NCBI RefSeq assembly: GCF_030028105.1
Contig: NC_092374.1
Location: forward strand, 194,179,345 to 194,243,344
From: Mobula birostris
Lineage: Eukaryota
Length of the DNA stretch: 64,000 nucleotides
Reading direction: 5' to 3'
Within the stretch, counting starts at the first letter, position 1, and each line of letters begins with the position of its first letter. Positions 1 to 64,000 of this stretch are shown here, in pieces. Made by a program: the position numbers and the translations under genes. The notes under the pieces are model-generated. The model had not been told where the DNA came from and did not search any database. It saw only the letters and a program-made list of their open reading frames with translations.

Positions 1-2200
1 ACACGCAAGCATTTCCTTCTGCCGTGAGCTATCCCTACAATTGCCAAGGTCCAGGTGAATACTGAAGCAAAGTATTCATTAAGTACCTCCGCTACCTCCT
101 CTGACTCCATGCAGATGTTTCCACTATCGCACCTGACTAGTCCTATTCTCACACAGCTCATCCTCTTGCTCTTCACATACTTGTAGAATCCCTTGTTTTT
201 TTTTAATCTGCTCATCAAGGCCTTCTCATGGCCCCTTCTGGCTCTCTTAAGCTCCTTCCGGGCACCCTTGTAATTTTCTAGAGCTCTAACAGTACCCAGT
301 TTCTCGAACCTTTCATAAGCTTTTCTTTTCTTCTTGACTAGATTTTCTACATCCTTTGCACACTATGGATCTTTTACATTACCATCCTTTCCCTGCCTCC
401 TTGGAACATACTTATGCTGGATACCATGCAAATGTTCCCTGAACATTTGCCACATTTCTGCTGTGCATTTCCCTGAGAAGTCCCACTTAGTGGAGCAATA
501 ATATCAGCACCAGACTCCGGAGCAAAGGTTCCCGAATTCGAATCCAAGTCGGGTTGAGTGTCGAGCTAGCAACTTGGCCTGGTAAAAACAAGAATAACTT
601 GCTACGGAAACACCGTCATGACGGTGCCCCTATAACCCCACCGCCGATTTAAGGGCTATTCTTATTATCTTCTTTCCCTGAGAACATCTGCTCCCAATTT
701 ATGTTCCCAAGTTCCTGTCTAATAGTATCATATTTCCCCCTACCCCAATTAAATGTTTTCCCTAATTGTCTGCTCCTATCCCTCTCCAGGGCTATGGTAA
801 AGGTGATAGAGTTGTGATCACTATCTCCAAAATGCTCTCCCACTGAGAGACCTGACACCTAACCAGGTTCTCTTCCCCATACCAGATCAAGTACAGGCTC
901 TCATCTAGTTGGCTTATCTACATATTGCGTCAGGAAACCCTCCTGAACACACCTAACAAGCTCCACCCCATCTAAACCCCTTGCTCTAAGGAGATGCCAG
1001 TCAATATTAGGAAAGTTAAAATCGACCATCACAACAACCCTATTATTGTTGCACCGTTCCAGAATCTGTCTCCCTATCTGGTCTTCGATGTCTCTGTTAC
1101 TACTGGTGGGGGGGGGGGGGGTCTATAAAAACACACAGTAGAGTTATTGCACCCTTCCTGTTCCTGACTTACACCCACAATAGACAATCCCTCCATGACC
1201 TCCTCCTTTTCTGAAGCCGTTATACTATCTCTGGTTAGAAGTGCCATGCCCCCACATCTTTTGCCTCCTTCCCTGTCCTTTTTGAAACATCTAACCCCTG
1301 GCACAATCAGCAGCCATTCCAGCCCCTGAGACATCCAAGTCTGTGCAATAGCCACAACGTCATAGTTCACGTATTGATCCACGCTCTATGTTCACCCGCC
1401 TTGTTTCTGATACTCCTTTCATTAAAATAGACACATCTCAAACTATATGGCTGAGTGCATCTTTGCTCTATCATCTGCTGATCCTTCCTCACAAACTCCC
1501 TACAAGCTGTCTCTACCTGTGTGCTAACCACCCCATCCTCTGCCTCTTCACTTTGCTTCCAAACCCCCTGTAAATCTAGTTTAAATCCTCCGCAATAGCA
1601 TTAGCAAACCTCCCTCCCAGGATATTGGTTCCCCTCCAGTTCAGGTGCGACCTATCCCACTTGTACAGGTCACCCCTTCCCGAGAAAAGATTCTAATGAT
1701 CCTAGAACTTGAAACCCTGCCCTCTGCACCAAATCCTCAGCCACTCATTCACCTGCACTATCTTCCTGTTCTGACCTTCCCTAGCTCATGGCACTGGGAG
1801 TAATCCGGATATCACCACCTTGGAGGTCCTGCTCTTCAGCCTCCTTCCTAACTCCCTAAACTTACTGCACAGGACCTCAACCCCTCTTCTGCTCCCGGGA
1901 GAGGCAACGCACTATACTGGCGTCTCTTTTGCTGCCGCAGAATCGCCTATCTGTCCCCCTAACTATCAAGTCCCCGATGACTATTGCTCCACGTGACTTC
2001 ACCCTACTCTTCTGAGGCTCAGAGCTGATCACAGTGTCTTGGTCTGGCTGCTGATGCTATGCCCAGATAGGTCATCCCTCTCAGCACAATCCAAAGGGGA
2101 ATACCCGTTTCTGAGAGGAACAGCTACGAGGGGACCCTGCACTGACTTCCTTCTCGCTTAACCTCTCTCTATGTTCACCCGGCTACTCCCTGAATTCTGC
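1..2200 (-). mobile_element. Decayed CR1-type LINE, 5' portion (ORF2 endonuclease/linker plus ORF1 remnants)
   Basis: Minus ORFs 649-858 (GEHFGDSDHNSITF) and 1074-1382 (YDVVAIAQTW...KDREGGKRCGG) match CR1 AP-endonuclease motifs; revcomp of 1-90 gives NEYFASVFT. Broken by stops and frameshifts. Confidence 0.85.
480..672 (+). mobile_element. tRNA-derived SINE with 12-bp TSD, inserted in CR1
   Basis: TSD tttccctgagaa at 468-479 and 673-684; A-box-like TAGTGGAGCAAT and B-box-like GAATTCGAATCC; simple-repeat tail attcttattatcttc. Confidence 0.8.
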
Positions 2201-2629
2201 ATTCCAGGTGTAACCATCTGCTCAAAAGTTGTATCTATCAAATGCTTTGCCTCCTGGATGATCCAGTAGCTATCATTAAAGAGGTAGTGCTGAGCAGACC
2301 TATGGGCCTGAAGATAGATCCTGATGGAATGCATCCCAGCGTACTGAAAGAAATGGCAGAAGTGACAGTAGAGGCTTTTTCCACTTTGGAAGAGAAAGAG
2401 CAGATTATTATTTAAATAGTTAAAAATATGCTGCGTTCTGCTGTGCAGCGGGACTTGTGCATAAATCACAAAAGGTTGGTTTGCAGGTGCAACAGGAATT
2501 AAGGATTATGGGCAAAAGGCAGGTAGGTGGAGATGAGTCCATGGTCAGATCAGCCGTGATCTTTCTGAATGGTGGGGCAGGCGCGACAGGCCCTATCTCC
2601 TGCTCCTATTTCTTATGCTCTAAGTTCAT

Positions 2630-2900
2630 CCAACTCAAGCTCCAGCTCCCTAATACGAGTTTTCATGAGCTGGAGTTGGCTGCGCTTCCCACAGGTGCAG
2701 TCATCAGGGAGACAATCAGGATCTGTGAATTCCCACATCCTACAGGAGGAGCATTCCACTGCCATACCTGCCATTCCGCCTGCACTGCACAATGGGCAAG
2801 CAAGACCAAATCTTCTAACCTGTGCCTTTGGCTTCAGCCTCTTCTCGTCGAAACTTCAATATCCTGTGTTCCAGAGAACAAAGTCCTAACCTGCCTAACC
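2630..2900 (-). mobile_element. CR1 ORF1 N-terminal remnant (Cys-rich knuckle plus leucine zipper)
   Basis: Revcomp translates MAVECSSCRMWEF...CTCGKRSQLQLMKTRIRELELELDEL. Confidence 0.75.
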
Positions 2901-3755
2901 TCTCCCAATAACTCAGGCCCTTGAGCCCTGGCAGCGTATATGTGAATCTAACCAGTGCAGGATTAGTGTAAAATTAACTCAATGTTAGCTTGTATGGGCT
3001 CAGGGGACAAAGGCTTCTATTTCCATGTAGTAACCCTGTACCACTCTGTGATAAGAACGAGGAGATGGGGTCGGCCATCAACCCTGTTACCATTCATCTA
3101 GATCAGGGGTGGCCAACCTTTTACATTCCATGCGTCAATTTCTTCACGCACGAGTTCAGATGCAATTTGTTCATGCATGTATTCTATATTAACATATTTT
3201 TACAAGAATTGAATGGGGGTACAAGAATTGTATGGCGCATCTGAACTCGTGAGTGAGAAAATTGACACATGGAATGTAAAAGGTTGGCCACCCCTGACCT
3301 AGATCATGACTGATCCTCTTCCCCCAGTGCCATTTTCCTGCACTGACCCCCTACCCCACCATTCTTTTCATATCCAGAAATCCAGTCATTCTCTGCCTTG
3401 TATGAAGTCAGTCTGAAGATCCACAGCTCTCCAAGGTAAAGCATTCCAAAGGTTCGCCACCCCCGTCTGAAGGTGTCTCTACTTATTTCGGTACTAAACA
3501 ATATGTAATTGTTCGAGATTCCTCAGACAGAGGAAACTTCCTCCGTGCATCTGGTCTGTCCAGCCACAGTTATGAACGGTGTAAGTGTTCGGAAAATCTC
3601 TCCTTAGCCTTATAAATCCGGGAGAATGTCTGCGCGTGTATCTTGGTTGTGTCGTGTATGTGTGTCGGGAGGGCACTGGCACTGCGTGAGTATGTGTGGA
3701 TATTTTGTATCTATATGCACATGTCTCTATGTGTTCGTGTGCAGGAGCGCGGGAA

Positions 3756-3993
3756 NNNNNNNNNNNNNNNNNNNNNNNNNNNNNNNNNNNNNNNNNNNNN
3801 NNNNNNNNNNNNNNNNNNNNNNNNNNNNNNNNNNNNNNNNNNNNNNNNNNNNNNNNNNNNNNNNNNNNNNNNNNNNNNNNNNNNNNNNNNNNNNNNNNNN
3901 NNNNNNNNNNNNNNNNNNNNNNNNNNNNNNNNNNNNNNNNNNNNNNNNNNNNNNNNNNNNNNNNNNNNNNNNNNNNNNNNNNNNNNNNNNNNN
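3756..3993. other. Assembly gap (N run)
   Basis: 238 N. Confidence 1.
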
Positions 3994-4299
3994 ACTATCT
4001 CGGTTCTATGTGGCTCCACCTGCAAGGCCTTATGTGATGCGAATGGCTTAACAGACACTTTAACAAAGCGGCAGCTATTTTTGGCAGCGTGAACGTATCT
4101 ATATTAATAGCAATACGTATCACACGTGCGAGGCCTGTCTGTGAACAAACTGCAATATTTATGTAATTATCCTGGGGGAGGGGAGAGGGAGGACCATGTG
4201 CCTGTCTGTCAATGCCCCGTCCACAAACACTAAATTACTCACATCAAGCTAATCCTGTACCATCTATGAAAGAGTGAGCTGTTCGCATTTTCGACTCAC

Positions 4300-4309
4300 C
4301 GTCCACCAT
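4300..4309 (-). CDS. Candidate first coding micro-exon (ATG GTG GAC G|gtgagt) of an unidentified gene running off the left edge
   Basis: ATG followed by a consensus donor GTGAGT in a CpG-containing non-repeat stretch; no further exons located. Confidence 0.25.
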
Positions 4310-4447
4310 AGAATGAGTTTGAAGCAAGTTACCCGCGCTGTGAGAGGGTGTGGTGAGGGACGGGAAGACACTCAGCGGTTCCAATTTTTGGGCTTATTGC
4401 CCATCACAGAACCCGACAACCTGAAGTGGAAGCAAATCATCCTTGGA

Positions 4448-4795
4448 NNNNNNNNNNNNNNNNNNNNNNNNNNNNNNNNNNNNNNNNNNNNNNNNNNNNN
4501 NNNNNNNNNNNNNNNNNNNNNNNNNNNNNNNNNNNNNNNNNNNNNNNNNNNNNNNNNNNNNNNNNNNNNNNNNNNNNNNNNNNNNNNNNNNNNNNNNNNN
4601 NNNNNNNNNNNNNNNNNNNNNNNNNNNNNNNNNNNNNNNNNNNNNNNNNNNNNNNNNNNNNNNNNNNNNNNNNNNNNNNNNNNNNNNNNNNNNNNNNNNN
4701 NNNNNNNNNNNNNNNNNNNNNNNNNNNNNNNNNNNNNNNNNNNNNNNNNNNNNNNNNNNNNNNNNNNNNNNNNNNNNNNNNNNNNNNNNNNNNNN
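4448..4795. other. Assembly gap (N run)
   Basis: 348 N. Confidence 1.
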
Positions 4796-5013
4796 AGGTG
4801 GGGGGGAGAGAGGTGGGGAGAGAGAGGGGGGGGGAGAGAGAGGGGGGGGGAGAGAGAGGGGGGGGAGAGAGAGGGGGGGAGAGAGAGGGGGGGGAGAGGA
4901 GGAGAGAGGAAGAGGGGAGGGGAGAGCAGAGGGGAGGGGGAGGGGGATGGAGGGAGGAGAGGGGGAGAAGAGGGGAGGCAGAGGGAGGGGAGGGGGAGGA
5001 GTGGAGAGGGAGA
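4796..5013. repeat. G/A-rich low-complexity repeat (GGGGGGAGAGAGA-like units) abutting the gap
   Basis: Direct reading. Confidence 0.9.
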
Positions 5014-5824
5014 TGGAGAAACTGTACATCTTTGGCTTGTCTAGTCTGTCATAATAGAACATAGAAGAGTATAGCTAAGGATCAGGCCCTTTAGCCCATC
5101 ATGTTGCACTGAAATATATAAGCTAACGACGCCCACTCTCTCCACCTGCACATGGTACGTATCCCTCTGTTCTCTACAAATACACGTGGTTCTTAAGAGC
5201 CTTGGAAGTGCCCCCATCAGAGGCACTGGCAGTGCATTCCAGCCACCCACCACTCTGTAAAAAACTTTGCCCTGTTCATCTCAACTGCACTTACCCCTCT
5301 CCCTCACATTCAAGTGCATGCCCTCTAGTATTAGATATTTCTATGACTTGAAAAATACCTACCGTCTACACTATCTACTCTGTTTCTCATAATTTTATAA
5401 ACTTCTCATAGTCTCCCCGAATGTTAGAATTATAGAATTAGCAAAGTACAGCACAGAAACAGGCCCTTCGCCCTATCTAGTCCTGGCCAAAACATTTAAG
5501 CTGCCTGCTTGCACTCACTTGCACCAGGACCATAGCCCTCCATACCTCTACCATCCATGTACCTATCCAAACTTCTTTTAAACATTGAAATCAAGCTCGT
5601 ATGGACCACTTGTGCTGACAGCTCATTCCACGTTTTCGTGACGCTCTGAGGGGAAACTTCTTCACTCATGTTCCCGTAAATTTTTCACAATTCATCCTCA
5701 ATCTGTGACCTGTATTTGTAGTTCCACCCAACCTCAGTGGGGAAACCCTGCTTCCGTTTACCCTATCTATACCCCTTAAATTGTTGTCTACCTTTATCAA
5801 ATCTTTTAAATTCCAAGGACTAAC

Positions 5825-6224
5825 TGTTGCAAGGGGCGACTGAGGAGAACCCAAGTGCAGGACACTGGCACATCGACTGAATTGGGGATGTTAGCATAGA
5901 CATGAATGTAGAACAGCAAACCGGGGGGATCTTGACAAGGAAACGGGATCTACAGGGACTATCTGGAAACTAGAGCAGAACTTGGAACTAAACTTAGAAC
6001 TAACGGTTCTAAGCAGACGAGAGAACAAAGTATCACACAAGAATAGACCAATAAACTGGCAACCTGTCTTGTGACACCATCGTACTTATTTCACAGTTTT
6101 TGATGCAAACCAGGTGTACCATAATTAAGTAAACTAGCAGCAATTGGAAATCTAATGGCTGTAATTAGGGCATAATCAGGGAGAAAGGAGCATTAAAAGG
6201 GAACAACCAAATGGAACGATGACA
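5825..6224. mobile_element. Solo LTR, 400 bp, TG...CA, 5-bp TSD
   Basis: TGTTG at 5825, TGACA ending at 6224, TSD ctaac at 5820-5824 and 6225-6229. Superfamily not determinable. Confidence 0.75.
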
Positions 6225-6443
6225 CTAACTTATTTAATAGTTCCTTATAACTCCTTGTAATTTTTCTCTGTACTCCTCCAACTTTATTTACATCTTTCCC
6301 ATAGGTAGGTGACCAAACCTATACAGAATACTCCAAATTAGGCCTTTATAATGTCAACGTAACATCCCACCTCCTGTACTCAATATGTTGATTTATGAAG
6401 GCCAATGAGCAAAAAGCTTTCTTTACAACCCTGTCTACCTGTG

Positions 6444-7011
6444 GTCGTTCATCCATCGTTGAAGTCGAGGAGGACCTCGACACCATTATGATGGTGTCGA
6501 GACTAGCGCGTGATTTGGATTTAAGTGAGGGAGAGTTGCACAGCGTCAGCCTCAATCTCTCTTCCCAATTCCCATCTGGATCCAGTGGCAAGACAGAGTC
6601 TAGATGGCTGGAGATGGGACTAGGCGCAGTGGATGACCAGGACGTCTTCTGTGTCTTGTCCTGCTCTACACGTTCCACGACGCTTGCAGAGACCGCCTTC
6701 TTGACCATTGGACCTTCCATAGGTCTCGTCCGCTCAATCCGCCGGAGTCTGTCTTCACATGCTGGGATAGACAACTCCCTATCACACCGAGGGTTTGAGA
6801 CCCGTCGGCTACCCTCACCTGGTTTAGCCGGCTTGTCGAAGCCATTGCCCGAGGTGTGGCCGCTGTCGCATGCAAACAGCTACGGGGAGCCACAGGTGAG
6901 AGCTGAGTGCCAGGTGGGGACCAAAGGTGGACTAACCTCCCTGAAAAGGACGCGACATGTTCCCCCACCAGAGGTGCTACCCCTCCCTGACACCCCATAT
7001 ACCCCAAATTA
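6444..7011 (-). mobile_element. 568-bp CpG-rich non-autonomous retroposon (RTE-like by inference), 7-bp TSD
   Basis: TSD acctgtg at 6437-6443 and 7012-7018; 3' hairpin ctcgacaccat-tatg-atggtgtcgag (6476-6501); short-repeat tail gatggatgaacgac on minus. Confidence 0.65.
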
Positions 7012-7514
7012 ACCTGTGACATGATTTTCAATGAATGATGAATCTGCATTCCAGATCCCGTTGTGCTACCACACGACTCAGTGTCCTACTGCTCAATGAG
7101 TAAGACTTGCCCTGGCTGGTCCTACCAAAGTGCAACTCCTTGCACTTGTCTGCATTCAATTCCTTCTGCCATTTTCAGCCCATTTTTCCAGCTTGTCCAG
7201 GTCCCACTGGACCATGATAGCTTTCCTCCTTGTCCACTAAACCTCCAATCTTGGTGTATTCAGCAAATTTACAGATCCAGTTAACTGTATTATCATCTAA
7301 ATCATTGATATAAATAACAGACAGCAATGGGCCCATCACCATTCCCTGTGGCATTCCAGTAGTCCCAGAGTGGGGAGATCCAGCCTTAAATAACTTAAGA
7401 CGTAAAAGAAGGCATCAAGCTAAAAGCTCGTACATACAAAGTAGTGGGAAACTGGAAGATTGGGAAAAGTTTAAAAAGCACAAAGAACATCTAAGTGAGA
7501 AATAAAGAAAGGGA

Positions 7515-7612
7515 AGCAACACACATCAAAGTTGCTGGTGAACGCAGCAGGCCAGGCAGCATCTCTAGGAAGAGGTACAGTCGATGTTTCAGGCCGAGAC
7601 CCTTTATCAGGA
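7515..7612 (-). mobile_element. Penelope-like pseudo-LTR fragment with degenerate hammerhead ribozyme
   Basis: Minus 7612-7578 reads UC CUGAUAA AGGGUCUCGGCCU GAAAC AUC GACUG; the same repeat recurs about a dozen times in the window. Confidence 0.65.
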
Positions 7613-7690
7613 TAAAGAAAGGGAAGCTAGATTATGAAAATAAACTTCCACAAAACATAAAAATGGATAGTAAAAGTTTTTATAATTATA

Positions 7691-8304
7691 TGAGGGGTGA
7701 TTGACAAGTTCGTGGCCTAAGATAGACGGAGTCAATGTTAGAAAACCTAGCACATTTATTTTTCAACATAGTCCCCTCCTACATTTACACACTTAGTCCA
7801 GCGATTGTGGAGCACACGGATCTTGGACCTCCAGAAGGTGTCCACGGCAGGGGTGAATGATAAGTTTGTGGCCTGTGGTAGAAGGAGATGAGTTATACAG
7901 CTCTCGTTACATGCACATGCAGTTCAACTCTTCGAGTGATTATGCAGAAAGTTTGAAGTTAATAACTCATCTCCTTCTACATTAGGCCACAAACCTATCA
8001 ATCACCCCTGATGAGTTATTAACTGATGAGTTATTAACTTCAAACTTTCTGCATAATCACTCAAAGAGTTGAACTGCACGTGCATGTAATGAGAGCTGTA
8101 TAACTCATCTCCTTCCACCTTAGTCCACAAACTTATCAATCACCCCTGCTGTGGACACTTTCTGGAAGTCCAAAATCGTATGCTCCACAACCGCTAGACT
8201 AATTGTGTAAATGTAGGAGGGGACTATGTTGAAAAATAAATGTGCTAGGTTTTCTAAAATTGACTCCTTCTACATTAGACCATGAACTTATCAATCACCC
8301 CTCA
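7691..8304. mobile_element. Mariner-derived fold-back MITE, TA TSD
   Basis: TA|tgaggggtgattgacaagttcgtggcc ... catgaacttatcaatcacccctca|TA; left and right arms (~270 bp each) are reverse complements. Confidence 0.85.
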
Positions 8305-11300
8305 TATAAAGTGGCAAAAGGTAGGTAAAATGAACATTTGCCCCTTGGAGGACAAATTGGTGTTTGGTAATGAGGAAATGGCAGAAGCTTTGAATGACTA
8401 TTTTGTGTCAGTCTTCACAATGGAGGACATGTCTAACATGTCAAAGAGAGATGTTATCGATGTGATGGGAGATGAGGACCACAGTACAATCGCCATCACT
8501 AAAGAGGTAGTGCTGAGCAAACTTGTGGCCCTGAAGATAGACAAGTCCCCTGGTCCTGATGGAATGCATCTCAGGGTACTGAAAGAAATGGCAGAGGTTA
8601 TAGTAGAGGCTTTGGCGATAATTTACCAAAATTCTCTGGACTCTAGGCAGGTCCCTGCAGATTGGAAGATGGCTAATATCACACCACAGTTCAAAAAAGG
8701 GTGGGGGCAAAAGGCAGGTAACTATAGGCCAATTAGTTTAACATCCGTAATTGGGAAAATGCTTGAAGCTATCATTAAAGAAGAAATAGCGAAGCTTCTG
8801 GAAATAAATAGATCCATCAGGGAGGCACAGCGTGGATTCAATAAAGGCAGGTCCTGTTTGACAGACTTACTGGAGTTATTTTAGGATGTAACAAGCACAG
8901 TGGATAGAGGGGACAGATGAACGTTATTTACTTGGATTCCCAGAAGGCATTCGATAAGATGCCATATAAAATACTTATCCATAAAATAAGGATGTATAGA
9001 GTTGGGTGTGATAACTTAGCATGGATAGATGATTGGTTAACTAATAGAAAGCTGAGAGTTCGGATAAACGGGTGTTACTCCGGTTGGCAATCAGTGGTGA
9101 GCGGTGCGCAGCAGGGGCCAGTGCACGGCCCACAATTGTTCATGATATACATTAATGATCTGGAAGATGGGACCGAGTGTAGTGTATCTAAGTTTGCTGA
9201 TGACACTAAATTGAGTGGAAAAGCAAATTGTGCAGAAGATATGGAAAATCTGCAGAGAGATATAGATAGGTTAACTGAGTGGGCAAGGCTCTGGCAGATG
9301 GAGTACATGTTCGTAGTTGCGTGGTCATCCACATTGGAAGGAAAAATGAGAGAGCAGATTATTATTTAAATGGTAAAAAATTGCAGCGTGCTGCTGTGCA
9401 GAGAGACTTGGGAGTGCTTGTGTATGAATCATGAAAAGCTGGTTTGCAGGTACAGAGGGCTATCAAGAAGGCAAATGGAATGTTAGCTTTCATTGCCAGA
9501 GGGATAACACTTAAGAGCAGGGAGGTTATGCTGCAACTATACAGGGTACTGGTGAGGCCGCATCTGGATTACTGTGAGCTGTTCTGGTCTCCTTACTCGA
9601 GTAAGGATATACAGGTTTTGGAGATGGTGCAAAGGAAGTTCACCAGGTAGATTTCAGAGATGAGAGAATTAGACTATGAGGAGAGATTGAGTCGCCTGGG
9701 ATTCAGTAGAATGAGAGGAGATCTTATAGAAACATAAAACTATGAAAGGGATAGATAAAACAGAGGCAGGAAAGTTGTTTCCACTGTTAGGTGAAACTAG
9801 AACTAGGGGGACATAGCCTCAATATTCAAGGGAGTAGATTTAGGATGGAGATGAGGAGGAACTGTTTTTCCCAGGGAGTGGTGAATCTGTGGAATTTTCT
9901 GCCCGATGAACCACTGGAGGCTACCTCAGTAAATATATTTAAGATAAGGTTGGATAGTTGTTTGCATAGTAGGGGAATTAATGGTTATGGGGAAAAGGCA
10001 GGTATGTGGAGAGGAGTCCATGGCCACATCAGCCATGATCTTATTGAATCTTAACCAATTTCCCCCGGGATCAATAAAGTATGATTATGACTATGACTAT
10101 GAATGGTGGAGTGGGCCCAGTGGGCCAGATGGCCTACTCCTGCTCCTATTTCTTATGTTCTTATGTCTTGTTGAAGTCCATATAGACAACATCTACTGCC
10201 TTGCCTTCATCAACTCTCCTTGTAATTTCCTCAAAAACTATATAAGATTTGTTTGACATCACTTACCACACATGAAGCCATACTGACTATCAAATCAGTC
10301 CATGTCTATTCAAATACTCATATAATTCCCTTAAATTCCTTTCCAATAAATTTTCCAATACTGATGTCAGGGTACCTGTGCTGTAATTTCCTAGTTTATT
10401 TTTAGAGCCTTTCTAGAGTAACAGAACAACACTGTCCTCTAGTAACTCACCTGTTGATAAGGATGACTTAAGTATCTCTGCTAGGGCCCCGGCAATTTCT
10501 ACAGTTGTTCCCAGAGGATCTGGGGAACACCTTGTCAGGTCCTGGGTATTTATCCACCCTGATTTAAAAGGTTTCAAAGGTACATTTAATGTCAGAGAAA
10601 TGTATACAATATATATCCTGAAATACTTTTTCTTCGCAACCATCCACGAAAGCAGAGGAGTGCCCCCAAAGAATGAATGACAGTTAAATGTTAGAACCCC
10701 AAAGTCCTCTCAGCTCCCCCGTCCCACGTGCAAGCAGCAGCAAAGCAACAATCCCCACCCCCCCACAAGCAAAACAGCATCGCCACCCACCTCGGAGCAG
10801 TCAAGTGTGCAGCAACGCATCAGCAAGGACACAGGCATGCAGTACCCCAAAGACTACACATTCACCCAGTATTCGACATACCACAAACTCTCTCTATCTC
10901 CCTAATAAGGGAGAAAGGGGTATCTCCGTTTCACAGCGAGAGGGGAGACGTAACAGACAACTTGCTGATTTACGATGTTAAAAGTCCATTGCATCGCTTT
11001 TTCCAAGCTCAGTGCCCAAAGAACTCAGGTCTCTGGGGCACACAGCCAGCAGCCAGCTCACTGCTTTTGATTTTCCATCTCCCAAGACACACCAGATTCC
11101 TGCAGAGACACTGACCTTAACGTATCAGTAAAATCCCTGAGGATTCTCTTTCACTTTGCCTGCTTGGGCAACTTCATTTCTTCTTTTATCCCTCCTGATT
11201 TCATCCTTAAGTATACTCTTGCATTTTGTATACTCCATAAACACCTCATTTCTTCCTAACTGTCTATATCTGCTTTGCACCTTCCTTTTCTCTTAATGAG

Positions 11301-11779
11301 GGACTCTAAATCTCTTGAAAACCAAGGTTCCCTAAATTTGTTTTCTTTACCATTTATCTTGACAGGTACATACAAGCTTTGTACTCCCAAAATTTCACTT
11401 TTGAAGGACTTTCATTTACCAAGTTCACTTTTGCCAGAGAACAACCTGTCCCCATCCACATTTGCCATATTGTTTCTGATACCATCAAAATTGGACTTTC
11501 TCCAATTTAGAAATCTCAACCTGTGAACCAGACCTATCTTTTTGCACATTTCCTTTGAAATTTGTAGCATTGTGATCGGTAGGTGCAAAGTGTTCCCCTA
11601 CACAAATATATCACACACTCTCTCATTGGGACTTCTACATACTCATTAAGAGAACTATCCTGAATACATTGAATTCTATTCAATCTGGTCCTTTTTACAG
11701 TATAGGATTCCCAGTCAATATGTGGAAAGTTAAAGTCACCTCCTACAACAACAGTTTGACAGCGCCTTTACTTCCTGAC

Positions 11780-12405
11780 AAAACTAAAGAAATTTGGCCT
11801 GTCCCCTAAAACCCTCACTAATTTTTATAGATGCACCGTAGAAAGCATTCTTCTAGGGTGCATCACAACCTGGTCTGGAAGTTGTCCTGTCCAAGACGGA
11901 AAGAAGCTGCAGAAGATTGTGAACATGGCGCAGCACATCACACAAACCAATCTTCCATCTGTGGACTCACTTTACACCTCACGCTGTTGGAACAGTGCTG
12001 CCAGGATAATCAAGGACACGACCCACCCAGCCAACACACTTTTCATCCCTCTTCCCTCCAGGAGAAGGCTCAGGAGCTTGAAGACTCGTACGGCCAGATT
12101 TGGGAACAGCTTCTTTCCAACTGTGATAAGACTGCTGAACAGATCCTGACCCGGATCTGGGCCGTACCCTCCAAATATCCGGACCTCCCTGTCGGTTTTT
12201 TTGCACTACCTTACTTTACATTTTTCTATTTTCTATTTATGATTTATAATTTAATTTTTTAATATTTACTAATTTTAACAATTTTTAATATTTTTAATTT
12301 TTAATATTTGTAATCCAGGGAGTGTGAAGCGCGGATTCAAATATCACTGTGATGATTGTACGTTCTAGTACCAATTGTTTGGCGACAATAAAGTATAAAG
12401 TATAA
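11780..12405 (+). mobile_element. Rex1/Babar-type LINE 3' end
   Basis: ORF 11919-12149 (AARIIKDTTHPANTLFIPLPSRRRLRSLKTRTARFGNSFFPTVIRLLN); tail aataaagtataaagtataaa. Confidence 0.8.
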
Positions 12406-13750
12406 ATATGTCCATCTGGTGGGTGGTCCATAATTCAGTAGCCCTATTAAAGTGGTCACAACTTCCTTATTTCTCAGTTCCTCCCATAACTCCTCACCAG
12501 TCAAGTTCTCCGGTCTGTCTTGATAGAACACTGACGTGATATTGTCCCTGACTAGTAATGCCACCCCTCTCCATTAGCCCCTCTCCATTAGCCCCTCCCA
12601 CTCTGTCACCACAAAAACAACACAACCCAGAATATTGAGAAGCCAGTCCTCCCCCTCCAAGATTCAATGATGGCTACAGTATCATAATTCCAAGTGTTAA
12701 TCCATTCCCTTGGCTTATCCACCTTTCTCGATACTTCTTGCAATAAAATATACGCAGCTCAGGACACTGGTCGCACCCTGCTCAAACTGTTGAATCCAGA
12801 CTTTGTCCTGATGTCTTAACAATTTCTGTCTCCACAACCACTCCACTATCTGTTCTGGTACTCTGGTTCCCATCCCCCTGCAACTCTAGTTTAAACCCAC
12901 CATGCAGCATTAACAAACCTTCCCACTAGGCTAATAGTCCCCTTTCAGTTCAGGTGCAAACCGTCTCTTCTGTACAGGTCTCACCTTCCATGGAAGATAT
13001 CCAAACATCTTACGCTCTGCCTGCTACTCCAACTCTTTAGCCAAGTGTTAAACTGTATAATCTTTCTATTTCTGGCCTGATTAGCAATCCTGATATCACA
13101 ATCCTCACCATTCATCCTACCCATGTCATTGGCACCTACGTGGATCATGTCCTCTGGCTGTCCACTCTCCCACTTAAGAATGCTGAGGATTCAACCTGAG
13201 ATGTCTCGGACCCTGACACCCAGCAGGCAACATGCCATATGGAAATCTCATTCTAGTTCACAGAACCTCCTTTCTGTTTCCCTTGACTAACAAATCCCCT
13301 ATCGCCACAGCTCACCTCTTCACCCCCACCTTTCCTTCCGAGTCAGAGCCAAACCCAGTACCAGAGACCCTGTCGTTGTGACAGTCCTCTGCAAAGTCAC
13401 CCCCCACTCCCCCAACAGTATCCGATGTGATAGACGTGTTGTTGAGGGGCATGGCCACAAGGGTACTCTGCATTGGGTCTTTAACCTCTTCCCACTTCCT
13501 CACCAAAACCGTTTCCTGTGTCCTGCACGTTGGGTATTGGGTGTAACTACCTCTCGATATGTCGTATCTATCATCCCCTCGGCCTTGATCTGGAAATCAT
13601 GCGGTTCCAGCTTCAACTCTTTTACGCGGATGCACTTTACGCAGGTGTAGTCGTGAGTGACACTGGAAGGCTCCCTGTCTTCCCACATGCCTCTATCCAG
13701 ACGTCTATCCCAGTGTATATTAAATACTTAAGTTAAAATTTGTGCAAAAA
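12405..13750 (-). mobile_element. CR1 ORF1/EN remnant
   Basis: ORF 13500-13688 (CVKCIRVKELKLE) and EN-like ORF 12337-12564. Confidence 0.7.
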
Positions 13751-14524
13751 CAGAAATAATTTTTAAAATGTGAGGTAGTGTTCATGAGTTCAATATCCAT
13801 TTAGAAATTGGATGGTAGAGGAGAAGCAGATGTTCCTGAATCACTGAGTGTGTGCTTTCAGGCTTCTGTACCTCCTTCCTGATGGTAATAATGAGTAGAG
13901 GGCATGTCCTGGGAGGGGGCAGAGTCCTTAATGATTGACGCCATCTTTCTGAGGCATCATTCCTTGAAGATGTCTTGGATATTATGGAGCTGATCAAATT
14001 TACAACTTTCTGTAGCCTCTTTCAATCCCGTTCAGTAGCAGTGTGCCCCCCCCCCATTACAGAGGTGATACAGCCTGTCAGAATGCTTTTCTTAGTACAT
14101 CTGTAGAAAATCTTGAGTGTTTTAGGTGACAAAACAAATCTCCTCAAACTCCTAATGACATGTAGCCTTCTTTACAGCTGCATCAGTATGTTGGGGCCAG
14201 GTTAGATCCTCAGAGACATTGACACCCAGGAACTTGAAATTGCACACTCTCTCCGTTTCTGATCACTCTATAAGGATTGGTTCGTGTTCTCTCATCTTAC
14301 CCTTTCTGAAGTCTTCCAGATTACCCACCATGTGGGGAAATTCTATCCCCCTCCTTGGCCCTTGAACTGGGGCAGCTATGTTCAGCGGGGCCTCAAAGAG
14401 TTGAGAGCATATTCCTGGTTTGAGATCATCCACTTCTCTCCTTGAAGGATGCCAACAGAATATTTGGGCAAGTTGTTGTTTCCATGGTGACTGACAAAAG
14501 TTCACTCAAGCTTGTATGAATGCT

Positions 14525-15062
14525 GTTCCCCATTCCCAGTTGTAACCCATTTCATTTCCACTCCGCATTTCCATACCAACACATCTATTCTCAGCCTCCT
14601 CACTGTCAGGGTCAGCTCAAATGTAAGCTAGAGGAATATTCTTATATTCTCCCTGGGTCATCTACAAGCTGAAAGTGTGATCTTTCAATTCTTCAACTTG
14701 CCGCAAACTGCTTCCCCTCCGACCCTTTTCCCCTCCTCCTGATTGAACCAGCTCTCCCTACAAGCAACCAATGCACAAAAAAGAAATGCTGAGACCTGAG
14801 TTCTAAAACTCCAACATCTGCAGTACTTTGTCACAGCTACCTACCACCTCCCAGCCTCCATGGCTACCTCCACTTCCTTCCCCCTTCCGCCTATCACCTC
14901 CTCCTCAGCTGGATCCACCTGCACTTGTTCCACCCATTCCACATTACCTTTTTGTCTCTGGCCACATCTCTTCAGTCTTTCAGACCAGACGACTCAAAAT
15001 TTCTCCCCCCACAGCTGCTGCCCGGCCCTCTGGGTTCCTCCAGCATCTGCTGTGTTCTCCAT
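14525..15062 (+). mobile_element. Penelope-like element 3' end (GIY-YIG C-terminus plus pLTR remnant)
   Basis: Translates FPVVTHFIST.HFH...CKLEE...LIFSLGHLQ...FFN; a similar remnant lies at 49365-49520 (FPVANHFNSISHSHS...LQPEGMNISFSNF). Confidence 0.7.
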
Positions 15063-15379
15063 TAGTATGGGAAAACTCTGGTTCCAAAATCACAGTGACG
15101 GAAGGCGGAATCTGTCAATCTCTGCTTGAATATACTCAGCAACTCGGCCGCTATAACCATCATAAGGCTCTCCAGCCCATGGAGCCATCTATCCAAAAAG
15201 CCAGCTGCTTTGTTGAGACTGGACCCCACCCCCCAGGACAATGCTCCCTGTTAGGGGAAGATATTCCATGCATCTCAGAGAGAGACTGATGGTCGCTCAC
15301 TGAAATCTCAATTTTCTGAGAATGCTGAAGAGAGCTGGACATCAATACTCACAACCTTCCATAACACACAACGATGAAG

Positions 15380-18300
15380 CATGTTACGATGAGAATGAGA
15401 ATGGAATCGGGTTTAACATCACTGGCAGATGTCATGAAATGTGTCTTTTACAGCTGCAGCAATACATAATAATAAAATCTATAAATTACTATAAGAATTT
15501 ATACATACAGAACTTTCTGCAGCTTTTTCCAGTCCTGTGCAATTGCTCCTCGATGTCAGACAGCAATGCAACCAGTAAGAATGCTCTTCTCAACACATCT
15601 GTAGAAATCTGCAAGGGTCTTTGGTGCCATACCAAATCTCCAAAAACTTCTAATGAACTACAGCCTCTGTTGTACCTCCTTTGTAATTCGATCAATATAC
15701 TGGGCCCAGGATAGATCCACAGGGACGTTGACACCCAAGAACTTGAAACTGCGCTCACCTTTTCCACTCCTGATAAGGACTGGGGTGTGTTCCCTTGACC
15801 TCCCCTTCTTTTTTTTTGTAATTTATTTTTTATTGAATTTCATCATCAAATATTTCCATAAGATGTATTTCAGATACTGTACATATATATCATATAATCA
15901 TATTTGTCACAAATCTCCCCATAATACTTATCTGACGTATACACTCATAGAAAGGAAAGGAAATAAAGAACAATAGAAAGAAGAAAACTGTGTACAGAGT
16001 AGGGAGTGATTTTTTTTACAACATATTCATTGACTTGTGAGTATAAAATCAGGCCTATGAGATGTTATGTAGTTAAACCATTTTTTTCCAGTATGAATAA
16101 AATTGTTCCAGCTTATGATTGACAGATGCTGTTATCTTCTCCATTTTGTAAATATCCATTGTAATTTCCATCCATACATTTAAAGTTGGGCTCTCCTGTG
16201 ATAACCATTTCCTGGTAAGGATCTTTTTACCAGCCACCAGCAGTACATTCATTAAATATTTATCTCTTTTCAACCATTCTTGAGGTATATACCCAAAATA
16301 TATGGTCTTACTCTCTAAGAGTATTTCACATTTTAAAGATGTCTTGTAGGACATTATGTATCCCACACCAATAGTCTTTGATAACGGGACATTCCTAGAA
16401 AATATGATAATAGTTTGCATTTTGATTTCCACAATTTCTCCGGCAAACAGGGGGGTTACTATCATAATGAGAATTCTGAGAGGGTGTAATAAAATATCTT
16501 ATCAAGTTTTTCCACCCGAAATCCCACCGTTTCTGTGAACTGGTACACTTCCATTGATACCTCCATATCATTGTCCAGTCTTCCACAGATATTATTATCC
16601 CTCCTTCCTTCTCCCATTTTGTTTTAATGTATGAAGTCGAATGTGTTTTATGATTTGACAAACCCTTATACATGCTTGAAATTATTCTACTACCATTGTC
16701 TGAATTATATGCTTTTCTAAATAGCTCTATCAGACATGTACTTGCCTTGGTTATATTTTTAACCGTCCTATTAATATACTGCCACATCTGTAAATACCGG
16801 TAAAAGTCTTGTTTTTCTAATAAGTGTTTCTCTTTGAGCATTTCACAACTGAACAGTGTTCCTTCTTTCATTATATTGCAAATAGCCGTTATTCCTTTAG
16901 CTGTCCAGTCCTTAAACCTTGCATCCAGTTTATTCGGCGTAAAATCCGAGTCATGTGGAACTTTGAATATAGAGTTTTGTAAAACATTTCAAAAGCTTCT
17001 TGAATTTAACATAGCTTATTTTTTTCATCACTTTTGTTCTTGGATCCCTAATTCTATGAATTGTATTTTCTGCTATCTTTTTTTTCACTTTCCACGCCAG
17101 TACTTTCATAGATTTAGATCCACTTTCATGGTGTCTCTGTTTCAGAACATTAATTTTTTTCTAATTTCTTGTGTAGCCGAACTATTAATATCATTCAATG
17201 CAAACACGAGGAGTTCTGCAGATGTTGGAAATTCAAGCAACACACATCAAAGTTGCTGGTGAATGCAGCAGGCCAGGCAGCAACTTTGATGTGTGTTGCT
17301 ATTAATAAAATTCCTATTTTTTAAATTCCCTCTAGTGTATCCTGTGCCAAACTCAATTTGTGTTTTTTTCTCGTTCCTTCAGCTTATTTTGTAATTCATC
17401 TAATGTTTTATTCCTTATTTTTTTCTTATATGAAGATATCACTATAATTTTCCCTCTTAAGACAGCCTTCATAGTATCCCATAGAATGGGAGGTGAAACC
17501 TTTCCATTATCACTGAATTCTAAGTAAAGACCAATTTCTTTTTTAATTTGTTCCTTAAAATAGGGATCATTGAGTAGACTTGAATTTAGTTTTCAAATAG
17601 TATTCTTTGGTCGTAGATCAAAATCAACAGATAAATATATAGGTGCACGGTCACTTACATCTATTGTCCCAATTCCACAGGTGATTATTTTGTCCCTATC
17701 TTTTCTAAATGTTATGAAATAGTCTATTCTTGTATAAACAGAATGGGGGGCAGAATAATGAGTGTAATCCCTTCAGTCGGGGAAAAGGTCCCTCCATATA
17801 TCAATTACACCAACATTCTCAAAAAGTGTATTAACTTTCTTATGTAATGACTTTGTTTCATAAGTTTTTCTATTGGAAGGGTCTAACTTTGGTTGTAATT
17901 GTAAATTTAAGTCTCCCCCACATATCAAAAGACATTCTGTTTCCGTTACCATAGTATTAGTAATTTTCTGGAAGAAACTATTACCACTTCCTGGGGTTGT
18001 GTATATATTCAATAAAGTAACTGGATTTCCATCTATATTGCCCCTTACCAGAATATATCTCTCCTCCTTATCTCCCATTTCGAAAACTTCTTCAAAATTT
18101 AGCTGCTTGAGATGAGAATAGCAACTCCTTTTCTATGTCCTGATTTATATGAGGAGAAAAACAAATTAATAAAGCCCATTCTCTTTAATTTTCCATGTTC
18201 ATTATCACTTAAGTGAGTTTCCTGTAAATATACTACATGGGCTTGTTCTTTTTTTCATTTTCGATAGAATTTTACTGCGCTTCACTGGATTCAACAGCGC

Positions 18301-20290
18301 ATTGACATTAAAAGAAATTAATTTTACTTTGTCCTTAACCATGTGTATTTATCTGTTAGTATATCATTGAAATTTGCAGAATATAACTGAAATGATCTAC
18401 TCCCTGAACAAATAAGAGCCAAAAAACGCGAATAATAATTAAAAAAAGATAATGAAGGTGTGATTCCAAGGCCGGGGTCTCTAGATGACCCTGGGTTGAG
18501 CTAGAAGAAACGTCTGGCCATGGGGGAATAGCCCCTCCTACCTGTGAGTTGAGGGCCCCCGCTGCATTACCTATAAAAGTAAGTAAAAAAAATCTATGTC
18601 CATTACACAGAAATGATTTCCCTGTTTATTCCTCCCATGTATATATTTTCATTTAGTTGGGAGAAAAGGAATGAATGAATGAATTTTTTAAAATTGTGTA
18701 ATATCACATCCATATTATAATACGTATTTCTCGAGATAGGTGTATCACCGTCTATTTTTGCTTCCGTTTAGTTTATCAGCACTTTTAAAGTTAGCCAAAC
18801 ATTATGACTCTTCTGGAGGAGATGAGGGCTGTCCTCGGAGAACTCACAGTCTCTTCCTAATATTCTTCTCTCGTCCTGCTCCCGTCTCCTGCTTTCTCGG
18901 CTCTCTTACAATTTCCCAAGCAGATCGGGATAACTGCTCAGCTAGACTTTCCCTCGGTCTGACCACGCTAATGGACAGTCCTCTGTTCTTCATGTCTGTA
19001 GTCGCCTCTTCCACTGTCTGATATAGTCGTATCCCTTCTTGGTAAAATACCCTCCGTTTAGCAGCGTACGGGGTTTGGAATTTAATCTTTTCTTCCTTCA
19101 ATATTCGTTTCGCTTCGGAATACTGCTTCCATTTCTGTAGGACCGCCGGGGGATTATCATGATCAAAGTATAGTAACTTCCCGTTCCAAAACACCCTCTT
19201 CTTCCCCCAGGCCCTTCGTAGAATCTCTGCCTTGCTCTTGAATCGAAGGAGTTTCAATACTATGGAGCGCGGTTTACCTTCTCTCTCTCCGGAGGGCAGC
19301 GGGACGAGCGGACGATGCGCCCTCTCAATTTCAATCTCTATAGTCGGGGGAATCTCCAGCGCTTCCCGCAAAGTCTACAAAGTCTATCATCAACAATCCC
19401 TCCGCTCCTTCGGGAACATTATAAATCCTGGTATTTTTCTATCGTGATCTTCCCTCCTGGTCAAGCAATTTAATTTCCTGTTGATTTAAAATTTTTATCG
19501 TCTTACTTAGGCACTTTTTGCAGGCGATCTTCCACCTTCTCAATTCGAGCCTCTGCCACTGCTATTTTCTGATTGACGTTGGCGAGCTCTGACTTTATAT
19601 GGTTGAGTTGCTGTTTTATATCTTTTTGGACTTCCCTTACCTCCTCCAGAAACTTTATCATGTTTGCCGCTTCGCCCACACGAGGCCCCGCGTCAGCCTC
19701 GCCACCACAGGCACGTGTAGGAGAGCCGCGCGTTGCACCTCTCTCTCCCATGGGCTCCGCAGGGATGCTTTTTTTAATCTCCATTCTTCTTCCCCATTCT
19801 TGCCCGCCTTATCAATTCAGATATTTTCGAAAGATCTTACATTTGATGGATTAACGGGGCAAAATGTGCGTTTTTCCAGAGGAGCTATTGATTTAAGCTG
19901 CCATTCTGAACGATGACGTCTCAGAACCAACTTCCTGAAGTACACAAACAATTTCTTGGTCTCATTGATATTAAATTCAAGGTTGTTGTTGCAACACCAC
20001 TCAACCAGCTGGTCTTTCTCACTCCTGTACACCTCCTCATCACCATCTAAAATTTTGCCAAAAATAATTGTGACGACAGCAAATTTATAAATAGCATTTG
20101 AGCTGTGCCTGGCCACACAATAGTCAGTGTAGAGATAGTAGAACAGTGGGCCAAGCATGCATCTTTGAGGTACACCAGTGTTGATCGTCAGCGAGGTGGT
20201 GATGTTATTTCCAATGTGCACAGACTCTGGTCTCCCAGTGAGGATGGCAAGGATGGAGTTGCAGGGGGAAGTTCAGATGCCCAGGTTATG
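15380..20290 (-). mobile_element. Rex1/Babar LINE RT/3' fragment split by the L1 insertion (15380-15807 and ~19930-20290)
   Basis: ORF 19817-20221 (TGVPQRCMLGPLFYYLYT...LVEWCCNNNLEFNINETKKL) continues in ORF 15489-15767 (TSLWIYPGPSIL...LRRAFLLVA). Confidence 0.8.
15808..19925 (-). mobile_element. L1-clade LINE with ORF1, EN and C-terminus/poly(A), but RT domain deleted
   Basis: ORF1 pieces 19503-19784 and 18844-19371 (IERAHRPL...PRSIVLKLLRF); ORF2 ATG at 18342 (KLISFNVN...YLQETHL); linker TFYKTLYS joins directly to C-terminal DSDFTPNKLD near 16955; poly(A) at ~15808-15830. Confidence 0.85.
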
Positions 20291-21313
20291 GAACATGTTT
20301 GGATGCACATTAGAGAGCATCCTAATATGCTGGATCGCTGTGTGGTACAGAAACTCACAGTGATGGATAGGACAACTCTTCAACAGGTAGTTAAATAACA
20401 CCATAAGATATAGGTGTAGAATTAGTCCATTTGGCCCATTGAGTCTGATCTGCCATTTCATCATGTCTGATCCATTTTCCTCTCAGCCCCAATCTCTTCC
20501 CTTCTCCCCGTATCCCTTCACGCACGGACCAAACAAGAATCTATCAGCCTCTGCCTTAAATATCCATAAACACGTGGCCCCACAGGAGCCTGTGGCAAAG
20601 AATTCCACAGATTCTCCACTCTCTGGCTAAAGAAATTCCTCCTCATCTCTGTTCTAAAAGGATGCCTCTCATTTTTGAGGCTGTGTCCACTCATCTTAGA
20701 CTCTCCCACCAGAGGAAACATCCTCTCCATATCCATTCTATTGAGGCTTTCACCATTCGATTGGTTTCAATGAGATCACCCCTCATTCTTCAAAATTCCA
20801 GCGAATACAGGCCCAGAGCCATCAAACACTCTTCGTATGACAAGCGAATGAAGAGCTTGTCATCCAAACTCTTCAAAATACAGAACATATCCCTGGCATC
20901 GGACTGCCCACCATCAAGGAGCAGACTGAAGAACCAGATACTTCATCCAATGTTACCAGGTTGACAACACCTCCACCATTAACCCACCACTACATCCACA
21001 TCAGCCATTCCTCTCCACAGCCCTCAGCACACTTCCCATGCACTGTCACTTTACAGTCACTTGTACATTGTGTTTTATAGGATGAGTGTATATTTATATA
21101 CTTTTTTTGTTTTTATGCTTATTGTCTCTTTTTACTGCTGCATCAGAACTGGAGAAACAATGATTTCATCCTCCTTTAAACTCTTGTACTGACAATTGAC
21201 AACAAACAATCTCAAATGTTGAATGTGTCCAGCCTTTAACACTGGGCCTGAATTCTCAGCCCAATGGCCAACTTCCAAATGGGAAGCATTGACTTTCTCC
21301 TTTCCCACTGCAG

Positions 21314-21643
21314 GAAAAAGCAAGAACTTCATGGTTACACAAGGCCAGTCCAGTATATTTGTAGGTGAGGGTGAAATGGTCCTCTTGGTCTGTAGCCATA
21401 ATGCCAATCACTCTGGAGACACCGTGTTCTACAGCTGGTACAGGAATACATCTGAAGTCTCCAACGGGATGACAGAGTTTGCAGGGCGCGTCCTTGGGCC
21501 TGACCAGGAGGATTCATTCAAAGTTTCCATAAAGCTGGTGGACGTGAGGGAGAGTGATTCTGGAATGTATTACTGCAAAGTACGGTTAGACGGGATTGGC
21601 GTGGAAATTGGAGAAGGTGTACGGCTGACTGTGAGTCACACAC
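21314..21643 (+). CDS. NCR3: NCR3/NKp30-family VJ-type IgSF V-domain exon (phase 1-1)
   Basis: Acceptor cccactgcag|G; donor C|gtgagt. Canonical C...W...DSGMYYC and in-exon J-like GEGVRLTV. EVSNGMTEFAGRV and DVRESDSGMYYCKVRLDGIGVEIGEGVRLTV resemble human NKp30 EVRNGTPEFRGRL and DVRGHDASIYVCRVEVLGLGVGTGNGTRLVV (recalled). Confidence 0.88.
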
Positions 21644-21679
21644 GTGAGTGGTTCCCCAGCCCGAGACAATACTGAGCTT

Positions 21680-24290
21680 ATTACCACTCACTAACACCCA
21701 CCCACCCCCATCAACTTTCTATTTCTGGAGCCCTGTCCGGTTTCCCCGCACTCTGCGTAAAAATTTAACCCCTGACATCTCCTCTGTACCTACTTCCAAG
21801 CACCTTAAAACTATGCACTCTCGTGTTAGCAATTTCAGCCCTGGAGAAAAGCCTCTGACTATCCACACAATCAATGCCTCTCATTATCTTGTACATCTCT
21901 ACCAAGTCACCTCTCATCCTCCATCGCTCCAAAAAGAAAAGGTCAATTTCACTTAACCTATTCTCATACGGCATTCTTCCTAATCCAGACAACAGCCTTG
22001 TAAATCTCCTCTGCACCCTTTCTATGGTTTACACATCCTTCCTATAGCGAGCCGACTAGAAATGAGCACAGTACTCCAAATGGGGTCTGACCAGAGTCCT
22101 ATATAGCTGCAACATTACCTCTCGGCTCTTAAATTCAATCCCACGATTGATGAAGGCCAATGCACCATATGCTTTCTTAACCACAGAGTCAACCTACGTA
22201 GCAGCTTTGAGTGTCCTATGGACTCAGACCCCAAGTTCCTACTGATCCTCCACACTGCCAAGAGTCTTGCCATTAATGCTATATTCTGCCATCATATTTG
22301 ACCTACCAAAATGAACCACCTCACACTTATCTGGGTTGAACTCCATCTGCTACTTCTCAGCCCAGTTTTGCATCCTATCAATGTCCCATTGTAACCTCTG
22401 ACAGACCTCCACGCTATCCACAACACATAACCTTTGTGTCATCAGCAAATTTACTAACCCATCCCTCCACTTCCTCATCTAGGTCATTTATAAAAATCAC
22501 AAAGAGTATGGGTCCCAGAACACATCCCTGAGTCACACCACTGGTCACCGGCCTCCATGCAGAATATGACATGTCTACAACCACCCTTTGCCTTCTGTGG
22601 CAACCCAGTTCTGTATCCACAAATCAATGCCCCCTTGGATCCCATGCCTCCTTACTTTCTCAATAAGCCTTGCATGGGGTACCTTATCAAATGCTTTGCT
22701 AAAATCCATATACACAACATCTATGGCTCTACCATCATCAATGCGTTTAGTCACATCCTCAAAAAATTCAACCAGGTTCGTAAGGCATGACCTGCCTTTG
22801 ACAAAGCCATGCTGACTATTCCTAATCATATTATGCCTCTCCAAATGTTCATAAATCCTGCCTCTCAGGATCTTCTCCATCAACTTACCAGCCAATGAAG
22901 TAAGACTCACTCAGCTATAATTTCCTGGGCTATACCTACTCCTTTTCTTGAATAAGGGAACAACTTCTGTAACCCTCCAATCCTCCAGAACCTCTTCCAT
23001 CCTCATTGATGATGCAAAGATCATTGCCAGAGGCTCAGCAATTTCCTCCCTTGCCTCCCACAGAATCCCAGGGTACATCCCATCTGGTCCCAGTGACTTA
23101 TCAAACTTGACGTTTTCCAAAAGCTCCAGCACATCCTCTTTCTTAATATCTATATTCTCAAGCATTTCAGTCCACTGCAAGTCATCTTTATAATTGCCAA
23201 AATCCTTTTCCACAGTGAATGCTGAAGCAAAGTATTCATTAAGTACTCCCACTATTTCCTCCGATTCCATACACACTTTTCCATTGTCACACTTAATTGG
23301 TCCTATTATCTCACGTCTTATCCTTTTGCTCTTCACATACTTGTAGAATGCCTTGGGGTTTTCCTTAATCCTGACCACCAAGGCCTTCTCATGTCCCCTT
23401 CTGGCTCTCCTAATTTCATTCTTAAGCTCCTTCTTGCTCGCCTTATAATCTTCTAGATTCATATCATTACCTAGTTTTTTGAACCTTTCGTAAGCTCTTC
23501 TTTTCATCTAGACTAGATTTACAACAGCCTTTGTACACCACGGATCTTGTACCCGACCATCCTTTCCATGTCTCATTGGAACGTACTATCTCAGAACCCC
23601 ACGGAAATATCCCCTGAACATTTGCCACATTTCCTCCATACGTTTCACTGAGAACATCTGTTTCCAGTTTATGCTTCCAAGTTCCTGCCTGATAGCCTCA
23701 TATTTCCCCTTACTCCAATTAAATGTTTCCCTAACTTGTCTGTTCCTATCCCTCTCCAATGTTGTGGTAAAGGAGATAGAATTGTGATCACTGTCTCCAA
23801 AATGCTCTCCTACTGAAAGACCTGACACCTGGCCAGGTTCGCTTCCAAATACCAGATCAAGTATAGCCTCTCCTCTTGTAGACTTATCTACATATTGTGT
23901 CAAGAAACTTTCCTGAACACACCTAACAAACTCCACCCCATCTAAACCCCTCACTCTAGGAAGATGCCAGTCAATATTTGGGAAATTAAAATCTCCCACC
24001 ACAACAACCTGTTATTATTGCACCTTTCCCTTTTACTATTGGGTGGTCTATAAAAAAAACTCCCAGTAGAGTTATTTCCCCCTTCCTGTTTCTAACTTCC
24101 GCCCACAGAGACTCAATAGACAATCTTTTCCTGATTTCCTCCTTTTCTGCAGTCATGACGCTATCTCTGATCAACAATGTCACGCCCCCTCCTCTTCTGC
24201 CTCTTTCCTTGTCTTTTCTGAAATATTTGAAGCCTGGCTCTCTAAGTAGCCATTCCTGCCCCTGAGCCATCCAAGGCTCTGTAGATGGGA
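21680..24290 (-). mobile_element. ~2.6-kb decayed CR1 ORF2 (EN-linker-RT-3') in the NCR3 intron
   Basis: ORFs 23986-24270, 23586-24002, 22911-23507, 22575-22910, 22414-22620 (KFADDTK) and 21765-22016. Confidence 0.9.
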
Positions 24291-24391
24291 GACTGAAGAT
24301 AACAAGAATTACATTGGGGTGACTGGCTGGAGATCACACACTTATCAACCCAGGAATACTGATTGGCTCAGTGTGCAAATTATAGAACGGT

Positions 24392-24520
24392 GGCAGTGGG
24401 TCACACACTCCTCCTTCCTCTCTTGGACTAGGTGGGGCAGTGGGTCACACACTGTCCTCTCCTCCTTGGGATTTGATGGGCAGTGGGTCACATACTGTCC
24501 TCCTCCCTCTCTGTCCTATC
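24392..24520. repeat. Tandem repeat, 3 copies of a ~43-44-bp unit (ggcagtgggtcacacactgtcc...)
   Basis: Units start at 24392, 24436 and 24479. Confidence 0.85.
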
Positions 24521-24769
24521 CTATTTTCAATGGATTCTTCCTGTGTCAGTGTGGTCAACCCTCACCTTCAGGTGCTCTGATTTCCTCCCACGTCGCAAAG
24601 TCATGTGGGTTGGTGGTTTAATTGATTACTGTAAATTGCTCCCTTGGGAAGTGGTAGAAACTCAGGGGATTTGAAAGGAAGGTGGGAAGGATCGTTTATT
24701 AGTATAATTAATAGGAAAATAAATGGGATTAGTGTAGGACTGGGATAAATGTTACTCAAAGATCAACGT

Positions 24770-25432
24770 TGGATGTGATTTTAGCACCTCTCGGTCATCC
24801 TATACAATTATTGGAAGAGCAACTTCCCTATGCTTTCTGTCCTGGAATTGGGAGGAGGGGGTGTGGCAGTGACAGGAATTATTGCACCATTGAAGTGGAA
24901 GGACTCTAATCTACCTACAGTCTTTTATTGGCTCTCCTCTATTATGTCCTGTTTAAGTTTAGAGAAAATCAGAAGTCAGACATTTCACACATCCTTTAAG
25001 TTTGAGCAAATCTGACACCTTTTATCCAATATTTTCATTTAATTTGATTTATTACTCTTTCAATCTTTTTTCGAAGTTTTAGATTTGATCAGAAAGTCTG
25101 TTTTTTTTTCCTTTTTTTGGGTTGTATCCTCAAAATGGACTGCCCAGTCCCTTTTTTTTTCTTTTTTTTTAAATATAGTGTAGTGGGATTATTTTTCTCT
25201 TCATTTAAAACTCAAAGTTTTTTCTTTTCTCGTCATAAACTGACAAGAGGAGAATTGCTGTTTTCATTTTTTATTATATATTTTCTACCGGTTTAACAAT
25301 ATCTATGATTTTGACAATGTCTATCTTAATCTTGGTTTGTATTGTTATTGATATATATATTTGAGATAATTCCCCTCTTGATTGTATTTATGCTTCTTTT
25401 AAATCAATAAAAAGATTAATAAAGAAAGAAAG
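24770..25432 (+). mobile_element. 5'-truncated L1 3' end
   Basis: ORF end IMSCLSLEKIRSQTFHTSFKFEQI, T-rich UTR, aataaaaag...(gaaa)n tail. Confidence 0.6.
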
Positions 25433-25554
25433 ATTTCACCAGTGGGGTTAAAGACTTTCAGGTTGGCTACCATGTCACTGCGTGCTTCATCAGTCTCGAA
25501 GGGCCAAGTGGCCCATTTGTGCTCGTGTGTTCCGACTTGTTTCTCCCCCCTCAG

Positions 25555-25668
25555 GCAAACTGACAGCCATCGTCATTCACCTGGTGATCCTGTTAGCGGC
25601 CTTTGGGATACAAGGGAGCATCCTGCTCTGCAGCATCCTGCTTTGTAGCAAAACCCTCAGAGCAGAAA
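25555..25668 (+). CDS. NCR3: NCR3-family transmembrane exon (phase 1-1)
   Basis: Acceptor ttctcccccctcag|GC; donor A|gtaata; encodes (R)KLTAIVIHLVILLAAFGIQGSILLCSILLCSKTLRAE; phase matches the V exon. Confidence 0.7.
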
Positions 25669-26385
25669 GTAATAGCGTTTGATCTTTTACCTCTCCGATC
25701 AGTTTAAGATCATAAGACATAGTAGGAGTTGGTCATTCGGCCCATCAAGTCTGCTCCACCATTCCGTATTGAGTGTTTTCTTTTCCCTCTCGACCCTGTC
25801 CTCCTGCCTTCCCCGTAACCTTTGACACCAAAACCAATCAAGAACATGTCAGTTCTGCTTTAAGTACACCCAAATGACTCGGACCCACAAGAATACAGCT
25901 GGGCCACAGCAGCCGTAGCTGGAGTGGACTTTGGGCCGGATTGAAGCGGCATTCCCCGGGACCAAGAGCGGAAAATGAACCAATGTTTAACCGATCTATA
26001 CACAAGTCAGATTTAAAAAGTTAAGGTGTCAAGGTCGAGGGCAAAAAATCAACTGATGTTCAGCTCACCATTCCGTGAGGTTCTCAGCACTGAACTGGAT
26101 CTTTGGCCGTGGGCTCACATTCAGGGACTCTGCAGTTCATGTTCTGTGTGCCAATTTTTATTATTTGCAGTTTATTCTTTTTTTTTTGCACATTGCTTGT
26201 CTGAAGGTCTTTGTTTTTTTTATCATGGATTCTAGTGTGTTTTTTCTTTGTTTTGTATCTGCCTGCAACAATTTCCATCTCAGGGTTGCATGTGGTATAT
26301 ATACTGTGATAATAATAATGTACTTTGAACTGTTAAACCTTGAAAAGAGACAAAGTGAGATGTGCTTTTCTTCCCTCTGGTCCAG

Positions 26386-26497
26386 CAGTGCTGCTCTCCC
26401 GTCAGTAGAGGACAGAGCTGCAGTGAAAGGGTGCCGGCCAGCAGGGGTCAGTGTTGCGCTATGCGCTGGAAAACCCAACAGCACACAAAGGTGCTGA
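26386..26497 (+). CDS. NCR3: Candidate NCR3 cytoplasmic/terminal exon (alternative acceptors)
   Basis: Acceptor at 26385 gives TVLLSRQ* (stop 26406-26408); acceptor at 26405 gives IEDRAAVKGCRPAGVSVALCAGKPNSTQRC* (ends 26497). Not resolvable without RNA. Confidence 0.4.
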
Positions 26498-28036
26498 AGA
26501 ACCCTTCACTGGGTCAGGTTGAACCTGTGGAGGGAAATGGGCAGTCAGCGTCTCAGGTGGAGACAATTCCTCAGGTCTGAAGTGCCTATATGACCATCTG
26601 CATCAGAGGAAAGCTGCCCCTCTGCATCACCCTTTGGGATGGACTTCAACATTTGCATTACCACTGCATCCTCCAGTCCCTCAAACGCTCCATTTAGAGC
26701 CCAACGGAGGACACATCACTGGGTGGATTATCGTTTAGCCTTACTTCTTAAGACCTTGACAGGCCTAACTCCACCTGCCCCATTCATGGCAAAGTATATG
26801 CGACTCTGAGATTCAACTTCCAGCAGGCATTTACAGAAAAATAAAGAAATACAATAGAATTTATGAAAATCTATACATAAACAGGGTTAGATTGGGGGTT
26901 GCTGTGTGACACGGCTTGAAGGGCCTATTCTAGGCATTATCTCCATAAATAAGTAAATAAATAAATACTGATGACAAATTGTGCAAATGAAAAATATAAT
27001 ATTTCTATACTGCACACACATACCATTTTTATAGATATAATACTGTATTAGACACAGTGGATTCACAAACAAGAGAAAATCTGCAGATGCTGGAAATCCA
27101 AAGCAACACACACAAAATGCTGGAGGAAATTAGCAGGCCAAGCAGTATCTACAGAAAAGAGAGAACAGTTAGCATTTAGGACTGAGATGCTTCTTCAGGA
27201 CTGAAGTTCCTCCAGTATTTTCTGTGTGTTGCTTTTTATACAGTGGATTCCATTTAATTAGAACACATTGGGACTAGTAGATTTTGACCCAATTAGGTGG
27301 CTGCCCCAATTAGTCAAAGTTTCTTGGAAATAGATAAAAATATGTTAAAAAGACAAGCTAAATAACAAACCAGGTATTTAAATGAAATATAGGATTAATT
27401 AGAATATTACCAATGCTACAGTATGATGAAACTGTGCAACACACACAAATTGCTGGAGGAACTCAGCAGGTCGGGTAGCATCTATGGAAATGAATAAACA
27501 GTCGACGTTTTGCACCAAGACCCTTCCTTGGGACTGAAAATGAAGGGGGGAAGACATTGATGTACCCCGGGATTCTGTGGGAGGCAAGGAGGGAGATTGC
27601 TGAGCCTCTGGCAATGATCTTTGAATCATCAATGTTCAAATAGTGATATCATTTTATTTTCACTTGTGGCCTTTTCTGGATGCCCTTGCAAGTCCGAATA
27701 CTTGAAATTGCAGTGAGTAGAACAGCTCTGAATTGTCTTACTGCTTATTTCTCACCAACTGCTTCTTGAACACAGACACATGCAACTAAACACTCAAAAA
27801 CTGATCACTCTACGCATGATGTAGTGTCTGATGGCCACACAAGTGCAAACGACTGACACTAGTTAGAAACTGTTCGGCAACAGTCTCCTGTCCCAATTAA
27901 GTGACATAGTGCCCCAAATAAACAAAGTGAATCCCAGATAATTCCTCTATTAGTTTTTTGCTCTTTAAGAGTTGTCCCAAATAAGTAGCTGTCCCAGTTA
28001 ACCAATGGACTAATTAAGCAGAACCCACTGTATATA

Positions 28037-29597
28037 CAGTACGTACAGCACACCTCGCCCCCATGGCAGAGTTCATGTTTTATAGTTTTACATCATTGAA
28101 TCACAGTGGATTTAATTTGGCTTTTTTGACACTGATCAACAGAAAAAGACTCTTTCGTGTCAAAGTGAAAACAGATTCTACAAAGTGATCTAAATTAATT
28201 ACAAATATTAAACACAAAATAATTGATTGCATAAAGATTTACCCTCCCCTCCTGCCTTTTAATATGGCACACTAAGTCATCACTGGTGCAGCCAATTGAC
28301 TTTAGAAGCCAAATAATTAGTTAAAAGGAGATCTGCTTTTGGGGAATTGTGTGCAGTCAAGGTGTTTCAATTGATCGTAGTAAAAGTACACCTGTACCTG
28401 GAAGGTCCAACTGCTGGTGAGTCAGTATCCTGGCAAAAACTACACCATGCAGACAAAAGAACACTCCAACCAACTCCACGAAAAGATTATTGAAAAGCAT
28501 AAGTCAGGAGATGAATACAAGAACATTTCCAAGTCACTAAATATCCCTTGGAGTACAGTTAAGTCAATCATCTGGAACTGGAAAGAATATGGCACAGCTG
28601 TAAATCTGCCCAGAGCAGGCCGTCCTCAAAAACTGAGTGACCGTGCAAGAAGGGGACTAGTGAGGGAGGCCACCAAGAAACCTGTAACAACTCTGGAGTA
28701 GTTACAAGCTTCAGTGGCTGAGATGGAAGAGACTGCACATACAACAACTGTTTCCCATGTGCTTCTCCAGTAACAGCTTTATGGGAAAGTGGCAAAGAAA
28801 AAGCCACTGTAGAAAAAAACACATATGAAATCTCAGCTAGAGTTTGCCAGAAGGCATGTGAGAGACTCGGAAGTCAGCTGGAAGAAGGTTCTATGGTCTG
28901 ATGAAGCCAAAATAGAGCATTTTGGCCATCAGACTAAACATTACATTTGGCATAAGCCAAACACCGCACATCATCGAAAACTCACCATCCCTACCTGAAG
29001 CATGGTGGTAGCTGTATCCTGCTGTAGGGATGCTTCACTGCAGCAGGCCCTGGAAGACTTGTGAAAGTAGAGGGTAAAATGAATGCAGCAAGATACAGGG
29101 AATTCCTGGAGGAAAACCTGATGCAGTCTGCAAGAGGGCTGCAATTTGGGAGAAGATTTGTTTTCCAGCAAGACAATGACCCTAAGCATAAAGCTAAAGC
29201 TACACATAAATGGTTTAGAAGTTAAATGTCCTGAAGTGACCAAGTCAGAGTCGAGACCTCAATCCAACTGAGGATATGTGGCTGGACTGGAAAAGGGCTG
29301 TTCACTCATGATCCCGATGCAATCTGACAGAGCTTGAGCAGTTTTGTAAAGAAGAATGGGGAAAAATTGCCGTGTCCAGATGTGCAAAGCTGATGGAGAC
29401 CTATCCTCACAGACCCAAGGCTGTAATTGCTGCCAAAGGTGCATCTACTGAATACTGACTTGAAGGGGGAGAATAATTATGTAATCAATTTCTTTGTGTT
29501 TTATATTTAAATTAAATCCATTGTGATTCAATGTTATAAAACAATAAAAACACGAAAGCTTCCAGGGGGGGGGGGTGAATAATTTTTATAGGCTCTG
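28037..29597 (+). mobile_element. Full-length but dead Tc1-family transposon
   Basis: TA|CAGT... left end; right end ...gggggtgaataatttttataggctctg|TA; subterminal inverted repeats (28075-28115 vs 29505-29560). Confidence 0.9.
28447..29458 (+). pseudogene. Tc1 transposase pseudogene (paired-like HTH, GRPQKL, WSDE...QDNDPKH...DLNPTE)
   Basis: Hand translation from ATG 28447 to KGASTEY* with multiple in-frame stops. Confidence 0.9.
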
Positions 29598-30355
29598 TAT
29601 ATGTGTGTGCTGTATATGTATATAAATAATACTGGGAATGGAGTCCTTGAAAGTGATTCTGTAGGTTGGAGAATCCGTTCAGAGGAGTGGTGATTGAAGT
29701 GATCTACGCCAGTTCAGGGGCCTGATGATTATAAACTAAAAATAGTGGTGAGGAACCTAAGGCTCATGTACGTCCTGCCCAATGGTGGTAGTGAGAGGAG
29801 AGCTTGGCCTGGATGGCAGAGGTCTTTGATGACGGATGCTGCTATTTTTGTGGCAGTGCTCCTTGTTGACGTGCTGAGAGGTGGAGAGAGCTTTGCCTGT
29901 GATGGACCGTGCTGTATCTGCCACTTTTGACATGGGTGTTTCCATACCAGGCCATGATGTAAACAGTTAGAATACTCTCCAATGTGCTTCTATAGAAGCT
30001 TGACAAAGTTTTAGGTGTTATGTCGAACATACATAAACGAATATTGATTTCTCTTTCTGGTAAAAAAAAAATTCCTCCCCCTTCTCACTTAATTTATTCC
30101 CCAGTCTGACCTTTACCTCTTCTCCTCACCTGCCTATCACTTCCTCTGGCTCTCTTCCTCCTTCCCTTTCCCCTATGGTCCTCTCTCCTCTCAGATTCCT
30201 TCCTCTCCAGCCTTTTACCTTTCCCACCCACCTGGCTTCACCCATCACCTTCCAGATACCTTCCTTTCCCTCACCCGCCCCCCCCCCCCAACACCACCTT
30301 TTTATTCTGGCACCTTCCTCCTTGTTTTTCAGTCCTGAGGAAGGGGAGTTGGCCT

Positions 30356-31807
30356 GAAACATAGAAACATAGAAACATAGAAAATAGGTGCAGGAGTAGG
30401 CCATTCGGCCCTTCGAGCCTGCACCGCCATTTATTATGATCATGGCTGATCATCCAACTCAGAACCCCGCCCCAGCCTTCCCTCCATACCCCCTGACCCC
30501 CGTAGCCACAAGGGCCATATCTAACTCCCTCTTAAGTATAGCCAATGAACTGGCCTCAACTGTTTCCTGTGGCAGAGAATTCCACAGATTCACCACTCTC
30601 TGTGTGAAGAAGTTTTTCCTAATCTCGGTCCTAAAAGGCTTCCCCTCTATCCTCAAACTGTGGCCCCTCGTTCTGGACTTCCCCAACATTGGGAACAATC
30701 TTCCTGCATCTAGCCTGTCCAATCCCTTTAGGATCTTATACGTTTCAATCAGATCCCCCCTCAATCTTCTAAATTCCAACGAGTACAAGCCCAGTTCATC
30801 CAGTCTTTCTTCATATGAAAGTCCTGCCATCCCAGGAATCAATCTGGTGAACCTTCTTTGTACTCCCTCTATGGCAAGGATGTCTTTCCTCAGATTAGGG
30901 GACCAAAACTGCACACAATACTCCAGGTGTGGTCTCACCAAGGCCTTGTACAACTGCAGTAGTACCTCCCTGCTCCTGTACTCGAATCCTCTCGCTATAA
31001 ATGCCAGCATACCATTCGCCTTTTTCACCGCCTGCTGTACCTGCATGCCCACTTTCAATGACTGGTGTATAATGACACCCAGGTCTCGTTGCACCTCCCC
31101 TTTTCCTAATCGGCCACCATTCAGATAATAATCTGTTTTCCTATTTTTGCCACCAAGGTGGATAACTTCACATTTATCCACATTAAATTGCATCTGCCAT
31201 GAATTTGCCCACTCACCCAACCTATCCAAGTCACCCTGCATCCTCTTAGCATCCTCCTCACAACTAACACTGCCACCCAGCTTCGTGTCATCCGCAAACT
31301 TGGAGATGCTGCATTTAATTCCCTCATCCAAGTCATTAATATATATTGTAAACAACTGGGGTCCCAGCACTGAGCCTTGCGGTACCCCACTAGTCACCGC
31401 CTGCCATTCTGAAAAGGTCCCGTTTATTCCCACTCTTTGCTTCCTGTCTGCTAACCAATTCTCCACCCACACCAATACCTTACCCCCAATACCGTGTGCT
31501 TTAAGTTTGCACACTAATCTCCTGTGTGGGACCTTGTCAAAAGCCTTTTGAAAATCCAAATATACCACATCCACTGGTTCTCCCCTATCCACTCTACTAG
31601 TTACATCCTCAAAAAATTCTATGAGTTTCGTCAGACATGATTTTCCTTTCACAAATCCATGCTGACTTTGTCCGATCATTTCACCGCTTTCCAAATGTGC
31701 TGTTATCACATCCTTGATAACTGACTCCAGCAGTTTCCCCACCACCGACATTAGGCTAACTGGTCTATAATTCCCCAGTTTCTCTCTCCCTCCTTTTTTA
31801 AAAAGTG
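30356..31807 (-). mobile_element. Young 5'-truncated CR1 LINE with uninterrupted RT/C-terminal ORF and (tttctatg)n tail
   Basis: Open frame from LFKKGGREKLGNYRPVSL through KFADDTKL to GYGGKAGAGF* (30459); tail agaaacat repeats at 30356-30383. Confidence 0.95.
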
Positions 31808-31968
31808 GAAACATCGATTGTTTATTCATTTCCGTAGACGCGGCCTGACCTGCTGAGTTCCTCCAGCACCTCGTGTGTGCTGCAGTACCATTTATAGATG
31901 GGTGCGCATCTCCCAGCATCAGAGACCAACTCCAATAACTCCATAAAGGCCCATCATCTTTATGAACT

Positions 31969-32054
31969 TTTATTGACATTCAGCGCGGCACTTGCAATAT
32001 TACAAAGAAATCCAAGAGTCAATAAATTAGTCACATCAATAAATAAATAAATAC
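31969..32054 (-). promoter_or_regulatory. Candidate TRAF 3' end: overlapping ATTTA cluster (32038-32054) and AATAAA (31969-31974)
   Basis: Minus strand reads gtatttatttatttatt, then AATAAA ~65 nt downstream; ~2.2 kb after the TRAF stop. Confidence 0.4.
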
Positions 32055-32339
32055 AACTTGATATCATTAGGATTAAAGTGCAGTAAACAGAGTCCCAGAG
32101 TCAGCCGTCTCCTGGAGTTCAGGCTACCCAATAGTCCAGAGAGAAACTGAGCATTAAACTTCCCCATGTCTCGCTCCCCCTTTGGGGCAGGGGAGGTGGG
32201 TGGCGCAAAGGGAGATTAACCTTCCCTTCTTGATCCGGACAGCACAGGTTAGGCTCCTGTCAAATATTCCCTGGGCACGGACAGCATAGGTCCGATACAG
32301 TACTTCCTTGACAGGGATAATTTAGCTTAGCTTAGAGGC

Positions 32340-32525
32340 ACGTCACAATACAGCCCCTTCCGGCCCAACGAGCTCACGCCACCCAGTCTCACCCATGGAA
32401 CCAATTTATCTACTAACCGGTTCGACTTTGGAATGTGGGAGGAAACTGGAGCACCCGGAGGAAACCCACACAGTCACGGCAGAACGTACAAACTCCTTAC
32501 AGGGTTCCTGGTGCTATGATAATTT
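32340..32525 (-). mobile_element. HE1/V-SINE-like element (other copies ~24540-24660, 37200-37395, 40880-41030, 51960-52090)
   Basis: Core gggtttcctccgggtgctccagtttcctcccaca on minus. Confidence 0.65.
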
Positions 32526-32809
32526 AACGTTAACCGCTACACTACCGTGCCGTCCATAAATCAGATCCGTGAGGATTGTGCCAGGCAGCCCACAAGTTCC
32601 ACCAAGCTTCCGGCACCATCGTAGCAAGCCCGCAGCCCATGAACCCTAAACTGTACGAATTTGCACGTGGGAGGGAACTGGATCTCCTGGGGGGGGAAAC
32701 CCACACAGTCACAGGGAGAGCGTACAAACCCTTTACAGATAACGGCAGGAACTGAATGCCGATCTTACATTTGTCAGCCTTGCCACCATTCAATTTAGCT
32801 TAGCACAGC

Positions 32810-34150
32810 ACAGGTCCCCAGCACCGTCCTGTCACACAGTTCCAGGGCAGGCATATGGTACAGAGCATATATTTTCTACGCCGTCATGATACACGTATTC
32901 AAGGACAGCATGAATTAGAAACAGAGTAGAAATCACTCTCCTTTTGCCGCTCCCAGGGCAGAGATGGGAAGGGTTAGATATGGATGAAACCCCCTTCTAC
33001 ACAGTCCCATCAAAGCCTTCCAGACAGTGACAATGAGGGTTAACGACACCGCAAAGCTCCCTCCACAGTCCCATCTCAGACACGCCCACACCAACAGCAG
33101 ATACTGTGGAACCTCATCCCTTGTTCTGTCGTTCCTCTGCAAAGCTCACTAATAAAGTTCTGTAAAGATATGCTTCCTGTTACAATGAGGTATGACTCTG
33201 AGTGGCAGGCAGATTTTGAAACTCTGTTCATAATCCCCAGTCTTTTTAAAACTACTACAGAGATGCACTATGGCCACTGCTTTCGGAAATAGTCTGATAA
33301 TATTAAAAATAAATTAGATACAGAGTGAAGCTCCCTCTACACTGTCCCATTACACATTCCTTAAATAGGGACGGTATAGGTGAGGCACAAAGCAAAGTTC
33401 ACACTGCCTCATTACGTATCTAAAGGAATGAGACAGCAGACGTCTGATACACAGATCCCTCTACACTGGCCTGATACTTAGAGTACCGTGCAAAAGTCTT
33501 AGGCACGCGCAAAAAAAATCTGTAAAGAGTAGAAGCTCTCAAAAATAATGAATTGAAAAGTTTCTAAATATCAAAAAAAATGACTACAAAAAGCACTAAA
33601 CAGTTAAAAAAAACTAAATCAAATCAATATTTGATGCCTTTAAAACTGCATCAATTTTGTCAGGTACATTGTCAATCAGTTTTAAGAGAAAATTGACTGG
33701 TAGGTTGTTCCAAGCATCCTAGAGATCTTGTCACGGTTGTTCTGCAGACTTTGGCTGTACTGCTGTCTCTGCAGGTAATCCCAGACAGCCTCGATGATGT
33801 TGAGATGGAGGCTCTGTGAATGGCCATTCCGTCTGAAACCATATAAACACTCCAGCGTGCCTAAGGCTTTTGCACAGTACTCTACCTCCAGCGCAGGGGT
33901 AACACAGGTCGCACCGGGGCAAATCTCCCTCCACAATGTCCCAGTGCACACTCCCAGGGCAGGGACAACACGTTAGATACGGTGCACAGCTTCCTCTACA
34001 CCGCCCGGTTACATGATACAAGTTTGAGGCAGCATGAATTAGATATATGGGAATACTCCCTCTGCACTGTCCCAGTGTGAAGTCCCCTCTACTCTACCCT
34101 GTTACCTGCTCCCAAGAGAGAGTAAATGCGGAGTAAAGCTCCCTCCATGT
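32810..34150. repeat. Degenerate dispersed tandem-like repeat (aagctccctctacactgtccca...cacactcccagggcagg)
   Basis: Variants near 32820, 32985, 33050, 33325, 33455, 33920, 33985, 34050 and 34130. Confidence 0.6.
33481..33882 (-). mobile_element. Internally deleted Tc1 derivative, 402 bp, 26-bp TIRs, TA TSD
   Basis: TA|gagtaccgtgcaaaagtcttaggcac ... gtgcctaaggcttttgcacagtactc|TA; retains transposase tail SLHLNIIEAVWDYL. Confidence 0.85.
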
Positions 34151-34237
34151 CGTCACACCGGAGAGTGAGATATCAAGGGTTGTTTCCACTCAGGCAGATG
34201 ATTTCACACCTGGGGACACTCCCCATCTCCCACCATC

Positions 34238-35137
34238 TCACAGCTGCAGTCCCATGGGATCCACCATCACCTTGATGTAGATGGTGTCGTTCCTGAGGTA
34301 CTGGCTGGGCCCCTTCTGGAAGAGCTCGTGCCGGGCGAAGGTGGGGCAGCCGCTGGCCACGTTCATGTGGCTCCGCGGCTTCTGGAAGGAGCTGCTCAGC
34401 GGGTCGGGCGAGAAGGACTCTCGCAGGTGCCGCTGGCCGGCCTGGTCCAGCAGCAGGAAGGTGACCTTCTGCCGGAAGGGCCAGGGCAGAACCTCGTCAT
34501 AGTCGCCCCGCACCAGCGCCAGGAAAAGGGAGAGGTGGCTGCCCTTGCCAGCGCCGTCGCCGTTGGGGTAGACCCGGCAGCAGAGGCGGTAGCCGAAAGG
34601 GTGGGTGGTGAAGTGCGGTGAGTAGAAGGACGGCCGCTGTCCTGCCTTGGCCGCCGCCATCTTCGCGGAGAAGTCTTTGATCTTCCAGACCAGGACGCCG
34701 TTGGTGCTGAGGGGCGGGGTGGGGGAAGCCAGGCCTGCCTGCGCTGACAGCTCTGCTGAGCGCAGCCCTGGCTTCTTCTGCAGGGCGTGAATGGTCTGCT
34801 CGAGGTGGAGGCACTTCTGCTGCAGCGCCTCGATCACCTGGGCGTAGCGGTCCAGCTCCCCATTCAGGCTGCGCACTGACCTCTCCAGGCCGTCGGCCCG
34901 GCCCTCCAGGGCCTGCAGGCCCCGGTCCGCAGCAACTCCCAGCTCTGACTCGGTGTTGCCGTCCAACACCCTGGAGGGCTCGGCCGTCAGCATCCTCCCG
35001 GCCTTCTCAGTGGGCTCCCGGGGCGCGTCCCCGCCGCAGGTTCTCCCGGATCTCAGGCTGGTGGCGAGGGACAGGACCTGCAGGAGGTGAGTCTGCTGGG
35101 CAACTCGGAGGTGCTCGTTCAGATCCTCCCGGTGAAA
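34238..35137 (-). CDS. TRAF gene coding exon 7 (end of ZF5, coiled coil, MATH/TRAF-C, stop)
   Basis: Acceptor ccctaccccctcag|TTT; 900 nt; NGVLVWKIKDF...RVYPNGDGAGKGSHLSLF...LPWPFRQKVT...PDPLSSSFQKP...MNVASGCP...IKVMVD. Confidence 0.95.
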   Translation of the reverse strand, partial: FHREDLNEHLRVAQQTHLLQVLSLATSLRSGRTCGGDAPREPTEKAGRMLTAEPSRVLDGNTESELGVAADRGLQALEGRADGLERSVRSLNGELDRYAQVIEALQQKCLHLEQTIHALQKKPGLRSAELSAQAGLASPTPPLSTNGVLVWKIKDFSAKMAAAKAGQRPSFYSPHFTTHPFGYRLCCRVYPNGDGAGKGSHLSLFLALVRGDYDEVLPWPFRQKVTFLLLDQAGQRHLRESFSPDPLSSSFQKPRSHMNVASGCPTFARHELFQKGPSQYLRNDTIYIKVMVDPMGLQL

Positions 35138-36454
35138 CTGAGGGGGTAGGGTGGGAGAAACAAAAGAGCAAAGGAACATCAGAGTCTATCCGAAATAAAA
35201 ACACGCAACTCTGTGGAGAGAGAAATGGTTAATATTGGCAGGGAATTCAGTATAAAAGTCTGGAAATTGAATAACAGTTTTCACTTGGGGATATCATGCA
35301 CAGTTCTGGGCGAGAAGATCTGGAGTCTTTGGAGAGGGTGTAGAAGAACTTCACGAGGATGCTTCCTGGCTTAGCGGGTATGAGCTGTCAGGAGAGGTTG
35401 GACAAAATTGGGTTACTTTCTCTGGAAGACCAGTGGCTGAAAGGAGACCTGGTAAAGGTTTAGAAATTTGTGAGAGACATAGATTGAGTAGCCAGCCAAA
35501 ATCTACTTCCCAGGGTGGAAGGTCAATTTACGTGCACTTAAATTGAGGGGATTTTTACAGCCGGGGATAGAATGGCCTGCTGGGGTAGTGATAGAGGCAG
35601 ATACAAGTAGGGGCTTTAACACACTTTTTTTTGGATAAATGAATACAAATAGGGAATGGAGGGAAATGAATCACACAGACAGATCAGCTATAATTGTGTT
35701 CAACACAGACACTGAGGGTCAGAGGGGGCCAGTAGGAGGAGGCGTACAGGAGCGAGATGTAGTTAGTGTCGCTTCTACACTACTCAATGTCAGCAAGGCC
35801 AAGTGATGGCGGGGCGGGGTCAACGGTGGAAAGGATGAGCCGCGTCACGTTCCTAGATTCAACATCTCAGAGGGTTTGTCCTGGACCCAACACATTGATA
35901 CAATCACCAGTGGCTATAATTCGTTAGGAGTCTGAAGAGATTTCATATGTCACCAAAGACCCTAGGGCATTCCTACAGACTCACGGTGAAGAGCGCTCTG
36001 ACTGGGTGCATCACCGCCCAGGACGGAGGCCCCATTGTACAGGACAGAAAGACGCTAAAGACGGTCGTGGACTCCACCAACTCCACGATGGGCACGACCC
36101 TCCCCAGCATCAGGGACATCTTCAAGATGCAATGCCTCAGGAAGGCAGCCTCACCGTGAAGGACCCTCACCATTCGGGACAAGCTGATTCTACCATCAGG
36201 GAGGGGATACAGGAGCACTCTGAAGCCACGAGCGGAATCTTGATACTCCTCTTTTGGCACTATTTAATTATGTATTTTTCATAACTTATAGCAATTTTTA
36301 CATCTTGCAAAAACTTTCCCAACATAAGTCTGTGATTATGAATCTGATTCTGATTCTGATTCTGCAGTGCCATTTGATCCTGTGTCCACTCAGAAGCACT
36401 TCATACCTGGGCTTCGGAGCGGAGATCAGCTGACGTGCACACTAGGATACTAAC

Positions 36455-36541
36455 CTGTTCCAGACAGCCGACATCCTTAAAGGGACAGGCCACCTTCACC
36501 TTGGGACAGTTGCCATGGAGGGGGTCACAGTGTTGTTCCAA
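36455..36541 (-). CDS. TRAF coding exon 6 (zinc finger)
   Basis: ttacag|LEQHCDPLHGNCPKVKVACPFKDVGCLEQ|gttagt; 87 nt, phase 0-0. Confidence 0.88.
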
Positions 36542-37996
36542 CTGTAAGAGAGAAATAAATGTAAAGGGTTTGCGTCAGCAAGAGTGATCCAAACTGTTAC
36601 ACTTACACGAAACAGGTCAAATTCCTCTGACATCTCACAGGATATTTACATCGCTATCTATAATGCCGTCTCAAGAAGCCAAAGGTTTCCCCAAGGAGGC
36701 AGCTCAACCCCACCACCCATGGGACAATAGAGGCTGCCATTGGTTTCATTCTGGAATGTATCATTCAAAGTGTCCTGACTGGTTACATCCTGCTCTGTCA
36801 TGGCTATTCAAATGCAGAGTTAGTGGACTCTGGCCAGTAAATCACGGGCACATCCCTCCCCACCGTTCAGGAGTACCTACAGAAGGTGCTGCCTCGGGCA
36901 GGAGGTACAGAAGCCAGAAGTCCCACATCAACAAGTCCAAGAACAGCTACTCCTTCCCTTCAACCATTCGGTCCTTGAACCAACCTGCACAACCCTCATC
37001 ACTACCTCAATACAGCAACACCACGACCACTTTGCACTATAATGGACCTCTTTTGTTCTAACTGTGATCTTTCATGTATAGTTTATAATTATTTTAAGTT
37101 TTTCTTGTGATTACTGCCTACCTAGTATAAAGATTATAGATTAGCTTTATTCGTTGCATCTAAATAGTGAAATGCATCGTTTGCATTAATAATCAATACA
37201 GTCTGAAGAAGTGGTGGCGATTGGAAAATTCCCACAACTCACTAAGCCTAACCCTAACATCTTGGGAATATGGGAAGCAACCGGAGGACCAGGAGGAAAC
37301 CCACGCAGTCACGGGGAAAGCATGCAATCTCCTTACAGACAGCGGCGGAATTGAACCCGGGTCACTGGCACTATAAAGTGTTGTGCCAACCATTATGTAC
37401 CTGTGATGCTGATACAAGTTTTCGTTGCACCTGGACATACTTGTGCAGATGACAAGAAACACGAGTTTAACTTTGGTATTTATTATCTATCCCCATTTGC
37501 CCCAAAGCCAATCATATTGCTGGGTCTGGCGTCACACAGGGAATGTTCCGACGGGAAACGGAAGGCAGATGCATGTCCCTGAAGGAATCTTCCTTGTGGC
37601 ATAGAAGAGAGGCCATTCAACTCATTGACTCCATACTAGCTTGCATGTCATTCAATCCAACCTAATCCCCTCCCTGAAGGAATCACATTCTTATATTTAT
37701 TGTGACATAGAAGAGCGGCCATTTTGCCCATGGACACCATACTAGCTCTCAGATAAACCAATCTGACCCAATCCTCCATTTATTTCACTGTAACCTATTC
37801 ATCCTTACAAGCCAATCAACACCTACACTTACCCGCCTCCCCCCCCCACCCCCCACCTGACCACCACGGAGGGTGGGGGTGGTGGTGAAACCACATGGTC
37901 ACAGGTAGGACATGCAAACTCCACACAGACAGTACCCAGGAAGTTACAGGGCCAGAGTGGTGGCCGTGCAGGGAGCTCTCATTAATGGATTCTTAC

Positions 37997-38068
37997 CTCC
38001 GTCTTTGTCAAGTCGGCCTGGCCACAGAGAGGGCAGCTCTCCTGTTTTCCACACGTTGCCATGTGGTC
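37997..38068 (-). CDS. TRAF coding exon 5 (zinc finger)
   Basis: ttttccag|DHMATCGKQESCPLCGQADLTKTE|gtaaga; 72 nt, phase 0-0. Confidence 0.88.
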
Positions 38069-39112
38069 CTGGAAAACAGAGACAGGAGGTCGACTGTATT
38101 ATAGGCTGCAGACGGACACAGTACACGACGCATGTGTGTGGGAGAGGTGGGGGGAGGGTCAGTAACGTTACCGCATGGACGAGGACGAGGAGGCAGGGCC
38201 GTCGGGTTGGGAATAGGGCCCTTCAGGGTGCAGTTAACTAAAAAGGGATGCGGAGCAGGATCAAGCACCAGGGTCCCCTCATGCTGGACTCCTGGTCCCT
38301 GTACCCTTTCCCAGTCATTTCTCACCCCTCCATTCCTACTTCCTCCGACCCAGTCTCCTAACCCGCAGTGTCTAGAACCCCGATACCCAGAACTCCATTG
38401 CCCTGTGATTCCCACCTCACGCCTTGGTGCTGTGGCAGTGTGACACACAGTTTCCCTAACTGTTCTCGTTCCCATTACCCCTCTCCCCACCCTACCACCT
38501 CCTCTGCCTTATCTCTCACTTCCCTCCTCTGTCCCCCTCATCCAGAGCCCTCTCTCCTTTCCCCCTTGACCCTAGGCAACCACCCTCCCCCTTCCACATC
38601 CCCTCACCCATCCTCCACCCCCACCTCCCACTTTTCCCCAACTCCTCTCTCTCCTCTGCTTCCTCACCCTACCCCCTATCTCTTCCAGCTTCCTCCATCC
38701 TCTCTCACCCCCACTCATTCACCCTCCACCCTCTCTCCCATCTTGTGCTGCTCCCCCCACGTCCCTCACCTTCCACCATCTCCCTCCCTTCTCATTCCAA
38801 CCCCTTCCCTCTCTCCCGCCTCTCCCTTCCCTACTCTCACTCGCTTCTCCGCCTTGTCTGTCCGGAGACACTCTCTCTCCTCTCTGACTTGCAGTCTCTA
38901 TCTCTATACATCCCTGAGTTTCATCACTCCACCACTGAAGTCCACGCCTCCACCAACTGAGCTCCCAAACTCTGGAATTTCCTTGGTTTTCCCCAACCTG
39001 GTCAGTTTCTAAAATTCCCATCACCTTCCCTTCGCTCTTGCACCGAGGAAGTAGTTTGGGACGGCACTACAGCAATGGGTTTTGAAGCTGAGAGCCAGCG
39101 CACACACCCCAC

Positions 39113-39286
39113 CTCCAGAAGCTTGTGGATGCAGAACGTCTCACAACGGGGGCAACGCTCCATCCGCCACTCGCACTGCTGGGTCTCGTGAACCAACATG
39201 TCCTTCCTGGGACCGACAGCCTCGCAGCCAAATGCCACATTGGCACAGGGCAGGACCTGGAAACCACACTGTGCCCGGTGTGTACG
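39113..39286 (-). CDS. TRAF coding exon 4 (zinc fingers)
   Basis: catgcag|RTHRAQCGFQVLPCANVAFGCEAVGPRKDMLVHETQQCEWRMERCPRCETFCIHKLLE|gtgggg; 174 nt, phase 0-0. Confidence 0.9.
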
Positions 39287-39309
39287 CTGCATGAGAGAGA
39301 AGCCAGGGA

Positions 39310-39850
39310 GAGTGCGGAGGGGAGGGGGAAGACAAAGAGAGAGAGAGAGAGAGGGGGGGAGAGGGGGAGAAGAGAGGAGGGGTTGAGCGAATAAGAGTGG
39401 GATAAAGAAAATGAATGAGGAGAGAGAGAACAAGAAAAGGAGAGACAGAAAAGAGAGAAAGTAGGGAAAAGTGAAATCAAGGAAAATAAATGAGAGAGGG
39501 AAAGAGAGAATGAGAATGAAATAGGAATGATGAAAAGAGAGAGAGGAGAGGGAAAGAATGTGAGAAAAAGCATGGCGAAGCAAGAAAGAGGAAAAAGCAA
39601 AAGAAGAGAGAGCAAGAAGGAAAGGATAATCAAGACAGGACAGATAGAAAAAGAATGGATGAAATAAAGAGAAAGAAAAACAGAATAGAAAGAAAGAAAG
39701 TGTAAGGAAATGAGAGAGTGAAAATAGAGAAAAGTGTTTAGGAAGGAGTATAAATTAAGAGAGGGAGAGAGAGTTAGGAAGAAACAGAGAAAAAGAGAAA
39801 GAAAGATGAGGAAGAGCACAAAAGGGAAAAACAGAGGGAAGAGAGAGACC
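39310..39850. repeat. Long G/A-rich tract (giant polypyrimidine tract on the TRAF coding strand)
   Basis: Direct reading; source of spurious low-complexity ORFs. Confidence 0.85.
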
Positions 39851-41284
39851 AAAAATGATCAATAAGTATAAAACTCATATCTACACAAGTAAAAAGTTGT
39901 GCTCTATGTGAACCACGCTGCCGCTGTGCCAGGGATTGTGTGCCCAATGAGTCCACCCCAGTGCCCAACTAGGGGTAATGCCAATCACTAATGCCTTCTC
40001 TAATGAAGTACCTATCAACCTCTGCTTTAAATATACTCACTGACTCGGCCTTCACAGCCGTACGTGGCAGTAAGTACCACAGAATCACCAATAAATTCCT
40101 GCTCATCTCTGTTCTAAGAGAGTGTATCTCTCAGAAGGGCCAGTTCTACCTGCTCTGCAGACCAGGTGATGAGATTTTGAGTTAGGGTTAGAGTTTTGAA
40201 ATGCTCTGGAGGTCATCATCTCTGGCATTACTGTTGGGCTTGCCGGGAACACCCGTGAGTTTCCAGCAGGTACTTGCTGGAAGACAGAAACACAGTAAGC
40301 TCCCACTATTACTGATACGGCAGGTGATCTGCTGTTTTTCAATCAGTAGAGGGGTGAATTTCTCAGTTTTCTTCTCAAAATGGCACAGGAAGAGGATATT
40401 CGACCCACTGTCTCTCTGCCAGCTCTCAAAACAATCCCAGCACTACAATGGACCTTTTGTCCGTTCTTTCATGTATAATTTATGTTTATAATTTTGTGCC
40501 TCCTGTGAATCCTGTTTATCTGATGTTACGTGCCTGTGAGGCTGCTGCAGGGAAAGTTTTCATTGCACCTGTGCCTACGTGTACTTGTGGATGTGACAAT
40601 GAACTCAACTCTAGTCTTTGACTTTATTCCACTTATAGAAAATAGAATACAGAACAGTACTGGCCTTTCGGCCCACAATCCTTCTAACCTACGCTACAAT
40701 CAATCTAACCCTTCCCTCCTACATATGTTTCCATTTTTCTATCATTCATGTAACATGTACCGGGGAGACGTCTGATCTCTCTGCCTCTACCACCACCACT
40801 GGCAATGCATTCCATAAGCCTATCACTCTCCCTGTAAAGAATTTAAATCTGACAACCCCACCCCTCATACTTTCCTCTAACCTCCTCACAGTAAGGCAAT
40901 TTACAGTGGCTGATTAACACACCAAACCACTGATGTGGGAGTTTGAGAGAAAACTAAAAACACACACACACACACATAAACACAGCACCAGAAGTCAGGA
41001 TCAAACCCAATGAGGATCTGTGAGACAGCAGGACTACCTGCTACAAGCAGGCTGCCCCTCCTCCCATTTCAGCAGGAGACCCGTTGAATCACTCCGGCAT
41101 TCCCACCGGTTTCGAATCCAGCGGGCATGTGGACCCAGTGGACTCCACTGGCGGTCCCTGCTGGCCACCTAGTGGCAGGAGTTGGTATTACTTCCTCCAG
41201 CCCCCTTTCTCCTTGCATCCCATCCCATCCCCTCTGGGAGTTTCAGTCCATACCCCACCACCCCCACCCAGCACAGAGACTTAC

Positions 41285-41389
41285 CAGGTAGTTCCGCAGC
41301 GAACCGACCCAGTCACAGCCCTCCAAGTGAGCCGTGCAGTGAATCTTTGTGACGTAGGCGTCATTCTCCGCTGCCCTGTCCAGGTAAAC
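41285..41389 (-). CDS. TRAF coding exon 3 (RING-ZF1 linker and ZF1)
   Basis: ctgcag|VYLDRAAENDAYVTKIHCTAHLEGCDWVGSLRNYL|gtaagt; 105 nt, phase 0-0. Confidence 0.9.
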
Positions 41390-43679
41390 CTGCAGCGTGG
41401 ATAAAACGCGAGAGGTTAGGTAATGGTGGAAACCTTGTTCCCTGCGGCTTCTTGCTGCCAATTGGACCTCTGCTGCTATGTATCTGTGTATGTAAGAAGG
41501 CGGCTCTGACAACACAGAGGTTCGTAGAGTCATACAGTACGAAAGCAGGCTCTTCGGCCCACATTGTCCATGCCATGATTTTTGTCCATCTACCTTAATC
41601 CCATGACCGAAAAGCCTGGATAGAGTAGAGATGGAAAGGATGTTTCCTTTAGTAGGAGAGTCTACAATCCAAGGGAATGGCCTCAGGATAAAAGGACTAA
41701 AACTGTAAAGAGAAAGGATTTCTTCAGCCAGAGGGTGGAGAATCTCTTGCCAGAGAGGGCTGTGGAGGCTAAGTCATTTTGGTGTATTTAAGGCAGAGAT
41801 TGATAAATCCCTGATTAGTAAGGGGGTTGAGGGTTCACAGGAGGGGGTTGAGAATGAGAGTGAAAAAAAGCTGGATTTGAATCGTGGAGCAAACTCAAAG
41901 AGCCAAATGGCCTAGTTCTGCCCCTATATATTCTGGCCAATTACACATTAGGACTGCATATAAAAATACACAAATTTTGGAGATCTGAAATAAAAGCAGA
42001 AAATGCTGGGGAAACTCAGCAGGTTGGGCAGCATCTGTGGAGAGAGAAGCAGTTCAGGTCAAAGAGCATTGATCAGTATTAGCCGATGAATGGTCTTACA
42101 GCTGAAATGTTCACTGTTTCTCGTTCCATAGGTGCTGACTGACCTGCTGAGTGTTTCCAGCATTCTTTGCACATGCTTCTTTGGCCATGCTGAGAGTACA
42201 GGAACAGCGTTGGGCACAATACAGGTACGACGTGATTGCATACGGAGGGGACTTATTGGGGCTGGAAAATCCAAGCTCCAAGGACAAATTAGATAGGTTA
42301 GGATGGAGTTTTCTCTGGAACAGAGGGGGCTGAAGGGAGGCTTAATTCCCATGTAGAAAATTATATGGAACCATGATTGAATAAAGGACCAATTTCCCCT
42401 GGCTGAGAGCTTTAGAACATAGAACAAGACTGGCCCTGTGGCCCACCAAACATGATACAAATTAAATTACCCAGTAAATCTCACCTGACTCTGCACAGGA
42501 CCCATATCCCTGCATTCACTGCATATCCATGTGTCTTTCTAAAGGCCTCTTAAACATCACTATTCCACCACCACTGCTGGTAGCCCATTCCAGTAACCCA
42601 GCACTCTGTGCAGAAAGAACTCTCCTCCACACATCTGCTGTAAACTTTGAATCTCTCACCTTAAGTGCCTATCTAGTATTTGACATTTTATTTTTCCCCT
42701 GGGGGAAAGACTCTGACTGTCTACTTGAAGTTTGGATAAGTACTTGGACAGGAAGGTTACGGTGAGCTGCGATCTAGGTGCGGGTCGGTGGGTCGGCGGG
42801 ACTTGGCAGAATGATAGTTTGTATGGACTAGATGGGCCGAAGGGTCTGTTTCCCTGCTGCAGTGCTCGCTGACCCTACCTCTGCCTCTGAGACTTCAATC
42901 AGCCACTGACGCTCCAGAGAAAACTATCCAATTTTGTCCAACCTCTCCTCATAGTCTGCACCCTCTGATCCAACTTGGTAAACCTCTTCTGTACCTTTTC
43001 CAAAGTCTCCACATCTTTCCAGCAATCAGATATCTCAGGTATTCACTAAATGAATTAGAATAAATGAGAGGAGCAGTTTCTCTGCCTCAAGGATGGTAGG
43101 GTTTCTGGAGCTCTCTAGCAGAAAAGTTGAGTGAATCCGAAACCCCTCACTACAATGGAATAGTAGTTAGATGTGTACTTAAAGGGCTACGACCCCAATG
43201 CTACTCAGCTGAGCAGCACAGACACAATGAGCCAAAGGGCCTCCTTCTATACCACAAATGCTCTATGACCACCAAGTCCCATGAACGGCCTATGTCAGCA
43301 AAGCAAAACTTTCCATCCCTCAAGTTCCCGTCACCTCTTGGAAAGTTTTAGTTCCCCCTTGTATTTTACCTATTAAAATTCCCAGAAGGAGGGAGAGGGA
43401 TGTGCGGAAATTCCTGGAGATCATGAGTTGGTGGGGCCAAGAGTGATGACATCAACTTTGTTCATCGCCAGCCCTGAGTGGCCACAGAAGCGCAGTGTTT
43501 CTCTTCATCCTCCCTGCCTGCGCAGACCTCCTGAACTAGCCAGCGGAGGCTGCCTTCAATACCACTCCGAACCGTGCCAAAGCAACATCATGCACTAATG
43601 ACTCACTACTGTCTGTCTCTGGGAATCTCCCCTCTTCTCCAGCAAAACACAGATAACTCATTCCCTACGTAGGAATTCC

Positions 43680-44220
43680 AGTTAAATTCCAATTTGTAAG
43701 ATATTCCCCCATATCCGTTACTCGCTACATAAACCTCCAGAACTCCACAATTAGATTCCGTCTGTAATTCACTCCTGAATATTCATTATTCTGTGTATAA
43801 ACTACCGGAACCTCTTGAAATTCTACCCTGTAACTCACTCCCAAGTACAGCATTCTATATATAAACCTTCTGAACTCCTTAACTAAATCACTCCTGGGAA
43901 TCCATTATTCTGTCCTCTGAACTCCCCAACTAGATTGCAGACTGTAATTCACTCCCAGGTATCTATTATTGTATGTATAATCCCCCTATGCTCCTCAGCT
44001 AGATTCCAGACGGTAACTCACTACCAAATATCTGTTATTCTATGTATAATTCACCAACTAAATTCCAGCCTGTAACTCATCCCTGGAACCCATTACCTTA
44101 CAAATACAACTTGTGAACCCTCAATTAAATTCTAGCTTGTACCCATCCCTGGGTGTCCATTGTCCAATAATATAACCATCTGAGTTCTCTGACAGATTGC
44201 AGCCCATAAGTCAGTCCTGG
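43680..44220. repeat. Degenerate minisatellite, ~65-75-bp unit (ctgtaactcactcccaggtatctgttattctatgtataa...tagattcca)
   Basis: About 8 recognisable units. Confidence 0.75.
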
Positions 44221-44355
44221 AGACAGTGCCCACGAAGCAACATTCCTTGCAACCCCCACAACACAGCCCAGCTCTAATCCACATCTCCCTCCTTTGCAAA
44301 TACGTCAAACAGCAATAACAGTGATAAGATGCTTACAACACATAAGAGGTCCTAC

Positions 44356-44410
44356 CTTGGAACGAAGAACCTTCTTTTGGCAAATGTAGCAATCCGCTTC
44401 ATTTCCTGTC
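44356..44410 (-). CDS. TRAF coding exon 2 (completes RING)
   Basis: ttttag|G TGNEADCYICQKKVLRSK|gtagga; 55 nt, phase 2-0; supplies the final CxxC. Confidence 0.88.
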
Positions 44411-47400
44411 CTAAAATATGCAGAAAAAGATTAATATTTTCACATTCATTTCTTCTAACTTGGTGTTCCCAGTATGTGAGTGTTTGAGCCATTGCTGGGT
44501 TTTTGCTTTTCACAGTCAAGCCCCTTCCCTTCCAAAGGAACACCGAAGAAAAAGTACAGCTGTCCAGAGAAGATGCAGTGCACGGATGGGGTCAAATTGC
44601 ACTCAGTCCCTTCAGGGGAGATCACTGGAATTCTCCACCCTCAGTCGGAGGACTGTTGGAGGCTCCCTCATTTGTTGTGTTCAAAACAGAGGTCAATTGA
44701 TTTGTAGATGTTAAAGAAAGACAGGGGTGTAGGGAAAGGACAGGAAAATGTGACAAGGGATCATTAATTCACCTGGTTTCTCCTAGCAGATTGTACATTA
44801 GTTAGTCATTGTAAATTGTCCAAAGCGGGATCTTTGGACAGACATATGTCATGGAATTTGTTACTTAGCAGCAGCAGTACCTAAAAATTATGATAGGTAG
44901 ATAGATAGATGAAGATAGGTGGATAGATAGAGGGAGGTAGATAGACGAAGATAAATGAATACACGGGTGAAGACAGAAAGATCAAGAAGAGAGCAAAATG
45001 GTCACCAGCATGAATGCGAGAGGGAGAATCGAGATGGGGTGGAGTGGTGACAGGTGTTGAAGGGACAATAATATAGCATCTGTGTTGGATTATTGTAAAT
45101 AGATGTTGGATGATCGAGAGATGGCTTTGTCAGTGCTGCAGGGCTCTGATTTTTATGACTGGTTGACCAGGGTTGAGTTGCCAAGTCTATTCATGTTCCC
45201 TATAGACTTATATTTTAGGAAAGGATAAGTAGTTGGCCTCTGCAGAATGGCCCATTGGGTAGCTGAGTGATAGAGTCTGGGGACAGTTTATGAGCATGGA
45301 AGAAAATAAAAAGAGGGTTGGGGTAGGATTAATGTACATGGTGATTGACTGTCATCAAAGACTTAGTGATTTAAAAGACTTGTTTCTGTGCTGTACTCTC
45401 CTATGACCATAAGACATAGGAGCAGATTTAGCCCATTTAGTTCTTCGAGTCTGTTCTGCCATGCAATCATGGCTGATTGATACTATGCCAACCCTGTTGC
45501 AATGTTGGAAACAGCATGGCACATTGGTGCCAGAAGCTTGGCAACATGTGTAGGCTGCCTCCTCCCAGCACATTTTGGACTCTGTAGGAACAACACGTTT
45601 TTTTTTTGTACATTAAAGATAATCTAATCTTTAAACACATTCAATTTGCCTCTCAGAAAGTCCTTCAGCAGCAGATCATCAACCTCTTCACTCCCTAACT
45701 ATATGGGCAGCAGGCTCACGGGCACATTGCCACTTCCAACAACTACCCTGCCTAAATCACTCCACCGACTCAAGAACAGACCACGTCCCCATCCAGATCC
45801 TACTCCACCATAAACACACTCTTCACCGAAGATTCAAGAAGACTATCCACTATAGGTGAGAATTAGGAACAAAATAAAAGCAGAAGATGCCGGAAACACT
45901 CGGCAGGTCAGGCAGCGCCCATGGAGAGAGAAACAGAGTTAACATTTCAGGACAAAAACTGAATTGAAATGTTAAATCAGAGAGTCTTGACAAAGGGTCT
46001 TGGCCTGGAAGGTCAACTCTTTAATTCTCTCCATAGATGCCGCCAGCATGCTGAGTTCCTTCAGCATTTTCTGTGTTTCTCTGGATTCCCAGCATCAGGA
46101 GAACCCCTTGCATTAACATTTTTTCCTCATTATTTTCTCAGTGCTCCCTGCATTTTCTACTTCATTTTTGATTTCGGGTTTCCAACACCTAAAATTGCTT
46201 TTCACTTTCACAATGAGAATTCACCAGTAGGTGCAGGCGTGGACACCGAAGGGATTTTAAAATGAAAATAGGTTCAACTATACACACGCTGTCCATATAT
46301 TGATCACTGAGATTCTAAACTCTAACTTTAGGTACTTTTTTCTTCTTTCTGTTTGTCTCAGGATGGGGCATTTTGCCAACCAGATTTCTCTTGTATGTTC
46401 CGGCTCGCTGGGTATAGTAGTCATAGTCATACTTTATTAATCCCGGGGGAAATTGGTTTTCATTACAGTTGCTCCATAAATAATAAATAGTAATAGAACC
46501 ATAAATAGTTAAAAATATGTATGTCCCAGTAAATCTGACTCCACATCAGTACCCAGACTTACAACATTAGCCACACATTACAGGATGGGGAAAAGCTGCG
46601 GAGGGTTGCAAACGCAGCTAGTTCCATCATGGGCACTAGCCTCCCCTCTTCTGAGGGCGTCTTCAAAAGGTGATTCTTCAAAATAGGGGGCATACATCAT
46701 TAAGGAACCCTATCACCCAGGGCATGCCCGCTCCTTATTGCTACCATCACGAACAAGTTACAGGAGCCTGAAGACCCACACTCAACATTTTAGAAGCAGC
46801 TTCTTCCTCTCTGCCATCAGATCTCCGAACGGATGATGAACCAACCATGAACTACTTCATTAATTATTTGCTCTCCGTTTTTGCACTACTTATATACAGT
46901 ATATATCTCTTATTGTAATTTATAGTTTATTTTATCTACTGCCACAATACAACCGATTTAAAAACATACGCCATTGATATTAAAACTGATTCTGATTACA
47001 ATGGAGATTATCTGTCCGTTACTTCATCCCACAAATCTTCTGTGTTCCGCTCAGATCCCTCTCTCACCTTCTCTGCTACCTGGTCTAAACTTGTTTTCAC
47101 TCTTGCTCAGTCCTGATGAAGTGACTCCGACCTTAGAAGTTAACTGTTTCTTATCCCGTAAACGCTGCTGAGTTCTTTTCAAACATTTTCGGTTTTTGTG
47201 ACTGTACCTAAGCTCTTTGGACCCGAATGGCTTACTGTCATGGTGCATTTTTCCTTGAAGGCTAGGAGAAGGCTTGTTAGACATAAGAGGGGCATTAAAA
47301 GGCTTACTGGGGAAGGGGGGGGGATCCATCCTGTACAAGGATGATAAAGTTTTAATTTGAGAACTATGTAAATATGGATTAAAGTTATGTAATAAACATA

Positions 47401-47475
47401 TTTTTAAAAAGACAAACTCTGAGAATTCTATCCACCTCCCGGCGATGATCCACCACCTCTGTCCCCCTGACTCAC

Positions 47476-47624
47476 CTGAACAGATTCTCCAGGCAGGCGG
47501 TACAGTAGCGGTGGCCACATTCCGTCTGCTTCGGTTTGATCAGCAAGAAGCGGCAGGCGGAGCACAGCAGGCAGGAGCTGGCGATCGGATCCACTGGGCT
47601 GATGCCTGACACCAAGGCTACCAT
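47476..47624 (-). CDS. TRAF coding exon 1 (ATG, C3HC4 RING first part)
   Basis: Acceptor ggccag| at 47633, ATG at 47624; [51 protein letters not shown]|gtgagt; 149 coding nt, phase 2. Confidence 0.9.
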
Positions 47625-47699
47625 AATCCCACACTGGCCGAGGAAAGAGACGCAAATTAAACTTCTGCTACTCAAATACAGCGCCGGCGTCAGAGAGTG

Positions 47700-48500
47700 C
47701 CTTTAAGAATGCAGGCTACGGAATCCCCTGTGCGTCACTAGACGTTACAAATCCTGCCCTTTGTGACGTCATAGGTACAACCCAGCGCTCCAGTATAATG
47801 TTCCCGGACGTCATAGGTACAACCCAGCGCTCCAGTATAATGTTCCTCCCATCCGGGCAACGTTCCAATCCCTTTGTGACGTCACGGTCTTTCACCTTGC
47901 CGAAACTTGAATAGGGGAACTGAACGGAACAAGAAGGTGCAGAGAATGGAACGTACATCATCTTTCAAACAAAATGCTGAAAGGAACTCAGCGGGCCATG
48001 CAGCATCCGTGGAGAAAAGCAGACCGTTAAACGTTTCGGGTCAACACACACAGAGTGCTGGAGGAACTCAGCGGGTCAGACAGCACCTATGCAGGAAAAT
48101 GACCTTTCGCGCCGAGATGCTTCAGCGGGACTTACAGGAAGGGTCAGGGTATCGTCCTCATTTTCCTATCACTTGGGGAGCGTGTTGAGGTAATCACGAG
48201 CTCGGCGCTGTTATGGTAAATCGAGGCATGCATGACTCAGGGACTTAGTCTTCGGGGAAGGTTGGACGGGGGTAAAGATAGAAATGAAATCTAATGTGCT
48301 GCGGTCATCGTCACGAGAAGCAAGCTGTGTGAGATGCGCGAAAGGAAATCTGAAGATGCGAATCCGAAATAGAAACAGAAAAATCTAGAAAGATTATGTT
48401 TCAACTCGCTGACCTTGGATTGGATTTGGTGTGCTGCGTATGTGACTCTGCACAGGTAAGCGCCACCGGGACTTTTAAAACCCGCATCCTTGTTTTCAAA
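47700..48500. promoter_or_regulatory. CpG-rich candidate (bidirectional) promoter region
   Basis: TGACGTCA at 47764 and 47877; GAAAnnGAAAnnGAAA at 48366-48381; minus donor CCT|gtaagt at 48136; plus donor CAG|gtaagc at 48455. Confidence 0.5.
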
Positions 48501-49627
48501 TTCCTTCCGAATCAGGTTTATTGTCACTGATTTTATCTGGTGAAATGTGTCGCTTTGCGGCAGCATTACAGTGCAGGACCCAACCACGAACCACAGCCAC
48601 CTCTCACTTTTGCCCACACTGCACCAGAATCTGTGGATCCTGGATCGGCCTCTACCCACCAGCAGACAATCCCTGAGGAGAACATCATACTCGACTCGAA
48701 TAGTCGCACTACTACAGTGCAGGGCATTTAAAATAAAACTGTAAATTCTTCATTAATCTGATGGCGGAGAGGTGGAAGCTGTTCCTAAAATGTCGAGTGT
48801 GTGGCTTCAGGCTCCTGTACCTCCTCCCTGACGGTAGTGATGAGAAGAGGGCATGCCCTGAGTGATGGGGGCCCTTCATAAAGGATGCAACCAGTCAGAA
48901 AGCTCTGTAGAAATTTGACAGTGTCTTTGGTGAGATATCAAGTCTCCTCAAATGTCTAATGAGGTACAGCTACTGGTGTGCCTTCTTTGAGGTTGCATCA
49001 GTGTGTTGGGCCCAAGACAGACCTTGGGATATGTTGACATCCAGGAACTTGAAGCTGCTCACCCCTTCTGCTGCTGACCCCACTCAATCTCCTCCAATCC
49101 TCTAAGACTGCAAACTTCCCAATTATGGCTACCTGACCGCTTCAAGTTCGAACCCCCTAGAAGTGTGGGGAAGGAGGTGGCCGTACAGGTGTGCAGACCC
49201 TAAATTCCCTCCCTAAACACCTTGCCCTTTTTCAAGAGTCCTCAAAGGTAAATTTTCTGACCAAACAAACCAGAAGCTGCTGATCAGGCATCATCTGTGA
49301 AGAAGGAAACGATGAAGGCTTCAGATTGAACCAACTAATGATGCTCTATCAGCTCAAAAGGTGGGGTTTCCAGTGGCCAACCATTTTAATTCTATTTCCC
49401 ATTCCCATTCCAAAATATCAATTCATGACCTAGTCAGTTGCTATGATGAGGCAATGTCTCATGTTCCATCTGGTTAGCCTCCAACCTGAAGGCATGAACA
49501 TCAGTTTCTCTAACTTCTGATGATTCCCCACCCCCCAACCCACCCCTACTTCTTATTTCCATTCTAGTTCCCCTTTCACCCTTCTCACCTGTCCATCACC
49601 TTCCTTGGGTCCTCCTCCTCCTTTCCT

Positions 49628-51085
49628 TTAGAATAGAATAGTACAGCACAGTACAGGCCCTTCAGCCCACGATGTTGTGCCGACCCTCAAACCCTGCCTC
49701 CCATATAAGCCCCCAGCTTAAATTCCTCCAAATACCTATCTAGTAGTCTCTTAAACTTCACCAGTGTATCTGCCTCCACCACTGACTCAGGCAGTGCATT
49801 CCACGCACCAACCTCTCTCTGAGTAAAAAATCTTCCTCTAATATCCCCCTTGAACTTCCTACCCCTTACCTTAAAGCCATGTCCTCTTGTATTGAGCAGT
49901 GGTCCCCTGGGGAAGAGGCGCTGGCTGTCCACTCTATCTATTCCTCTTATTATCTTGTACACCTCTATCATGTCTCCTCTCATCCTCCTCCTCTCCAAAG
50001 AGTAAAGCCTTAGCTCCCTTAATCTCTGATCATAATGCATACTTTCTAAACCAGGCAGCACCCTGGTAAATCTCCTATGTACCCTTTCCAATGCTTCCAC
50101 ATCCTTCCTACAGTGAGGTGACCAGAACTGGACACAGTAGTCCAAGTATGGCCTAACCACTTGTTTTATAGAGCTGCATCATTACATCGCGACTCTTAAA
50201 CTTGACTTATGAAAGCTAACACCCCATAAGCTTTCTTAACTACCCTATCCACCTGTGAGGCAACTTTCAGGGATCTGTGGACATGTACCCCCTGATCCCT
50301 CTGCTCCTCCACACTACCAAGTATCCTGCCATTTACTTTGTACTCTGCCTTGGAGTTTGTCCTTCCAAAGTGTACCACCTCACACTTCTCCGGGTTGATC
50401 TCCATCTGCCACTTCTCAGCCCACTTCTGCATCCTATCAATATCTCTCTGCAATCTTTGACAATCCTCTACACTATCTACAACACCACCAACCTTTGTGT
50501 CGCCTGCAAACTTGTCAATCCACCCTTCTACCCCCACATCCAGGTTGTTAATAAAAATCATGAAAAGTAGAGGTCCCAGAACAGATCCTTGTGGGACACC
50601 ACTAGTCACAATCCTCCAATCTGAATGTACTCCCTCCACCACGACCCTCTGCCTTCTGCAGGCAAGCCAATTCTGAATCCACCTGGCCAAACTTCCCTGG
50701 ATCCCATGCCTTCTGACTTTCTGAATAAGCCTACCATGTGCAACCTTGTCAAATGCCTTACTAAAACCCATATAGATCACATCCACTGCACTACCCCCAT
50801 CTATATGCCTGGTCACCTCCTCAAAGAACTCTATCAGGCTTGTAAGACACGATCTGCCCTTCACAAAGCCATGACTGTCCCTGATCAGACCATGATTCTC
50901 TAAATGCCCAGAGATCCTATCTCTAAGAATTTTTTCCAACAGCTTTCCCACCACAGACGTAAGGCTCGCTGGTCTATAATTACCCGGACTATCCCTACTA
51001 CCTTTTTGAACAAGGGGACAACATTCACCTCCCTCCAATCCTCCGGTACCATTCCCATGGACAACGGGGACATAAAGATCCTGGC
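49628..51085 (-). mobile_element. 5'-truncated CR1 (RT and C-terminus) inserted in a Penelope-like fragment
   Basis: ORFs 50196-51038 and 49687-50160; tail near 49630; Penelope-type flanks on both sides. Confidence 0.85.
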
Positions 51086-52494
51086 CAGAGGATGGCCCAC
51101 TGTCCTGTCCTATTAGATCCCTTCTTTAGCTCTTTACCTCTCCTACCTCTCACCTCCAAGCTTCTTACTTCATCCCCCCTCCCCCACCCTCCCATCTTCC
51201 ACCACACCTGGTCTCACCTGTCACCTGCCACCTTGTCATCCTTCCCCTTTACTCACCTTCTTTCGCTGGCTTCTGCTGTCTTCCTTTCCAGTTCCGATGA
51301 AAGGTCCTGGCCTTGACTGTTCATTCCCCTCCATACTGTAGTTGTTCCCTGTCCTGCTGAGTTCCTCCAATATTTTGTGTGTGTTGCTCCAAACGACATG
51401 CTGATTATTTTCCCACATGTCTGAGGCAGGGTCTTCGACCTGAGATGCTAACGCTGTTTCTCCCTCCACAGAGTCTGAGTACTTCCAGCAATTTCTGTCT
51501 TTATTCCAGCAGCAACAGTTCTTTAAAATGTTTTTCATTTCTAGTATTTTCTGTTTTACTTTCAGATTTTTGTTGTGACTTTTCTCTTTGTGACCAAATG
51601 TTCGGTCATTCCCCCAAGTTATCTCCCTGAGTGGTTTACATCCAATACTGATTTAATGCATTTCTGTGAAATCCCTTGGGGCATTTTTTGTTTTTGCTGC
51701 ATTTTTAAAAAATAACATTCTATCATCTGAATTTGTTTGTGTTATTGCAGAGAAAACTTGTGTCAAGCCTGGCTGGTGAAACAGATTCACGTGCACACTG
51801 GGTTTATGCACATGGTTCATCCTTGGCCTCCTCTACTGCAAGGGTGAGGTCAGACACAAACTCCAAGGACAGCACTTCATAAGATAAGTGAAATGTGTCA
51901 TTTGCATCAAACCAAATCAGTGAGGATTGTTCTGGGGGCAGCCCACAAGTGTTGCCACACTTCTGCTGCTATCACAGCATGCCCACAGCTCAGTAACCCT
52001 AACCTGTGTGTCTTGTGGAATGTGGGAAGAAACCCATTTTAACGGTCATGCAGAGGGGACATACAAACTCCTCACATACAGCGGCGAGGATCAATTCGAA
52101 GTTCAAAATAAATGTACTATCAAACTACACATACAACCCAGAGATTCATTTTCTTGTTGGCATACACAGCAAGCCCAAGAAAGACATTGAGAGACCACAC
52201 CCCATAGGATGGACAAACAACCAGTGTGCAAAAGACAACAAACAGCGCAAATAGAAAAGAAAAAAAATAATAATAATAAATATATAAGCAAGAATATGAG
52301 ATGAAGAGCCATTGAGAGTTTGCGGGAACAGTTCAGTGATGGGGCCAGTGAAGTTATCTCATCGGGTTCAAGAGCCAGAAAGTTGCGGGTTAATAACTAT
52401 TCCTGAACCAGGTGGTGTGAGTCCTGAGGCTCCTGTACCTTCTTCAGGATGGCAGTGGTGGGAAGAGAGCGTGTCGTGAACAGTGGGGGTCCCT

Positions 52495-52876
52495 TTTCTT
52501 TCTTTCTTTTTCAATCTTTTTATTAATTTCAAAATATAGAAACAAAACATAGCAATAATACAAATAGTAGAAGATATATTGTTACACTTAAGAAAAGTAA
52601 TTGTAAAATCAAATAGTGTAAATTAACAAAGCTCCCAATCATGTAGAACTGACAACAGATAATACAAATCAAAAAAAACTGAAAAAAATTCATGAAAAAG
52701 AAAAAAAACCAAAAAAAAAAACCCCATCCCCAAAGAAAAACAAAATTAATCAACTAAACTAAAAGACTTGGGCAAAACTAACAACTTAAAAATGGAAAAG
52801 AAGAAAATCTTAGTGTCGACGACTCCATTCCCCTCCAACAACAGTACAGAGAGATAAAACAAGTTTGGAAATGATA
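52495..52876 (-). mobile_element. 5'-truncated L1-like 3' end with 10-bp TSD inside a Rex/Babar fragment
   Basis: TSD gggggtccct at 52485-52494 and 52877-52886; poly(A)/(gaaa)n tail on minus. Confidence 0.75.
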
Positions 52877-53982
52877 GGGGGTCCCTGATGACGGATGTTG
52901 CTTTCCTACAACAGTGCTCCAGTAGATGTGCTCAATGGTGGGGAGGGCTTTATCCATGAAGGACTTTTTGCAGGATTTTCCATTCAAGGGTATTGGCGTT
53001 TCCATATACAACCAACCAATATGCTCTCCACCACACATCTATAGAAGTTTGTCAAAGTTTTAGATATTTTACTTTACCAAAGTAAGAGTTCAGCAGGGAT
53101 GAGAAGGGCCGAGATGGTCCGTTTCCGTGCTGTAATTGTTATATGGTTGTATGTCATGTCGAATCTTCACAGACTTCTAAGAAAGTAGTGGCATTGCTGT
53201 GCTTTCTTCATAATGACATTTATGTGCTGGACCCAGGACAGATGCTCTGAAATGATAAAACTGAGTTGCTGACCCTCTCCACCTCTGATCCCCTGATGAG
53301 GATGGGCTGATGGACCTCTGGCTTCCTTCTCCCAAAGTCAACACTTAGTGTTTCTTGGTCTTGCAAACATTGACTGAGAGGTAGTTGTTGTGACACCAGC
53401 CAGCCAGATTTTCGATCTCCCTCCTATATGCTGATCCGTCACCACCTCCATCCCCAGTCGGTGATCGTCAGTGCTGTAAAGCGATCGCTTTAACAGCTAC
53501 GCTTCTGCGGAGCCCGATCACTGGGATGTGTACAGCCCCGGGCTAGAGATTGGCACATGGAATGCATGAGGTGCCGTGATAGCTTTATGTTAACCGCTTC
53601 ACTACCATGCCATGCCGGGGAACCCTGACCCAACATTGTGCAGACACAGCTTCGAATCAATAGTTCTGAGCTTTTGACCCAAGGGACTGAATGAATACTT
53701 GGCATGAGTATGATTGTTACGTTCAGTGATCTCAAACTGAAGAGGTGCAGAGGTCCCCATTACAGAGCTGCAGTGGGGTCACAGTGAAAGGACAAAGTAA
53801 GGCTTTGAAAGTGTATGGCAATGAGGATTGAGAGTTTTTAGTGGAATTACACAAAGCTGGATGAAATACCCAGGCTCTTCTGCCCATCCTAACCATGCTA
53901 CTATTGAGGATAAGCAGTAGAAGTGTGGTTTAGTAAGTATGCAGATGACAAAAATGTAGGTGGTGTTGTGGATAGTGTAGAA

Positions 53983-55134
53983 CAGGAGTCGCCAACCTTT
54001 TTTGCACTGCGGACCACTTTAATATTGACAATATTCTTGCTGACCGGCTGACCGGGGGTGGGGGGGGGGGGAATGGTAGGGTAGCCAAAGGACAAGAGTA
54101 GCAGTCTAATACATTGTGTTTACCTCGAGTAAGACTACAATGACCACGAAGCTTTGTGCGGGCACCAGTGCGCATGAATGTATGTGCCAATTTTTTCCCA
54201 CAAATCATTTTTGGCAATTCTGTTCGGGGGGGGGGGTGTTAATCACAACCGGAATATAGGTGATAAGTGGCTACTACACTCAATTTCATTCCTAAAAAGG
54301 TTTATCTAACAAATTTAATATTAAACACACAGCGCATATTTTCCTCACATGCATATAGTGATAAGTCAATTATCAGGGGAGGACAGGGGAGCTTGAAGTA
54401 AGTGTTGAATGAACTTCCAGTTGAAGTGGTAGAGGCAGGTTCGATACTATCATTTAAAGAAAAAATGGATAGGTATATGAACAGGAGAGGAATGGAGGGT
54501 TATGGGCTGAGTGCAGGTCAGTGGGACTAGGTGAGAGTAAGCATTTGGCACGGACTAGAAGGGCAGAGATGGCAGTGCTGTAATTGTTATATGGTTATAT
54601 AAGTCAATAGCATCATAACATTTTAAGTAATGTTTGGATATTAAATTCACAGCACATATTTTCCCCGTATGAACATATAAAATCATTGCAACACACCATA
54701 TTGCTGAATCAGTGGGAGCCCTGGGCTTGTTTCCCTGCAACAAGACGGTTCCATCGAGGGGTGATGGGAGACAGCGATACTCAAAGGGGGTTCCTTATGT
54801 CCAGTCTATTCTGCAATTTTGTTTTCGTTGCATTCATTGCAGAGATATGTTGAAAATGGAAGCAACATTTTCAGTGCTTTCGTGGCTATCTCAGGATATT
54901 CAGCCTTGACTTTGATCCAGAATGCCGGCAGAGATGTTATGTCAAACATACTTTTTAGCCTGTCGCCATTTGCAAGCTTGAGGAGTTGATCTCCTTCCCG
55001 CGCTGACATGGATGACGCGCGGGTAATGACCTCGCGTGCGTAATGGCTCAACAGTGGGTGTGACAGGGAATGAGGAAAGTTTTCCTCGCGGCCCGGTAGC
55101 ACATGCTTTGCGGCCCGGTGGTTGGGGACCGCTG
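53983..55134 (-). mobile_element. Non-autonomous hAT (Charlie/SPIN-like) element, 8-bp TSD
   Basis: TIRs caggagtcgccaacc / ggttggggaccgctg; TSD gtgtagaa at 53975-53982 and 55135-55142; hATC remnant FWIKVKAEYPEIATKALKMLLPFSTYLC. Confidence 0.88.
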
Positions 55135-57166
55135 GTGTAGAAGGCTGTCATAGGTTACAGAGCTCATAGACAGGATACAGAACTGGGCAGAGAAGTGGCA
55201 GATGCTGTTCAAGCTGGAAAATTGAGAAGTGAAAGGTCGAACTTTTGAAGGCAGAAGTACCAAAAAAAAGGTTATAGCAGGATTCTTAGCAGTGTGAAGG
55301 AAAAGAGAAATCTTGGGCCCCAAGACATAGAAGTCTCAAAGTTGTCACACAATTTGATAGGGCAGTTAAGAAGGTTTGTCGGATTGATTGAGTTCAAGAG
55401 CTCTGAGGTAACGTTGCAGCTCTATACAGCTCTGGTTAGACCACACTTAGAGTGCCATGTTCAGTTCGGGTCACCTTTTTTATAAGAAGGATATGGAAGC
55501 ATAGCAGAAGGTGCAGTGATTTACCAGGATGCTGGCTGGACTAGAGAGCATGTCTTATCAAGTTAAGTTTATTGTCATTTATTGTATATAACTATATAAT
55601 GCACTATATGTAGAAATGAGGAAAAGTTTATCTGAACCAGGGTGTAAAGCACAGTAGTACACAAAATGTACAATAACTTATGAAGGTAAGGATAAAATCT
55701 ACAGATGAATCACACATAAATAACAAACTAAAGTGCATTAATATTAAATATTGTAAAGTATGGAACAGACTAACCAGTGACACTTCGAATATGATGCAGC
55801 CGGGAGTTCAGAAGCCTAATGGCCTGAGGGAAGAAACTGTTTCCTATTCTGACTGTTCTTGTTTTTATGCATTGGAGTCTTTTGCCTGATGGTAGAAAGT
55901 CAAAGAGGATGCTGGATGGATGGGTAGGATAATACTTCCGGAGGTTGGGATGAGTGAGCTAGGGCTTTTCTCTTTGGAGTGAAGGAGGATGAGAGGTGAT
56001 TTGATAGAGGTGTACAAGATGATAAAAGGCATAGATCGAGTGGATCGACAGAAACTTTTTCCCAGGGCGTAAATGGTTGGCTGCCAGTGACTAGTGGTGT
56101 TCCTCAAGTGTCAGTATTGGGGCCGCTACTTTTCGCGTTGCCTGTCAATGATTTAGATCGTGGAATTGATGGCTTTGTGGCAAAGTTTGCAGATGATATG
56201 AAGAGAGGTGGAGGGGTGGGTAGTGCTGAGGAAGCAACGTGATTGCAGCAGGACTTAGACAAATTGGAAGAATGGGCAGTAAAGTGGCAGATGGAATAGT
56301 GTTGGGAAATGTATGATAATACATTTTAGTAAAAGGAACAATAGTGCAGACTGTTATCTAAATGGGGAGAAAATTCAAACATCAGAGGTGCAGAGGGACT
56401 CAGGAGTGTTTATGCAAGACTCCCAGAAGGTTAATTTACAGGTTGAGCCTATGGTAAAGAAGGCAAATGCAATGTTGGGACTTATTTCAAGGGGAATAGA
56501 ATATAAAAACTTGGAGGTAATGCTGAAGCTTTATAAGACACTAGCCAGATCTTGGAGTATTGTCAACTGTTTTAGGCCCCATAATCTCAAAAAGGATACG
56601 TTGTCATAGGAGACAGTCCAGAGAACTTTCACAAGGATTATTCTGGGAATGAAGGGGATACCATATGAGGAGCATCTGGCAGCTTTCAGACTAGGATTTA
56701 GAAGAAAGTGTGGGGATCTCATTGAAACCTACCAAATGTTGAAAGGACTAGATGTGGAGAGGATGTTTCCTCTGGTGGGGGAAAATTGAGAGGTGACCTT
56801 TTAGAACAGAAGTAAGGAGGATTTTGTTTTTTTTAGTGTGGAATGGGCTGCCAGCGGCAGTGGTGGAAGCGGAAACTATAGGGTCTTTTACGAGACTCCT
56901 GGATGGATACATGGAGCTTAGAAAAATAGAGGGCTATGGGTAGGCCCAGGTAGTTCTAAGGTAAGGACATGTTTGGCACAGCTTTGTGGGCTGAAGGGCC
57001 TGGATTGTGCTGTAGATTTTCTATGCTTCAAAGAGTGGTGAATCTGTGGAGTGCTCCGCCACAGATTGTGGTGGAGGTCGAGTCCATGGGTATATTTAAA
57101 GCGGAAGTTGATAGATTCCTGATTGGTGTGGGCATCAAGGGATATGGTGAGACAGTAGGTATATGG

Positions 57167-58595
57167 CAGTGGTCCCCAACCACTGGGCCACAGACCGGTA
57201 CTGGGCCGCAAAGCATGTGCTACCGGGCCGCGAGGAAACGATATGATTTGGCGATATGAAACAATATGAGTCAGCTGCACCTTTCCTCATTCCCTGTCAC
57301 GCACTTTTGAACTTGAAAATAGGGTTGCCAACTGTCTTGTATTAGCCAGGACATCCTATATTTTGGGCTAAATTGGTTTGTCCCATACGGGACCCCCCCT
57401 TGTCCTGTATTTCCCCCGCTAAGGTAGAGCGTTCCTATGAAACCATTCGTCAGTCGAAATGGCGTAAAGCGAAGAAGCAATTACCATTAATCTATATGGG
57501 AAAATTGTATTAGTGTTCCCAGACCCAAAAAATTTAGATTAGATTATGAGGACACGCAGTTCCCTTTTATTGTCATTTAGTAATGCATGCATTAAGAAAT
57601 GATACAATGCCTTTCCAGAATGATATCACAGAAACACATGACAAACCAAGACTGAAAAACTGACAAAAACCACAAAATTATAACATATAGTTACAACAGT
57701 GCAAAGCAATACCATAATTTGATAAGAACAAACCATGGGCACGGTACAGTCTCAAAGTCTCTCGAAAGTCCCAACATCTCACGCAGACGGTAAACCTCCA
57801 GCGCCGCCAACTTGCCGATGCAGCATCCCGGAAGCATCCGAACACAGTCCAACTCCGAGTCCGTCTGAAAACTCCGAGCCTCCGACCAGTTCTCCAACAC
57901 CGAGCACCGAGCACCATCTCCGCCGAGCGCTTCGACCCCGGCCCCAGTAACAGACAAGGCCGAGGATTTGGGGCCTTCCCTCCGGAGATTCTCGATCGCA
58001 CAGTAGCAGCAGTGGTGAAGCAGGCATTTCAGAAGTTTCTCCAGATGTTCCTCCGTGTTTCTTCACGTCTGTTTCTATCAAATCAGGATTGTGCACGGCA
58101 TCCTACTTCACAGATACAATATCAATTTGGAACAGCCACGCGCGCTGCCAAATAACCTACCAAATCATACCAAATAACACATAAAACCTAAAATAACACT
58201 AACATATAAAGTAAAAGCAGGAATAATATGATAAATACACAGCCTATATAAAGCAGAAATAATGGTATGTACAGTGTAGTTTCACTTAACAGAATCGGGA
58301 AGATTAAGCCAAAACCGATTTGTAGAAAAAAATCAGCACGTACACACATGCACACATCACGTATGCGCACGTCATGCATGCACACACAGGTGCCCGCACA
58401 AGGCTTCATGGTCATGGTAGTCTTTCTCGGGGTAAACACAAGTGTCCCGTATTTGACTGCTACTTTTGTCCCTTATTTGGGAGTGAGAAAGTTGGCAACC
58501 CTACTTGAACACCCCCCCCACCCCCCATCAGCCGGTCCGCAAGAATTTTGTCAATATTAAACCGGTCCGTAGTGCAAAAAAGGTTGGGGACTCCG
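57167..58595 (+). mobile_element. Second copy of the same hAT family, opposite orientation, 8-bp TSD
   Basis: cagtggtccccaacc ... ggttggggactccg; TSD gtatatgg at 57159-57166 and 58596-58603. Confidence 0.85.
57320..58503. mobile_element. Nested hAT-type element with TAGGGTTGCCAAC TIRs
   Basis: tagggttgccaact ... agttggcaacccta; TSD cttgaaaa / cttgaaca (57312-57319, 58504-58511). Confidence 0.8.
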
Positions 58596-61500
58596 GTATA
58601 TGGGGTCGAATGGGATCTGGGATCAGCCATGATCAAATAGCGGAGCAGACTTGATAGTCTGAATGTCCTAATTCTGTCTCTATGTCTTATGGTCTTGAAG
58701 TCAAAATGGCTAACTTGAGGGGCATTTCTTTAAAGTGATTGGAGGAAAATGTAGGGGGGTTGTTTTTATACAGAGTGGTGGGTGTATGAAATGCACAGCC
58801 GGGGTGATGGTGGAGGCAAATCCATTAGATAAGCACACGGATGCCAGAAAAATGGAGCACTAAGTGGGAAGGAAGGGTTAGTTTGGTCACGGAGTAGATT
58901 AAAATATCAGCACCTATCATAGGGTAAAGGGCTGTACTGGGCTGTAACATTCTATGTTCTATATTCTCAATAGTGGGGAGGGCTGTGCCCATGATGAGTC
59001 TACAACCCCTCAGCAGTTTCTTTTGGCGTCTCTGCGCCAGGCAGTGATGCAACTGGACCGCTTGCCAGATAGCACGTGCCTTGGAGAAGGAACCCCAGGT
59101 CCTGGTTGTCTTAAAACACAAGAGGTTCTACAGATGCTGGAAATCCAAAGTAGCACACACACACAGAAAACTATGGAGGAACTCAGCAGGTCAGGCAGCA
59201 TCTATGGAAAAGAATAAAGAGTCAATGTCTCAGACTGAGAATTACTGCTGATTGTCTTGCCCTCTCTAGCGTACCAGGGAACTTGACTCTTAATGTTCTT
59301 TCTTTGTTTTGTGGCTATCGGGAGAAATACGAATTTCAGAGTTGTGTATGGGCACAATAAATTAACCTTGGAACCCTGGTTCCTGTTCCCATCAGGGCAG
59401 GGTTCGCACGTACCCACACTGAGGCAGAGCCTCGGTGTCTACCCTCCCGTTACACTGGGTTCTTTCAGCAAGGAACCTGCTTTCCCTTGCAGAATCAGTG
59501 TGAATGCTGAGACTGCCAACAACATGCTCAAGCGTTGTGTAAACTGAATGTAAAAGTGACAGGATCATGTCACACAGTCAGCAGGTCAGACGGGATCTAT
59601 TTTTGACTGAGATGACATAGGCTCAAAGACTCCTCATGACTAATGAATTACAAACCATTGTTGTCTAACTGAAGACAGAAGTAACTGCAGACTCTGAAAT
59701 GTGGAGCAACAAACAATCTGCTGGAGTAACCCAGTGGGTCAAATGACATCTGTCAGGGGAAAAGAATTGTCAACGTTTCGGGTTAAAACCCTGTATCATG
59801 ACTGATCATAAGGTTTAATTCAAATACAATCACTCTGTTTAAGATACAGTCAGACAGCGTCTTAAATAGACAGGGAACAGAAAAACAAATAGTTTTACTG
59901 GTAAGTTTGTTTTAGTTTATTATTGTTATATGTACTGAGGTACAGTGAAAAACTTTGTACTGTATGCCAAGCAGACAGATTATTTCATTACATCAGTGAT
60001 TCGAGGTACTACACAGAAAACGCAATAGCAGAATGCAGTATCTGCAGAATCTCTTGTGCTTATACACAATATAGAGAGTTAGAGAGAGAGTGCAGTGCAG
60101 AGAGACAACACGGTGCAAGGACATGGTGAAGAAGATTGTGAGGTCAAGAGTCCGTCTGGTTGTACCAGGGAATCGTTGCAATGTCTGATAACAGCGGGAT
60201 AGAAGCTGTCCTTGAGCCTGGTGGTAGGTGCTTTCAGGGTTTTGTATCTTCTGCCTGATGGGAGAGGGGAGAAGGGAGAATGTCCAAGCTGGAAAGGGTC
60301 TTTGACCTCCTGAGCCAGTGAGGAGTTTAGATAAAGCCCATGGAGTGGAGGCGACTTTTTGTGTTAGATGAAGCTGTGTCTACAATGCTTTGCAGTCAAA
60401 TGCAAGCAAACAGGATTAATGTTGATGGACTTGATAGGACAAAGGCTCTACAAAGTAGAGCTGTCTATGCTCTACAAAGCTCAAATTCAATATTCAAAGT
60501 AAATTTATTGTCAAATACATCTATGTTACAATATACAACCTTAAGAATCATTTCTTGCAGGCATTTACAGGAAGAAATGCAATAGAATTTGCAAAACAAA
60601 ATATATACATAGAGAAAGCCTGACAAACAACCAATGTGCAAATGAAGACAAACTGTGGAAATAAAATTAAATATTGAGAACGCGAGCTGTAAAGAGTTCT
60701 TGAATGTTAGTCTGTAGGTTGTGGAATCAATTCGGAATTGAGGTGAATAAAGTTATCCACGCCAGTTCAGGAGCCTGATGGTTATGTGATAATAACTGTC
60801 CCTGAACCTGGTGGTGTGGTACCTTCGGATTCTGTCCCATTGGTACAGTACTAGCATGGCCTGGATGGTGAGGTTCCTTGATGATGGATGCTGCTTTCAT
60901 GTGGCACTGCTCCACGTAAATGTGTTTAATGATGGGGACGCTTTCCCTGTGATGAATTGAGCTAGTCCACCACTCTCTGTAGCCTTTTGTTCTGTTCCTG
61001 GGTATTGGTGTTTCCATACCGGGCTGTGATTTAACCAAGTCAGGACACTCTGCACTGTGCGCAGATGATAAAGCTCACTATGATAAAGCTTCCAAGCAAG
61101 TTGGGTCCTTGTCAGAATATTACCTCCCTACGGGGTATAATCACTAGGAAACCAACATCCCTAACTAACCCCTGAGCTGTAGAGACTATTACAAGCCTTA
61201 GTGGTAAGTCAAGACTCATGTATAGACCCAACAAAGTAAAGTCTTCCCCGCAGTACATCCATGAGCCGACCAGAGTCGAAAAGTTTTGTTTGGTCTTCAC
61301 TGGGACCAACCTTTTGTCCTTTCCAAAGATGAGGAGGAATTTCTCTACCGGTGGAGAAATGTCACGGTATATATTTAAAGAAGAGGTTGATAGGTTCTTC
61401 ATTAGTAAGGTCATCAATAAGTCAGCTATGATTGAATGGTAGAGCAGACTCAATGGCCCAATTGCCATTCTGCTCCTATGTCTTATTGTCTTATGGTCTT

Positions 61501-63159
61501 TATTTAATGACTGGAAGCTAACTTTTGCAAATGATATAAAAGAATTCAACCCCATGTATGCAGGTCACAGGATGCCAGCTACTTCTAAAGAACATTTTTT
61601 TCCAGCCCACTTCCTGCATTGGGGATTGCCCTGGGTGTGGAGGGCTGTATACATGTGTGGGTGTGAGAGGAGTGGCAAACGAGGCTTGTCTTGCTGATGT
61701 TTTGTGGCTTGTTGTGTTCCGTGTTGTTCTGCCCAACATTATGGGCAGGGAATGCGTGGCCCCAGCACGTCCTCGGAAGTGCTGGTTATTAACGCAAACA
61801 ATGATTTGCACTGTATGTTTCGATGTACACGTGACAAATAGATTTGAATCTTGACTCTGGGAGTGTCACACTGAGCTGTGTCTAAGGCACATTCTGGCGA
61901 GGAGCCGGGTGGGTACTCTGGCAAAGTGACACCCCGCTGTCACTGAACTCCCATTCCAATTTTAACATCTTTAACTTTGTCCCTGGACCCTTCTGTGGTC
62001 TCTGCCCTCCTGACCTCCTCTCCATGGGATTCTCAGGACTTTCGCATTGCTGGCCTCTTGGTTTTAATCACTCCTCCACTGGTGTCAGTTCTCTCAGTTT
62101 CCTGGGTGCTCAACACCAGAATTCCCCCAGGATTCCTTTCCACCTCCTTTTCCTAAACATGCTCTTCAAAACTTCCCTCTTTGACTGAGCTTGCCTTTAC
62201 TGGGAGATTCTGTAGGGGTTTAGAGATTTATACAGCACCAAGGCAGGCTTTTCTGCCCATCATCTCCATGCTGACCAAGATGCCTGTTCACCCTCATCCC
62301 ATTTACCTACATTCAGCCCAGACCGCCTCCCCCAGCCTTTCTGATCCATTTATCTGACTTCATGTATTTTAGTGATTGTTATGTTTCTGCCTCTGACACT
62401 CCTTATATCCCACCCCATCATTGTTATTAAAAAAAAAACTCCCCTTAAGTCCCCTTTAAATCTTTCTGCTCTCACTTTAAACCTATACCCTCTAAATTTA
62501 GTCTCTCTGCCCAAGGGAATTGGCTGACTATCTGCCCTATCCGTGCCTCTGGTAATTTTATAAACCTCTGTAAGTCATGCCTCAGCCTCTTTCACTCCAG
62601 GGAAAAGAGTCCCAGCCTATAATTCAAGCCCTCCAGTCTAGTCAGCAACCGTCTGAATCTCTTCTGCACCCTCTCTAGCTTAATCTTTCCTCTCGTGTGA
62701 CGATCAGAACCACACTCAGTTGAGCCGGATCAATGAACTGTAAGATGTAACATGATATCCCAGCTCTTATACTCAATGCGTTGGCCGAGGAAGGCAAGCA
62801 TGTCTACCTGTGTCAAAACTTCCACATTCTGAGTGTGAGCGTTCCGTTGTTAAGGTTATGTTTAAATATAGCTTTTTACCGAGTAAATAGACTGCTGATT
62901 ACATCACCCTTATTTTCCAGTTAAATGCGGCCAGTGGAGACTAGATGCATGATGGAAATTCAGTGTATAAACTCAATCCCATCCTCCTCCAGCAATGCGG
63001 TCTTGAAGCAGGAACCCCCATCCTCTCTTGGCACAGTGATGTCACTTGTTAAGGGCCTTGTGATATTTCGTTGCATTCAAGGTGCTATATCAGTGCTGGA
63101 AATCTGACCATTATCAAGTTTTGCTTCTGCATCTGGGTTATTTGTTTAAGACCGTAAGA

Positions 63160-64000
63160 CATAGTCATAGTCATAGTCATACTTTATTGATCTCAGGGGA
63201 AATTGGTTTTCATTACAGTTACACCATAAATAATAGTAATAGAACCATAAATAGTTAAATAGTAATATGTAAATTATGCCAGTAAATTATGAAATAAGTC
63301 CAGGACCAGCCTATCAGCTCAGGGTGTCTGACCCTCCAAGGGAGGAGTTGTAAAGTTTGATGGCCACAGGCAGGAATGACTTCCTGTGACGCTCTGTGTT
63401 GCATCTCGGTGGAATGAGTCTCTGGCTGAATGTACTCCTGTACCCAACCAGTACATTATGTAGTGGATGGGAGACATTGACCAAGATGGCATGCAACTTA
63501 GACAGCATCCTCTTTTCAGACACCACCATGAGAGAGTCCAGTTCCATCCCTACAGCATCACTGGCCTTACGAATGAGTTTGTTGATTCTGTTGGTGTCTG
63601 CTACCCTCAGCCTGCTGCCCCAGCACACAACAGCAAACATGATAGCACTGGCCACCACAGACTCGTAGAACATCCTCAGCATCGTCCGGCAGATGTTAAA
63701 GGACCTGGTCTCCTCAGGAAATAGAGATGGCTCTGACCCTCCTTGTAGACAGCCTCAGTGTTCTTTGACCAGTCCAGTTTATTGTCAATTCGTATCCCCA
63801 GGTATTTGTAATCCTCCACCATGTCCACACTGACCCCCTGGATGGAAACAGGGGTCACCGGTACCTTAGCTCTCCTCAGGTCTACCACCAGCTCCTTAGT
63901 CTTTTTCACATTAAGCTGCAGATAATTCTACTCACACCATGTGACAAAGTTTCCTACCGTAGACCTGTACTCAGCCCTCAGCATTCAGCCCATCAAGTCT
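63160..64000 (-). mobile_element. Rex1/Babar LINE 3' part with (gactat)n tail, continuing off the right edge
   Basis: ORFs 63676-63909 (KTKELVVDLRR...YKYLGIRIDNKLDWSKN) and 63314-63682; tail catagtcatagtcatag on plus. Confidence 0.85.

Follow-up and report, generated by a model that had tools for sequence, protein, structure and literature searches.

Textbook accounts give vertebrates seven TRAF proteins, TRAF1-7, and we know of none that places any TRAF in the MHC. In the window analysed here, a stretch of 64,000 nucleotides from the manta Mobula birostris, a TRAF gene and a pair of NKp30/NCR3-like exons point towards each other. The initial annotation had read them as an NCR3-family gene lying tail-to-tail with what may be the MHC-side copy of an ancestral TRAF. 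Which TRAF is this, and does it belong to the MHC? The explanation that we favour, with good confidence, is that it is an ancient jawed-vertebrate paralogue on the TRAF1/TRAF2 side, housed in MHC class III beside NKp30-like exons; we call it M1. The features on which the analysis rests are the following.

21314-21643, plus strand: V-set Ig exon of VJ type, resembling NKp30/NCR3; both flanking introns in phase 1, CAG acceptor, GTGAGT donor
25555-25682, plus strand: candidate transmembrane and short-tail exon; possible donor after 25668, otherwise read-through to a stop ending at 25682
30459-31979, minus strand: retroelement reverse-transcriptase ORF of 506 aa, from the ORF list; in the spacer, part of neither gene
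47476-47624, minus strand: TRAF (M1) coding exon 1; has the start codon and begins the RING (Pfam TRAF3_RING)
44356-44410, minus strand: TRAF coding exon 2; completes the RING
41285-41389, minus strand: TRAF coding exon 3; zinc finger 1
39113-39286, minus strand: TRAF coding exon 4; zinc fingers
37997-38068, minus strand: TRAF coding exon 5; zinc finger (zf-TRAF covers residues 163-223)
36455-36541, minus strand: TRAF coding exon 6; zinc finger
34238-35137, minus strand: TRAF coding exon 7; linker, coiled-coil region, MATH/TRAF-C, stop codon included
47676-63100, no strand assigned: flanking DNA upstream of the TRAF gene; colinear with the 10 kb that precede the sawfish orthologue

Structure and predicted function of the TRAF gene

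The presence of a TRAF gene, as first annotated, was confirmed. The gene is intact and runs on the minus strand from 47624 to 34238; its seven coding exons, separated by GT-AG introns throughout, encode a product of 513 aa, and the NCBI model XP_072115312.1, "TRAF2-like [Mobula birostris]", has exactly this sequence. Pfam detected RING, zf-TRAF and MATH domains in this product. At the N-terminus the matches were PF21363 TRAF3_RING (32.5 bits), PF00097 and PF02176 zf-TRAF (32.9 bits), and the translation keeps the whole Cys/His pattern of both RING and zinc fingers. The MATH domain of exon 7 scored 3.4e-41, the C-terminal MATH/TRAF-C families being PF21355 (7.9e-41) and PF22486 (1.4e-37), and solved domains of TRAF3, TRAF2, TRAF5 and TRAF1 matched it at 1e-47 to 1e-54, TRAF3 giving the best match. 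Over the presumed coiled-coil region ahead of the MATH domain, Pfam returned only a weak SlyX-like match at residues 288-337. Four small public runs of unrecorded type contain 95-100% of the words sampled from exon 7, which suggests that the gene is transcribed. Comparison of manta and sawfish M1 gave a dN/dS of 0.21 overall, lower across the RING and zinc fingers (0.13) and across the MATH domain (0.14), values which show that M1 is under purifying selection.

M1 would be a full-length TRAF adaptor and E3 ligase, laid out like TRAF2: a RING leads into five zinc fingers of TRAF type, which are followed by the coiled-coil region and MATH/TRAF-C. We take R393, Y395, D399, F410, F447, S453, S455, F456 and S467 to form the peptide-binding groove of TRAF2, in a numbering anchored on a bat TRAF2 sequence. 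The residues at positions 393, 395, 399, 410, 447, 453, 455, 456 and 467 are identical in 25 of the 25 M1 rows, and every groove residue compared is the same in M1 as in TRAF2. M1 would most likely trimerise and bind TNF-receptor-family members at PxQE-type motifs in their tails. The two proteins differ in the BIRC3/cIAP-binding coil (PF16673), which found no match in M1 at E <= 0.01, whereas it scored 41 bits in M2, the second TRAF described below, and 91 bits in shark TRAF2. Because this coil is not recognisable, M1, unlike TRAF1 and TRAF2, probably does not recruit cIAP.

Two TRAF clades and their MHC neighbourhood

Judged by the tree, the window TRAF is a member of a well-separated and previously unnamed TRAF clade, M1, which has a support of 100/100 and a stem length of 1.19. 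Its members come from elasmobranchs (sharks and rays), sturgeon, gar, coelacanth, salamanders, caecilians, a turtle and squamates, in a topology that resembles the species tree from sharks to squamates; no M1 turned up among mammals, birds, teleosts and frogs. TRAF1, TRAF2, M1 and M2 appeared as four gnathostome clades within one superclade (100/99), the branching order among them being a polytomy. TRAF2 forms its own clade (100/99), which includes shark TRAF2 and leaves M1 outside, and the TRAF2-like proteins of lamprey join TRAF2 and no other clade (97/95). Canonical TRAF1, TRAF2, TRAF3 and TRAF5 are separately present in sharks besides M1. TRAF3 and TRAF5 resemble M1 in length and domain order, and some databases call M1 "TRAF3-like" or "TRAF5-like", but the tree's deepest split separates them from M1, and a joint clade of M1 with TRAF3/5 was rejected (p-AU 0.0007). 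A joint clade of M1 and M2 was not rejected (p-AU 0.134). The long stem could distort the placement of M1. By its position in the tree, M1 is neither TRAF2 nor TRAF3, despite database names taken from both; the public names borne by one clade or the other, M1 or M2, are TRAF2, TRAF2-like, TRAF3-like, TRAF5-like and TRAF1-like.

M2 is represented by Mobula XP_072115345.1 and sawfish LOC127586057. It is 459 aa long and about 36-39% identical to M1, belongs to the same superclade, and differs from M1 in retaining the BIRC3-binding coil. In the tree, M2 and an axolotl "TRAF1-like" protein make up a clade to themselves (99/92). M1 and M2 were linked in every species checked: they lie on one chromosome or contig in seven elasmobranchs (manta and six others), and axolotl M1 shares its contig with P0116, a salamander protein that groups with M2. 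There are two MHC-linked TRAFs, not one.

The position of M1 could be read from its relatives. The sawfish orthologue (P0002) lies at 5.88 Mb of CM019888.1, at coordinates that fall in LOC127586120. In the gene table of the sawfish MHC chromosome, this locus belongs to the class III part, flanked by bag6/FAM102A-like on one side and a DDR gene on the other, with the NCR3 cluster, AIF1, PRRC2A, DDAH2, NFKBIL1 and CSNK2B at most 1.3 Mb away and a mannose-receptor-like gene nearby, and M2 is likewise in class III, where it adjoins NFKBIL1 and ABHD16A (PMC10751288 supplement). Sterlet M1 adjoins a gene with two C-type lectin domains, gar M1 sits among V-set genes, and the leatherback turtle orthologue is 5 kb from NFKBIL1, a neighbour that was named by direct comparison with sawfish nfkbil1, an Atlas search of its last exon giving a weak J-domain lead. 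Public annotation shows no gene within 10 kb of M1 in Hypanus, Microcaecilia, Anolis or manta, nor within 10 kb of manta M2. In reedfish, a gene known by name and position only, "TRAF3-like", lies between AIF1 and ddah2.

In tblastx comparison, the interval from 47.7 to 63.1 kb of the window matched the sawfish locus L001 from 9.95 to 1.15 kb, in order, and the colinearity of manta and sawfish extends through the introns to about 2 kb beyond the TRAF stop codon. On these gene positions the home of M1 is the MHC class III region, and not the equivalent of 9q33-34 where TRAF1 and TRAF2 belong; for the manta copy itself, MHC linkage is probable, by orthology and by colinearity with sawfish. The proposal of an MHC-side TRAF related to TRAF1 and TRAF2 is largely borne out by the sawfish and turtle positions together with the superclade. 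Since M1 lies in that superclade and a clade with TRAF3/5 is rejected, synteny with a TRAF3 or TRAF5 block, the outcome that the initial annotation had set against its own proposal, is not supported. Our search for earlier descriptions of an MHC-encoded TRAF found none in the open literature; subscription journals lay outside its scope, and an earlier description is possible.

NKp30-like exons facing the TRAF gene

The V and transmembrane exons and the TRAF gene are convergent, as first annotated, and their coding ends are 8,556 bases apart, close to the 8 kb originally estimated. The V exon matched Pfam V-set at 3.2e-13 and ends with a J-like GEGVRLTV motif. Its four best solved-structure matches were NKp30 (E about 1e-8), followed by antibody V domains at 2e-7, and its Atlas neighbours were generic V-set "antigen receptor" clusters. 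The candidate transmembrane exon is preceded by a pyrimidine tract and a CAG acceptor, is in frame with the V exon, and encodes a hydrophobic run of about 29 residues containing no Arg or Lys. An element similar to the reverse-transcriptase ORF of the spacer lies at 21.6-24.3 kb, where public contigs reach very high repeat depth.

The shark NCR3 (NKp30) family is reported to be MHC-linked (cited in PMC12227049; NCR3 rows of the PMC10751288 supplement). The manta V exon resembles it in being a germline-joined VJ-type V-set whose best solved match is NKp30. It differs in that no leader, annotation or clear RNA was found for it and in that the manta transmembrane segment is without a basic residue; moreover, if gene order is as in sawfish, the canonical DDAH2-AIF1 cluster of shark NCR3 lies on the other side of the TRAF gene from the manta exons.

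Could the two exons nonetheless be a functional gene for a single-V receptor of NKp30-like type, one that works as a pair with the TRAF and has a leader that was missed? We consider this rather unlikely. The V exon is open, has good splice signals and fits the candidate transmembrane exon in phase, and a contig of run X2 matches from 21311 onwards, after 49 letters lying elsewhere that could be a spliced leader; but a scripted scan of positions 1-21313 for a leader exon yielded none, apart from one poor candidate, over the 21 kb upstream of the V exon. Public annotation within 10 kb of the TRAF gene includes no gene for these exons, and a homologue search with the V-exon ORF found no matching protein among those of 83-262 aa, longer proteins being outside its scope. 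Public contigs over the V exon came from two runs at low depth and were 91-95% alike to it, and may therefore derive from paralogues or another species; two runs that contain the whole last TRAF exon gave zero cover of the V exon. In run X2 a contiguous, unspliced contig covers the candidate transmembrane exon. No joint of the V exon to the transmembrane exon was listed among public contigs over 20000-25999, which are mostly repeat-derived. As neither a leader exon, nor annotation, nor clear RNA was found, the two exons may be a gene remnant, and they would belong, as a member or a remnant, to a large NKp30-like receptor cluster. Of the NCR3-family gene first annotated, the V-set exon with its NKp30 matches and the in-phase transmembrane exon stand; a leader, an annotated gene and a matching protein of 83-262 aa were not found. 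Conservation of the pair was not upheld either: in tblastn, the V/transmembrane peptide matched nothing at the sawfish, gar, turtle, sterlet and anole loci.

Origin of the MHC-linked TRAFs

The tight adjacency of the V exon and the TRAF gene, which is not seen in sawfish, might be taken to mean that TRAF2 or TRAF3 was duplicated in one lineage only, and that the duplicate, the window TRAF, moved beside an NCR3 copy in rays and is devoid of any deep MHC history. The database names "TRAF2-like" and "TRAF3-like", and the best solved MATH match being TRAF3, would agree with such an event. However, it is contradicted by the rejection of the TRAF3/5 clade, by widespread M1 orthologues whose topology is species-tree-like from sharks to squamates, and by the class III position in both sawfish and turtle, and we regard it as very improbable.

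A second proposal is a stronger form of our main explanation and does not contradict it. M1 and M2 would be true 2R ohnologues of TRAF1 and TRAF2, a tandem TRAF pair of the proto-MHC having been copied by whole-genome duplication to give the 9q33-34 pair (TRAF1 and TRAF2) and the MHC pair (M1 and M2), the latter subsequently lost in mammals. We give it slightly less than an even chance. Human TRAF1 and TRAF2 lie at 9q33-34, where the human paralogues of FAM102A-like, torsin-4A-like, NOTCH, PBX and SAPCD presumably also lie, and we take human TRAF1 to adjoin C5 directly, mirroring C4 in class III. In sawfish, FAM102A-like adjoins each MHC TRAF, and torsin-4A-like, NOTCH, PBX and SAPCD are found as well (PMC10751288 supplement). 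The four gnathostome clades inside one superclade and the constant linkage of M1 and M2 also argue for the ohnologue proposal. Against it, the four clades branch as a polytomy, a clade of M1 plus M2, such as local duplication within the MHC would produce, is not rejected, and the grouping of lamprey TRAF2-like proteins with TRAF2 alone implies that some splits may predate 2R.

Returning to the explanation that we favour, an ancient class III paralogue on the TRAF1/TRAF2 side, the data point to two further TRAF paralogues, common to sharks and reptiles, in MHC class III by NFKBIL1 and NKp30 receptor genes. They bring a signalling adaptor into the gene families that link the MHC with the 9q33-34 paralogon, offer M1 and M2 as a new marker for reconstructing the proto-MHC, and flag misleading TRAF names in the public annotation of both clades. 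M1 keeps a TRAF2-type groove without the cIAP-binding coil, and may thus give TNF-receptor-family signalling a different wiring in animals that retain it. The known human gene order places the TNF/lymphotoxin genes in class III. It is conceivable, although we hold the case to be just short of evenly balanced, that the MHC class III region in the ancestral jawed vertebrate held the linked pair M1 and M2 by NFKBIL1, NKp30 receptors and the TNF/lymphotoxin genes, as MHC-side counterparts of TRAF1 and TRAF2. If so, the primordial immune complex would have included one whole arm of TNF signalling, from ligand through adaptor to regulator, which was afterwards taken apart in mammals, birds, teleosts and frogs.

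The manta TRAF gene and its family

The TRAF gene comprised seven coding exons, with GT-AG junctions at every intron.

Coding exons of the TRAF gene
47624-47476, minus strand, exon 1
44410-44356, minus strand, exon 2
41389-41285, minus strand, exon 3
39286-39113, minus strand, exon 4
38068-37997, minus strand, exon 5
36541-36455, minus strand, exon 6
35137-34238, minus strand, exon 7

The 513-aa product of the spliced model was identical to the Mobula birostris protein XP_072115312.1. Pfam models identified a TRAF-type RING, a TRAF zinc finger and a MATH domain, the latter with matches at 1e-47 to 1e-54 to the solved domains of TRAF3, TRAF2, TRAF5 and TRAF1. The manta-sawfish dN/dS was 0.21 over the whole gene (RING and zinc fingers, 0.13; linker and coil, 0.39; MATH, 0.14). 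In four small public runs, all from a single organism, 95-100% of the words sampled from the last exon were present, and two of these runs (X3 and X4) left parts of the unique sequence within 20000-25999 uncovered. Together these observations suggest that the four runs are transcriptomes and that the TRAF gene is expressed.

A word-based search recovered full-length relatives in many elasmobranchs, caecilians, coelacanth, axolotl, gar, a turtle and squamates, under the database names 'TRAF2-like', 'TRAF3-like', 'TRAF5-like' and 'TRAF2'. When 1.84 billion representatives were searched exhaustively with a profile, this set came back with sturgeon and Pleurodeles added; none of the high scorers came from mammals, birds, teleosts or frogs. 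Phylogeny was reconstructed with IQ-TREE (LG+C20 PMSF, 62 rows, 525 columns), the reference TRAF clades being named from cluster records. The manta gene and all these relatives formed one clade, M1 (support 100/100, stem 1.19), branching roughly in species-tree order. A second clade, M2 (99/92), united a ray and shark protein of 459 aa, named 'TRAF2-like', with an axolotl 'TRAF1-like' protein. As ordinary TRAF1, TRAF2, TRAF3 and TRAF5 are all present in sharks as well, M1 and M2 are extra genes.

The initial annotation had proposed a relative of TRAF1/TRAF2, and this kinship was borne out: M1 and M2 fell inside a superclade (100/99) with TRAF1, TRAF2 (joined by lamprey proteins) and invertebrate TRAF2-like proteins. 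TRAF3 and TRAF5 formed a single clade (99/83), and a constrained tree joining M1 to it was rejected (p-AU 0.0007). Forcing M1 and M2 together was not rejected (p-AU 0.134), and the 62-row tree did not resolve the branching order of TRAF1, TRAF2, M1 and M2. By the tree, M1 is neither TRAF2 nor TRAF3. In lamniform sharks a further M1-type copy of 519 aa (P0018 in Cetorhinus, P0420 in Carcharodon) accompanies the ordinary M1 on its chromosome and branches as sister to every other elasmobranch M1 (100/98).

Chromosomal location of M1 and M2

The gene list of the sawfish MHC chromosome, NC_067438.1 (supplement of Verissimo et al. 2023, PMC10751288), includes a 'TRAF2-like' gene, LOC127586057, at 4.61 Mb, flanked by abhd16a and nfkbil1 in MHC class III, and a 'TRAF3-like' gene, LOC127586120, at 5.88 Mb, flanked by bag6/FAM102A-like and a DDR gene. 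The interval between them holds csnk2b, CLIC1, ddah2, three NCR3 genes, AIF1, PRRC2A, DDX39B and APOM. TRAF is mentioned nowhere in the main text of that paper. On the 19.9-Mb contig CM019888.1, the sawfish M1 protein mapped at 5.88 Mb and the M2 protein at 4.62 Mb, the latter with an ankyrin-repeat gene (nfkbil1) 6.5 kb downstream. Since these coordinates lie within the ranges given for LOC127586120 and LOC127586057, we took CM019888.1 and NC_067438.1 to be the same chromosome, and M1 and M2 were therefore assigned directly to these two genes, respectively. A 'FAM102A-like' gene is listed near each (4.49 and 5.81 Mb of NC_067438.1; PMC10751288 supplement), a possible sign that FAM102 and TRAF were copied together as one block.

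The manta and sawfish M1 loci were colinear through the introns, for ~15 kb upstream in manta and for ~2 kb past the stop. Over 47676-63100, non-coding sequence matched the 10 kb upstream of sawfish M1 in the same order, with manta stretched ~1.6-fold; this region may contain conserved regulatory sequence.

In the leatherback turtle, the start of M1 lies 5 kb beyond an ankyrin-repeat gene of 401 aa, the last exon of which is 49% identical to sawfish nfkbil1 (E 1.5e-43). The initial annotation's MHC-side TRAF is supported by the sawfish and turtle orthologues and by manta-sawfish colinearity, and neither neighbourhood is the TRAF3 or TRAF5 block that it had named as the alternative. Sterlet M1 adjoins a gene that encodes two C-type lectin domains, and a mannose-receptor-like gene lies near sawfish M1 (PMC10751288 supplement). 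Gar M1 (locus L002, CM082505.1 40.12-40.15 Mb) sits inside the bounds of a 444-aa V-set gene, and a second V-set gene, of 268 aa, converges on it; low-complexity tandem repeats are dense at this locus. A reedfish gene with the database name 'TRAF3-like' is flanked by AIF1 and ddah2. M1 and M2 are on a single contig in each of seven elasmobranchs (Heptranchias, Cetorhinus, Scyliorhinus torazame, Hemiscyllium, Hypanus, Pristis and manta); manta M2, XP_072115345.1 (P0258), lies outside the window on the same 210-Mb contig. Axolotl M1 is likewise on one contig with P0116, the 'TRAF1-like' protein grouping with M2.

Our searches of the open literature turned up no account of a TRAF encoded in the MHC. 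The M1 and M2 gene models are already public, under misleading annotation names and in a supplementary table.

Receptor exons and spacer

Two plus-strand exons face the TRAF gene.

Receptor exons
21314-21643, plus strand, V-set exon, phase 1-1, good splice signals
from 25555, plus strand, candidate transmembrane (TM) exon after a pyrimidine tract and CAG acceptor; possible donor after 25668, or stop ending 25682

The initial annotation had described an NCR3-family gene converging with the TRAF gene, their coding ends ~8 kb apart. The measured gap, 8,556 bases, agrees with this. The receptor itself stood in part. The four best solved structures for the V exon were NKp30 (E ~1e-8), with antibody V domains close behind, and the TM exon, in frame with it, codes for a hydrophobic segment of ~29 residues and a short tail. 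However, no leader exon was found in a scan of the 21 kb upstream, the 10 kb on either side of the TRAF gene, TM exon included, hold no called gene in public annotation, and a V exon homologue search gave no matching protein among those of 83-262 aa. Public contigs covered the V exon from two small runs only, at low depth and 91-95% likeness, and cover was absent in two runs containing the entire last TRAF exon. In one V-exon contig, 49 unmatched letters precede position 21311 and may represent a spliced leader; the TM-exon contig runs on from the upstream flank (25398-25709) and is unspliced. A working receptor gene appears doubtful to us, and a remnant of a surrounding NKp30-like cluster more likely.

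The spacer is filled by retroelement and transposase fragments. A Tc1/mariner-type transposase remnant at 28384-29305 matched positions 7377-8305 of L005, the sterlet M1 locus (57-68% amino-acid identity), most likely reflecting a widespread transposon family rather than synteny. Runs of N occupy 3756-3993 (238 bases) and 4448-4795 (348 bases), with low-complexity G/A-rich flanks.

Likely function of M1 and possible origin of the M1-M2 pair

The TRAF2 peptide-groove positions, which we take to be 393, 395, 399, 410, 447, 453, 455, 456 and 467 in TRAF2 numbering anchored on bat TRAF2, were the same in all M1 rows of the alignment. A BIRC3-binding coil model matched M2 and shark TRAF2 and gave no match in a profile search of the M1 protein. 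Compared with TRAF2, M1 keeps the groove but has no recognised coil of this type, whereas M2, 459 aa long, has kept it. M1 has the defining features of the TRAF family and would work like a TRAF. Judging from its sequence, it would act as a trimeric RING adaptor in a putative signalling step, docking on PxQE-type receptor tails, and would not bring cIAP.

The human paralogues of FAM102A-like, torsin-4A-like, NOTCH and PBX lie at 9q33-34. All four names appear in the sawfish MHC table (PMC10751288 supplement). With such neighbours and linked pairs, M1/M2 and TRAF1/TRAF2 may, at a little short of an even chance, be the two products of the duplication of one proto-MHC pair.

Follow-up and report, generated by a model that had tools for sequence, protein, structure and literature searches.

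The window, a 64,000-nt stretch of the Mobula birostris genome (NC_092374.1, positions 194,179,345 to 194,243,344), carries a TRAF gene on its minus strand at 34238-47624; this gene and its family are given the working name X. All internal exon boundaries are of the AG...GT type with intron phases 2,0,0,0,0,0, and splicing of the seven exons (Table 1) yields 1542 nt encoding 513 amino acids and a stop codon. A complete gene of seven in-frame GT-AG exons had been proposed by a sequence-only reading of this DNA, and the spliced protein is identical at 513 of 513 positions to RefSeq XP_072115312.1 ("TRAF2-like", Mobula birostris; P0482), so the proposed junctions agree exactly with the NCBI gene model. 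The sawfish orthologue has the same exon lengths and that of gar nearly the same, while a protein search with the last exon alone retrieved TRAF proteins at E=2e-177, far past chance. Translation starts at the ATG at 47624 (A at -3, G at +4), in agreement with the start of the orthologues. An in-frame upstream "start" listed among the open reading frames has the codon TTG. The putative promoter or 5' UTR contains a duplicated unit of ~40 nt, with TGACGTCA occurring twice and the near-copy TGACGTCC once; these copies lie 140-290 nt ahead of the ATG.

Table 1. Features of the X gene in the window (position 1 being the first nucleotide of the window)
Feature	Position	Strand	Description
Exon 1	47476..47624	-	149 nt; ATG and first part of C3HC4 RING, aa 1-49; phase-2 donor GTGAGT
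Exon 2	44356..44410	-	55 nt; RING end with last Cys pair; the 8-10 aa insertion seen in the TRAF1/2 group is missing
Exon 3	41285..41389	-	105 nt, phase 0-0; linker and first half of TRAF zinc finger 1
Exon 4	39113..39286	-	174 nt; zinc fingers 1-3; ligands C110, C117, C124, H136, C141, C148, C151; weak Sina_ZnF match
Exon 5	37997..38068	-	72 nt; zinc fingers 3/4; Pfam zf-TRAF 163-223
Exon 6	36455..36541	-	87 nt; zinc fingers 4/5; zf-TRAF E=5e-4 from exon 6 alone
Exon 7	34238..35137	-	900 nt including stop; end of zinc finger 5, disordered linker, coiled-coil helix aa ~283-334, MATH/TRAF-C aa 363-506
Putative promoter / 5' UTR	47625..47930	-	Read from the sequence; inference only

The domain order suggested earlier, from a RING through five zinc fingers and a coiled coil to MATH, was confirmed, with the Pfam models PF21363 and PF00097 matching the RING at aa 21-61, PF02176 the zinc fingers, and PF21355 (E=8e-41) and PF22486 (E=1e-37) the MATH/TRAF-C domain. 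Exon 7, in which internal introns are absent, gives a MATH match at E=3e-41. In the AlphaFold2 model, residues 283-334 form a helix that precedes a β-sandwich, and a Foldseek search with this model returned TRAF domains of TRAF3, TRAF1, TRAF2 or TRAF5 as all of its top 21 matches, with TRAF3 at the top. The Cys and His ligands of the RING and zinc fingers are invariant or nearly so in 27 X orthologues. At the peptide-contact positions of human TRAF2, 14 of 19 residues are identical in every X protein (R393, Y395, D399, F410, F447, P449, D450, S453, S455, F456, A466, S467, G468 and P470 in human TRAF2 numbering), and the changes fall at 432, 448, 454, 465 and 469. The groove residue R448 is replaced by Ser in elasmobranch X and by mostly hydrophobic residues in other X proteins, and at 432 and 465 X carries F and V, respectively, as do TRAF1 and a second TRAF, Z, described below. 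With its predicted coiled coil and MATH domain, C3HC4 RING, zinc fingers and conserved groove residues, X has the features expected of a TRAF family member.

Intact X orthologues are present in about 40 species, and comparison with the sawfish orthologue gave a dN/dS of 0.21 overall, 0.13 for the RING and zinc fingers and 0.14 for the MATH domain. Judged from these sequence data, X is an intact gene under selective constraint, and its expression is inferred from the RefSeq model together with selection. A decaying duplicate devoid of function is hard to reconcile with the low dN/dS and with the invariance of zinc ligands and groove residues. It is just as hard to credit that X is simply a canonical TRAF (TRAF2, as annotated) that has evolved fast in rays or sharks, although the RefSeq name and the ~36-39% identity seen in comparisons with canonical TRAF2, TRAF3 and TRAF5 could be taken that way. 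Sharks with X also possess TRAF1, TRAF2, TRAF3 and TRAF5: TRAF3 (P0348) and a TRAF5-like protein (P0306) occur in Mustelus, TRAF1 (P0421) and TRAF2 (P0424) in Heptranchias, and TRAF2 (P0173) in Hemiscyllium. Bony vertebrates with X also hold canonical TRAFs, including Polyodon (TRAF2, P0245; TRAF5-like, P0206), Protopterus (TRAF1-like and TRAF3-like) and Rhinatrema (TRAF2). Thus, X does not stand in for a single canonical TRAF of which these genomes have no other copy.

Phylogenetic analysis (site-heterogeneous maximum likelihood with ultrafast bootstrap; no TRAF4 or TRAF6 outgroup) placed X in a 100/100 clade with proteins from elasmobranchs, bichir, sturgeon, gar, coelacanth, lungfish, caecilian, salamander, turtle and squamate, and the branching inside this clade follows the species tree. 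TRAF1, TRAF2, TRAF3, TRAF5 and Z each form a separate clade with 100% ultrafast bootstrap, a shark member being present in each of the four canonical clades; the TRAF2 clade (100/99) includes the shark and chimaera TRAF2 and leaves X outside. These results uphold the suggestion that X is an additional paralogue and not TRAF2, TRAF3 or TRAF5. Its proposed retention in cartilaginous fish proved too narrow, since, besides elasmobranchs, X occurs in non-teleost actinopterygians, coelacanth, lungfish, caecilians, salamanders, turtles and squamates. In protein databases, as distinct from genome searches, X was undetected in mammals, birds, frogs, teleosts and elephant shark. Nor is X the sole extra TRAF: the MHC chromosome that carries X also bears Z, and in sharks there is a duplicate of X ("Y"). 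The database names for X go no further than "TRAF2/3/5-like", and a literature search found no paper discussing it; X falls in none of the named TRAF1-7 groups and represents an old jawed-vertebrate paralogue.

The affinity of X to the canonical TRAFs was assessed from motifs, gene structure and constrained trees. The mosaic of motifs resembling different TRAFs, noted from the sequence alone, is real, but it is not diagnostic, as its "TRAF3-like" motifs are shared ancestral states. The 35-aa phase 0-0 exon (exon 3), which had been considered TRAF3-like, is also present in TRAF2, TRAF5 and amphioxus TRAF2, and its intron positions are common to TRAF2 and TRAF5. The MATH domain of X is closest to that of TRAF3, scoring 187 bits against human TRAF3 compared to 168 for TRAF2, 167 for TRAF5, 164 for TRAF1, 111 for TRAF4 and 63 for TRAF6. 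Together with the short RING end (exon 2 measures 55 nt, close to the 58 nt of TRAF5, whereas it reaches 79 nt in TRAF2, Z and amphioxus TRAF2), several short motifs shared with TRAF3 such as NGVL and LPWPF, a Pfam TRAF3_RING match and the NCBI "TRAF3-like" names, this could suggest that X is a third 2R ohnologue of TRAF3 and TRAF5. We consider this origin very improbable. Approximately unbiased (AU) tests rejected the grouping of X with vertebrate TRAF3/5 (p=5.7e-5, delta lnL 57) and with the whole TRAF3 group including invertebrate TRAF3-like proteins (p=0.017), against the TRAF3 affinity that the motifs had implied. The shared states are also seen in cnidarians and a sponge, TRAF3 is the slowest-evolving TRAF, and PF21363 models the RING of TRAF2/3/5 and is not TRAF3-specific. 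In addition, TRAF5 has a much longer coiled coil than X and three CC/MATH introns that are missing in X, and the conserved CC of the TRAF3/5 motif DNCCKRE is AA in X, as in TRAF2.

TRAF2 has the same RING, five zinc finger, coiled coil and MATH architecture as X, and its first six introns share their positions and phases with those of X; the PxQxT/S-groove residues of TRAF2 are likewise conserved. The two proteins differ in overall sequence (about 37-39% identity), in the three CC/MATH introns of TRAF2, none of which is present in X (no introns past alignment column 262), and in the RING-end insertion and TRAF_BIRC3_bd region, both missing in X. The RING-end insertion is common to TRAF1, TRAF2, Z, lamprey and most amphioxus and hemichordate TRAF2-like proteins. 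Grouping of X with TRAF1 alone was rejected (p=0.025), whereas a clade of X with TRAF1, TRAF2, Z and lamprey proteins was not (p=0.09), although it is absent from the free tree. The smallest penalty among the constrained topologies was observed for X with Z (p=0.33, delta lnL 3.5); both are long-branched, so this non-rejected grouping could be an attraction artefact.

In the unconstrained tree, X emerged on a very long stem from a deep polytomy that also holds TRAFs of sponge and cnidarians. It thus fell outside the TRAF1/2 group and outside the TRAF3/5 group, both of which have invertebrate members. This position, along with the ancestral short RING end and the intron-less CC and MATH exon, would be expected if X were a pre-vertebrate lineage as old as the split between TRAF2 and TRAF3 that jawed vertebrates alone retained, every sampled invertebrate and cyclostome having lost it. 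Such an origin appears unlikely, because it requires many independent losses, the long stem makes attraction to the base likely, and the vertebrate-only clade with TRAF1/2/Z withstood the AU test. Moreover, a search of a library of 1.84 billion proteins revealed no invertebrate or cyclostome X among the best 150 of 7720 matches, and none turned up in the other protein searches with this gene.

The genomic position of X points to the MHC. In sawfish, the orthologue P0002 lies at 5.88 Mb on CM019888.1. These coordinates agree with those of LOC127586120, which a published MHC gene table lists between bag6-like/FAM102A-like and DDR-like genes in class III (PMC10751288). Z (P0363) maps at 4.62 Mb in sawfish, adjoining an ankyrin-repeat gene that is nfkbil1 in the same table (PMC10751288), and lies between ABHD16A and NFKBIL1. 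Both sawfish genes are thus in MHC class III, each adjoining or near a FAM102A-like gene. Within the window, a V exon resembling NKp30 (best PDB match NCR3, E=7e-9) is located 12.6 kb downstream of X on the other strand, in tail-to-tail orientation. The MHC linkage of X is therefore seen through the sawfish class III genes, and in the window genome itself through the NKp30-like neighbour only. X and Z occur on one chromosome in seven species (Mobula, Hypanus, Pristis, Heptranchias, Hemiscyllium, S. torazame and Ambystoma) and were seen on a single contig in Hypanus, Heptranchias, Hemiscyllium, S. torazame and axolotl; the axolotl contig is as long as chromosome 13, the MHC chromosome.

Z is a second unnamed MHC-linked TRAF, exemplified by P0344 in Mobula, P0363 (LOC127586057) in Pristis and P0285 ("TRAF1-like") in Ambystoma; like X, it was undetected in mammals. 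It is about 459 aa long and has fewer zinc fingers than X. Z is clearly of the TRAF1/2 type, with the RING-end insertion, the two MATH introns of TRAF2 and the cIAP-binding region TRAF_BIRC3_bd (PF16673), which the Pfam search detected in Z and not in X. X lacks all three of these characters, and these absences speak against a simple origin of X inside the vertebrate TRAF1/2/Z group. Human TRAF2 (9q34.3) and TRAF1 (9q33.2) are located in the MHC-paralogous region of chromosome 9, and an MHC location is expected for a paralogue of 9q33-34 genes. The location of X fits this paralogy, but the role of the TRAF1/TRAF2 2R ohnologue is better filled by Z.

Taken together, the locus probably represents a functional protein-coding gene for a distinct MHC-resident TRAF paralogue, at least as old as the jawed-vertebrate common ancestor. 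As to its source, we lean towards rapid divergence from the TRAF1/2-type lineage of the MHC / 9q33-34 paralogon rather than a TRAF3/5 ohnologue, and X may have arisen as a local duplicate of its MHC neighbour Z with loss of the 3' introns.

The groove residues of human TRAF2 bind receptor tails of the PxQx(T/S/D) type. Since the MATH/TRAF-C domain of X keeps these residues, the protein should dock on the tails of TNFR-superfamily or similar immune receptors, or on adaptors. From its conserved anatomy, the helix at aa ~283-334 would trimerize the protein, as in other TRAFs, and the intact C3HC4 RING and five zinc fingers predict E3 ubiquitin-ligase and scaffold activity in NF-κB/MAPK-type signalling. 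Because X is devoid of the cIAP-binding TRAF-N segment of TRAF1/2, recruitment of cIAP1/2 in the TRAF2 manner is unlikely. Tentatively, and with slightly less than even confidence, we propose that class III of the ancestral jawed-vertebrate MHC held its own TRAF adaptors, X and Z, beside NFKBIL1 and NKp30 (joined in mammals by TNF/LT) as part of a receptor-ligand-adaptor inflammatory module of the primordial MHC. Seen in this way, X would merit a separate name, being the eighth TRAF lineage of vertebrates. X would then have neofunctionalized, with a retuned groove and without cIAP recruitment, followed by independent losses in mammals, birds, frogs and teleosts and, in reptiles, by a truncation that removed zinc fingers.

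The window's minus-strand TRAF gene, here called X (RefSeq XP_072115312.1, 'TRAF2-like'), consists of seven exons (table), and the model drawn up from the sequence alone turned out to be identical to NCBI's gene model. AG and GT flank every internal exon, and the spliced open reading frame has 1542 nt (513 codons). Pfam places a C3HC4/TRAF RING at residues 21-61, a TRAF zinc finger at 163-223 and a MATH domain at 363-506. The exon lengths are 149-55-105-174-72-87-882 in the sawfish (Pristis) orthologue, and those of the gar orthologue are a near-match to the window gene (146-55-105-174-78-72-933). An upstream 'start' given in the ORF list proves to be a TTG codon, and the ATG of exon 1, with A at -3 and G at +4, agrees in position with the start in the orthologues. 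A unit of ~40 nt, which may be a promoter element, occurs in tandem duplicate 140-290 nt upstream of this ATG, with two copies of TGACGTCA (a CRE/ATF-type palindrome) and one of the near-copy TGACGTCC.

Exons of X and other features of the window, with the Anolis orthologue for comparison
Feature	Position	Strand	Description
X exon 1	47476-47624	-	149 nt, ATG at 47624
X exon 2	44356-44410	-	55 nt
X exon 3	41285-41389	-	105 nt
X exon 4	39113-39286	-	174 nt
X exon 5	37997-38068	-	72 nt
X exon 6	36455-36541	-	87 nt
X exon 7	34238-35137	-	900 nt including stop
Anolis X	L002 (fetched locus):10001-17141		five exons, 152-55-99-120-660
Duplicated unit upstream of X	47750-47900	-	~40-nt unit
Low-complexity tracts	38370-39850	both	long, CT/AG-rich, X intron 3-4
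V-type Ig exon	about 21325-21645	+	Pfam V-set
LINE-type reverse-transcriptase ORF fragments	8282-9369, 22575-24270, 30459-31979, 49687-51038, others	both	longest intact ORF 506 aa, 30459-31979 (-)
N run	3756-3993		238 bases
N run	4448-4795		348 bases

Searches with the last exon and with the Hypanus orthologue (P0001, 91% identical) brought up a discrete protein set whose members are 40-90% identical. The sequence-only reading had proposed an additional paralogue, perhaps a fourth member of the TRAF1/2/3/5 clade retained in cartilaginous fish. X is indeed present in rays, skates and sharks, but its retention is much wider and includes Polypterus, sturgeon and paddlefish, gar, Latimeria, Protopterus, caecilians, salamanders, one turtle and many squamates; protein-database searches found no X in mammals. 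The NCBI names within the family vary between 'TRAF2-like', 'TRAF3-like', 'TRAF5-like', 'TRAF1-like' and even 'TRAF2', an inconsistency that is explained by a single X orthology group and calls for an orthology clean-up. Identity between the window protein and the canonical TRAF1, TRAF2, TRAF3 and TRAF5 proteins included is about 35-39%, so that these are hardly closer to X than the TRAF2-like proteins of amphioxus (32-35% identity to Hypanus X). In a representative library clustered at 50% identity, the X family forms five clusters, and the other matches listed score far lower.

The turtle and squamate proteins (P0126-P0146) are shorter, at about 362-377 aa, and have lost most of the TRAF zinc fingers while keeping the RING, coiled coil and MATH domain. 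This reduction recalls the loss of the RING from TRAF1, and the zinc-finger-poor reptile proteins may be regulators rather than ligases.

Phylogenetic trees were built with FastTree (209 sequences) and with IQ-TREE under LG+C20+F+G4 (PMSF, 86 sequences), both without a TRAF4/6 outgroup. Both recover X as a long-stemmed clade with 100/100 support. Within it, branching tracks the species tree (actinopterygians; coelacanth and lungfish; amphibians and reptiles; elasmobranchs), so the last common ancestor of jawed vertebrates already had X. There are separate clades, with 100% ultrafast bootstrap, for TRAF1, TRAF2, TRAF3 and TRAF5; each includes shark sequences, and the lamprey TRAF2-like protein is sister to TRAF2. 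Canonical TRAFs coexist with X in Mustelus (TRAF3, P0348; TRAF5-like, P0306), Heptranchias (TRAF1, P0421; TRAF2, P0424) and Hemiscyllium (TRAF2, P0173). The proposal of an extra paralogue therefore stands, since X does not group with any one canonical TRAF as that gene's sole copy.

Two further paralogues were recovered. The first, Y (P0015, P0121, P0122 and P0123), is a sister lineage of elasmobranch X from Heptranchias, Pristiophorus, Cetorhinus and Heterodontus; among the tree sequences it was seen in sharks only and in no ray or skate. The duplication is therefore older than the shark-ray split. The second, Z, was recovered from rays, skates, sharks and axolotl (P0344 from Mobula birostris, P0358, P0363-P0374 and P0285) and has a length of about 459 aa. 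The presence of the cIAP-binding TRAF_BIRC3_bd region, an insertion at the RING end and the two TRAF2 MATH-domain introns identifies Z as a TRAF1/2-type protein, and in the IQ-TREE analysis it forms a trichotomy with TRAF1 and TRAF2. X and Z lie on the same contig in seven species (Mobula, Hypanus, Pristis, Heptranchias, Hemiscyllium, Scyliorhinus torazame and Ambystoma), and in Heptranchias X, Y and Z are found together on one 21-Mb contig.

The free maximum-likelihood tree places X in a basal polytomy with sponge and cnidarian TRAFs, a position typical of a long branch. Paralogy of the PPP2R5/KLC/MARK/HSP90 kind had suggested that X might be the 6p21-side ohnologue of TRAF3/TRAF5, but AU tests rejected X with vertebrate TRAF3/5 (delta lnL 56.6, p-AU 5.7e-5) and with the whole TRAF3 group including invertebrates (13.7, p-AU 0.017). 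An origin as the pre-2R tandem partner of TRAF1 was rejected as well (11.6, p-AU 0.025). Grouping with the vertebrate TRAF1/2/Z/lamprey set (4.0, p-AU 0.09) and with Z (3.5, p-AU 0.33) was not rejected.

Discrete characters point in the opposite direction. X lacks the RING-end insertion of 8-10 residues found in TRAF1, TRAF2 and Z, in lamprey and in most TRAF2-like proteins of amphioxus and hemichordates; the short RING end is also found in TRAF3/5, cnidarians and sponge and is therefore considered ancestral. The coiled-coil/MATH region of X is free of introns; there are three in TRAF2, three in Z (two in common with TRAF2), three different introns in TRAF5 and a single one in amphioxus TRAF2. 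PF16673 is also absent from X in Pfam searches. We give a TRAF1/2-type origin of X, possibly as a duplicate of Z, an even or marginally better chance.

Several apparent markers of affinity were found to be uninformative. The raw similarity of the X MATH domain to human TRAFs is highest for TRAF3 (187 bits), followed by TRAF2, TRAF5 and TRAF1 (164-168), TRAF4 (111) and TRAF6 (63), which is attributed to the slow evolution of TRAF3 rather than to kinship. The motifs NGVL, GKG and LPWPF, initially read as TRAF3-like, also occur in TRAF1, TRAF5 or invertebrate TRAFs. X, TRAF2, TRAF5, Z and amphioxus TRAF2 all have the six N-terminal introns (phases 2,0,0,0,0,0), so the 35-aa phase 0-0 exon is not specific to TRAF3 as had been thought, and exon-intron structure was discarded as an affinity marker because these first six introns are family-wide.

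Sawfish X (P0002) maps to CM019888.1:5,879,553-5,894,324 and corresponds to LOC127586120 in a supplementary table of MHC genes by Verissimo et al. 2023 (PMC10751288), where the gene order is PRRC2A - DDX39B - APOM-like - BAG6-like - FAM102A-like - [X] - DDR-like and three NCR3-like genes are located about 0.7 Mb away. Sawfish Z (P0363; 10001-24587 of the fetched locus L006) maps to 4,617,427-4,632,013, adjoins an ankyrin-repeat gene and is LOC127586057 in the order FAM102A-like - ABHD16A - [Z] - NFKBIL1 - CSNK2B (PMC10751288). A FAM102A-like gene thus directly adjoins X and is one gene (ABHD16A) away from Z, an arrangement that could be explained by an old duplication, on the spot, of a FAM102-TRAF segment. 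In axolotl, X and Z share a contig of 848,590,089 bp, which matches the reported chromosome 13, the MHC chromosome (848.6 Mb) (PMC12619710). According to a lamprey TRAF paper, the only gene between the two traf2 genes of hagfish is cfb, which belongs to class III in jawed vertebrates (PMC7179693). This order provides an independent hint that TRAF2-type genes and the proto-MHC were linked before the cyclostome-gnathostome split.

Human TRAF1 (9q33.2), TRAF2 (9q34.3) and FAM102A (9q34.11) all reside in the chromosome-9 paralogue of the MHC, and the 2R model consequently predicts MHC-resident TRAFs. Z is probably the true MHC ohnologue of TRAF1/TRAF2, and X may supply a missing MHC-side counterpart of these genes in the 9q33-34 paralogon. 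Both lie within the MHC class III 'inflammatory' region, and X joins the immune genes with ancestral MHC linkage as a signalling adaptor.

Of all PDB chains, human NKp30/NCR3 is the one that the V-type Ig exon of the window matches best (E=7e-9); the exon is oriented convergently to X and lies about 12.6 kb from the X stop codon. Genes called beside gar X also have V-set domains. However, tblastn with the window V domain gave no match in the 27.6-kb gar X locus or in the Anolis X, sawfish X and sawfish Z loci, leaving a conserved NKp30-TRAF adjacency in gar as no more than a possibility.

A codon alignment of X with the sawfish gene (L003) gave an overall dN/dS of 0.21; the value is 0.13 in the RING and zinc fingers, 0.37 in the linker and coiled coil and 0.14 in MATH. 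An alignment of 27 orthologues shows little or no variation at the RING/zinc-finger ligands and in much of the MATH core. In the AlphaFold2 model based on this alignment (mean pLDDT 72), the RING and zinc-finger chain is well defined, residues 243-284 form a disordered linker and 283-334 a single long helix, and MATH folds as a beta-sandwich; the best PDB matches of the model in Foldseek are the TRAF domains of TRAF3, TRAF1, TRAF2 and TRAF5.

The receptor-peptide groove was compared at 19 lining residues of human TRAF2, which were mapped via Talpa TRAF2 with residue identities checked at those numbers. Fourteen positions (R393, Y395, D399, F410, F447, P449, D450, S453, S455, F456, A466, S467, G468 and P470) are identical to TRAF2 in all X proteins. 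L432 is replaced by Phe in all compared X proteins except that of Microcaecilia (Leu), and Phe is also found in TRAF1 and Z. I465 is Val in most X proteins, R448 is Ser in elasmobranchs and mostly hydrophobic elsewhere, and C469 is Ser in sarcopterygians. X-specific signatures, such as YP(N/D)GDG replacing YLNGDG, are kept from ray to lizard. The groove residues, the long modelled helix and the intact RING and zinc fingers suggest that X would function as a trimeric receptor-proximal adaptor and E3 ligase. Its predicted targets are PxQxT/S-like motifs, although specificity may have changed at the position that R448 contacts, and it would not recruit cIAPs in the manner of TRAF1/2. Judged from sequence, X is very likely a functional, distinct and MHC-linked paralogue. 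For comparative immunology it is a concrete candidate for a part in TNFR, NK-receptor or innate signalling that is specific to lineages among sharks, rays, salamanders and reptiles.

Vertebrate TRAFs are regarded as a closed set, TRAF1-7, defined in mammals. The X family shows that jawed vertebrates began with at least one additional TRAF1/2/3/5-type adaptor, and probably with two counting Z. No discussion of an MHC-linked TRAF turned up in the open literature covered, which included papers on the MHC of sharks, axolotl, newt, amphibians and Anolis and a lamprey TRAF paper. TRAF goes unmentioned in the axolotl, newt, amphibian and Anolis papers and in the main text of Verissimo et al. 2023 (PMC10751288), and X and Z appear only as unnamed rows of the supplementary table of the latter. 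Nor did the open literature searched contain any recognition of X as a separate TRAF lineage or MHC gene. X is annotated automatically but hidden by misleading '-like' names. Because it enlarges a well-understood protein family and does not found a novel type of system, it is only moderately surprising in mechanism. It is of interest for the evolution of vertebrate immune genes, as a TRAF module that may have been encoded in the ancestral MHC and was not found in mammals.

Besides X and the V exon, no host genes were seen in the 64-kb window. The CT/AG-rich tracts account for spurious Ser/Leu/Pro ORFs of 200-260 aa abutting X exon 4, and the introns of gar X (L001) are likewise filled with simple repeats. 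The remaining features are the reverse-transcriptase fragments and two runs of N (table).
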